DNA of 64,000 nucleotides from positions 271,560,001-271,624,000 of the forward strand of contig OZ024743.1 of assembly GCA_964016885.1 (NCBI GenBank), given 5' to 3'. Both the position numbers and the translations under genes were made by a program. Positions 1 to 64,000 of the stretch are shown here, piece by piece; position 1 is the first letter of the stretch, and each line of letters starts with the position of its first letter. Under the pieces are notes generated by a model. That model did not search any database, was not told the DNA's origin, and was given only the letters and a program-made list of their open reading frames with translations. This stretch comes from Eledone cirrhosa (lineage: Eukaryota).

Positions 1-3000
1 GAGTGGCAAGTATTAGTTCTGATATATAAAGGACTGTATTAACCCATGGATGAGTGTGAGTGTGGTAAGTATTAATTCTGATATATAAAGGACTGTATTA
101 ACCCATGGCTGAGTGTGAGAGTGGTAAGTATTAGTTCTGATATATAAAGGACTGTATTAACCCATGGCTGAGTGTGAGAGTGGTAAGTATTCGTTCTGAT
201 ATATAAAGGACTGTATTAACCCATGGCTGAGTGTGAGAGTGGTAAGTATTAGTCTTGATATATAAAGGACTGTATTAACCCATGGCTGGGTGTGAGAGCG
301 GTAAGTATTAGTCTTGATATATAAAGGACTGTATTAACCCATGGCTGAGTGTGAGAGTGGTAAGTATTAGTCTTGATATATAAAGGACTGTATTAACCCA
401 TGGCTGAGTGTGAAAGTGGTAATTATTAGTCTTGCTATATAAAGGACTGTATTAACCCATGGCTGAGTGTGAGAGTGGTATGTATTAGTTCTGATATATA
501 AAGGACTCTATTAACCCATGGCAGAGTGTGAGAGTGGTAAGTATTAGTTCTGATATATAAAGGACTGTATTAACCCATGGCTGGGTGTGAGAGTGGTAAG
601 TATTAATTCTGATATATAAAGGACTGTATTAACCCATGGTTGGCTGTGAGAGTGGTAAGTATTAGTTCTGATATATAAAGGACTGTATTAACCCATGGCT
701 GGGTGTGAGAGTGTTAACTATTAGTTCTGATATATAAAGGACTGTATTAACCCATGGCTGGGTGTGAGAGTGGTAAGTATTAGTTCTGATATATAAAGGA
801 CTGTATTAACCCATGGCTGAGTGTGAGAGTGGTAAGTATTAGTCTTGATATATAAAGGACTGTATTAACCAATGGCTTGGGTGTGAGAGTGGCAAGTATT
901 AGTTCTGATATATAAAGGACTGTATTAACCCATGGATGAGTGTGAGTGTGGTAAGTATTAATTCTGATATATAAAGGACTGTATTAACCAATGGCTGAGT
1001 GTGAGAGTGGTAAGTATTAGTTCTGATATATAAAGGACTGTATTAACCCATGGCTGAGTGTGTGAGTGGTAAGTATTAGTTCTGATATATAAAGGACTGT
1101 GTTAACCCATGGCTGAGTGTGAGAGTGGTAAGTATTAGTTCTGATATATAAAGGACTGTATTAACCCATGGCTGAGTGTGAGAGTGGTAAGTAATAGTCT
1201 TGATATATAAAGGACTGTATTAACCAATGGCTGGGTGTGAGAGTGGTAAGTATTAGTCTTGATATATAAAGGACTGTATTAACCAATGGCTGGGTGTGAG
1301 AGTGGTAAGTATTAGTCTTGATATATAAAGGACTGTATTAACCCAAGGCTGAGTGTGAGAGTGGTAAGTATTAGTTCTGATATATAAAGGACTGTATTAA
1401 CCCATGGATGAGTGTGAGAGTGGTAAGTATTAGTTCTGATACATAAAGGACTGTATTAACCCATGGCTGAGTGTGAGAGTGGTAAGTATTAGTCTTGATA
1501 TATAAAGGACTGTATTAACCCATGGCTGAGTGTGAGAGTGGTAAGTATTATTCTTGATATATAAAGGACTGTATTAACCCATGGCTGAGTGTGAGAGTGG
1601 TAAGTATTAGTCTTGATATATAAAGGACTGTATTAACCAATGGCTGGGTGTGAGAGTGGTAAGTATTAGTTCTGATATATAAAGGACTGTATTAACCCAT
1701 GGCTGGGTGTGAGAGTGGTAAGTATTAGTTCTGATATATAAAGGACTGTATTAACCCATGGCTGGGTCTGAGAGTGGTAAGTATTAGTCTTGATATATAA
1801 AGGACTGTATTAACCCATGGCTGAGTGTAAGAGTGGTAAGTATTAGTCTTGATATATAAAGGACTGTATTAACCCATGGCTGAGTGTGAGAGTGGTAAGC
1901 ATTAGTCTTGATATATAAAGGACTGTATTAACCCATGGCTGAGTGTTAAAGTGGTAAGTATTAGTCTTGATATATAAAGGACTGTATTAACCCATGGCTG
2001 AGTGTGAGAGTGGTAAGTATTAGTTCTGATATATAAAGGACTGTATTAACCCATGGCAGAGTGTGAGAGTGGTAAGTATTAGTTCTGATATATAAAGGAC
2101 TGTATTAACCCATGGCTGGGTGTGAGAGTGGTAAGTATTAATTCTGATATATAAAGGACTGTATTAACCCATGGTTGGCTGTGAGAGTGGTAAGTATTAG
2201 TTCTGATATATAAAGGACTGTATTAACCCATGGCTGGGTGTGAGAGTGTTAACTATTAGTTCTGATATATAAAGGACTGTATTAACCCATGGCTGGGTGT
2301 GAGAGTGGTAAGTATTAGTTCTGATATATAAAGGACTGTATTAACCCATGGCTGAGTGTGAGAGTGGTAAGTATTAGTCTTGATATATAAAGGACTGTAT
2401 TAACCAATGGCTTGGGTGTGAGAGTGGCAAGTATTAGTTCTGATATATAAAGGACTGTATTAACCCATGGATGAGTGTGAGTGTGGTAAGTATTAATTCT
2501 GATATATAAAGGACTGTATTAACCCATGGCTGAGTGTGAGAGTGGTAAGTATTAGTTCTGATATATAAAGGACTGTATTAACCCATGGCTGAGTGTGTGA
2601 GTGGTAAGTATTAGTTCTGATATATAAAGGACTGTGTTAACCCATGGCTGAGTGTGAGAGTGGTAAGTATTAGTTCTGATATATAAAGGACTGTATTAAC
2701 CCATGGCTGAGTGTGAGAGTGGTAAGTAATAGTCTTGATATATAAAGGACTGTATTAACCAATGGCTGGGTGTGAGAGTGGTAAGTATTAGTCTTGATAT
2801 ATAAAGGACTGTATTAACCAATGGCTGGGTGTGAGAGTGGTAAGTATTAGTCTTGATATATAAAGGACTGTATTAACCCAAGGCTGAGTGTGAGAGTGGT
2901 AAGTATTAGTTCTGATATATAAAGGACTGTATTAACCCATGGATGAGTGTGAGAGTGGTAAGTATTAGTTCTGATACATAAAGGACTGTATTAACCCATG

Positions 3001-6000
3001 GCTGAGTGTGAGAGTGGTAAGTATTAGTCTTGATATATAAAGGACTGTATTAACCCATGGCTGAGTGTGAGAGTGGTAAGTATTATTCTTGATATATAAA
3101 GGACTGTATTAACCCATGGCTGAGTGTGAGAGTGGTAAGTATTAGTCTTGATATATAAAGGACAGTATTAACCAATGGCTGGGTGTGAGAGTGGTAAGTA
3201 TTAGTTCTGATATATAAAGGACTGTATTAACCCATGGCTGGGTGTGAGAGTGGTAAGTATTAGTTCTGATATATAAAGGACTGTATTAACCCATGGCTGG
3301 GTCTGAGAGTGGTAAGTATTAGTCTTGATATATAAAGGACTGTATTAACCCATGGCTGAGTGTAAGAGTGGTAAGTATTAGTCTTGATATATAAAGGACT
3401 GTATTAACCCATGGCTGAGTGTGAGAGTGGTAAGCATTAGTCTTGATATATAAAGGACTGTATTAACCCATGGCTGAGTGTTAAAGTGGTAAGTATTAGT
3501 CTTGATATATAAAGGACTGTATTAACCCATGGCTGAGTGTGAGAGTGGTAAGTATTAGTTCTGATATATAAAGGACTGTATTAACCCATGGCTGGGTGTG
3601 AGAGTGGTAAGTATTAGTTCTGATATATAAAGGACTGTATTAACCCATGGCTGGGTGTGAGAGTGGTAAGTATTAGTCTTGATATATAAAGGACTGTATT
3701 AACCAATGGCTGGGTGTGAGAGTGGTAATTATTAGTCTTGATATATAAAGGACTGTATTAACCCATGGCTGAGTGTGAGAGTGGTAAGTATTAGTTCTGA
3801 TATATAAAGGACTGTATTAACCAATGGCTGGGTGTGAGAGTGGTAAGTATTAGTTCTGATATATAAAGGACTGTATTAACCCATGGATGGGTGTGAGAGT
3901 GGTAAGTATTAGTCTTGATATATAAAGGACTGTATTAACCCATGGCTGGGTGTGAGAGCGGTAAGTATTAGTCTTGATATATAAAGGACTGTATTAACCC
4001 ATGGCTGAGTGTGAGAGTGGTAAGTATTAGTCTTGATATATAAAGGACTGTATTAACCCATGGCTGAGTGTGAAAGTGGTAATTATTAGTCTTGCTATAT
4101 AAAGGACTGTATTAACCCATGGCTGAGTGTGAGAGTGGTATGTATTAGTTCTGATATATAAAGGACTCTATTAACCCATGGCAGAGTGTGAGAGTGGTAA
4201 GTATTAGTTCTGATATATAAAGGACTGTATTAACCCATGGCTGGGTGTGAGAGTGGTAAGTATTAGTTCTGATATATAAAGGACTGTATTAACCCATGGT
4301 TGGGTGTGAGAGTGGTAAGTATTAGTTCTGATATATAAAGGACTGTATTAACCCATGGCTGGGTGTGAGAGTGGTAAGTATTAGTTCTGATATATAAAGG
4401 ACTGTATTAACCCATGGATGGGTGTGAGAGTGGTAAGTATTAGTCTTGATATATAAAGGACTGTATTAACCCATGGCTGAGTGTGAGAGTGGTAAGTATT
4501 AGTCTTGATATATAAAGGACTGTATTAACCCATGGCTGAGTGTGAGAGTGGTAAGTATTAGTTCTGATATATAAAGAACTGTATTAACCCATGGCTGAGT
4601 GTGAGAGTCGTAAGTATTAGTCTTGATATATAAAGGACTGTATTAACCAATGGCTTAGGTGTGAGAGTGGTAAGTATTAGTTCTGATATATAAAGGACTG
4701 TATTAACCCATTGCTGAGTGTGAGTGTGGTAAGTATTAGTCTTGATATATAAAGGACTGTATTAACCCATGGTTGAGTGTGAGAGTGGTAAGTATTAATT
4801 CTGATATATAAAGGACTGTATTAACCCATGGCTGAGTGTGAGAGTGGTAAGTATTAGTTCTGATATATAAAGAACTGTATTAACCCATGGCTGAGTGTGA
4901 GAGTGGTAAGTATTAGTTCTGATATATAAAGGACTGTATTAACCCATGGCTGAGTGTGTGAGTGGTAAGTATTAGTTCTGATATATAAAGGACTGTGTTA
5001 ACCCATGGCTGAGTGTGAGCGTGGTAAGTATTAGTTCTGATAAATAAAGGACTGTATTAACCCATGGCTGAGTGTGAGAGTGGTAAGTATTAGTCTTGAT
5101 ATATAAAGGACTGTATTAACCCATGGCTGAGTGTGAGAGTGGTAAGTATTATTCTTGATATATAAAGGACTGTATTAACCCATGGCTGAGTGTGAGAGTG
5201 GTAAGTATTAGTCTTGATATATAAAGGACTGTATTAACCAATGGCTGGGTGTGAGAGTGGTAAGTATTAGTTCTGATATATAAAGGAGTGTAATATCCCA
5301 TGGCTGGGTGTGAGAGTGGTAAGTATTAGTTCTGATATATAAAGGACTGTATTAACCCATGGCTGGGTCTGAGAGTGGTAAGTATTAGTCTTGATATATA
5401 AAGGACTGTATTAACCCATGGCTGAGTGTGAGAGTGGTAAGTATTAGTCTTGATATATAAAGGACTGTATTAACCCATGGCTGAGTGTGAGAGTGGTAAG
5501 CATTAGTCTTGATATATAAAGGACTGTATTAACCCATGGCTGAGTGTTAAAGTGGTAAGTATTAGTCTTGATATATAAAGGACTGTATTAACCCATGGCT
5601 GAGTGTGAGAGTGGTAAGTATTAGTTCTGATATATAAAGGACTGTATTAACCCATGGCTGGGTGTGAGAGTGGTAAGTATTAGTCTTGATATATAAAGGA
5701 CTGTATTAACCAATGGCTGGGTGTGAGAGTGGTAAGTATTAGTCTTGATATATAAAGGACTGTATTAACCCATGGCTGAGTGTGAGAGTGGTAAGTATTA
5801 GTCTTGATATATAAAGGACTGTATCAACCCATGGCTGGGTGTGAGAGTGGTAAGTATTAGTCTTGATATATAAAGGACTGTATTAACCCATGGCTGAGTG
5901 TAGGAGTGGTAAGTATTATTCTTGATATATAAAGGATTGTATTAACCCATGGCTGGGTGTGAGAGTGGTAAGTATTAGTTCTGATATATAAAGGACTGTA

Positions 6001-9000
6001 TTAACCCATGGCTGTGTGTGAGAGTGATAAGTATTAGTCTTGATATATAAAGGACTGTATTAACCCATGGCTGAGTGTGAGAGTGGTAAGTATTAGTTCT
6101 AATATATAAAGGACTGTATTAACCCACGAGTGTGAGAGTGGTAAGTATTAGTTCTGATATATAAAGGACTGTATTAACTCATGGCTGAGTGTGAGAGTGG
6201 TAAGTATTAGTTCTGATATATAAAGGACTGTATTAACCCATGGCTGAGTGTGAGAGTGGTAAGTATTGGTTCTGATATATAAAGGACTGTATTAACCCAT
6301 GGCAGAGTGTGAGAGTGGTAAGTATTAGTCTTGATATATAAAGGAGTGTATTAACCAATGGCTGGGTGTGAGAGTGGTAAGTATTAGTCTTGATATATAA
6401 AGGACTGTATTAACCCATGGCTGAGTGTAGGAGTGGTAAGTATTATTCTTGATATATAAAGGATTGTATTAACCCATGGCTGGGTGTGAGAGTGGTAAGT
6501 ATTAGTCTTGATATATAAAGGACTGTATTAACCCATGGCTGAGTGTAGGAGTGGTAAGTATTATTCTTGATATATAAAGGACTGTATTAACCCATGGCCG
6601 GGTGTGAGAGTGGTAAGTATTAGTTCTGATATATAAAGGACTGTATTAACCCATGGCTGTGTGTGAGAGTGATAAGTGTTAGTCTTGATATATAAAGGAC
6701 TGTATTAACCCATGGCTGAGTGTGAGAGTGGTAAGTATTAGTTCTGATATATAAAGGACTGTATTAACCCACGAGTGTGAGAGTGGTAAGTATTAGTTCT
6801 GATATATAAAGGACTGTATTAACTCATGGCTGAGTGTGAGAGTGGTAAGTATTAGTTCTGATATATAAAGGACTGTATTAACCCATGGCTGAGTGTGAGA
6901 GTGGTAAGTATTGGTTCTGATATATAAAGGACTGTATTAACCCATGGCAGAGTGTGAGAGTGGTAAGTATTAGTTCTGATATATAAAGGACTGCATTAAC
7001 CCATGGCTGGGTGTGAGAGTGGTAAGTATTAGTCTTGATATATATAGGACTGTATTAACCCATGGCTGAGTGTGAGAGTGGTAAGTATTAGTATTGATAT
7101 ATAAAGGAGTGTATTAACCAATGGCTGAGTGTGAGAGTGGTAAGTATTAGTCTTGATATATAAAGGACTGTATTAACCCATGGCTGAGTGTGAGAGTGGT
7201 AAGTATTAGTCTTGATATATAAAGGACTGTATTAACCCATGGCTGAGTGTGAGAGTGGTAAGTATTAGTTCTGATATATAAAGGACTGTATTAACCAATG
7301 GCTGAGTGTGAGAGTGGTAAGTATTAGTCTTGATATATAAAGGACTGTATTAACCCATGGCTGTGTGTGAGAGCGGTAAGTATTAGTCTTGATATATAAA
7401 GGACTGTATTAACCCATGGCTGAGTGTGAGAGTGGTAAGTATTAGTCTTGATATATAAAGGACTGTATTAACCCATGGCTGAGTGTGAAAGTGGTTATTA
7501 TTAGTCTTGATATATAAAGGACTGTATTAACCCATGGCTGAGTGTGAGAGTGGTAAGTATTAGTTCTGATATATAAAGGACTGTATTAACCCATGGCTGA
7601 GTGTGAGAGAGGTAAGTATTAGTCTTGATATATAAAGGACTGTATTAACCCATGGCTGAGTGTGAGAGTGGTAAGCATTAGTCTTGATATATAAAGGACT
7701 GTATTAACCCATGGCTGAGTGTTAAAGTGGTAAGTATTAGTCTTGATATATAAAGGACTGTATTAACCCATGGCTGAGTGTGAGAGTGGTAAGTATTAGT
7801 TCTGATATATAAAGGACTGTATTAACCCATGGCTGAGTGTGAGAGTGGTAAGTATTAGTCTTGATATATAAAGGACAGTATTAACCAATGGCTGGGTGTG
7901 AGAGTGGTAAGTATTAGTTCTGATATATAAAGGACTGTATTAACCCATGGCTGGGTGTGAGAGTGGTAAGTATTAGTTCTGATATATAAAGGACTGTATT
8001 AACCCATGGCTGGGTCTGAGAGTGGTAAGTATTAGTCTTGATATATAAAGGACTGTATTAACCCATGGCTGAGTGTAAGAGTGGTAAGTATTAGTCTTGA
8101 TATATAAAGGACTGTATTAACCCATGGCTGAGTGTGAGAGTGGTAAGCATTAGTCTTGATATATAAAGGACTGTATTAACCCATGGCTGAGTGTTAAAGT
8201 GGTAAGTATTAGTCTTGATATATAAAGGACTGTATTAACCCATGGCTGAGTGTGAGAGTGGTAAGTATTAGTTCTGATATATAAAGGACTGTATTAACCC
8301 ATGGCTGGGTGTGAGAGTGGTAAGTATTAGTTCTGATATATAAAGGACTGTATTAACCCATGGCTGGGTGTGAGAGTGGTAAGTATTAGTCTTGATATAT
8401 AAAGGACTGTATTAACCAATGGCTGGGTGTGAGAGTGGTAATTATTAGTCTTGATATATAAAGGACTGTATTAACCCATGGCTGAGTGTGAGAGTGGTAA
8501 GTATTAGTTCTGATATATAAAGGACTGTATTAACCAATGGCTGGGTGTGAGAGTGGTAAGTATTAGTTCTGATATATAAAGGACTGTATTAACCCATGGA
8601 TGGGTGTGAGAGTGGTAAGTATTAGTCTTGATATATAAAGGACTGTATTAACCCATGGCTGGGTGTGAGAGCGGTAAGTATTAGTCTTGATATATAAAGG
8701 ACTGTATTAACCCATGGCTGAGTGTGAGAGTGGTAAGTATTAGTCTTGATATATAAAGGACTGTATTAACCCATGGCTGAGTGTGAAAGTGGTAATTATT
8801 AGTCTTGCTATATAAAGGACTGTATTAACCCATGGCTGAGTGTGAGAGTGGTATGTATTAGTTCTGATATATAAAGGACTCTATTAACCCATGGCAGAGT
8901 GTGAGAGTGGTAAGTATTAGTTCTGATATATAAAGGACTGTATTAACCCATGGCTGGGTGTGAGAGTGGTAAGTATTAGTTCTGATATATAAAGGACTGT

Positions 9001-12000
9001 ATTAACCCATGGTTGGGTGTGAGAGTGGTAAGTATTAGTTCTGATATATAAAGGACTGTATTAACCCATGGCTGGGTGTGAGAGTGGTAAGTATTAGTTC
9101 TGATATATAAAGGACTGTATTAACCCATGGATGGGTGTGAGAGTGGTAAGTATTAGTCTTGATATATAAAGGACTGTATTAACCCATGGCTGAGTGTGAG
9201 AGTGGTAAGTATTAGTCTTGATATATAAAGGACTGTATTAACCCATGGCTGAGTGTGAGAGTGGTAAGTATTAGTTCTGATATATAAAGAACTGTATTAA
9301 CCCATGGCTGAGTGTGAGAGTCGTAAGTATTAGTCTTGATATATAAAGGACTGTATTAACCAATGGCTTAGGTGTGAGAGTGGTAAGTATTAGTTCTGAT
9401 ATATAAAGGACTGTATTAACCCATTGCTGAGTGTGAGTGTGGTAAGTATTAGTCTTGATATATAAAGGACTGTATTAACCCATGGTTGAGTGTGAGAGTG
9501 GTAAGTATTAATTCTGATATATAAAGGACTGTATTAACCCATGGCTGAGTGTGAGAGTGGTAAGTATTAGTTCTGATATATAAAGAACTGTATTAACCCA
9601 TGGCTGAGTGTGAGAGTGGTAAGTATTAGTTCTGATATATAAAGGACTGTATTAACCCATGGCTGAGTGTGTGAGTGGTAAGTATTAGTTCTGATATATA
9701 AAGGACTGTGTTAACCCATGGCTGAGTGTGAGCGTGGTAAGTATTAGTTCTGATAAATAAAGGACTGTATTAACCCATGGCTGAGTGTGAGAGTGGTAAG
9801 TATTAGTCTTGATATATAAAGGACTGTATTAACCCATGGCTGAGTGTGAGAGTGGTAAGTATTATTCTTGATATATAAAGGACTGTATTAACCCATGGCT
9901 GAGTGTGAGAGTGGTAAGTATTAGTCTTGATATATAAAGGACTGTATTAACCAATGGCTGGGTGTGAGAGTGGTAAGTATTAGTTCTGATATATAAAGGA
10001 GTGTAATAACCCATGGCTGGGTGTGAGAGTGGTAAGTATTAGTTCTGATATATAAAGGACTGTATTAACCCATGGCTGGGTCTGAGAGTGGTAAGTATTA
10101 GTCTTGATATATAAAGGACTGTATTAACCCATGGCTGAGTGTGAGAGTGGTAAGTATTAGTCTTGATATATAAAGGACTGTATTAACCCATGGCTGAGTG
10201 TGAGAGTGGTAAGCATTAGTCTTGATATATAAAGGACTGTATTAACCCATGGCTGAGTGTTAAAGTGGTAAGTATTAGTCTTGATATATAAAGGACTGTA
10301 TTAACCCATGGCTGAGTGTGAGAGTGGTAAGTATTAGTTCTGATATATAAAGGACTGTATTAACCCATGGCTGGGTGTGAGAGTGGTAAGTATTAGTCTT
10401 GATATATAAAGGACTGTATTAACCAATGGCTGGGTGTGAGAGTGGTAAGTATTAGTCTTGATATATAAAGGACTGTATTAACCCATGGCTGAGTGTGAGA
10501 GTGGTAAGTATTAGTCTTGATATATAAAGGACTGTATCAACCCATGGCTGGGTGTGAGAGTGGTAAGTATTAGTCTTGATATATAAAGGACTGTATTAAC
10601 CCATGGCTGAGTGTAGGAGTGGTAAGTATTATTCTTGATATATAAAGGATTGTATTAACCCATGGCTGGGTGTGAGAGTGGTAAGTATTAGTTCTGATAT
10701 ATAAAGGACTGTATTAACCCATGGCTGTGTGTGAGAGTGATAAGTATTAGTCTTGATATATAAAGGACTGTATTAACCCATGGCTGAGTGTGAGAGTGGT
10801 AAGTATTAGTTCTAATATATAAAGGACTGTATTAACCCACGAGTGTGAGAGTGGTAAGTATTAGTTCTGATATATAAAGGACTGTATTAACTCATGGCTG
10901 AGTGTGAGAGTGGTAAGTATTAGTTCTGATATATAAAGGACTGTATTAACCCATGGCTGAGTGTGAGAGTGGTAAGTATTGGTTCTGATATATAAAGGAC
11001 TGTATTAACCCATGGCAGAGTGTGAGAGTGGTAAGTATTAGTCTTGATATATAAAGGAGTGTATTAACCAATGGCTGGGTGTGAGAGTGGTAAGTATTAG
11101 TCTTGATATATAAAGGACTGTATTAACCCATGGCTGAGTGTAGGAGTGGTAAGTATTATTCTTGATATATAAAGGATTGTATTAACCCATGGCTGGGTGT
11201 GAGAGTGGTAAGTATTAGTCTTGATATATAAAGGACTGTATTAACCCATGGCTGAGTGTAGGAGTGGTAAGTATTATTCTTGATATATAAAGGACTGTAT
11301 TAACCCATGGCCGGGTGTGAGAGTGGTAAGTATTAGTTCTGATATATAAAGGACTGTATTAACCCATGGCTGTGTGTGAGAGTGATAAGTGTTAGTCTTG
11401 ATATATAAAGGACTGTATTAACCCATGGCTGAGTGTGAGAGTGGTAAGTATTAGTTCTGATATATAAAGGACTGTATTAACCCACGAGTGTGAGAGTGGT
11501 AAGTATTAGTTCTGATATATAAAGGACTGTATTAACTCATGGCTGAGTGTGAGAGTGGTAAGTATTAGTTCTGATATATAAAGGACTGTATTAACCCATG
11601 GCTGAGTGTGAGAGTGGTAAGTATTGGTTCTGATATATAAAGGACTGTATTAACCCATGGCAGAGTGTGAGAGTGGTAAGTATTAGTTCTGATATATAAA
11701 GGACTGCATTAACCCATGGCTGGGTGTGAGAGTGGTAAGTATTAGTCTTGATATATATAGGACTGTATTAACCCATGGCTGAGTGTGAGAGTGGTAAGTA
11801 TTAGTATTGATATATAAAGGAGTGTATTAACCAATGGCTGAGTGTGAGAGTGGTAAGTATTAGTCTTGATATATAAAGGACTGTATTAACCCATGGCTGA
11901 GTGTGAGAGTGGTAAGTATTAGTCTTGATATATAAAGGACTGTATTAACCCATGGCTGAGTGTGAGAGTGGTAAGTATTAGTTCTGATATATAAAGGACT

Positions 12001-15000
12001 GTATTAACCAATGGCTGAGTGTGAGAGTGGTAAGTATTAGTCTTGATATATAAAGGACTGTATTAACCCATGGCTGTGTGTGAGAGCGGTAAGTATTAGT
12101 CTTGATATATAAAGGACTGTATTAACCCATGGCTGAGTGTGAGAGTGGTAAGTATTAGTCTTGATATATAAAGGACTGTATTAACCCATGGCTGAGTGTG
12201 AAAGTGGTTATTATTAGTCTTGATATATAAAGGACTGTATTAACCCATGGCTGAGTGTGAGAGTGGTAAGTATTAGTTCTGATATATAAAGGACTGTATT
12301 AACCCATGGCTGAGTGTGAGAGAGGTAAGTATTAGTCTTGATATATAAAGGACTGTATTAACCCATGGCTGAGTGTGAGAGTGGTAAGCATTAGTCTTGA
12401 TATATAAAGGACTGTATTAACCCATGGCTGAGTGTTAAAGTGGTAAGTATTAGTCTTGATATATAAAGGACTGTATTAACCCATGGCTGAGTGTGAGAGT
12501 GGTAAGTATTAGTTCTGATATATAAAGGACTGTATTAACCCATGGCTGGGTGTGAGAGTGGTAAGTATTAGTCTTGATATATAAAGGACTGTATTAACCA
12601 ATGGCTGGGTGTGAGAGTGGTAAGTATTAGTCTTGATATATAAAGGACTGTATTAACCCATGGCTGAGTGTGAGAGTGGTAAGTATTAGTTCTGATATAT
12701 AAAGGACTGTATTAACCAATGGCTGGGTGTGAGAGTGGTAAGTATTAGTTCTGATATATAAAGGACTGTATTAACCCATGGATGGGTGTGAGAGTGGTAA
12801 GTATTAGTCTTGATATATAAAGGACTGTATTAACCCATGGCTGGGTGTGAGAGTGGTAAGTATTAGTCTTGATATATAAAGGACTGTATTAACCCATGTC
12901 TGAGTGTGAGAGTGGTAAGTATTAGTTCTGATATATAAAGGACTCTATTAACCCATGGCTGAGTGTGAGAGTGGTAAGTATTAGTCTTGATATATAAAGG
13001 ACTGTATTAACCAATGGCTTGGGTGTGAGAGTGGCAAGTATTAGTTCTGATATATAAAGGACTGTATTAACCCATGGCTGAGTGTGAGTGTGGTAAGTAT
13101 TAATTCTGATATATAAAGGATTGTATTAACCCATGGCTGAGTGTGAGAGTGGTAAGTATTAGTTCTGATATATAAAGGACTGTATTAACCCATGGCTGAG
13201 TGTGAGAGTGGTAAGTATTAGTTCTGATATATAAAGGACTGTATTAACCCATGGCTGAGTGTGTGAGTGGTAAGTATTAGTTCTGATATATAAAGGACTG
13301 TGTTAACCCATGGCTGAGTGTGAGAGTGGTAAGTATTAGTCTTGATATATAAAGGACTGTATTAACCCATGGCTGAGTGTGAGAGTGGTAAGCATTAGTC
13401 TTGATATATAAAGGACTGTATTAACCCATGGCTGAGTGTTAAAGTGGTAAGTATTAGTCTTGATATATAAAGGACTGTATTAACCCATGGCTGAGTGTGA
13501 GAGTGGTAAGTATTAGTTCTGATATATAAAGGACTGTATTAACCCATGGCTGGGTGTGAGAGTGGTAAGTATTAGTCTTGATATATAAAGGACTGTATTA
13601 ACCAATGGCTGGGTGTGAGAGTGGTAAGTATTAGTCTTGATATATAAAGGACTGTATTAACCCACGGCTGAGTGTGAGAGTGGTAAGTATTAGTTCTGAT
13701 ATATAAAGGACTGTATTAACCAATGGCTGGGTGTGAGAGTGGTAAGTATTAGTTCTGATATATAAAGGACTGTATTAACCCATGGATGGGTGTGAGAGTG
13801 GTAAGTATTAGTCTTGATATATAAAGGACTGTATTAACCCATGGCTGGGTGTGAGAGCGGTAAGTATTAGTCTTGATATATAAAGGACTGTATTAACCCA
13901 TGGCTGAGTGTGAGAGTGGTAAGTATTAGTCTTGATATATAAAGGACTGTATTAACCCATGGCTGAGTGTGAAAGTGGTAATTATTAGTCTTGCTATATA
14001 AAGGACTGTATTAACCCATGGCTGAGTGTGAGAGTGGTATGTATTAGTTCTGATATATAAAGGACTCTATTAACCCATGGCAGAGTGTGAGAGTGGTAAG
14101 TATTAGTTCTGATATATAAAGGACTGTATTAACCCATGGCTGGGTGTGAGAGTGGTAAGTATTAGTTCTGATATATAAAGGACTGTATTAACCCATGGTT
14201 GGGTGTGAGAGTGGTAAGTATTAGTCTTGATATATAAAGGACTGTATTAACCCATGGCTGAGTGTGAGAGTGGTAAGTATTAGTTCTGATATATAAAGGA
14301 CTGTATTAACCCATGGCTGAGTGTGAGAGTGGTAAGTATTAGTCTTGATATATAAAGGACTGTATTAACCAATGGCTTGGGTATGAGAGTGGTAAGTATT
14401 AGTTCTGATATATAAAGGACTGTATTAACCCATTGCTGAGTGTGAGTGTGGTAAGTATTAGTCTTGATATATAAAGGACTGTATTAACCCATGGTTGAGT
14501 GTGAGAGTGGTAAGTATTAATTCTGATATATAAAGGACTGTATTAACCCATGGCTGAGTGTGAGAGTGGTAAGTATTAGTTCTGATATATAAAGGACTGT
14601 ATTAACCCATGGCTGAGTGTGAGAGTGGTAAGTATTAGTTCTGATATATAAAGGACTGTATTAACCCATGGTAGAGTGTGTGAGTGGTAAGTATTAGTTC
14701 TGATATATAAAGGACTGTGTTAACCCATGGCTGAGTGTGAGAGTGGTAAGTATTAGTTCTGATATATAAAGGACTGTATTAACCCATGGATGAGTGTGAG
14801 AGTGGTAAGTAATAGTCTTGATATATAAAGGACTGTATTAACCAATGGCTGGGTGTGAGAGTGGTAAGTATTAGTCTTGATATATAAAGGACTGTATTAA
14901 CCAATGGCTGGGTGTGAGAGTGGTAAGTATTAGTCTTGATATATAAAGGACTGTATTAACCCAAGGCTGAGTGTGAGAGTGGTAAGTATTAGTTCTGATA

Positions 15001-18000
15001 TATAAAGGACTGTATTAACCCATGGATGAGTGTGAGAGTGGTAAGTATTAGTTCTGATACATAAAGGACTGTATTAACCCATGGCTGAGTGTGAGAGTGG
15101 TAAGTATTAGTCTTGATATATAAAGGACTGTATTAACCAATGGCTGGGTGTGAGAGTGGTAAGTATTAGTCTTGATATATAAAGGACTGTATTAACCCAA
15201 GGCTGAGTGTGAGAGTGGTAAGTATTAGTTCTGATATATAAAGGACTGTATTAACCCATGGCTGGGTGTGAGAGTGGTAAGTATTAGTTCTGATACATAA
15301 AGGACTGTATTAACCCATGGCTGAGTGTGAGAGTGGTAAGTATTAGTCTTGATATATAAAGGACTGTATTAACCCATGGCTGAGTGTGAGAGTGGTAAGC
15401 ATTAGTCTTGATATATAAAGGACTGTATTAACCCATGGCTGAGTGTTAAAGTGGTAAGTATTAGTCTTGCTATATAAAGGACTGTATTAACCCATGGCTG
15501 AGTGTGAGAGTGGTAAGTATTAGTTCTGATATATAAAGGACTGTATTAACCCATGGCTGGGTGTGAGAGTGGTAAGTATTAGTCTTGATATATAAAGGAC
15601 TGTATTAACCAATGGCTGGGTGTGAGAGTGGTAAGTATTAGTTCTGATATATAAAGGACTGTATTAACCCATGGCTGAGTGTGAGAGTGGTAAGTATTAG
15701 TCTTGATATATAAAGGACTGTATCAACCCATGGCTGGGTGTGAGAGTGGTAAGTATTAGTCTTGATATATAAAGGACTGTATTAACCCATGGCTGAGTGT
15801 AGGAGTGGTAAGTATTATTCTTGATATATAAAGGATTGTATTAACCCATGGCTGGGTGTGAGAGTGGTAAGTATTAGTTCTGATATATAAAGGACTGTAT
15901 TAACCCACGAGTGTGAGAGTGGTAAGTATTAGTTCTGATATATAAAGGACTGTATTAACTCATGGCTGAGTGTGAGAGTGGTAAGTATTAGTTCTGATAT
16001 ATAAAGGACTGTATTAACCCATGGCTGAGTGTGAGAGTGGTAAGTATTGGTTCTGATATATAAAGGACTGTATTAACCCATGGCAGAGTGTGAGAGTGGT
16101 AAGTATTAGTCTTGATATATAAAGGAGTGTATTAACCAATGGCTGGGTGTGAGAGTGGTAAGTATTAGTCTTGATATATAAAGGACTGTATTAACCCATG
16201 GCTGAGTGTAGGAGTGGTAAGTATTATTCTTGATATATAAAGGATTGTATTAACCCATGGCTGGGTGTGAGAGTGGTAAGTATTAGTCTTGATATATAAA
16301 GGACTGTATTAACCCATGGCTGAGTGTAGGAGTGGTAAGTATTATTCTTGATATATAAAGGATTGTATTAACCCATGGCCGGGTGTGAGAGTGGTAAGTA
16401 TTAGTTCTGATATATAAAGGACTGTATTAACCCATGGCTGTGTGTGAGAGTGATAAGTGTTAGTCTTGATATATAAAGGACTGTATTAACCCATGGCTGA
16501 GTGTGAGAGTGGTAAGTATTAGTTCTGATATATAAAGGACTGTATTAACCCACGAGTGTGAGAGTGGTAAGTATTAGTTCTGATATATAAAGGACTGTAT
16601 TAACTCATGGCTGAGTGTGAGAGTGGTAAGTATTAGTTCTGATATATAAAGGACTGTATTAACCCATGGCTGAGTGTGAGAGTGGTAAGTATTGGTTCTG
16701 ATATATAAAGGACTGTATTAACCCATGGCAGAGTGTGAGAGTGGTAAGTATTAGTTCTGATATATAAAGGACTGTATTAACCCATGGCTGGGTATGAGAG
16801 TGGTAAGTATTAGTCTTGATATATAAAGGACTGTATTAACCCATGGCTGAGTGTGAGAGTGGTAAGTATTAGTCTTGATATATAAAGGAGTGTATTAACC
16901 AATGGCTGAGTGTGAGATTGGTAAGTATTAGTCTTGATATATAAAGGACTGTATTAACCCATGGCTGAGTGTGAGAGTGGTAAGTATTAGTCTTGATATA
17001 TAAAGGACTGTATTAACCCATGGCTGAGTGTGAGAGTGGTAAGTATTAGTTCTGATATATAAAGGACTGTATTAACCAATGGCTGAGTGTGAGAGTGGTA
17101 AGTATTAGTTCTGATATATAAAGGACTGTATTAACCCATGGCTGGGTGTGAGAGTGGTAAGTATTAGTCTTGATATATAAAGGACTGTATTAACCCATGG
17201 CTGTGTGTGAGAGCGGTAAGTATTAGTCTTGATATATAAAGGACTGTATTAACCCATGGCTGAGTGTGAGAGTGGTAAGTATTAGTCTTGATATATAAAG
17301 GACTGTATTAACCCATGGCTGAGTGTGAAAGTGGTAATTATTAGTCTTGATTTATAAAGGACTGTATTAACCCATGGCTGAGTGTGAGAGTGGTAAGTAT
17401 TAGTTCTGATATATAAAGGACTGTATTAACCCATGGCAGAGTGTGAGAGTGGTAAGTATTAGTTCTGATATATAAAGGACTGTATTAACCCATGGCTAGG
17501 TGTGAGAGTGGTAAGTATTAGTTCTGATATATAAAGGACTGTATTAACCCATGGCTGAGTGTGAGAGTGGTAAGTATTGGTTCTGATATATAAAGGACTG
17601 TATTAACCCATGGCAGAGTGTGACAGTGGTAAGTATTAGTCTTGATATATAAAGGAGTGTATTAACCAATGGCTGGGTGTGAGAGTGGTAAGTATTAGTC
17701 TTGATATATAAAGGACTGTATTAACTCATGGCTGAGTGTAGGAGTGGTAAGTATTATTCTTGATATATAAAGGATTGTATTAACCCATGGCTGGGTGTGA
17801 GAGTGGTAAGTATTAGTCTTGATATATAAAGGACTGTATTAACCCATGGCTGAGTGTAGGAGTGGTAAGTATTATTCTTGATATATAAAGGATTGTATTA
17901 ACCCATGGCCGGGTGTGAGAGTGGTAAGTATTAGTTCTGATATATAAAGGACTGTATTAACCCATGGCTGTGTGTGAGAGTGATAAGTGTTAGTCTTGAT

Positions 18001-21000
18001 ATATAAAGGACTGTATTAACCCATGGCTGAGTGTGAGAGTGGTAAGTATTAGTTCTGATATATAAAGGACTGTATTAACCCATGAGTGTGAGAGTGGTAA
18101 GTATTAGTTCTGATATATAAAGGACTGTATTAACTCATGGCTGAGTGTGAGAGTGGTAAGTATTAGTTCTGATATATAAAGGACTGTATTAACCCATGGC
18201 TGAGTGTGAGAGTGGTAAGTATTGGTTCTGATATATAAAGGACTGTATTAACCCATGGCAGAGTGTGAGAGTGGTAAGTATTAGTTCTGATATATAAAGG
18301 ACTGTATTAACCCATGGCTGGGTATGAGAGTGGTAAGTATTAGTCTTGATATATAAAGGACTGTATTAACCCATGGCTGAGTGTGAGAGTGGTAAGTATT
18401 AGTCTTGATATATAAAGGAGTGTATTAACCAATGGCTGAGTGTGAGATTGGTAAGTATTAGTCTTGATATATAAAGGACTGTATTAACCCATGGCTGAGT
18501 GTGAGAGTGGTAAGTATTAGTCTTGATATATAAAGGACTGTATTAACCCATGGCTGAGTGTGAGAGTGGTAAGTATTAGTTCTGATATATAAAGGACTGT
18601 ATTAACCAATGGCTGAGTGTGAGAATGGTAAGTATTAGTTCTGATATATAAAGGACTGTATTAACCCATGGCTGGGTGTGAGAGTGGTAAGTATTAGTCT
18701 TGATATATAAAGGACTGTATTAACCCATGGCTGTGTGTGAGAGCGGTAAGTATTAGTCTTGATATATAAAGGACTGTATTAACCCATGGCTGAGTGTGAG
18801 AGTGGTAAGTATTAGTCTTGATATATAAAGGACTGTATTAACCCATGGCTGAGTGTGAAAGTGGTAATTATTAGTCTTGATTTATAAAGGACTGTATTAA
18901 CCCATGGCTGAGTGTGAGAGTGGTAAGTATTAGTTCTGATATATAAAGGACTGTATTAACCCATGGCAGAGTGTGAGAGTGGTAAGTATTAGTTCTGATA
19001 TATAAAGGACTGTATTAACACATGGCTAGGTGTGAGAGTGGTAAGTATTAGTTCTGATATATAAAGGACTGTATTAACCCATGGCTGGGTGTGAGAGTGG
19101 TAAGTATTAGTCTTGATATATAAAGGACTGTATTAACCCATGGCTGAGTGTGAGAGTGGTAAGTATTAGTTCTGATATATAAAGGACTGTATTAACCAAT
19201 GGCTGAGTGTGAGAGTGGTAAGTATTAGTCTTGATATATAAAGGACTGTATTAACCAATGGCTTGGGTGTGAGAGTGGTAAGTATTAGTTCTGATATATA
19301 AAGGACTGTATTAACCCATGGCTGGGTGTGAGAGTGGTAAGTATTAGTCTTGATATATAAAGGACTGTATTAACCCATGGCTGAGTGTGAGAGTGGTAAG
19401 TATTAGTCTTGATATATAAAGGACTGTATTAACCCATGGCTGGGTGTGAGAGTGGTAAGTATTAGTCTTGATATATAAAGGACTGTATTAACCCATGGCT
19501 GAGTGTAGGAGTGGTAAGTATTAGTCTTGATATATAAAGGATTGTATTAACCCATGGCTGGGTGTGAGAGTGCTAAGTATTATTCTTGATATATAAAGGA
19601 CTGTATTAACCCATGGCTGAGTGTGAGAGTGGTAAGTATTAGTTCTGATATATAAAGGACTGTGTTAACCCATGGCTGAGTGTGAGAGTGGTAAGTATTA
19701 GTTCTGATATATAAAGGACTGTATTAACCCATGGCTGAGTGTGAGAGTGGTAAGTAATAGTCTTGATATATAAAGGACTGTATTAACCAATGGCTGGGTG
19801 TGAGAGTGGTAAGTATTAGTCTTGATATATAAAGGATTGTATTAACCAATGGCTGGGTGTGAGAGTGGTAAGTATTAGTCTTGATATATAAAGGACTGTA
19901 TTAACCCAAGGCTGAGTGTGAGAGTGGTAAGTACTAGTTCTGATATATAAAGGACTGTATTAACCCATGGATGAGTGTGAGAGTGGTAAGTATTAGTTCT
20001 GATACATAAAGGACTGTATTAACCCATGGCTGAGTGTGAGAGTGGTAAGTATTAGTCTTGATATATAAAGGACTGTATTAACCCATGGCTGAGTGTGAGA
20101 GTGGTAAGTATTATTCTTGATATATAAAGGACTGTATTAACCCATGGCTGAGTGTGAGAGTGGTAAGTATTAGTCTTGATATATAAAGGACTGTATTAAC
20201 CAATGGCTGGGTGTGAGAGTGGTAAGTATTAGTTCTGATATATAAAGGACTGTATTAACCCATGGCTGGGTGTGAGAGTGGTAAGTATTAGTTCTGATAT
20301 ATAAAGGACTGTATTAACCCATGGCTGGGTCTGAGAGTGGTAAGTATTAGTCTTGATATATAAAGGACTGTATTAACCCATGGCTGAGTGTGAGAGTGGT
20401 AAGTATTAGTCTTGATATATAAAGGACTGTATTAACCCATGGCTGAGTGTGAGAGTGGTAAGCATTAGTCTTGATATATAAAGGACTGTATTAACCCATG
20501 GCTGAGTGTTAAAGTGGTAAGTATTAGTCTTGATATATAAAGGACTGTATTAACCCATGGCTGAGTGTGAGAGTGGTAAGTATTAGTTCTGATATATAAA
20601 GGACTGTATTAACCCATGGCTGGGTGTGAGAGTGGTAAGTATTAGTCTTGATATATAAAGGACTGTATTAACCAATGGCTGGGTGTGAGAGTGGTAAGTA
20701 TTAGTCTTGATATATAAAGGACTGTATTAACCCATGGCTGAGTGTGAGAGTGGTAAGTATTAGTCTTGATATATAAAGGACCGTATCAACCCATGGCTGG
20801 GTGTGAGAGTGGTAAGTATTAGTCTTGATATATAAAGGACTGTATTAACCCATGGCTGAGTGTAGGAGTGGTAAGTATTATTCTTGATATATAAAGGATT
20901 GTATTAACCCATGTCTGGGTGTGAGAGTGGTAAGTATTAGTCTTGATATATAAAGGACTGTATTAACCCATGGCTGAGTGTAGGAGTGGTAAGTATTATT

Positions 21001-24000
21001 CTTGATATATAAAGGATTGTATTAACCCATGGCTGGGTGTGAGAGTGGTAAGTATTAGTTCTGATATATAAAGGACTGTATTAACCCATGGCTGTGTGTG
21101 AGAGTGATAAGTATTAGTCCTGATATATAAAGGACTGTATTAACCCATGGCTGAGTGTGAGAGTGGTAAGTATTAGTTCTGATATATAAAGGACTGTATT
21201 AACCCACGAGTGTGAGAGTGGTAAGTATTAGTTCTGATATATAAAGGACTGTATTAACTCATGGCTGAGTGTGAGAGTGGTAAGTATTAGTTCTGATATA
21301 TAAAGGACTGTATTAACCCATGGCTGAGTGTGAGAGTGGTAAGTATTGGTTCTGATATATAAAGGACTGTATTAACCCATGGCAGAGTGTGAGAGTGGTA
21401 AGTATTAGTCTTGATATATAAAGGAGTGTATTAACCAATGGCTGGGTGTGAGAGTGGTAAGTATTAGTCTTGATATATAAAGGACTGTATTAACCCATGG
21501 CTGAGTGTAGGAGTGGTAAGTATTATTCTTGATATATAAAGGATTGTATTAACCCATGGCTGGGTGTGAGAGTGGTAAGTATTAGTCTTGATATATAAAG
21601 GACTGTATTAACCCATGGCTGAGTGTAGGAGTGGTAAGTATTATTCTTGATATATAAAGGATTGTATTAACCCATGGCCGGGTGTGAGAGTGGTAAGTAT
21701 TAGTTCTGATATATAAAGGACTGTATTAACCCATGGCTGTGTGTGAGAGTGATAAGTGTTAGTCTTGATATATAAAGGACTGTATTAACCCATGGCTGAG
21801 TGTGAGAGTGGTAAGTATTAGTTCTGATATATAAAGGACTGTATTAACCCACGAGTGTGAGAGTGGTAAGTATTAGTTCTGATATATAAAGGACTGTATT
21901 AACTCATGGCTGAGTGTGAGAGTGGTAAGTATTAGTTCTGATATATAAAGGACTGTATTAACCCATGGCTGAGTATGAGAGTGGTAAGTATTGGTTCTGA
22001 TATATAAAGGACTGTATTAACCCATGGCAGAGTGTGAGAGTGGTAAGTATTAGTTCTGATATATAAAGGACTGTATTAACCCATGGCTGGGTATGAGAGT
22101 GGTAAGTATTAGTCTTGATATATAAAGGACTGTATTAACCCATGGCTGAGTGTGAGAGTGGTAAGTATTAGTCTTGATATATAAAGGAGTGTATTAACCA
22201 ATGGCTGAGTGTGAGAGTGGTAAGTATTAGTCTTGATATATAAAGGACTGTATTAACCCATGGCTGAGTGTGAGAGTGGTAAGTATTAGTCTTGATATAT
22301 AAAGGACTGTATTAACCCATGGCTGAGTGTGAGAGTGGTAAGTATTAGTTCTGATATATAAAGGACTGTATTAACCAATGGCTGAGTGTGAGAGCGGTAA
22401 GTATTAGTTCTGATATATAAAGGACTGTATTAACCCATGGCAGAGTGTGAGAGTGGTAAGTATTAGTTCTGATATATAAAGGACTGTATTAACACATGGC
22501 TAGGTGTGAGAGTGGTAAGTATTAGTTCTGATATATAAAGGACTGTATTAACCCATGGCTGGGTGTGAGAGTGGTAAGTATTAGTCTTGATATATAAAGG
22601 ACTGTATTAACCCATGGCTGAGTGTGAGAGTGGTAAGTATTAGTTCTGATATATAAAGGACTGTATTAACCAATGGCTGAGTGTGAGAGTGGTAAGTATT
22701 AGTCTTGATATATAAAGGACTGTATTAACCAATGGCTTGGGTGTGAGAGTGGTAAGTATTAGTTCTGATATATAAAGGACTGTATTAACCCATGGCTGGG
22801 TGTGAGAGTGGTAAGTATTAGTCTTGATATATAAAGGACTGTATTAACCCATGGCTGAGTGTGAGAGTGGTAAGTATTAGTCTTGATATATAAAGGACTG
22901 TATTAACCCATGGCTGGGTGTGAGAGTGGTAAGTATTAGTCTTGATATATAAAGGACTGTATTAACCCATGGCTGAGTGTAGGAGTGGTAAGTATTAGTC
23001 TTGATATATAAAGGATTGTATTAACCCATGGCTGGGTGTGAGAGTGCTAAGTATTATTCTTGATATATAAAGGACTGTATTAACCCATGGCTGAGTGTGA
23101 GAGTGGTAAGTATTAGTTCTGATATATAAAGGACTGTGTTAACCCATGGCTGAGTGTGAGAGTGGTAAGTATTAGTTCTGATATATAAAGGACTGTATTA
23201 ACCCATGGCTGAGTGTGAGAGTGGTAAGTAATAGTCTTGATATATAAAGGACTGTATTAACCAATGGCTGGGTGTGAGAGTGGTAAGTATTAGTCTTGAT
23301 ATATAAAGGATTGTATTAACCAATGGCTGGGTGTGAGAGTGGTAAGTATTAGTCTTGATATATAAAGGACTGTATTAACCCAAGGCTGAGTGTGAGAGTG
23401 GTAAGTACTAGTTCTGATATATAAAGGACTGTATTAACCCATGGATGAGTGTGAGAGTGGTAAGTATTAGTTCTGATACATAAAGGACTGTATTAACCCA
23501 TGGCTGAGTGTGAGAGTGGTAAGTATTAGTCTTGATATATAAAGGACTGTATTAACCCATGGCTGAGTGTGAGAGTGGTAAGTATTATTCTTGATATATA
23601 AAGGACTGTATTAACCCATGGCTGAGTGTGAGAGTGGTAAGTATTAGTCTTGATATATAAAGGACTGTATTAACCAATGGCTGGGTGTGAGAGTGGTAAG
23701 TATTAGTTCTGATATATAAAGGACTGTATTAACCCATGGCTGGGTGTGAGAGTGGTAAGTATTAGTTCTGATATATAAAGGACTGTATTAACCCATGGCT
23801 GGGTCTGAGAGTGGTAAGTATTAGTCTTGATATATAAAGGACTGTATTAACCCATGGCTGAGTGTGAGAGTGGTAAGTATTAGTCTTGATATATAAAGGA
23901 CTGTATTAACCCATGGCTGAGTGTGAGAGTGGTAAGCATTAGTCTTGATATATAAAGGACTGTATTAACCCATGGCTGAGTGTTAAAGTGGTAAGTATTA

Positions 24001-27000
24001 GTCTTGATATATAAAGGACTGTATTAACCCATGGCTGAGTGTGAGAGTGGTAAGTATTAGTTCTGATATATAAAGGACTGTATTAACCCATGGCTGGGTG
24101 TGAGAGTGGTAAGTATTAGTCTTGATATATAAAGGACTGTATTAACCAATGGCTGGGTGTGAGAGTGGTAAGTATTAGTCTTGATATATAAAGGACTGTA
24201 TTAACCCATGGCTGAGTGTGAGAGTGGTAAGTATTAGTCTTGATATATAAAGGACCGTATCAACCCATGGCTGGGTGTGAGAGTGGTAAGTATTAGTCTT
24301 GATATATAAAGGACTGTATTAACCCATGGCTGAGTGTAGGAGTGGTAAGTATTATTCTTGATATATAAAGGATTGTATTAACCCATGTCTGGGTGTGAGA
24401 GTGGTAAGTATTAGTCTTGATATATAAAGGACTGTATTAACCCATGGCTGAGTGTAGGAGTGGTAAGTATTATTCTTGATATATAAAGGATTGTATTAAC
24501 CCATGGCTGGGTGTGAGAGTGGTAAGTATTAGTTCTGATATATAAAGGACTGTATTAACCCATGGCTGTGTGTGAGAGTGATAAGTATTAGTCTTGATAT
24601 ATAAAGGACTGTATTAACCCATGGCTGAGTGTGAGAGTGGTAAGTATTAGTTCTGATATATAAAGGACTGTATTAACCCACGAGTGTGAGAGTGGTAAGT
24701 ATTAGTTCTGATATATAAAGGACTGTATTAACTCATGGCTGAGTGTGAGAGTGGTAAGTATTAGTTCTGATATATAAAGGACTGTATTAACCCATGGCTG
24801 AGTGTGAGAGTGGTAAGTATTGGTTCTGATATATAAAGGACTGTATTAACCCATGGCAGAGTGTGAGAGTGGTAAGTATTAGTCTTGATATATAAAGGAG
24901 TGTATTAACCAATGGCTGGGTGTGAGAGTGGTAAGTATTAGTCTTGATATATAAAGGACTGTATTAACCCATGGCTGAGTGTAGGAGTGGTAAGTATTAT
25001 TCTTGATATATAAAGGATTGTATTAACCCATGGCTGGGTGTGAGAGTGGTAAGTATTAGTCTTGATATATAAAGGACTGTATTAACCCATGGCTGAGTGT
25101 AGGAGTGGTAAGTATTATTCTTGATATATAAAGGATTGTATTAACCCATGGCCGGGTGTGAGAGTGGTAAGTATTAGTTCTGATATATAAAGGACTGTAT
25201 TAACCCATGGCTGTGTGTGAGAGTGATAAGTGTTAGTCTTGATATATAAAGGACTGTATTAACCCATGGCTGTGTGTGAGAGTGGTAAGTATTAGTTCTG
25301 ATATATAAAGGACTGTATTAACCCACGAGTGTGAGAGTGGTAAGTATTAGTTCTGATATATAAAGGACTGTATTAACTCATGGCTGAGTGTGAGAGTGGT
25401 AAGTATTAGTTCTGATATATAAAGGACTGTATTAACCCATGGCTGAGTGTGAGAGTGGTAAGTATTGGTTCTGATATATAAAGGACTGTATTAACCCATG
25501 GCAGAGTGTGAGAGTGGTAAGTATTAGTTCTGATATATAAAGGACTGTATTAACCCATGGCTGGGTATGAGAGTGGTAAGTATTAGTCTTGATATATAAA
25601 GGACTGTATTAACCCATGGCTGAGTGTGAGAGTGGTAAGTATTAGTCTTGATATATAAAGGAGTGTATTAACCAATGGCTGAGTGTGAGAGTGGTAAGTA
25701 TTAGTCTTGATATATAAAGGACTGTATTAACCCATGGCTGAGTGTGAGAGTGGTAAGTATTAGTCTTGATATATAAAGGACTGTATTAACCCATGGCTGA
25801 GTGTGAGAGTGGTAAGTATTAGTTCTGATATATAAAGGACTGTATTAACCAATGGCTGAGTGTGAGAGCGGTAAGTATTAGTTCTGATATATAAAGGACT
25901 GTATTAACCCATGGCTGGGTGTGAGAGTGGTAAGTATTAGTCTTGATATATAAAGGACTGTATTAACCCATGGCTGTGTGTGAGAGCGGTAAGTATTAGT
26001 CTTGATATATAAAGGACTGTATTAACCCATGGCTGAGTGTGAGAGTGGTAAGTATTAGTCTTGATATATAAAGGACTGTATTAACCCATGGCTGAGTGTG
26101 AAAGTGGTAATTATTAGTCTTGATATATAAAGGACTGTATTAACCCATGGCTGAGTGTGAGACTGGTAAGTATTAGTTCTGATATATAAAGGACTGTATT
26201 AACCCATGGCAGAGTGTGAGAGTGGTAAGTATTAGTTCTGATATATAAAGGACTGTATTAACCCATGGCTAGGTGTGAGAGTGGTAAGTATTAGTTCTGA
26301 TATATAAAGGACTGTATTAACCCATGGCTGAGTGTGAGAGTGGTAAGTATTAGTTCTGATATATGAAGGACTGTATTAACCAATGGCTGAGTGTGAGAGT
26401 GGTAAGTATTAGTCTTGATATATAAAGGACTGTATTAACCAATGGCTTGGGTGTGAGAGTGGTAAGTATTAGTTCTGATATATAAAGGACTGTATTAACC
26501 CATGGCTGGGTGTGAGAGTGGTAAGTATTAGTCTTGATATATAAAGGACTGTATTAACCCATGGCTGAGTGTGAGAGTGGTAAGTATTAGTCTTGATATA
26601 TAAAGGACTGTATTAACCCATGGCTGAGTGTGAAAGTGGTAATTATTAGTCTTGATATATAAAGGACTGTATTAACCCATGGCTGAGTGTGAGACTGGTA
26701 AGTATTAGTTCTGATATATAAAGGACTGTATTAACCCATGGCAGAGTGTGAGAGTGGTAAGTATTAGTTCTGATATATAAAGGACTGTATTAACCCATGG
26801 CTAGGTGTGAGAGTGGTAAGTATTAGTTCTGATATATAAAGGACTGTATTAACCCATGGCTGGGTGTGAGAGTGGTAAGTATTAGTCTTGATATATAAAG
26901 GACTGTATTAACCCATGGCTGAGTGTGAGAGTGGTAAGTATTAGTTCTGATATATAAAGGACTGTATTAACCAATGGCTGAGTGTGAGAGTGGTAAGTAT

Positions 27001-30000
27001 TAGTCTTGATATATAAAGGACTGTATTAACCAATGGCTTGGGTGTGAGAGTGGTAAGTATTAGTTCTGATATATAAAGGACTGTATTAACCCATGGCTGG
27101 GTGTGAGAGTGGTAAGTATTAGTCTTGATATATAAAGGACTGTATTAACCCATGGCTGAGTGTGAGAGTGGTAAGTATTAGTCTTGATATATAAAGGACT
27201 GTATTAACCCATGGCTGGGTGTGAGAGTGGTAAGTATTAGTCTTGATATATAAAGGACTGTATTAACCCATGATTGAGTGTAGGAGTGGTAAGTATTAGT
27301 CTTGATATATAAAGGATTGTATTAACCCATGGCTGGGTGTGAGAGTGCTAAGTATTATTCTTGATATATAAAGGACTGTATTAACCCATGGCTGAGTGTG
27401 AGAGTGGTAACTATTAGTTCTGATATATAAAGGACTGTATTAACCCATGGCTGAGTGTGAGAGTGGTAAGTATTAGTCTTGATATATAAAGGACTGTATT
27501 AACCCATGGCTGTGTGTGAGAGTGGTAAGTATTAGTCTTGATATATAAAGGACTGTATTAACCAATGGCTTGGGTGTGAGAGTGGTAAGTATTAGTTCTG
27601 ATATATAAAGGACTGTATTAACCCATTGCTGAGTGTGAGTGTGGTAAGTATTAGTCTTGATATATAAAGGACTGTATTAACCCATGGTTGAGTGTGAGAG
27701 TGGTAAGTATTAATTCTGATATATAAAGGACTGTATTAACCCATGGCTGAGTGTGAGAGTGGTAAGTATTAGTTCTGATATATAAAGGACTGTATTAACC
27801 CATGGCTGAGTGTGAGAGTGGTAAGTATTAGTTCTGATATATAAAGGACTGTATTAACCCATGGCTGAGTGTGAGAGTGGTAAGTAATAGTCTTGATATA
27901 TAAAGGACTGTATTAACCAATGGCTGGGTGTGAGAGTGGTAAGTATTAGTCTTGATATATAAAGGATTGTATTAACCAATGGCTGGGTGTGAGAGTGGTA
28001 AGTATTAGTCTTGATATATAAAGGACTGTATTAACCCAAGGCTGAGTGTGAGAGTGGTAAGTATTAGTTCTGATATATAAAGGACTGTATTAACCCATGG
28101 ATGAGTGTGAGAGTGGTAAGTATTAGTTCTGATACATAAAGGACTGTATTAACCCATGGCTGAGTGTGAGAGTGGTAAGTATTAGTCTTGATATATAAAG
28201 GACTGTATTAACCCATGGCTGAGTGTGAGAGTGGTAAGTATTATTCTTGATATATAAAGGACTGTATTAACCCATGGCTGAGTGTGAGAGTGGTAAGTAT
28301 TAGTCTTGATATATAAAGGACTGTATTAACCAATGGCTGGGTGTGAGAGTGGTAAGTATTAGTTCTGATATATAAAGGACTGTATTAACCCATGGCTGGG
28401 TGTGAGAGTGGTAAGTATTAGTTCTGATATATAAAGGACTGTATTAACCCATGGCTGGGTCTGAGAGTGGTAAGTATTATTCTTGATATATAAAGGATTG
28501 TATTAACCCATGGCTGGGTGTGAGAGTGGTAAGTATTAGTCTTGATATATAAAGGACTGTATTAACCCATGGCTGAGTGTAGGAGTGGTAAGTATTATCC
28601 TTGATATATAAAGGATTGTATTAACCCACGGCTGGGTGTGAGAGTGGTAAGTATTAGTTCTGATATATAAAGGACTGTATTAACCCATGGCTGTGTGTGA
28701 GAGTGATAAGTATTAGTCTTGATATATAAAGGACTGTATTAACCCATGGCTGAGTGTGAGAGTGGTAAGTATTAGTTCTGATATATAAAGGACTGTATTA
28801 ACCCACGAGTGTGAGAGTGGTAAGTATTAGTTCTGATATATAAAGGACTGTATTAACTCATGGCTGAGTGTGAGAGTGGTAAGTATTAGTTCTGATATAT
28901 AAAGGACTGTATTAACCCATGGCTGAGTGTGAGAGTGGTAAGTATTGGTTCTGATATATAAAGGACTGTATTAACCCATGGCAGAGTGTGAGAGTGGTAA
29001 GTATTAGTCTTGATATATAAAGGAGTGTATTAACCAATGGCTGGGTGTGAGAGTGGTAAGTATTAGTCTTGATATATAAAGGACTGTATTAACCCATGGC
29101 TGAGTGTAGGAGTGGTAAGTATTATTCTTGATATATAAAGGATTGTATTAACCCATGGCTGGGTGTGAGAGTGGTAAGTATTAGTCTTGATATATAAAGG
29201 ACTGTATTAACCCATGGCTGAGTGTAGGAGTGGTAAGTATTAGTCTTGATTTATAAAGGACTGTATTAACCCATGGCTGAGTGTGAGAGTGGTAAGTATT
29301 AGTCTTGATATATAAAGGACTGTATTAACCAATGGCTGAGTGTGAGAGTGGTAAGTATTAGTTCTGATATATAAAGGACTGTATTAACCCATGGCTGGGT
29401 GTGAGAGTGGTAAGTATTAGTCTTGATATATAAAGGACTGTATTAACCCATGGCTGTGTGTGAGAGCGGTAAGTATTAGTCTTGATATATAAAGGACTGT
29501 ATTAACCCATGGCTGAGTCTGAGAGTGGTAAGTATTAGTCTTGATATATAAAGGACTGTATTAACCCATGGCTGAGTGTGAAAGTGGTAATTATTAGTCT
29601 TGATATATAAAGGACTGTATTAACCCATGGCTGAGTGTGAGAGTGGTAAGTATTAGTTCTGATATATAAAGGACTGTATTAACCCATGGCAGAGTGTGAG
29701 AGTGGTAAGTATTAGTTCTGATATATAAAGGACTGTATTAACCCATGGCTAGGTGTGAGAGTGGTAAGTATTAGTTCTGATATATAAAGGACTGTATTAA
29801 CCCATGGCTGGGTGTGAGAGTGGTAAGTATTAGTCTTGATATATAAAGGACTGTATTAACCCATGGCTGAGTGTGAGAGTGGTAAGTATTAGTTCTGATA
29901 TATAAAGGACTGTATTAACCAATGGCTGAGTGTGAGAGTGGTAAGTATTAGTCTTGATATATAAAGGACTGTATTAACCAATGGCTTGGGTGTGAGAGTG

Positions 30001-30809
30001 GTAAGTATTAGTTCTGATATATAAAGGACTGTATTAACCCATGGCTGGGTGTGAGAGTGGTAAGTATTAGTCTTGATATATAAAGGACTGTATTAACCCA
30101 TGGCTGAGTGTGAGAGTGGTAAGTATTAGTCTTGATATATAAAGGACTGTATTAACCCATGGCTGGGTGTGAGAGTGGTAAGTATTAGTCTTGATATATA
30201 AAGGACTGTATTAACCCATGGCTGAGTGTAGGAGTGGTAAGTATTAGTCTTGATATATAAAGGATTGTATTAACCCATGGCTGGGTGTGAGAGTGCTAAG
30301 TATTATTCTTGATATATAAAGGACTGTATTAACCCATGTCTGAGTGTGAGAGTGGTAACTATTAGTTCTGATATATAAAGGACTGTATTAACCCATGGCT
30401 GAGTGTGAGAGTGGTAAGTATTAGTCTTGATATATAAAGGACTGTATTAACCCATGGCTGAGTGTGAGAGTGGTAAGTATTAGTTCTGATATATAAAGGA
30501 CTGTATTAACCCATGGCTGAGTGTGAGAGTGGTAAGTATTAGTTCTGATATATAAAGGACTGTATTAACCCATGGCTGAGTGTGAGACTGGTAAGTATTA
30601 GTCTTGATATATAAAGGACTGTATTAACCCATGGCTGAGTGTGAGAGTGGTAAGTATTAGTTCTGATATATAAAGGACTATATTAACTCATGGCTGAGTG
30701 TGAGAGTGGTAAGTATTAGTTCTGATATATAAAGGACTATATTAACCCATGGCTGAGTGTGAGAGTGTTAACTATTAGTTCTGATATATAAAGGACTATA
30801 TTAACCCAT
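1..30809. repeat. 59-bp tandem satellite array (~520 monomers in window, continues past left edge)
   Basis: Consensus GAGTGGTAAGTATTAG(TTCT/TCTT)GATATATAAAGGACTGTATTAACCCATGGCTG(A/G)GTGTGA repeated head-to-tail with low divergence. Occasional 55-bp (CCCACGAG) and 60-bp (GGCTTGGG) variants. Abrupt end at ...TTAACCCAT near 30809. Confidence 0.99.
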
Positions 30810-31059
30810 AACTGGGCACCAAGGCTTTCAGGTATTTTAAGCCCCCTTTGACAATTCAATTTTTCTCCCTACTGCAGCAAATGAATTGACAAGGCCCTGG
30901 TCTCTACAAAACTTCTTGGCTTCAACCTAGCTTGCCTTATGAAAAATATGTATGTATGAATCTGAAACACCTGATGGAGCCCATCTCCTATTCAGGCCAA
31001 TATTTTCCTGAGAAAGAGTGAGTTATTGGGAGAAGGTGAGCATGAAATATAGAGGATGA

Positions 31060-31217
31060 ATCGGCCTTGGTACTGGACTGGTATATTTTTTATTGATATC
31101 GAAAGGATGGCGGGCAAAGTTGACTTCAGTGGGTTTCATGTTCAGAGTGCAAAGAGTTGGAATGAATATCACAAAGCATTTTATCTGATGTTCTAAAGAC
31201 TCTGGTAATTTGCCACA
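31060..31217 (-). mobile_element. tRNA-derived SINE (octopus-type family), diverged copy
   Basis: CTGGTA..TTTTATTGA..GAAAGGATG..GGCAAAGTTGAC motif; reverse complement of the copy at 31557-31760 and similar to 34872-35030. Confidence 0.7.
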
Positions 31218-31419
31218 TTATGAACAGTATAGCCCTGGTTAAATGAGCCTACTCAAAACACGTGGGTGTATGCCAGGGACTGCATAGGGAGAAGGCATTT
31301 GCACTTGGTAGACAGTGTTATCTGAGTCACCCTCAAAGGATGCCCACCTCTTATTTCATACCATTTTTTATATTTTTGTTTTCCATACTAATTTTCTTTT
31401 TCAGAATTGATTTTATATA

Positions 31420-31445
31420 GCCCCCCCCCCCCCCCCCCCCCCCCC
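31420..31445. repeat. poly(C)/poly(G) homopolymer
   Basis: Run of about 26 C. Confidence 0.95.
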
Positions 31446-31556
31446 TCCTGCCCCATTTTTATGCCTTGTGGCAAGTGAAAGATTATTATTATTATTGTTA
31501 TTATTATAATTATTGTTATTACTATTGTGACAGATTTAGAATGCTAACATACTTTC

Positions 31557-31760
31557 AACTGGCAGGAATCAGTAGAGCATTGGACAACATACTTTGTGGC
31601 ATATAGTTACAACTTTTTACATTCTGAATTCAATTCCTGCCGAGGTTAACTTTACCTTTCATTCTTACGGGGTCGATAAAATAAAGTACCTGTAATGCAC
31701 TGGGATTGATTTAATCGACTTCCCCAAAATTGTTGGCCTTGTGACTAAATCAGAAACCAA
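31557..31760 (+). mobile_element. tRNA-derived SINE (octopus-type family)
   Basis: A-box-like CTGGCAGGAATCAGTAG, B-box-like GAATTCAATTCC, body CCTTTCATTCTTACGGGGTCGATAAAATAAAGTACC, end GGCCTTGTGACTAAATCAGAAACCAA followed by (TA)n; recurs several times in the window. Confidence 0.8.
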
Positions 31761-31891
31761 TATATATATATATATGTTTGTGTTTCTCAGTTTCATCATT
31801 TGTGAGAATGTTATTGTAATCCTGAATGAGTTTGACACTTATACATATACATACACATATATACATGCATAAATATAAAAATATATATATA

Positions 31892-32160
31892 GAGAATTAG
31901 GTAGTAACATGTGCTTATGCCGTATTAAACTAAATAGAATTAGTCTGTTAGTTGGGATTTAAAAAAAAACCTCTCTGAATGGAAAAAAGGATGAGTATTG
32001 AGTATTGGCCATGGTCTGGCAAACCAAAGATGTGGGTTCGTGTCCCATGTACATCAATACTCATCCTTTTTCCATTCAGAGGTATTTTTTTAAATCTCAA
32101 CTAACAGACTAATTCTATTTAGTCAAATACGGCATAAGCACATGTTACTACCTAATTTTC
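31892..32160. repeat. Fold-back element 1: ~110-bp inverted arms around a 52-nt tRNA-like loop
   Basis: 31892-32001 is the near-perfect reverse complement of 32054-32160 (GTAGTAACATGTGCTTATGCCGTATT / AATACGGCATAAGCACATGTTACTAC); flanked by (TA)n. Confidence 0.92.
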
Positions 32161-32256
32161 AAATTTGCTAGCCATTTGTAAACAAAGCCTGCTTTGTGTT
32201 TTCCTATATATATATATATATATATATATTTTAAAAAATCAAATATAGTAATTTAC

Positions 32257-32340
32257 CTGGTAAATAATCTGTTGTGTCTTCATATTTGGCTGAATAGTTT
32301 GGAATGCATACTTTGACTAAATTTGCCTTGTAACATGGAA
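32257..32340 (-). CDS. Polycystin-1-like (PKD1L/REJ family) exon, TOP domain part 2
   Basis: gtttccag|TTCCATGT...TTACCAG|gtaaat; phase 1 to 1; (V)PCYKANLVKVCIPNYSAKYEDTTDYLP(G) fits the polycystin C..YS...ED...Y.PG motif; in frame with the preceding exon. Confidence 0.88.
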
Positions 32341-32397
32341 CTGGAAACATACACAAAGGATTAAATGATAATTGTATTTTGCTTTAAACAGATCCCT

Positions 32398-32862
32398 TTA
32401 ATCTTTTCATTACTATATTTCTAATGAAATATACTACTTATGTGTTTCGATTCATTTTGAAAATTATAAAAAATTTGAGGAATTCAATAAAATAATCTAT
32501 ACATTATTAAGCTGATGCTTGGAACAGAACTTAACAAAACTTTCCATTAAAAATATTGATGGAAGGTTTAATATAAATATGCCAGGACATCCCAGTGGAG
32601 GGAAGCAGCAGTAGAGGTAGACAAAGGAAGACCTGCGCAGAGATGGTGAGAGCTGATCTCAGATCGCTGAGACTCACAGAGGAGATGACAAAGGAACATG
32701 GTGAGTGCAGAGATGCAGTACTGAAAAGGACCTGTCCAACCCATGCAAGCATGAAAAAAATGGACATAAAAACGATGATATGATCATGAACATTTAAAAA
32801 TGGGCAGTTTTGTATCATAAAACCCAAGTAGTTTCAGGTGGTTTGTTATTGAAAGGGCTTTT
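32398..32862. mobile_element. piggyBac-like MITE, degraded, interrupted by an RTE-LINE 3' fragment
   Basis: Degenerate TTAA(C)CCTTT...AAAGGG(TTAA) termini; related to 33040-33263 and 35493-35708. Confidence 0.5.
32580..32790 (+). mobile_element. RTE-clade LINE 3' terminal fragment
   Basis: VEGSSSRGRQRKTCAEMVRADLRSLRLTEEMTKEHGECRDAV resembles the RTE ORF C-terminus (G.R.RGRPRKTW...DL...DR..WR), followed by an AACCCATGCAAGCATG...AACGATGA tail. Confidence 0.75.
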
Positions 32863-33039
32863 AAAACAACCAATATTACTATGCATATCATTAAGAAAAT
32901 CCCTGTATGAGACACAAAATCAGAGGAGACCAGCTAAGCCTACATAAGTGTGAGCTGTAAATTTCTTCTTTTTTTTTTTTTACTTATGAGGCCACTACAT
33001 CCTTCTTTCAATATTGGATGGATACTATTTGCTTTCTAT

Positions 33040-33263
33040 GAAACCTTCCATTAACATATCTCTAATGAAAGACTGCCTATAATTTTCAAATAATTTTGAA
33101 AACAATCAAGAATTTTGAAACCTTTAGTAAAATAACAAATTTCTCATTATTAAACTGGTGTTAAGAATATAACAAAGGTTCTTACATCAAATTATGATGG
33201 AAGGGTTTTAGATTAATATAAACACCAGGGTTGGTTTCAGGTGGTTTGGTATTAAAAGGGTTA
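33040..33263. mobile_element. piggyBac-like MITE, degraded
   Basis: Ends ...GGTGGTTTGGTATTAAAAGGGTTAG; internally similar to 32398-32862. Confidence 0.5.
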
Positions 33264-33384
33264 GACATTTACCTTATATTCATATATCATAGTTAGGACT
33301 TCTTTTTTAAAAGAAAGAATTAGAGTCTGGTGTTGACAAATAGTAATACTCTTCTGAAAAATCTCTATTTCAAAATATATTTAC

Positions 33385-33559
33385 CTTTTATCATTCTTAT
33401 CTGTCTCAGACGAATGCCTCCAAATCGTCTGTGGGATTTGTCTGACAGGAAATATTGGTCGTACATTTTGAGTTTATCACCATTGGTTTCTAAAAGTGGG
33501 AACATTCCTGGAATTGAATATTTTTCTATCCATTTCCACATTGACTCAATTCCACCTTT
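33385..33559 (-). CDS. Polycystin-1-like exon, TOP domain part 1
   Basis: cttttcag|AAAGGT...ATAAAAG|gtaaat; phase 0 to 1; KGGIESMWKWIEKYSIPGMFP...SHRRFGGIRLRQIRMIK contains the W.W and G..RLRQ.R polycystin hallmarks. Confidence 0.92.
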
Positions 33560-33577
33560 CTGAAAAGAAGTGAAAGT

Positions 33578-33692
33578 GGATAATGATGATGATGTTGTTG
33601 ATGATGATTATACTTATATTTGTGATGGTGATGATAATGATGAAGATGATGATGAGAGTGATGATGGCAATGATAATTATGATGATGATGAT
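33578..33692. repeat. Imperfect (GAT)n microsatellite (tail of adjacent LINE); a second GAT-rich tract at 33931-34000
   Basis: GATGATGAT tracts visible directly. Confidence 0.85.
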
Positions 33693-33699
33693 CTTTTTC

Positions 33700-33930
33700 T
33701 TCTTTGCCCACTTATTCCTGAGAGGTTAGTGGGGCTAGAGTCCTCAAAGACTCCTTCCAGTGGGTCCTGTCATAAGCAACCATCTCCAACTGATCTGGCT
33801 GCATCCCTAAGGAAGACCAGCCAAGCTCATGGATGTTATCCAACCATCTTGCTTGGTGTCTACCCCTGGGTCTCCTGCCAGTTGGTTTTGCCCATAAAAT
33901 CTGTCCAAATCTCAAAGAGGGTCTGGAAAG
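33700..33930 (-). mobile_element. RTE-like LINE 3' terminal fragment
   Basis: FGQILWAKPTGRRPRGRHQARWLDNIHELGWSSLG...VAYDRTHWKESL* is a typical RTE-clade ORF C-terminus, followed by a (CAT)n tail. Confidence 0.8.
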
Positions 33931-34030
33931 GATGATGATGATGATTATGATAATTATGATAATGGTTATAGTGATGGTAAGGGTGATAGTAATGGTAGTG
34001 TTTATTTATTTATTTGATTTAATTATTCAC

Positions 34031-34269
34031 CTGTGAGAATTTGTTGATTTGGAAAATATTTTTGATGGAATTATTCTGTAGAAAGCAATTGTTTACTGAT
34101 TCATTGGACATAAGAATAACCAAAAGTAGGACATAGAAACAACGGAAGAAAAGGGTTTGAAATATATTGAAGAGCTTATAATCAAGTTGCATGATTTCTT
34201 TCTTCTTGTTCCAGTCTTGAGTTGCCAAATTTGGCATGGGACAGATTTTCAATGATTCCTTTGGAATAG
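34031..34269 (-). CDS. Polycystin-1-like exon, intracellular loop plus TM6 (S1)
   Basis: ttttttacag|CTATT...TCACAG|gtgaat; phase 1 to 0; ...KKKEIMQLDYKLFNIFQTLFFRCFYVLLLVILMSNESVNNCFLQNNSIKNIFQINKFSQ. Confidence 0.88.
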
Positions 34270-34344
34270 CTGTAAAAAAAAAAAAAAAAAATTAACAATA
34301 ACAATAAATAATTAACAATAACAATAACAATAAATAATAATAAA

Positions 34345-34505
34345 TGGATGAAGGTCAGTGGGTGAAGAAGTACCAGGAGATTCCTATGGAAAGAAGCTGT
34401 GGTAGAAAAGGAGACTGAGGAAGATCTGGACAGAAGTGTTGAGAGCTGATCTCAAAATGCTGAGCTTCATAGAGGAGATGACAAAACAGCATAATGAGTG
34501 GAGAG
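34345..34505 (+). mobile_element. RTE-clade LINE 3' fragment, degraded
   Basis: Similar to 32580-32790 (GAGAGCTGATCTCA...AGAGGAGATGACAAA). Confidence 0.65.
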
Positions 34506-34610
34506 GGGATGAAAGACAAAGTTAACTTTCATGGGATTTGAACTCAGCAGGCAGAGAGTCAGAACAAATACTGAAAAACATTCTATCTGACATTTTAATG
34601 ACTTTGTTGC
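34503..34610 (-). mobile_element. tRNA-derived SINE fragment
   Basis: GGATGAAAGACAAAGTTAAC...GGGATTTGAACTCAG; same family as 31557-31760. Confidence 0.65.
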
Positions 34611-34871
34611 TTTCATACAGAATTCAAATCTTTGCACAGAGTAAATTTTTACCTGTTATTCTCATGAGAGGACTACGAAACAAGTACAATAAAGTAAAGT
34701 ACTTTGTATGAAGCTGTAACTTCTGGTGGAGTTGTAGGGGTGCTGTATTGAATTACAATGATTCTTGAACATTTTAAAGCTTGTGGAGCTCATCTATTCT
34801 TCAGGTCTGAACACAGCTAATTTCTTCCAGAGGAGAAAGAATGAGAGAGTGATAGAGAAGAAGTGAGGAAG

Positions 34872-35030
34872 AATTGACCCTAGTACTGAACTGGTACTTT
34901 TTTTATTGACCTTGAAAGGATGAAAGGCAAAGTTGACCGTGGTGGGATTTAAATTTCGAGCTCAGAGAACCTAAACGAATACTGCAAAGTATTCTATCTG
35001 ATGTTCTAACCATTCTGCCAATTTGCTGCC
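34872..35030 (-). mobile_element. tRNA-derived SINE
   Basis: CTGGTACTTTTTTATTGACCTTGAAAGGATGAAAGGCAAAGTTGACC...CATTCTGCCAATTTGCTGCC. Confidence 0.8.
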
Positions 35031-35193
35031 ACAATAGACTACTAGAGTTGAGTAAAATAAAATGAAGTTTCTATGACACAGCTGTGGAAACATTTTAGTA
35101 CCAAGAACAAATTTTAAGTGAATAAGAACTTGTTGGGGTACAGCATGTGTGCTAAGAAAAACAATCTCTTTAATTTGATAAATTCATAAGTGC

Positions 35194-35400
35194 ACATCAT
35201 CATTCATCATCATCGTTTAACGTCCATTTTCCATGCTAGCATGGGTTAGACCGGCTTATCCCACTTGAGGCAAGATTGGTTGGGTGACCGTGTCTCACTC
35301 ATATAGAACTGTATCTGGCAGGTTTTATACTGCTGGATACCTTTCCAAACACCAACCACATTTACAGTGTGGACTGAGAGCCTTTTTACCATGTCTCCTA
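35194..35400 (-). mobile_element. SINE 3' part with RTE-type (GAT)n tail
   Basis: Reverse complement reads GTGGTTGGTGTTTGGAAAGGTATCCAGC...AACCCATGCTAGCATGGAAAATGGACGTTAAACGATGATG; inverted copy of 38276-38437. Confidence 0.8.
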
Positions 35401-35420
35401 CACGACCATTTTACTGTGTG

Positions 35421-35708
35421 TTAACTCTTTTGATATTAACCCAAGCAAACCATGGTCATATGGAACAAAACCACTTTTTTAAAAGGGTTCCTATTAAATT
35501 TTTTGATACAAACCCTCTCAAAACTGCCTCTAGTTCCAAGAAACAAATTTCATTTTAAAGGATTCCAATTTATGTTAAAACCTTCCAACATATAAATTTA
35601 CCTTTCTATAAGTTATGTTGCAAAATTTTTAATAAATCTCTTCAAATTCCTCATTAATTAATTCAAATACTGTGTATTTCATTATAAATATGGTAACAAA
35701 AGGGTTAA
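35421..35708. mobile_element. piggyBac-like MITE(s)
   Basis: TTAACTCTTTTGATA start and GTAACAAAAGGGTTAA end (TTAA target plus CCCTT-type terminus); internal restart near 35493. Confidence 0.55.
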
Positions 35709-36348
35709 ATTACTCTTTTGGTTTTGGTACTTAAACATTGTTTGTTTGTCATATGGGTTTTCAGATACTTGTGAATACAAGTGGACATTTAAGTACTCTA
35801 TATTAGTGATTGTGATAAATTGGAAGCTATGTTAGTGATATGAAATTTCTCCCAACACATTCCAACTTTAACCCACTCCAGCCTGTTGCCTACTCACAAG
35901 GACTTTTCTCCCATTACTACAGTGGCCTCTGCTCTTTGAAACTGGCTGGGCTTGTGCTCTTTCCATCCCTCTCCAGGTTTGAACACAGCTGATTTCTTCA
36001 AGAAAAGGATAGAGAGTGATTGTGTGTGTGCATGTGATTGCATGTGTGTGTGCATGTGTGTGTGTGTGTGTGTATTGTATAGCCTTAAGTCAACTCTGCT
36101 TGAACAAATATATAATCACATACATTCAGGCTATAACCATCTCCTCTTTGTAAGGACTGCACAACCCAAATGTTTCTTTGCCTTATTGAAGATGGCAGGG
36201 TATGATTTGAGGGAGATATGGTTCCTGTTTATAGCAAGTCAAACTATCATATTGAGGTTCTCTTGACTGCGTATGTACAAATGGATATATGTAAGAAGAG
36301 GATATTTCAAAATATGAAAATATAAATAGGTTTCTATTCATTGCTTAC

Positions 36349-36463
36349 CAGGAAACTTCTTCCAGTCATAAAATTGATCACTGCCAAGAGCATTGCCATA
36401 TTTGTCATCATTGGTTGAAGGAGACTTGAAGATGCAGGATAGTAACATGGCCATAACGACAAC
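36349..36463 (-). CDS. Polycystin-1-like exon, end of TM5 plus loop
   Basis: tctttacag|GTTGTC...TTTCCTG|gtaagc; phase 0 to 1; VVVMAMLLSCIFKSPSTNDDKYGNALGSDQFYDWKKFP continues the conserved QPIK|V motif. Confidence 0.9.
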
Positions 36464-36733
36464 CTGTAAAGAAATAATCAATAGAATTTTGATTAATTGA
36501 AAAATAGTGAGACAGTTTTTCTTTTGTTTTTTTTTGCAATAGAAGAGGTCTGAGTGAGATTTAATGAATTACCTATGGTAGCAGACAGAAGGATTGTAGG
36601 TATAAATGAGTTCTATGTTGTCAGGATTAGTTGCTGTAGTATTAATATAGCTAAGGTTTTATTCGAGGAAGGGGCAGAATGTTTTACCTTTTAAAAGTAT
36701 ATCTATTGTATGTAATATGTTTTGTTGTGGAAG

Positions 36734-37016
36734 CAGAGGTATAACTGGGGAAAATAGCACCTATGGCAAGCAGGGAAATTGAACCCCTGCCCAGTACTAT
36801 ATTTTTAACTATGGACCTAATAATTCATATAAATAGTTTAGTAATCCAGCCACCATAGTGCTTCTCACCCATGATTATCAATGACAGATCATACATCTCA
36901 CTCTCTGATGATAGCTTATCTGACTTGAATAGAAAGTACTCCTAGTTCAAGTGGCGCCCCTTTTCAAGTGTTGCCATGGCACGAGCCATGCTTGCCATAC
37001 CCTAGTTATGCCACTG
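36734..37016. mobile_element. hAT-like MITE
   Basis: Terminal inverted repeats CAGAGGTATAACTGGGG / CCCTAGTTATGCCACTG; flanks TGTGGAAG and TGCAGAAA are compatible with a decayed 8-bp TSD. Confidence 0.6.
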
Positions 37017-37436
37017 TGCAGAAAGTATAATATATTGTTGTGTCATTTTTTTTTTTTTGTAATTTGCCTACACTGTTTAGTTTGTGTTAGGTGCTGTTTT
37101 TTGTAACTGAGTAGTTGTATTTGTGTGGTGGGTATTTAATGGTTTGAGTTTGTTGTATTTATTTACTATTATTTTATTGTTGGGTGGGGTTGGGAGAAAA
37201 AATATTTTATATATATTTTTGTTTTTGTTTAGGCCCAGGCTGATTTAAATGTTACTGAAATATGTTTCTGCGAACTGGCTGACATCAAAACTATAATTGT
37301 TCCATTCAGAATTATTAGTGGATAACTCAGAAGATTTTTCTTGGTTGAGAAGTTCCCTGAGTGCTCAAAAACTGCTGTTGGGACATCAAAGTAAATAGGC
37401 AAAAATCTTTCTTATCTTGTTTGCTTTCCCCAAATA

Positions 37437-37440
<4 letters not shown>

Positions 37441-37514
<74 letters not shown>

Positions 37515-37522
37515 GAGAGAGA
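37441..37522. repeat. (TA)n(GA)n microsatellite
   Basis: Direct dinucleotide run. Confidence 0.95.
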
Positions 37523-37561
37523 AAGACAGTTGTATGAAAACTATATAAAAGCATATCTGAC

Positions 37562-38207
37562 CTTTATAGGTTGAACCAGTAGTACAGAACCTGTCACATT
37601 GAAGAACATGGATAACAACCAACGCAATGACAGTTCTTTGCCCCATTGCATACTGTATGAAAATGTGAAAAATGAAGATACTCCAATCGAGGCAAACACA
37701 AGAAAATATGAAATGTATACCGTCCACCATGGCAATCGAAATTCTTTTAAACGCTTCATAATTGGCACCTTTTTTTCATTCTTTTCTGGTTGCTCTCCTC
37801 TGGACTTCCGCATTTTAAAAAGAATCATAATTAAAGATGTTGGCACAATCATTATTATTGAACTGACTATTCCAACATAAATTTCCTTAGAAGAAATTGG
37901 GAAACTGCCAATGTAGATAACTCTTGAAGGGGTTTTTTCATCAGGATTAAAAAACATGGCACTAGTTATGAGTGACAGGTAAAGTATTGCTATTATAGAT
38001 GATAGCCTTTGCAAACGTGTGAAGTTACTGGAATGGGGTCGTTTTACTATAGAGAAATAAAGGTGGTCTTCAAATAGAGATTTATATATTCTGGTTTTGG
38101 TCACTTCAAACAGATCAAATAGTCTTACTGTTGTTGGCTTTAATTTCCGAATGATTAGGCCATCACTTTTGTTAAAGGCCAACCAATTGTTGCAATCAAA
38201 ACAATAC
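37562..38207 (-). CDS. Polycystin-1-like exon, PLAT C-terminus plus TM2-TM5
   Basis: attacag|GTATTGT...ATAAAG|gtcaga; phase 2 to 0; YCFDCNNWLAFNKSDGLIIRKL, EDHLYFSIVKRPHSSNFTRLQRLS, LPWWTVYISY, YSMQWG...WLLS...VQPIK are diagnostic PKD1-family motifs. Confidence 0.95.
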
Positions 38208-38275
38208 CTGTAATTATACAATATATTATAAATATTACATGTGTATGTATACATATATATATATATATATATAAT

Positions 38276-38437
38276 GTGGTTGGTGTTAGGAAGGGCATCC
38301 AGCTGTAGAAAACCTGCCAGATAGTCCTATACGAGCGAGACACGGTCAACTGACCAATCTTGCCTCAAGTGGGGCAACTCTCGTCTAACCCATGCTAACG
38401 TGGAAGATAGATGTTAAACGATGATGATGATGATGAT
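38276..38437 (+). mobile_element. SINE 3' part with RTE-type (GAT)n tail
   Basis: GTGGTTGGTGTTAGGAAGGGCATCCAGCTGTAGAAA...AACCCATGCTAACGTGG...GTTAAACGATGATGATG. Confidence 0.8.
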
Positions 38438-38469
38438 ATATATTATATGCTCCAGCGACACCAACCCAC

Positions 38470-38790
38470 AAACAGTGACATATGCACACTTCCTAATTGT
38501 CATGTCAACAAAGCAGAACTGTGCATAGGAACATATGTGGTCTATAAGATCACACGCAAAAAATGTAGCTCCTCATACATCAAAAGTACCATAAGGAGGC
38601 TACACATATAGATCAAGGAACTCTTGACAAAGAGTCTCTTCTGATAAAAATCATCTTGACAGATGCCGCAACCAAGAGATTGAGGTCACCATAGAGGTGA
38701 CTGAAAGAATATGGGAAATTCAAGGATTAAGGAGGCCATTTTCATCAGCTGAATAAAACCAGAGATAAATAATAGGTCAGAAATGCATGC
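38470..38790 (+). mobile_element. Penelope-like element relic (GIY-YIG endonuclease C-terminus, pseudogenised)
   Basis: VVYKITRKKCSSSYIKSTIRRLHI*IKEL matches the PLE pattern VVY.I.C..C...YIG.T.R.L..R.KEH; downstream KEAIFIS*IKPEINNRSE matches EA..I....P.LN. Confidence 0.72.
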
Positions 38791-38825
38791 GGCAGAATGG
38801 TTACTGTAGCAAACCGACACATGCA

Positions 38826-38980
38826 CATCAGCATCATCATTTCATTTTACGTCCACTTTTTACCTGCTTGCAAGGGTGGGACGGGAACTGATTCTGGCTT
38901 GATTTCTACAGCTGGATGCCCTTCCTAACACCAACCTCATTTACAGTGCTGGGTGCTTTTTTTGCCGTGGCACCTGCACG
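38826..38980 (-). mobile_element. SINE 3' part with RTE-type tail
   Basis: TTTCTACAGCTGGATGCCCTTCCTAACACCAACC is the reverse complement of the core at 38278-38311. Confidence 0.75.
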
Positions 38981-39024
38981 ACCACTTTGCAGTGGAATGA
39001 TAGGGACCCCAGTCCTATCATCTC

Positions 39025-39166
39025 ATTTCTACAGCTGAATAAACTGGAGCAATGTGAAATAAAGTGTCTTGCTCAAGGAAACAACACATCACCCGGTCTG
39101 AGAATTGAACTCACAACCTTTTGATTGCAAGGCCAATGTTCTAACCACCAAGCCATGTGCCTCCAC
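39025..39166 (-). mobile_element. tRNA-head, CORE-like SINE
   Basis: Reverse complement has A box TGGCTTGGTGGTTAG, B box GAGTTCAATTC and CORE-like CCTTGAGCAAGACACTTTA. Confidence 0.75.
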
Positions 39167-39345
39167 ATGCGTTTTTCAAACATTGACCAGTTATGGAAGA
39201 AAACTGATTGCTCATTTGGACTGTTTCAGTTTTGCATCTGAAAAAAGAGTAATAGCTTTGAAATATGCTAAAATACATTGGGTAAAACATTACTTTGTTT
39301 TATTTTGTTTCATTTGTCATCATTTGCTCTTCGTATTTTATCTTT

Positions 39346-39429
39346 TATCTCACAATGCTTTGTATTAACTACACTATTATATATTTAAATATATAAAGTA
39401 GTGTAGTTAATACAAAGCATTGTGAGATA
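39346..39429. repeat. 84-bp near-perfect palindrome
   Basis: TATCTCACAATGCTTTGTATTAACTACACTA-TTATATATTT|AAATATATAA-(AG)-TAGTGTAGTTAATACAAAGCATTGTGAGATA. Confidence 0.95.
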
Positions 39430-39728
39430 TGTAGTAAAAGACCAATAATTGTTTTGAAAGCCAGTACAATTGCCTCCTGCGTTTTGTTTGTTCATTTGCA
39501 ACTATATATATATATATATATATATACATACATACATATATATACATGTGTGTGTCTGTATATGTGTAAATATGTGTATATATATATACGTATATATATC
39601 TTTATCTACCAAAAAACTGATGAGCTAGAGGTGTTGGCTGAAGATTAGAATGTTTCATTGTTATCATTACATTTGCCATGTTCCCCAGAATTCTCTCAGA
39701 CTTTTGACTTACATATATTTTTTTTAGG

Positions 39729-39999
39729 AAATGTAAAAAATCTCTAACTCAGAAAATAACTGTGAATACAGTCGATTGTTATAAATAATAGGTTAGAAAA
39801 TCGGGTAAAATACCCCTACTGAGAAAAGAAGTGGCCAGTACCTCACAAATTCTGGCTGAGGATTTGAGAGACGCAGAGTTCATTTCTCTGTAGTGGTTTC
39901 TGGCGTCTTATTCCATCTATAAGGATATTTTACCCGATTTTCTAAGGTATTATTTATAGCAACCAACTGTGTTTTTTGCCTTAGAGATTTTCTACATTT
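39729..39999. repeat. Fold-back element 2: inverted arms around a tRNA-like loop
   Basis: ATAAATAATAGGTTAGAAAATCGGGTAAAATA pairs with TATTTTACCCGATTTTCTAAGGTATTATTTAT; outer AAATGTAAAAAATCTCTAA pairs with TTAGAGATTTTCTACATTT. Confidence 0.88.
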
Positions 40000-40055
40000 A
40001 CTATGAATTTCAAGTTAATTCGATGGTTTGTTTACAAATATATATATATTAGTCA

Positions 40056-40488
40056 TGCTGGTGACATGACAAAAAGCATACAATCCACCCTGTGAGGTGG
40101 TCGTACTGGTGACACACCAAAAAAGACTCAGTTAACTCTGCAAAGAGGTTGTACTGGTGACATGTCAAGTAGCACCCAGTTTGCCCTGTAAGTGGTTGCG
40201 CTGGTACTACAATGAAAAAGCAACCAGTCAACCCTGTTAAGTGGTCATTTTGGTGCCATGGCAAACAACACTCAGTCCACCCTGTGAGGTGGTCGTACTG
40301 GTGACACCTCAAAAAACACCCAGTTAATCCTGTAAAGTGGTTGTGCTGATGACATGTGAAATAGCACCCAGTTCCCTCTGTAGGTGGTTGTACTGGTACC
40401 ACAATGAAACAGCACCCAGTTGACCCTATTAAATGGTTATTTTGGTGCCACAGTAAAAAACACCTAGTCTACTCTGTAATGTGGTTGG
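40056..40488 (+). repeat. ~48-bp minisatellite (9 copies, 192-bp higher-order period) derived from an internal SINE segment; SINE tail continues to ~40625
   Basis: Unit ~TRCTGGTGACAYRNNAAAAAGCACCCAGTYNACCCTGTAAAGTGGTYG; runs directly into GCATTAGGAAGGGCATCCAGCC. Confidence 0.85.
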
Positions 40489-40704
40489 CATTAGGAAGGG
40501 CATCCAGCCATAGAAACCAAGCCAGAAACAGTTCCATATGAGCAAGACATGGTCACCTGACTTATCTCACAACGTGACAACCCATCTAATCCAGCAAGCA
40601 TAGTAAATAGACAAACGGCAATGAATGTATCTCCCTCTCTCCCTGTGTGTGTGTGTGCATACATATATGCACTCATATTAGAGGTGTATTTGAAAGCATA
40701 TATG

Positions 40705-40978
40705 TGTTATGTCGTTATGGATAAACGAATATACTGCAACAGTGTAATAACAATATAATCGAAACAAACGGCAATAACCACACGTAACGGAACAACAATC
40801 TTTTAAGAACTAACAATCCAACACACTAACTCGAACTGTGAACTTGACCGCCAACCTTGACTATCAACACACGAGCTGTGGAACTAGTATCAACTTTCCC
40901 ACTTACTCAGGCCGCTACTATTTATATGTAGTGGTCCAGCTCATTCTCGCCAGGGGGGCGTCATACTCTCGCACAACA
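40705..40978 (-). repeat. 3' LTR (274 bp)
   Basis: TGTTATGTC...GCACAACA; direct repeat of 44923-45182; adjacent to the PPT. Confidence 0.95.
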
Positions 40979-40990
40979 TCTCCCCTTTTG
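40979..40990 (-). promoter_or_regulatory. Polypurine tract
   Basis: Minus strand reads CAAAAGGGGAGA immediately before the 3' LTR. Confidence 0.85.
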
Positions 40991-41073
40991 AGATTTCGTG
41001 TTTCACAGGAATAAAGAAAAACTTTTTTTATTTATACTTTTTTTTTCAGTATCTCTTTCGCTTGGGCATTATC

Positions 41074-41148
41074 TCGGGGTTGATAAAATAAAGTACCAGT
41101 AATGTACAGAGTAATTGCTGGCCTTGTGCCAAAAGTAGAAACAATTAT
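41074..41148 (+). mobile_element. 5'-truncated SINE nested in the Gypsy 3' region
   Basis: CGGGGTTGATAAAATAAAGTACCAGT...GCTGGCCTTGTGCCAAAAGTAGAAACAATTAT; family of 31557-31760. Confidence 0.75.
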
Positions 41149-41188
41149 CTCAAGGTGTTTGGTGTGCTTTCTTTTTCTCATGCTGGTT

Positions 41189-43900
41189 CTACGGAACTAC
41201 TACTTTTGGTACCGGTACATTGAATATTTCATAGAATACTTCCATGGGAATTTCTTCTTGATCTTGGGTATACTTCTTCCTTATCTGGTTTATATGCCTC
41301 TTATGTTCACCATGTGACCCTTTAATTTGATACATCATTCTTCCAATTTTTCTGGTAACAAGGCCATCTTCCCAGCCTTCTTTACCATTTCTATAGGTTT
41401 TGAAATGCACTTTATCACATATCTTGACGTATTTCATTGGCTCTTTCGTATTTCCTTTATGTCTTTTTTTCTCTGGTAATAGCTTATCAAAAATGGATTT
41501 TATTCTTCTTGTGATCATCAATTCTGAGGGAGACTTCCCTGAATTTGTACTTGGATTAGGTCACTCTGTATATTCTTAAGAAATTTGTCATTACTTCATT
41601 ACTTAATTCATTTCTCGCTTTTCTTCATGCACTCTTAAAGGTGTCCACATTTTTCTACCTGCCTGTTTGGCCTCGGGTGGTAGGGTGGAGTGAAAATTTA
41701 CTTTATCTCATGCCTTTTACAGAAGTTCTTGAATTCATGCCCAGAGAACTGCGTTACATTGTCAAAACTAGCATGTTGGGGACACCATATCGCGCAAACA
41801 ATTCATATAAAAACTCAGAGGTTGGTCTATAGCACCTGAAAACCTCCGGCCACTCAGTACAGCTATCTACTACTATTAGGTAGTAAGCACCGTTTACCAG
41901 TCCAGCATAGTCAATGTGTACCCTAAACAATGGGTTCTCCGCCTCTGGTCACGATTGATATTTTACCGGCGCGGCTTTTGCCGCGAGCGCACAACCTCGG
42001 CACGTTCTTACCAAGTTTTCAATATCTCGGTCCATAGATGGCCAATAGACATAACTCCTCATAAGTACTTTCATCCTTACTCTTCCTGGATGTCCGCTGT
42101 GAAATTGTTGCAATCACCTTTTTGTAATGTAATTGGAACCACCACTCTTTGGGCATACATCAGAATATCGTCGCAAATTGAAAAACTAATGGTATCTGAA
42201 TTTTAATTCTGTTTATTTTTTAAAGCTTCTTTCATTTTCGTAATATACTAATTACCTACAGTTTTCATTCTTATATCCTGTGCAGTCACTTGTAGTTCTT
42301 GAATAACGTTCGTCATAACACTTTTAATTTCACATTCTGCCTATAGTGTGGCTATAATAGTCTCTTCTAGTGGTTCCATATTTTTGGGAATTAATCTCCA
42401 AAGACAGTCCGCATGACCGACTTTTTTCAATGGAATGTATTGCATTTTGAAATTATAATTTAGTAATATTGCACCCCAACGTTGCTGGCGGTTTGCAGTA
42501 TGAGTCTGTAAACTTTTTTTAGACCCATAAATCTACAGCAAAGGTCTATGATCTGTTTGCAATAAAAAAAAACTTCTGCCATGCAGAAACCTGTGAATTT
42601 TTTACGTGCAAAAATAATTGCTAGGGCCTCCTTTTCAATTTGACCATATCTCTTCTTTGCCGCTATTGTACATATTAGGAATGTAGCTTTGATAATAGTT
42701 TGCCAACCCAAGAAATGCTTGTATGGTTGGAATATTTGTCGACGCAGGCATATTCCCTATTGCGTCTACCCTCGACGTCTACCTCTTTTATCAATTATTT
42801 GCCCTAAGTACTTAATTTGGGGCAAAAAGAATTCGCATTTTTCTTCACTCAAAGTGAACACGAAAACTTTAATTTTCTTAAACACAGCTTTTATGTGTTT
42901 CACATACTGTTCACAACAACTACTCTTGTTCAAAATATCGCCCAAGTCCGGGATTGCAAATTCGCAATTGGATAACATAATATCCATGATTTTGCTGGAA
43001 TATTGCTGGTGCCACGTTTAATCCAAAAGGTAATCATGTTTATCTGTATAATCTCCTGTGTATATTTATTGTCAAATATTTTGAACATTTTTCATTTACT
43101 TTTACCTGTAAATAGGCTTCCGACAGATCTAGTTTTGAAAAACTTTTCCAGCATCTAACTTTGAAAAAAATGTCCTCTGCAGTCGGAAGTGTATGGTGGT
43201 ATGTTTTTAAGCAGTCGGTAAATCCTGTAGAGAAATCGGCACACAGCCTAATCTTATTATTATGTTTTAATACATACAATGGGTGCCGCCCACTTCGAGT
43301 AATCCACCTTTTTGATGAGTAATCCACTGTTTTCTAGTCTGTCCAACTCTTCATTTACGGTTTCAATTGCCGTGAACGGTACTTTTCTGTTTGCTTTAAA
43401 TACAGGTTTCGCGTTTTCACTTACTTGAAAATAGGCTTCAGTCTTTCTACATAGACCTAAATCCTCTGATAATACTTGCAGGAATATTTTTTTAAATTTA
43501 TTCTTCAGCTCTTCTGAAGACCTTTTTTTAACGGGACAACCATTTATGTTATTGCAGTAAAGATTTATGGGGAGGTGCCATAAATCGAATAGTTCCAACC
43601 AATCTATGCCAAACAAATTGATTGTATTATCCACAACGAATAATTTTGCTTCATGTGTCTCTCCACGAAATGTGACATTAATACACGTTTTGCCCAAGAA
43701 ATGTAATTTTCGCCAGTTACACCACGCGCTATTTTCGCTGTTTTACGTAATTTCGGTTTACCAATTTTTTTCCAAGTATCCGCATTTATAATCGAGATAT
43801 CACTACCTGTGTCTAACAGTAATTTGGTATTCACATCTTTTATTTTTACGTGCACGAATTTTCTTGTTTTTCCGTCACAATCACTCTCCACTGAAAACAA
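41189..43900 (-). pseudogene. Gypsy pol (protease, RT, RNase H, integrase), disrupted
   Basis: LLDTGSDISII (PR); SKWAAPIV, IRLCADFS, FSKLDLSEAYLQ, degenerate YLDD (DLGDIL), QIKYLGQII (RT); YGQIEKEALAIIFA (RH); HIDYAGL and W..G.V...IG..MY...KRHINQIR (IN region). Confidence 0.92.
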
Positions 43901-43929
43901 CTTAGAACTTTGTGTATTTGAGCCTCATA

Positions 43930-44868
43930 GTCTTGTTGTACAGTGAGAACTTCTGTGTCCCAGCTTCTGACAACTATAGCATTTTTGGTATTTAAACGGA
44001 CAATCCTTTTTATAGTGTAGGCCTCCACAACCATAACACAGATTGGGGTCTGACACTTTTTTTTAATTGTACTTCCCCGGACGACACATTTGAATTTTTG
44101 CAGAGTCTTTTAAGATTTACCATAGTTTGACACTCGTCTATGATGGTCTGTTGGTTTGCTTGTTCCATTTTCGAGAGAATCCTTGCTCGAATTTTTATTT
44201 CTTCAGGTGCTATAAGTCCTTGCACGAAGATTAGTGATTTGAACATATCCTGAGTGAGATCCTGGAATTTGAAATTTTCGCACATTCGGTTGACTACTCC
44301 GGCGTAGGTGGTAAAATCTTCCTAATTTTTTGTTAAGTTCCAACACTTCATTCTGGTGTTAAATAATTGTTTCTACCTTAGGCACAAGACCAGCAATTAC
44401 CCAGTGCATTACTGGTACTTTATTTTATCTACCCCGTAAGGATGAAAGGCAAAGTCAACCTCGTAATGAACATCTATCACAAAAAAAGTTTTGAAAGCAA
44501 TTCCGCAGTTTCTTGGAAACCAATCTCACTTGACATTTTGGGCAGAATAAAGTTACAGTAACACTCATATTTGACAGGAGCTACCTTGCGTAGTAAAAAC
44601 CTTACTTCTCCTCCGACCATGACTTGCACACGTTAAAAATTTCCTCGTATCTTTTATAATACGCAGGAAACGTAATACCCTTCTCCGGATTATACGTAAA
44701 TTCAGAAATTGGGTTAGCCATGACGTCTGGCGTGAACGCGCTTACTGGATTTTCGGACTTCGTCGACTGTAACTTAATTAATTGTTGTTGTATTTGTTTT
44801 ACAACACCTGTAGTTATACCTGTTGCTTCTCTTGAAGCTGTACTACTGCGGCTAATAGGTTTTCCATG
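43930..44868 (-). pseudogene. Gypsy gag with tandem CCHC zinc knuckles, disrupted
   Basis: CYGCGGLHYKKDCPFKYQKCYSCQKLGHRSSHC at ~43940-44038; CENFKFQDLTQDMFKSLIFVQGL is typical of this group. Confidence 0.85.
44363..44463 (-). mobile_element. 5'-truncated SINE nested in Gypsy gag
   Basis: CTGGTACTTTATTTTATCTACCCCGTAAGGATGAAAGGCAAAGTCAACCTCG; inverted relative to 41074-41148. Confidence 0.8.
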
Positions 44869-44908
44869 ACGCAGAAATTGTCAAATAACCAATGTGAGTT
44901 TCGAACGG

Positions 44909-44920
44909 TCCTCGTTGCCA
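44909..44920 (-). promoter_or_regulatory. Primer binding site, probably tRNA-Ser(GCU)
   Basis: Minus strand TGGCAACGAGGA 2 nt after the 5' LTR; one mismatch from TGGCGACGAGGA, the complement of the metazoan tRNA-Ser(GCU) 3' end. Confidence 0.75.
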
Positions 44921-44922
44921 GA

Positions 44923-45182
44923 TGTTATGTCCTTATGGATAAACGAATACACTGCAACAGTGTAATAAGAATATAATCGAAACAAACGGCAATAACCACA
45001 CGTAACGCAACAACAATCTTTTAAGAACTAAATTTCCAACACGCTAAATTGAACTCCAACTTGACGATCAACACATTAACTGTGGAACTAGTACCAGCCT
45101 TCCCACTTACTCAGGCCGCTACTATTTATATGCAGTGGTCCAGCCCAATCCTGCCAGTGGGGCGTCGTACTCTCGCACAACA
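44923..45182 (-). repeat. 5' LTR (260 bp)
   Basis: TGTTATGTC...GCACAACA; minus-strand TATA-like ATATAAATA; adjacent to the PBS. Confidence 0.95.
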
Positions 45183-45422
45183 ATATGATATGTATATTTT
45201 AAGCTGTGATCATGTCACAGCTATCTCAATTGCTGTGTGAAAATGTCAGACATGTGTCTGTGGATTTTTATCTATCATCAATGACATTAACTCAGTCGGT
45301 ACAGGGACAAGAATAAGCTATAGCTTATATGCTTTTTGGCATATGAAACATCAGCTGGAGATGGTTATTTGCATACCATATATGTCTGCATATACACTTT
45401 TATTATGAACCATGCTACACTC

Positions 45423-45453
45423 ATATATACATATATACACTCACATATATATA

Positions 45454-45492
<39 letters not shown>

Positions 45493-45710
45493 GAAAAAAA
45501 TATCGTTTTTTTACAAAAAAAATTAAAAAATTGGAGACAGGTGAAGTTAAAACAGCTCAAAATATAGTAGTTTATTTTAATTAATGCATATATATATATA
45601 TACACACACATAATATATACATATATATATATACTCATATATACATATATACATTCATATACACATATATATATACTCATATATACATATATACATTCAT
45701 ATACACATAT
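45423..45710. repeat. TA/CA-rich compound microsatellite region
   Basis: (TA)n, (TG)n and a duplicated ATATACTCATATATACATATATACATTCATATACAC block. Confidence 0.85.
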
Positions 45711-45730
45711 GTTGAACTAAGACTACCTAC

Positions 45731-45885
45731 CAGTTATTCATAGTTACATCTTTGATTTCAATATTAGTCAAGAACCAGCTTGGAGATTTGCCTTCACTGT
45801 CATGCCAAATTCTTAGAGAGTGCAGAGGCCCAAGATGGCATTCAGTTTGTAAAATAAAATCTGACATTGTTCCACTGCTGAAATT
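45731..45885 (-). CDS. Polycystin-1-like exon, PLAT/LH2 domain core
   Basis: aatttcag|AATTTC...AACTG|gtaggt; phase 0 to 2; NFSSGTMSDFILQTECHLGPLHSLRIWHDSEGKSPSWFLTNIEIKDVTMNN(W) matches LG.L..LRIWHD..G.SPSWFL and joins 38207 in frame. Confidence 0.95.
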
Positions 45886-46637
45886 CTGAAATTGCACAAA
45901 TAACACACAAAAATGTAAGAAAGATAGATAAGTAAAACTATTCCTTACTTTGCTACAAGCAAGGTCAGCACCTGGTTATTTAGTGCACTAGGCTAGACCA
46001 ACAAATGTGTGCCCCATTCACCAAAATAAAATAACTTCAATATACAGTTTGGTAAGCTGAAAAATCTAGTTTTTGACACTTCTTGCTCTGATCACACTAA
46101 GAAAATTATTAAGCCTGCATTTTCTACTACACAGTCCACACCCACCCAGGCCAAATAATTGTTACAGGTTATAACATCATACAGCTCTATCCACCACTTT
46201 CGATATTTCCACAATGTTGCAATGTGTAATGTATTGCTCTAAGACATGAGCTCTAGGTGGCTGCTTAGTTGGTCTAATGGTAGCACTGGACCTGAACACA
46301 AGGCTTTATATTTATAGGAAAAATGAAACAAGAGTTTGTGAGCTTCATGCCTCGGCAAACATCATCACTGTTGTAAATGAAGTAAGGTATTTTACTTCCA
46401 GTCAGAACTTTCCAGACAAAAACAAGCTGACCAGCAGAAGTAAAATACAATATATCGGGAAATTAACATTAGTTCATAAACTACTATACACAGTCAAAGT
46501 GGAACATCTACATGGTCACTCAACCTGCTTAAAAAAACTGCTGAATCACCTCAAAACATAATCTATCATCTTAAAAAAAGAAGTAACGAATACATGGCAT
46601 AATAAAGTCCAAGATACAAAATATCTGAAATAAAAGC

Positions 46638-49600
46638 AATAATGACAACAGTAATGACAACAACAGTAACAGCAATATTAACAGTAATGACAACAACAGT
46701 AACGACAACACAACAGCAATAACAATAGTGCAACAGTAACAGCAATAATAACAGTAACAACAGTAATGACAACACAACAGTAACAGCAATAACAATAGTA
46801 ATGGCAACAATAACAGTAACAGCAATAACAATAGTAATGGCAACAACAGTAACAGCAATAATAACAGTAATGACAACAACAACAGTAACAGCAATAATAA
46901 CAGTAATGACAACAACAACAGTAACAGCAATAACAACAGTAATAACATCAACAACAGTAACAGCAATAATAACAGTAATGACATCAACAGTAACAGAAAT
47001 AACAGTAATGACAACAACAACAGTAACAGCAATAACAACAGTAATGACAACAACAACAGTAACAGCAATAATAACAGTAATGAAATCAACAGTAACAGCA
47101 ATAACAACAGTAATGACAACAACAACAGTAACAGCAATAACAACCGTAATGACAACAACAACAGTAATGACAACAACAACAGTAACAGCAATAACAACAG
47201 TAATGACAACAACAACAGTAACAGCAATAACAACAGTAATGACAACAACAGTAACAGCAATAACAACAGTAATGACAACAACAACAGTAACAGCAATAAC
47301 AGCAGTAATGACAACAACAGTAACATCAATAACAACAGTAATGACAACAATAACAGTAATGACAACAACAGTAACAGCAATAATAACAGTAATGACAACA
47401 ACAGTAACAGCAATAATAACAGTAATGACAACAACAACAGTAACAGCAATAACAACAGTAATGACAACAATAACAGTAACAGCAATAACAACAGTAATGT
47501 CAACAACAACAGTAACAGCAATAACAACAGTAATGACAACAACAACAGTAACAGCAATAACAACAGTAATGACAACAACAGTAACAGTAATAACAACAGT
47601 AATGACAACAACAACAGTAACAGTAATAATAACAGTAGTGACAACAACAGTAACAGCAATAATAACAGTAATGACAACAACAACAGTAACAGTAACAGCA
47701 ATAACAACAGTAATGTCAACAACAACAGTAACAGCAATAACAACAGTAATGACAACAACAACAGTAACATCAATAACAACAGTAATGACAACAACAGTAA
47801 CAGCAATAATAATAGTAATGACAAGAACAACAGTAACAGCAATAACAACAGTAATGACAACAACAGTAACAGCAATAACAACAGTAATGACAACAACAAC
47901 AACAGTAACAGCAATAACAACAGTAATGACAACAACAGTAACAGCAATAACAACAGTAATGACAACACCAAAAGTAACAGAAATAATAACAACAGTAATG
48001 ACAACAACAACAGTAACAGCAATAACAACAGTAATGACAACAACAGTAACAGCAATAAAAACAGTAATGACAACAACAATAGTAACAGAAATAATAACAA
48101 CAGTAATGACAACACCAGTAACAGCAATAACAACAGTAATGACAACAACAGTAACAGCAATAACAACAGTAATTACAACAACAACAGTAACAGCAATAAC
48201 AACAGCAATGACAACAACAACAGTAACAGCAATAACAACAGTAATGACAACAACAAAAGTAACAGCAATAACAACAGTAATGACAACAACAACAATAACG
48301 GCAATAACAACAGTAATGACAACAACAGTAACAGCAATAACAACAGTAATGACAACAACAGTAACAGCAATAATAATAGTAATGACAAGAACAACAGTAA
48401 CAGCAATAACAACAGAAATGACAACAACAGTAACAGCAATAACAACAGTAATGACAACAACAACAACAGTAACAGCAATAACAACAGTAATGACAACAAC
48501 AGTAACAGCAATAACAACAGTAATGACAACACCAACAGTAACAGAAATAATAACAACAGTAATTACAACAACAACAGTAACAGCAATAACAACAGTAATG
48601 ACAACAACAGTAACAGCAATAAAAACAGTAATGACAACAACAATAGTAACAGAAATAATAACAACAGTAATGACAACAACAGTAACAGCAATAACAACAG
48701 TAATTACAACAACAACAGTAATTACAACAACAACAGTAACAGCAATAACAACAGCAATGACAACAACAACAGTAACAGCAATAACAACAGTAATGACAAA
48801 AACAACAGTAACAGCAATAACAACAGTAATGACAACAACAGTAACAGCAATAACAACAGTAATGACAACAACAACAATAACGGCAATAACAACAGTAATG
48901 ACAACAACAGTAACAGCAATAACAACAGTAATGACAACAACAGTAACAGCAATAATAACAGTAATGACAACAACAGTAACAGCAATAACAACAGTAATGA
49001 CAACAACAGTAACAGCAATAACAACAGTAATGACAACAACAGTAACAGCAATAACAACAGTAATGACAACAACAACAGTAACAGTAATGACAACACCAGT
49101 AACAGCAATAACAACAGTAATGACAACAACAACAGTAACAGCAATAACAACAGTAATGACAACAACAACAGTAACAGCAATAATAATAGTAATGACAAGA
49201 ACAACAGTAACAGCAATAATAATAGTAATGACAAGAACAACAGTAACAGCAATAACAACAGTAATGACAACAACAGTAACAGCAATAACAACAGTAATGA
49301 CAACAACAAGAGTAACAGCAATAACAACAGTAATGACAACAACAGTAACAGCAATAAAAACAGTAATGACAACAACAATAGTAACAGAAATAATAACAAC
49401 AGTAATGACAACACCAGTAACAGCAATAACAACAGTAATGACAACAACAGTAACAGCAATAACAACAGTAATTACAACAACAACAGTAATTACAACAACA
49501 ACAGTAACAGCAATAACAACAGTAATGACAACAACAGTAACAGCAATAAAAACAGTAATGACAACAACAATAGTAACAGAAATAATAACAACAGTAATGA

Positions 49601-52600
49601 CAACACCAGTAACAGCAATAACAACAGTAATGACAACAACAGTAACAGCAATAACAACAGTAATTACAACAACAACAGTAATTACAACAACAACAGTAAC
49701 AGCAATAACAACAGCAATGACAACAACAACAGTAACAGCAATAACAACAGTAATGACAAAAACAACAGTAACAGCAATAACAACAGTAATGACAACAACA
49801 GTAACAGCAATAACAACAGTAATGACAACAACAACAATAACGGCAATAACAACAGTAATGACAACAACAGTAACAGCAACAACAACAGTAATGACAACAA
49901 CAGTAACAGCAATAATAACAGTAATGACAACAACAGTAACAGCAATAACAACAGTAATGACAACAACAGTAACAGCGATAACAACAGTAATGACAACAAC
50001 AGTAACAGCAATAACAACAGTAATGACAACAACAACAGTAACAGTAATGACAACACCAGTAACAACAATAACAACAGTAATGACAACAACAAGAGTAACA
50101 TCAATAACAACAGTAATGTCAACAACAACAGTAACAGCAATAACAACAGTAATGACAACAACAACAGTAACATCAATAAGAACAGTAATGACAACAACAG
50201 TAACAGCAATAATAATAGTAATGACAAGAACAACAGTAACAGCAATAACAACAGTAATGACAACAACAACAGTAACAGCAATAACAACAGTAATGACAAC
50301 AACAGTAACAGCAATAAAAACAGTAATGACAACAACAATAGTAACAGAAATAATAACAACAGTAATGACAACACCAGTAACAGCAATAACAACAGTAATG
50401 ACAACAACAGTAACAGCAATAACAACAGTAATTACAACAACAACAGTAATTACAACAACAACAGTAACAGCAATAACAACAGCAATGACAACAACAACAG
50501 TAACAGCAATAACAACAGTAATGACAACAACAGTAACAGCAATAACAACAGTAATGACAACAACAACAGTAATGACAACAACAGTAACAGCAATAACAAC
50601 AGTAATGACAACAACAGTAACAGCAATAACAACATTAATGACAACAACAAAAACAACAACAGTAACAGCAATAACAACAGTAATGACAACAACAGTAACA
50701 GCAATAACAACAGTAATGACAACACCAACAGTAACAGAAATAATAACGACAGTAATTACAACAACAACAGTAACAGCAATAACAACAGTAATGACAACAA
50801 CAGTAACAGCAATAAAAACAGTAATGACAACAACAATAGTAACAGAAATAATAACAACAGTAATGACAACACCAGTAACAGCAATAACAACAGTAATGAC
50901 AACAACAGTAACAGCAATAATAACAGTAATGACAACAACAACAGTAACAGCAATAACAACAGCAATGACAACAACAGTAACAGCAATAACAACAGTAATG
51001 ACAACAACAACAATAACGGCAATAACAACAGTAATGACAACAACAGTAACAGCAATAACAACAGTAATGACAACAACAGTAACAGCAATAATAACAGTAA
51101 TGACAACAACAGTAACAGCAATAACAACAGTAATGACAACAACAGTAACAGCAATAACAACAGTAATGACAACAACAACAGTAACAGCAATAACAACAGT
51201 AATGACAACAACAGTAACAGCAATAAAAACAGTAATGACAACAACAATAGTAACAGAAATAATAACAACAGTAATGACAACACCAGTAACAGCAATAACA
51301 ACAGTAATGACAACAACAGTAACAGCAATAACAACAGTAATTACAACAACAACAGTAATTACAACAACAACAGTAACAGCAATAACAACAGCAATGACAA
51401 CAACAACAGTAACAGCAATAACAACAGTAATGACAACAACAACAGTAACAGCAATAACAACAGTAATGACAACAACAGTAACAGCAATAACAACAGTAAT
51501 GACAACAACAACAATAACGGCAATAACAACAGTAATTACAACAACAACAGTAACAGAAATAATAACAACAGTAATTACAACAACAACAGTAACAGCAATA
51601 ACAACAGTAATGACAACAACAGTAACAGCAATAACAACAGTAATGACAACACCAACAGTAACAGAAATAATAACAACAGTAATTACAACAACAACAGTAA
51701 CAGCAATAACAACAGTAATGACAACACCAGTAACAGCAATAACAACAGTAATGACAACAACAGTAACAGCAACAACAACAGTAATTACAACAACAACAGT
51801 AACAGCAATAACAACAGCAATGACAACAACAACAGTAACAGCAATAACAACAGTAATGACAACAACAACAGTAACAGCAATAACAACAGTAATGACAACA
51901 ACAGTAACAGCAATAACAACAGTAATGACAACAACAACAATAACGGCAATAACAACAATAATGACAACAACAGTAACAGCAATAACAACAGTAATGACAA
52001 CAACAGTAACAGCAATAATAACAGTAATGACAACAACAGTAACAGCAATAACAACAGTAATGACAACAACAGTAACAGCAATAACAACAGTAATGACAAC
52101 AACAACAGTAACAGTGATGACAACACCAGTAACAGCAATAACAACAGTAATGACAACAACAACAGTAACAGCAATAACAACAGTAATGACATCAACAGTA
52201 ACAGTAATGACAACAACAATAGTAACAGAAATAATAACAACAGCAATGACAACAACAACAGTAACAGCAATAACAACAGTAACAGCAATAACAACAGTAA
52301 TGACAACAACAACAGTAACAGCAATAATAACAGTAATGACAACAACAGTAACAGCAATAATAACAGTAATGACAACAACAATAGTAACAGCAATAACAAC
52401 AGTAATGACAACAACAACAGTAACAGCAATAACAACAGTAATGACAACAACAGTAACAGCAATAACAACAGTAATGACAACAACAACAGTAACAGCAATA
52501 ATAACAGTAATGACAACAACAGTAACAGCAATAATAACAGTAATGACAACAACAATAGTAACAGAAATAATAACAGTAATGACAACAACAATAGTAACAG

Positions 52601-55600
52601 CAATAACAACAGTAATGACAACAACAACAGTAACAGCAATAACAACAGTAACAGCAATAACAACAGTAATGTCAACAACAACAACAGTAACAGCAATAAC
52701 AACAGTAACAGCAATAACAACAGTAATGACAACAACAACAGTAACAGCAATAACAACAGTAACAGCAATAACAACAGTAATGACAACAACAACAGTAACA
52801 GCAATAACAACAGTAATGACAACAACAGTAACAGCAATAACAACAGTAATGACAACAACAACAGTAACAGCAATAATAACAGTAATGACAACAACAGTAA
52901 CAGCAATAATAACAGTAATGACAACAACAATAGTAACAGAAATAATAACAGCAATAACAACAGTAATGACAACAACAACAGTAACAGCAATAACAACAGT
53001 AATGACATCAACAGTAACAGTAATGACAACAACAATAGTAACAGAAATAATAACAACAGCAATGACAACAACAACAGTAACAGCAATAATAACAGTAACA
53101 GCAATAACAACAGTAATGACAACAACAACAGTAACAGCAATAATAACAGTAATGACAACAACAATAGTAACAGCAATAACAACAGTAATGACAACAACAA
53201 CAGTAACAGCAATAACAACAGTAATGACAACAACAGTAACAGCAATAACAACAGTAATGACAACAACAACAGTAACAGCAATAATAACAGTAATGACAAC
53301 AACAGTAACAGCAATAATAACAGTAATGACAACAACAATAGTAACAGAAATAATAACAGTAATGACAACAACAATAGTAACAGCAATAACAACAGTAATG
53401 ACAACAAGAACAGTAACAGCAATAACAACAGTAACAGCAATAACAACAGTAATGACAACAACAACAGTAACAGCAATAACAACAGTAACAGCAATAACAA
53501 CAGTAATGACAACAACAACAACAGTAACAGCAATAACAACAGTAACAGCAATAACAACAGTAATGACAACAACAACAGTAACAGCAATAACAACAGTAAT
53601 GACAACAACAATAGTAACAGCAATAACAACAGTAATGACAACAACAACAGTAACAGCAATAACAACAGTAATGACAACAACAGTAACAGCAATAACAACA
53701 GTAATGACAGCAACAACAGTAACAGCAATAATAACAGTAATGACAACAACAGTAACAGCAATAATAACAGTAATGACAACAACAATAGTAACAGAAATAA
53801 TAACAGTAATGACAACAACAATAGTAACAGCAATAACAACAGTAATGACAACAACAACAGTAACATCAATAACAACAGTAACAGCAATAACAACAGTAAT
53901 GACAACAACAACAACAGTAACAGCAATAACAACAGTAACAGCAATAACAACAGTAATGACAACAACAACAGTAACAGCAATAACAACAGTAATGACAACA
54001 ACAACAGTAACAGCAATAACAACAGTAATGACAACAACAGTAACAGCAATAACAACAGTAATGACAACAACAACAATAACGGCAATAACAACAGTAATGA
54101 CAACAACAGTAACAGCAATAACAACAGTAATGACAACAACAGTAACAGCAATAATAACAGTAATGACAACAACAGTAACAGCAATAACAACAGTAATGAC
54201 AACAACAGTAACAGCAATAACAACAGTAATGACAACAACAGTAACAGCAATAACAACAGTAATGACAACAACAACAGTAACAGTAATGACAAGACCAGTA
54301 ACAGCAATAACAACAGTAATGACAACAACAACAGTAACAGCAATAATAACAGTAATGACAACAACAGCAACAGCAATAATAACAGTAATGACAACAACAA
54401 TAGTAACAGAAATAATAACAGCAATAACAACAGTAATGACAACAACAACAGTAACAGCAATAATAACAGTAATGACAACAACAACAGTAACAGCAATAAT
54501 AACAGTAATGACAACAACAACAGTAACATCAATAACAACAGTAACAGCAATAACAACAGTAATGACAACAACAACAGTAACAGCAATAACAACAGTAACA
54601 GCAATAACAACAGTAATGACAACAACAACAGTAACATCAATAACAACAGTAACAGCAATAACAACAGTAATGACAACAACAACAGTAACAGCAATAACAA
54701 CAGTAACAGCAATAACAACAGTAATGACAACAACAACAGTAACAGCAATAACAACAGTAATGACAACAACAGTAACAGCAATAACAACAGTAATGACAAC
54801 AACATTAACAGCAATAACAACAGTAATGACAACAACAGTAACAGCAATAACAACAGTAATGACAACAACAGTAACAGCAATAACAACAGTAATGACAACA
54901 ACAACAGTAACAGCAATAATAACAGTAATGACAACAACAGTAACAGCAATAACAACAGTAATGACAACAACAACAGTAACAGCAATAACAACAGTAATGA
55001 CATCAACAGTAACAGTAATGACAACAACAATAGTAACAGAAATAATAACAACAGCAATGACAACAACAACAGTAACAGCAATAACAACAGTAACAGCAAT
55101 AACAACAGTAATGACAACAACAACAACAGTAACAGCAATAACAACAGTAACAGCAATAACAACAGTAATGACAACAACAACAACAGTAACAGCAATAACA
55201 ACAGTAACAGCAATAACAACAGTAATGACAACAACAACAGTAACAGCAATAATAACAGTAATGACAACAACAGTAACAGCAATAACAACAGTAATGACAA
55301 CAACAACAATAACTGCAATAACAACAGTAATGACAACAACAGTAACAGCAATAACAACAGTAATGACAATAACAGTAACAGCAATAATAACAGTAATGAC
55401 AACAACAGTAACAGCAATAACAACAGTAATGACAACAACAGTAACAGCAATAACAACAGTAATGACAACAACAGTAACAGCAATAACAACAGTAATGACA
55501 ACAACAATAGTAACAGTAATGACAACACCAGTAACAGCAATAACAACAGTAATGACAACAACAACAGTAACAGCAATAATAACAGTAATGACAACAACAG

Positions 55601-57480
55601 TAACAGCAATAATAACAGTAATGACAACAACAATAGTAACAGAAATAATAACAGCAATAACAACAGTAATGACAACAACAACAGTAACAGCAATAACAAC
55701 AGTAATGACATCAACAGTAACAGTAATGACAACAACAATAGTAACAGAAATAATAACAACAGCAATGACAACAACAACAGTAACAGCAATAACAACAGTA
55801 ATGACAACAACAACAGTAACAGCAATAATAACAGTAATGACAACAACAGTAACAGCAATAATAACAGTAATGACAACAACAATAGTAACAGCAATAACAA
55901 CAGTAATGACAACAACAACAGTAACAGCAATAACAACAGTAATGACAACAACAGTAACAGCAATAACAACAGTAATGACAACAACAACAGTAACAGCAAT
56001 AATAACAGTAATGACAACAACAGTAACAGCAATAATAACTGTAATGACAACAACAATAGTAACAGAAATAATAACAGTAATGACAACAACAATAGTAACA
56101 GCAATAACAACAGTAATGACAACAACAACAGTAACAGCAATAACAACAGTAACAGCAATAACAACAGTAATGACAACAACAACAACAGTAACAGCAATAA
56201 CAACAGTAACAGCAATAACAACAGTAATGACAACAACAACAGTAACAGCAATAACAACAGTAACAGCAATAACAACAGTAATGACAACAACAACAGTAAC
56301 AGCAATAACAACAGTAATGACAACAACAGTAACAGCAATAACAACAGTAATGACAACAACAACAGTAACAGCAATAATAACAGTAATGACAACAACAGTA
56401 ACAGCAATAATAACAGTAATGACAACAACAATAGTAACAGAAATAATAACAGCAATAACAACAGTAATGACAACAACAACAGTAACAGCAATAACAACAG
56501 TAATGACAACAACAAAAGTAACAGCAATAACAACAGTAATGACAACAACAACAGTAACAGCAATAATAACAGTAATGACAACAACAACAGTAACAGCAAT
56601 AATAACAGTAATGACAACAACAGTAACAGCAATAACAACAGTAATGACAACAACAACAGTAACAGCAATAACAACAGTAATGACATCAACAGTAACAGTA
56701 ATGACAACAACAATAGTAACAGAAATAATAACAACAGCAATGACAACAACAACAGTAACAGCAATAACAACAGTAACAGCAATAACAACAGTAATGACAA
56801 CAACAGTAACAGCAATAACAACAGTAATGACAACAACAGTAACAGCAATAACAACAGTAATGACAACAACAACAGTAACAGCAATAATAACAGTAATGAC
56901 AACAACAGTAACAGCAATAATAACAGTAATGACAACAACAATAGTAACAGAAATAATAACAGTAATGACAACAACAATAGTAACAGCAATAACAACAGTA
57001 ATGACAACAAGAACAGTAACAGCAATAACAACAGTAACAGCAATAACAACAGTAATGACAACAACAACAGTAACAGCAATAACAACAGTAACAGCAATAA
57101 CAAAAGTAATGACAACAACAACAACAGTAACAGCAATAACAACAGTAACAGCAATAACAACAGTAATGACAACAACAACAGTAACAGCAATAACAACAGT
57201 AATGACAACAACAATAGTAACAGCAATAACAACAGTAATGACAACAACAACAGTAACAGCAATAACAACAGTAATGACAACAACAGTAACAGCAATAACA
57301 ACAGTAATGACAACAACAACAATAACGGCAATAACAACTGTAATGACAACAACAGTAACAGCAATAACAACAGTAATGACAACAACAGTAACAGCAATAA
57401 TAATAGTAATGACAAGAACAACAGTAACAGCAATAACAACAGTAATGACAACAACAGTAACAGCAATAACAACAGTAATG

Positions 57481-57513
<33 letters not shown>

Positions 57514-60500
57514 GTAACAGCAATAACAACAGTAATGACAACAACAGTAACAGCAATAACAACAGTAATGACAACACCAACAGTAACAGAAATAATAACA
57601 ACAGTAATTACAACAACAACAGTAACAGCAATAACAACAGTAATGACAACAACAGTAACAGCAATAACAACAGTAATGACAACACCAACAGTAACAGAAA
57701 TAATAACAACAGTAATTACAACAACAACAGTAACAGCAATAACAACAGTAATGACAACACCAGTAACAGCAATAACAACAGTAATGACAACAACAGTAAC
57801 AGCAACAACAACAGTAATTACAACAACAACAGTAACAGCAATAACAACAGCAATGACAACAACAACAGTAACAGCAATAACAACAGTAATGACAACAACA
57901 ACAGTAACAGCAATAACAACAGTAATGGCAACAACAGTAACAGCAATAACAACAGTAATGACAACAACAACAATAACGGCAATAACAACAATAATGACAA
58001 CAACAGTAACAGCAATAACAACAGTAATGACAACAACAGTAACAGCAATAATAACAGTAATGACAACAACAGTAACAGCAATAACAACAGTAATGACAAC
58101 AACAGTAACAGCAATAACAACAGTAATGACAACAACAACAGTAACAGTAATGTCAACAACAACAGTAACAGCAATAATAACAGTAATGACAACAACAGTA
58201 ACAGCAATAATAACAGTAATGACAACAACAATAGTAACATAAATAATAACAGCAATAACAACAGTAATGACAACAACAACAGTAACAGCAATAACAACAG
58301 TAATGACAACAACAACAGTAACAGCAATAATAACAGTAATGACAACAACAACAGTAACAGCAATAATAACAGTAATGACAACAACAGTAACAGCAATAAC
58401 AACAGTAATGACAACAACAACAGTAACAGCAATAACAACAGTAATGACATCAACAGTAACAGTAATGACAACAACAATAGTAACAGAAATAATAACAACA
58501 GCAATGACAACAACAACAGTAACAGCAATAACAACAGTAACAGCAATAACAACAGTAATGACAACAACAACAGTAACAGCAATAATAACAGTAATGACAA
58601 CAACAGTAACAGCAATAATAACAGTAATGACAACAACAATAGTAACAGCAATAACAACAGTAATGACAACAACAACAGTAACAGCAATAACAACAGTAAT
58701 GACAACAACAGTAACAGCAATAACAACAGTAATGACAACAACAACAGTAACAGCAATAATAACAGTAATGACAACAACAGTAACAGCAATAATAACAGTA
58801 ATGACAACAACAATAGTAACAGAAATAATAACAGTAATGACAACAACAATAGTAACAGCAATAACAACAGTAATGACAACAACAACAGTAACAGCAATAA
58901 CAACAGTAACAGCAATAACAACAGTAATGACAACAACAACAACAGTAACAGCAATAACAACAGTAACAGCAATAACAACAGTAATGACAAGAACAACAGT
59001 AACAGCAATAACAACAGTAACAGCAATAACAACAGTAATGACAACAACAACAGTAACAGCAATAACAACAGTAATGACAACAACAGTAACAGCAATAACA
59101 ACAGTAATGACAACAACAACAGTAACAGCAATAATAACAGTAATGACAACAACAGTAACAGCAATAATAACAGTAATGACAACAACAATAGTAACAGAAA
59201 TAATAACAGCAATAACAACAGTAATGACAACAACAACAGTAACAGCAATAACAACAGTAATGACAACAACAAAAGTAACAGCAATAACAACAATAATGAC
59301 AACAACAACAGTAACAGCAATAATAACAGTAATGACAACAACAACAGTAACAGCAATAATAACAGTAATGACAACAACAGTAACAGCAATAACAACAGTA
59401 ATGACAACAACAACAGTAACAGCAATAACAACAGTAATGACATCAAAAGTAACAGCAATAACAACAGTAATGACAACAACAGTAACAGCAATAATAACAG
59501 TAATGACAACAACAGTAACAGCAATAATAACAGTAATGACAACAACAGTAACAGCAATAACAACAGTAATGACAACAACAATAGTAACAGAAATAATAAC
59601 AGCAATAACAACAGTAATGACAACAACAGTAACAGCAATAATAACAGTAATGACAACAACAGTAACAGCAATAACAACAGTAATGACAACAACAGTAACA
59701 GCAATAACAACAGTAATGACAACAACAGTAACAGCAATAACAACAGTAATGACAACAACAATAGTAACAGTAATGACAACACCAGTAACATCAATAACAA
59801 CAGTAATGACAACAACAACAGTAACAGCAATAACAACAGTAATGACAACAACAACAGTAACAGCAATAATAACAGTAATGACAACAACAATAGTAACAGA
59901 AATAATAACAACAGCAATGACAACAACAACAGTAACAGCAATAACAACAGTAACAGCAATAACAACAGTAATGACAACAACAACAGTAACAGCAATAATA
60001 ACAGTAATGACAACAACAATAGTAACAGCAATAACAACAGTAATGACAACAACAACAGTAACAGCAATAACAACAGTAATGACAACAACAGTAACAGCAA
60101 TAACAACAGTAATGACAACAACAACAGTAACAGCAATAATAACAGTAATGACAACAACAGTAACAGCAATAATAACAGTAATGACAACAACAATAGTAAC
60201 AGAAATAATAACAGTAATGACAACAACAATAGTAACAGCAATAACAACAGTAATGACAACAAGAACAGTAACAGCAATAACAACAGTAACAGCAATAACA
60301 ACAGTAATGACAACAACAACAGTAACAGCAATAACAACAGTAACAGCAATAACAACAGTAATGACAACAACAACAACAGTAACAGCAATAACAACAGTAA
60401 CAGCAATAACAACAGTAATGACAACAACAACAGTAACAGCAATAACAACAGTAATGACAACAACAATAGTAACAGCAATAACAACAGTAATGACAACAAC

Positions 60501-63219
60501 AACAGTAACAGCAATAACAACAGTAATGACAACAACAGTAACAGCAATAACAACAGTAATGACAGCCACAACAGTAACAGCAATAATAACAGTAATGACA
60601 ACAACAGTAACAGCAATAATAACAGTAATGACAACAACAATAGTAACAGAAATAATAACAGTAATGACAACAACAATAGCAACAGCAATAACAACAGTAA
60701 TGACAACAACAACAGTAACATCAATAACAACGGTAACAGCAATAACAACAGTAATGACAACAACAACAACAGTAACAGCAATAACAACAGTAACAGCAAT
60801 AACAACAGTAATGACAACAACAACAGTAACAGCAATAACAACAGTAATGACAACAACAACAGTAACAGCAATAACAACAGTAATGACAACAACAGTAACA
60901 GCAATAACAACAGTAATGACAACAACAACAATAACAGCAATAACAACAGTAATGACAACAACAGTAACAGCAATAACAACAGTAATGACAACAACAGTAA
61001 CAGCAATAATAACAGTAATGACAACAACAGTAACAGCAATAATAACAGTAATGACAACAACAGTAACAGCAATAACAACAGTAATGACAACAACAATAGT
61101 AACAGAAATAATAACAGCAATAACAACAGTAATGACAACAACAGTAACAGCAATAATAACAGTAATGACAACAACAGTAACAGCAATAACAACAGTAATG
61201 ACAACAACAGTAACAGCAATAACAACAGTAATGACAACAACAGTAACAGCAATAACAACAGTAATGACAACAACAATAGTAACAGTAATGACAACACCAG
61301 TAACATCAATAACAACAGTAATGACAACAACAACAGTAACAGCAATAACAACAGTAATGACAACAACAACAGTAACAGCAATAATAACAGTAATGACAAC
61401 AACAACAGTAACAGCAATAATAACAGTAATGACAACAACAGTAACAGCAATAACAACAGTAATGACAACAACAACAGTAACAGCAATAACAACAGTAATG
61501 TCATCAACAGTAACAGTAATGACAACAACAATAGTAACAGAAATAATAACAACAGCAATGACAACAACAACAGTAACAGCAATAACAACAGTAATGACAA
61601 CAACAACAGTAACAGCAATAATAACAGTAATGACAACAACAGTAACAGCAATAATAACAGTAATGACAACAACAATAGTAACAGCAATAACAACAGTAAT
61701 GACAACAACAACAGTAACAGCAATAACAACAGTAATGACAACAACAGTAACAGCAATAACAACAGTAATGACAACAACAACAGTAACAGCAATAATAACA
61801 GTAATGACAACAACAGTAACAGCAATAATAACTGTAATGACAACAACAATAGTAACAGAAATAATAACAGTAATGACAACAACAATAGTAACAGCAATAA
61901 CAACAGTAATGACAACAACAACAGTAACAGCAATAACAACAGTAACAGCAATAACAACAGTAATGACAACAACAACAACAGTAACAGCAATAACAACAGT
62001 AACAGCAATAACAACAGTAATGACAACAACAACAGTAACAGCAATAACAACAGTAACAGCAATAACAACAGTAATGACAACAACAACAGTAACAGCAATA
62101 ACAACAGTAATGACAACAACAGTAACAGCAATAACAACAGTAATGACAACAACAACAGTAACAGCAATAATAACAGTAATGACAACAACAGTAACAGCAA
62201 TAATAACAGTAATGACAACAACAATAGTAACAGAAATAATAACAGCAATAACAACAGTAATGACAACAACAACAGTAACAGCAATAACAACAGTAATGAC
62301 AACAACAAAAGTAACAGCAATAACAACAGTAATGACAACAACAACAGTAACAGCAATAATAACAGTAATGACAACAACAACAGTAACAGCAATAATAACA
62401 GTAATGACAACAACAGTAACAGCAATAACAACAGTAATGACAACAACAACAGTAACAGCAATAACAACAGTAATGACATCAACAGTAACAGTAATGACAA
62501 CAACAATAGTAACAGAAATAATAACAACAGCAATGACAACAACAACAGTAACAGCAATAACAACAGTAACAGCAATAACAACAGTAATGACAACAACAGT
62601 AACAGCAATAACAACAGTAATGACAACAACAACAGTAACAGCAATAATAACAGTAATGACAACAACAGTAACAGCAATAATAACAGTAATGACAACAACA
62701 ATAGTAACAGAAATAATAACAGTAATGACAACAACAATAGTAACAGCAATAACAACAGTAATGACAACAAGAACAGTAACAGCAATAACAACAGTAACAG
62801 CAATAACAACAGTAATGACAACAACAACAGTAACAGCAATAACAACAGTAACAGCAATAACAAAAGTAATGACAACAACAACAACAGTAACAGCAATAAC
62901 AACAGTAACAGCAATAACAACAGTAATGACAACAACAACAGTAACAGCAATAACAACAGTAATGACAACAACAATAGTAACAGCAATAACAACAGTAATG
63001 ACAACAACAACAGTAACAGCAATAACAACAGTAATGACAACAACAGTAACAGCAATAACAACAGTAATGACAACAACAACAATAACGGCAATAACAACAG
63101 CAATAACAACAGTAATGACAACAACAGTAACAGCAATAATAATAGTAATGACAAGAACAACAGTAACAGCAATAACAACAGTAATGACAACAACAGTAAC
63201 AGCAATAACAACAGTAATG

Positions 63220-63252
<33 letters not shown>

Positions 63253-64000
63253 GTAACAGCAATAACAACAGTAATGACAACAACAGTAACAGCAATAACA
63301 ACAGTAATGACAACACCAACAGTAACAGAAATAATAACAACAGTAATTACAACAACAACAGTAACAGCAATAACAACAGTAATGACAACAACAGTAACAG
63401 CAATAACAACAGTAATGACAACACCAACAGTTACAGAAATAATAACAACAGTAATTACAACAACAACAGTAACAGCAATAACAACAGTAATGACAACACC
63501 AGTAACAGCAATAACAACAGTAATGACAACAACAGTAACAGCAACAACAACAGTAATTACAACAACAACAGTAACAGCAATAACAACAGCAATGACAACA
63601 ACAACAGTAACAGCAATAACAACAGTAATGACAACAACAACAGTAACAGCAATAACAACAGTAATGGCAACAACAGTAACAGCAATAACAACAGTAATGA
63701 CAACAACAACAATAACGGCAATAACAACAATAATGACAACAACAGTAACAGCAATAACAACAGTAATGACAACAACAGTAACAGCAATAATAACAGTAAT
63801 GACAACAACAGTAACAGCAATAACAACAGTAATGACAACAACAGTAACAGCAATAACAACAGTAATGACAACAACAACAGTAACAGCAATAATAACAGTA
63901 ATGACAACAACAGTAACAGCAATAATAACAGTAATGACAACAACAATAGTAACAGCAATAACAACAGTAATGACAACAACAACAGTAACAGCAATAACAA
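46638..64000. repeat. Compound triplet minisatellite, 33/36-bp unit GTA ACA GCA ATA ACA ACA GTA ATG (ACA)3-4; >17 kb, continues past right edge
   Basis: Built almost only from ACA/GTA/ATA/GCA/ATG triplets; unit length varies in steps of 3; left edge (46638-46800) more degenerate. Confidence 0.98.

Follow-up and report, generated by a model that had tools for sequence, protein, structure and literature searches.

In Eledone cirrhosa, a gene of the polycystin-1 family is split by two giant introns which consist almost entirely of tandem repeats, and the coding exons on either side of these introns join into one unbroken reading frame. The repeats are probably the product of neutral, locus-private satellite growth that is tolerated inside the gene. 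The arrays are likely to represent such overgrowth at the locus itself and not a specialised arrangement comparable to the Y-chromosome introns of the fruit fly, and the feature is a variant of known intron gigantism.

Gene model and position of the giant introns

The window, a stretch of 64,000 nt, corresponds to positions 271,560,001–271,624,000 of contig OZ024743.1 (C4) in a 3.0-Gb assembly; genome positions are obtained by adding 271,560,000 to the window coordinate. The locus lies at 271.6 of 378.8 Mb along C4. For analysis, 200 kb were added on each side, and N bases are absent from the window as well as from the resulting 464 kb. A previous sequence-only reading of the window had described six phase-matched, stop-free exons on the minus strand at 32257–45885. 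These exons were confirmed, and all of them are bordered by AG/GT ends (Table 1). The same reading had placed the two arrays in introns of a PKD1-like gene, splitting the PLAT and the TOP domain, respectively. At the DNA level this placement holds, since the flanking exons are found beyond both arrays, ordered and in phase. Likewise, no PKD exon had been noticed in the flanks at 30810–32256 and 45886–46637, and searches with the orthologues P0006, P0003, P0060 and P0051 find none there at E≤0.05.

Table 1. Features of the 64,000-nt window, listed in window coordinates
Feature	Position	Strand	Remarks
59-bp satellite array, right-hand part	1-30809	.	TRF: 522.8 copies in window, 93% match
Non-array 5' part of TOP-splitting intron, 1,447 nt	30810-32256	-	No PKD exon
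Exon, 84 nt	32340-32257	-	TOP domain, ends ...DYLP-G; phase-1 donor of 121-kb intron; following exon C4:271,471,114-271,470,524
Exon, 175 nt	33559-33385	-	TOP/polycystin domain start; weak Pfam Polycystin_dom match, E=0.0024
Exon, 239 nt	34269-34031	-	Linker and S1-equivalent transmembrane helix
Exon, 115 nt	36463-36349	-	TM5 end and loop
Exon, 646 nt	38207-37562	-	PLAT end and TM2-TM5 region
Broken Ty3/Gypsy-like LTR retrotransposon in 7.5-kb intron	40705-45182	-	ORF fragments and terminal repeats
Exon, 155 nt	45885-45731	-	Middle of PLAT; acceptor of 73,385-nt phase-0 intron; preceding exon C4:271,679,441-271,679,271
Non-array 3' part of PLAT-splitting intron, 743 nt	45886-46628	-	
Triplet-derived array (AAC/AAT/AGC/AGT/GAC; periods 12, 36, 69), left-hand part	46629-64000	.	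TRF

The 646-nt exon is represented by one perfect copy in the genome, and the closest relative of this largest window exon is the Octopus bimaculoides protein P0001 (73% identity). In a tblastn comparison with P0001, the window exons give 62–83% identity in five clean blocks. A sixth block drops to 42% where the alignment continues into the intron; after splicing, this exon, too, gives a clean alignment. A tblastn search of the flanking scaffold, as proposed in the sequence-only reading, located the rest of the gene on both sides: over the 464 kb, the remaining parts of P0001 are found in order beyond both arrays. A truncated gene was rejected, since every upstream and downstream exon of the model is present past the arrays.

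The gene model, predicted from DNA with splice sites picked by fit to the orthologue, comprises 25 exons on the minus strand between window coordinates 124,934 and −158,083. All 24 introns obey the GT-AG rule. The exons combine into a single frame of 1,755 codons with one stop, which is located at the end, and the model protein is identical to the polycystin-1-like protein P0001 of O. bimaculoides in 1,201 of 1,769 columns (68%). Sequence blocks resembling exons lie still further upstream and match orthologues at their N-termini, one of the blocks being PAN-like (181,276–181,070) and another being located at 171,722–171,596. These are accompanied by a Thr-rich block of 495 codons (150,171–148,685) and by further blocks near 134,600 and 127,100. 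These N-terminal blocks stand outside the chained frame, and a first exon was not found; the gene spans at least about 339 kb on the minus strand.

Apart from the two giant introns, the other 22 introns measure 0.2–18.5 kb. The median of all 24 introns is 2,070 nt and thus close to the median intron of O. vulgaris, which is given as 2,467 bp in an excerpt of PMC10700109. The LTR element in the 7.5-kb intron, which we take to be Ty3/Gypsy on account of its protease, RT and integrase motifs, has terminal repeats that are identical at 237 of 274 aligned columns. An Rfam scan of window positions 28000–50000 revealed no family at gathering score. Contigs of three runs aligned to the inner exon region were swamped by dispersed repeats, displayed no exon-exon joint and are uninformative on splicing.

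Structure of the two arrays

The TOP-splitting intron extends from window coordinate 32,256 to −88,885 (121,142 nt, phase 1). Its predominant part, 98.7% of the length, is formed by a 59-bp satellite, the complete array of which occupies C4:271,471,188–271,590,809 (119,622 bp, about 2,030 copies). The PLAT-splitting intron (window coordinates 119,270–45,886; 73,385 nt, phase 0) is filled to 95.1% by the triplet-derived array, which in full extends over C4:271,606,629–271,676,453 (69,825 bp). Of the 339-kb gene span, 56% is accounted for by the two arrays. At the acceptor side, the 59-bp array ends 73 nt and the triplet array 743 nt before the splice site, and the distances to the donors are 1.4 kb and 2.8 kb, respectively.

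Both repeats are private to this locus. In a search of the whole assembly, a 29-mer of the 59-bp unit gave 737 exact and 1,949 three-mismatch matches, all of which fall within its own array, and the same holds for 431 of 431 matches of a 36-mer taken from the triplet array. A shared centromeric-type satellite was therefore rejected for these two arrays. Within the 464 kb, no source copy of the 59-bp unit was found elsewhere beyond chance matches of 12–15 nt. The 59-bp array comprises 259 distinct unit variants with a mean divergence of 3.9% and patchy higher-order lags. Nested near-exact duplications of 1.7–30 kb are present in the arrays, which, judged by these duplications, look young. Two reading frames of the triplet array are open over 22,208 and 23,234 codons; coding sequence was considered here and treated as a by-product, the codons being two substitutions away from any stop and the array freshly homogenised.

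The single-locus units, the nested near-exact duplications and the low unit divergence suggest growth in place. A short repeat within the intron would have been the starting point of each array and been expanded by slippage and unequal exchange; the arrays are likely to be neutral and would be transcribed and then spliced out as an ordinary intron. That the gene tolerates them is indicated by the intact frame, in combination with the fact that the arrays stop short of both acceptors and donors.

Long arrays in the genome and comparison with paralogues

The genomic background was assessed with 60 spaced 10-kb samples on C1–C6, which represent 1,854 of 2,996 Mb. In 11 of these samples a single array of at least 9 kb covers at least 92% of the sequence, corresponding to 18% of the sampled bases (95% interval 9.5–30%). 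When the five samples located 1 Mb from contig starts are left aside, 9 of 55 are filled by an array. The array units of the samples all differ, with periods of 7–156, and among 13 arrays compared, including those of the window, no pair shares more than 8% of 15-mers. With about one sixth of the sampled bases in arrays of at least 9 kb, the arrays of the window appear ordinary for this genome.

For nine arrays that fully covered their samples, probes were set at −50, −20, +30 and +60 kb; such probes do not prove continuity. The unit was retained at all four probes (at least 111 kb) in three arrays and at three probes (at least 81 kb) in two; one array kept it at two probes, two at one probe and one at none. 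One sampled unit is found in about 46,200 copies, amounting to about 2.5 Mb from C4:208.3 Mb, and another, which is distributed over at least three blocks on C5, in about 16,500 copies (about 0.9 Mb). Since long arrays are frequent and some of them far larger, the arrays of the window are mid-sized for this genome. However, by rough arithmetic, two arrays of at least 70 kb in one gene are uncommon on a per-gene basis, so that array growth in this gene may have been facilitated locally.

In the paralogues, the corresponding stretch is compact. The distance between TM2-5 and TOP is 126 kb in the window gene, in contrast to 3.5–19 kb in the paralogues, and in the paralogue at C4:184 Mb the PLAT intron is situated at about the same site with a length of only about 0.65 kb.

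Splice and polyadenylation signals within the arrays

Splice signals were scored with a matrix built on 24 donors and 25 acceptors of this gene only. Strong donors are missing from the transcribed strand of the 59-bp array (0 per kb), compared to 15.3 per kb on the other strand. In the triplet array, AG occurs 0.2 times per kb on the transcribed strand and 84.9 times on the other. The few AGs of the transcribed strand score strong, giving a strong-acceptor density of 0.16 per kb versus 0 on the opposite strand. On their transcribed strand, the arrays carry 0.04 and 0 recursive-type AGGT sites per kb, compared to 4.2 per kb in the other introns, and due to this near absence recursive splicing within the arrays was rejected. 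As far as motifs can indicate, the pattern would be compatible with removal of each intron in one step by exon definition. A general rule that arrays lie in splice-silent orientation is unsupported: two of the ten intronic arrays of the gene lean the opposite way, the 33-bp and one 50-bp array bearing more strong acceptors on the transcribed strand. Most of the sampled genomic arrays are nearly silent for splice signals on both strands.

The polyadenylation signal AATAAA is absent from the transcribed strand of the triplet array (0.29 per kb on the other strand), and in the 59-bp array it occurs at 0.23 per kb of the transcribed strand, giving about 28 sites. Such sites could be of consequence if the arrays had recently crippled the gene by silencing, early termination or mis-splicing, the open frame simply being undecayed so far, and the young appearance of the near-exact duplications would fit this scenario. 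However, the signal is less dense in the array than in ordinary introns of the gene (0.96 per kb), and the coding part bears no mark of decay: GT-AG is kept throughout, neither a stop nor a frameshift interrupts the 1,755 codons, and in the protein tree described below the end branch of the window protein is not long (0.14 versus a median of 0.24). A crippled gene is thus improbable.

Comparison with other satellite-rich genes and genomes

Introns of giant size that are filled with satellite DNA are chiefly known from Y-linked genes of Drosophila, where they may be useful or merely tolerated. The sequence-only reading had likened the present gene to these Y fertility genes. Both indeed have intact coding exons split by introns that are almost wholly tandem repeats, but the scale is different. 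In kl-3, kl-5 and ks-1 the introns reach megabases and satellite exceeds 99% of the locus (PMC6508621, in excerpt), whereas the two in Eledone, at 73 and 121 kb, reach about a tenth of this size and the arrays account for 56% of the span. Moreover, the Y-loop genes are Y-linked and expressed in spermatocytes, whereas the Eledone units are private to one locus in a genome full of long arrays. According to the parts of the sources that were available, the fly genes are transcribed over about 90 h (about 3.5 days) in spermatocytes (PMC11207136) and need Blanks and Heph (PMC6508621, PMC11207136, PMC6508613).

For the fly genes, a function of the introns as a timer has been raised (excerpt of PMC6508613). 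A corresponding role in Eledone, with transcription through the giant introns serving as a timer or building a nuclear structure of RNA in a specialised cell, for instance a sensory neuron or a spermatocyte, as proposed for kl-3 and kl-5, could draw on the 95–99% satellite content of two introns in one gene, on the share of the gene span taken up by the arrays and on the intact reading frame. At an assumed rate of 1–4 kb/min, however, transcription of the whole gene would take 1.4–5.7 h rather than days. Given, in addition, the tenfold difference in intron size, the abundance of equally large or larger arrays across the genome and the compactness of the paralogues, a functional role of the giant introns is highly improbable. 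Instead, the same anatomy at a tenth of the scale, found in a conserved single-copy gene with locus-private repeats in an array-rich genome, favours tolerance. Comparisons between individuals and with related octopods offer a way to put the question of tolerance to the test. A practical consequence is that gene models can be broken up by arrays of this kind.

Dispersed, euchromatic satellite DNA, with tandem arrays distributed over the chromosome arms, is also a feature of the Pacific oyster. In this mollusc, as far as the consulted part of PMC10048060 describes them, dispersed satellites form short arrays which are shared among many sites and often linked to transposable elements, whereas the Eledone arrays measure 70–120 kb, with either unit restricted to a single locus. 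Satellite-filled introns in cephalopods were not found described in the literature covered, which was partial and consisted mostly of titles and abstracts.

Assembly of the arrays

That the assembly over-unrolled or mis-joined the repeats, so that the arrays are not giant or not intronic at all, is hardly credible in spite of a tandem duplicate of 30,050 bp in the 59-bp array that shows only two differences (and includes a 19,231-bp exact match) and exact repeats of up to 6,056 bp in the triplet array, since the 464 kb are free of N, the exons flanking the arrays keep their order and phase, no second locus contains the units and could have been the source of a mis-join, the 59-bp array comprises hundreds of distinct variants, and 89.6 kb of it remain when the duplicate is removed. 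The exact length is less certain than the existence of the array. Reads shorter than the near-exact duplicates cannot fix the copy number, so that the 59-bp array possibly measures 89.6 rather than 119.6 kb. Its length may be inflated by the 30-kb duplicate, with a true range of 90–120 kb, and an inflation of this larger array by up to 30 kb has to be reckoned with as a substantial, if lesser, chance.

Protein and domain architecture

The gene is predicted to encode a PKD1-type subunit with 11 helices. Pfam detects PLAT, Polycystin_dom and PKD_channel in the orthologues P0001, P0006 and P0003, and the orthologues also carry Death; the Pfam evidence for the domains stems from orthologues and from two window exons rather than from the joined model. 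The window model is collinear with the orthologues and displays the polycystin-1 order of TM1, PLAT, TM2-5, TOP and channel-like helices. Hydropathy analysis gave 10 peaks above threshold, with 11 expected, and the best match among solved structures is human polycystin-1 (PDB 6a70_B, E=1.8e-38). In a nine-row tree with long branches, the window protein clusters with sequences from Octopus and Argonauta (100/100), and the group of octopod and abalone sequences (100/99) stands apart from PKDREJ.

The protein shares the TM1-PLAT-TM2-5-TOP arrangement and the channel-like six-helix unit with the polycystin-1 family (PKD1, PKD1L1-3, PKDREJ and nematode LOV-1). In contrast to this family, it is devoid of Pfam REJ and GPS matches, its ectodomain is short, and it carries a cytosolic tail of about 540 residues with two death domains. 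The GPS motif is the site of autoproteolysis located before TM1. Pfam GPS gave no match in P0001, P0003, P0006 and P0051, and one match in Owenia P0013. At the corresponding position the window model reads LDSNLFGTF, compared to CLCNHLTSF in the paralogue; judged from these residues, self-cleavage at the degenerate GPS-like site (SNLFGTF versus CNHLTSF) is unlikely. The ectodomain is accordingly pictured as short, PAN-like and Thr-rich, and its GPS-like site would stay uncleaved. The REJ module (PF02010) has no match in the full-length orthologues P0006, P0003 and P0051. With no REJ domain and a degenerate GPS site, the suggestion in the sequence-only reading of a REJ/PKDREJ-type sperm receptor is without support.

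The C-terminal tail follows the last helix and ends in the two death domains, the exons for which belong to this same gene and are in phase with it. The first death domain is recognized by Pfam (Death, E=4.7e-10). In the AlphaFold model of the O. bimaculoides tail, residues 350–535 mostly display pLDDT values of 60–89 at an overall pLDDT of 51. In this model, the first death domain can be superimposed on the FADD death domain with a Z-score of 13.0 and an rmsd of 2.8 over 98 aligned residues, and the second gives a Z-score of 6.9 to a CARD; middling Z-scores are frequent for helical bundles, and the death-fold assignment rests mainly on the sequence match. Foldseek with the tail model gave no match at E≤0.001. 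The part in front of the death domains is modeled as beta-rich with a mean pLDDT below 60. For a ZU5/UPA region at this position there are weak leads (Atlas 0.76–0.78, below 0.9; HHalign probability 15%), and Pfam ZU5 had no match in the orthologues.

The tandem death domains align with those of DTHD1-like or ZU5-UPA-death-domain proteins of the ankyrin, UNC5 and PIDD type (Mytilus P0005; 180 columns, HHalign probability 99.3%). However, these are soluble proteins or other receptor types, whereas the Eledone protein is a polycystin-1-type membrane protein. The combination of polycystin and tandem death domains is present in predicted records of O. bimaculoides (XP_014770430), O. sinensis (XP_036364125) and abalones (XP_071110902, XP_046351489). 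Among predicted records, Argonauta GAB1601804 displays the same architecture with the first death domain only, and the cuttlefish is represented by a fragment. Among 20 other matches and orthologues scanned, only P0006 and P0051 join polycystin and death modules. In the nearest paralogue of Eledone (C4:184 Mb), no death-domain tail was detected in the roughly 90 kb that follow downstream.

A polycystin with death domains was not found described in the literature covered, which was partial and mostly comprised titles and abstracts. In the accessible portion of a cephalopod TRP survey that names TRPP/PKD1L sequences, the word 'death' does not occur (PMC13402157). The two cytosolic death domains would be expected to recruit death-domain partners, and the occurrence of such a protein from octopods to abalone may point to a signalling output not known for polycystins. 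More tentatively, and with rather less than even confidence, private satellites may have grown in place to 50–150 kb inside hundreds of working genes, while the host gene itself may encode an undescribed, mollusc-wide polycystin-1 receptor in which the tandem death domains couple polycystin sensing to death-domain signalling. If this were true, the genome would be a natural system in which the cost of intron gigantism and its limits could be measured away from the Y chromosome of the fly.

As a side observation, the annotation of O. vulgaris divides the orthologue into three pieces.

Repeat arrays in the host gene

The 59-bp array and the triplet array fill the TOP-splitting and the PLAT-splitting intron of the polycystin-1-like gene, respectively. 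On the plus strand, the 59-bp unit displays a TATA-like run, then an ATG, then GGTAAGTAT, a perfect donor-like motif present in 1,782 copies. The complement of GGTAAGTAT, identical to the 5' end of U1 snRNA, thus lies on the transcribed strand. This likeness was noticed post hoc and is possibly a chance match. A source exon was looked for and not found. Further to the left, the array comprises a tandem duplicate, the copies of which differ at two positions only, indicating either a very recent duplication or over-unrolling in the assembly.

The register of the triplet array is unbroken for ~66 kb, giving rise to 23,234 stop-free codons on the plus strand (Asn/Ser/Asp) and 22,208 on the minus strand (Val/Ile/Thr/Ala). 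In the comparable sampled array L052 the longest open stretch spans 1,000 codons at most. The giant frames are probably a by-product of the codons of the array and represent a trap for gene predictors.

Additional repeats were observed elsewhere in the gene. The terminal repeats of a broken Ty3/Gypsy-like LTR element are 86% alike. An 18.5-kb intron harbors two mutually inverted 50-bp arrays of 2.9 and 4.8 kb as well as a 465-bp array of 12.4 copies with 99% match. Moreover, a Thr/Pro-rich, mucin-like exon candidate of 495 codons is itself a 78-bp tandem repeat; at this position the orthologues possess unrelated Thr-rich repeats.

Coordinates of features in the Eledone cirrhosa assembly (C4, contig OZ024743.1; w, window position)
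Feature	Location	Remark
59-bp array, in-window part	w 1-30809	
Tandem duplicate, 30,050 bp	C4:271,479,370-271,539,469	within 59-bp array
Triplet array open frame	w 46770 to C4:271,676,471	+ strand; second frame on - strand
LTR element	w 40705-45182	intron between PLAT exons
Further arrays	C4:271,443,772-271,459,318	18.5-kb intron
Mucin-like exon candidate	C4:271,710,171-271,708,685	
Tail-coding exons, n=12	C4:271,441,991-271,401,917	left of window
Polycystin-family locus	C3:169.20-169.22 Mb	
Polycystin-family locus	C3:46.07 Mb	
Polycystin-family locus	C4:183.96-184.02 Mb	
Polycystin-family locus	C10:24.5 Mb	
Polycystin-family locus	C14:11.5 Mb	
Polycystin-family locus	C15:22.06 Mb	

The encoded protein and related loci

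The polycystin-1-like protein and a predicted cytosolic tail of ~540 residues with two death domains form one fused product. Records from Octopus, Argonauta and abalone show that this combination is conserved; no description of it was found in the literature searched. The orthologue of O. vulgaris is annotated in three pieces (P0004, P0022 and P0023), the main one skipping two exons right after the first PLAT exon, at the site of the intron that is giant in Eledone cirrhosa.

Among the other polycystin-family loci, those on C3 are intron-poor with open frames of 1,106-1,516 residues. The locus on C4 encodes a canonical GPS; an 11-kb array of a 43-bp unit directly follows its last detected channel exon.

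Genome-wide arrays and scaffolds

Tandem arrays of at least 9 kb account for ~18% of the bases sampled from scaffolds C1-C6. The unit, 7-156 bp in size, differs in each of the 11 arrays (samples L043, L047, L050, L052, L059, L060, L062, L072, L075, L081 and L091). One unit, amounting to ~2.5 Mb in total from C4:208.3 Mb, could be centromeric.

Octopus has roughly 30 chromosomes. Since C1-C6 comprise four scaffolds of 379-443 Mb, followed by far smaller ones of 135 and 103 Mb, this step in size suggests chromosome fusions relative to the Octopus karyotype.
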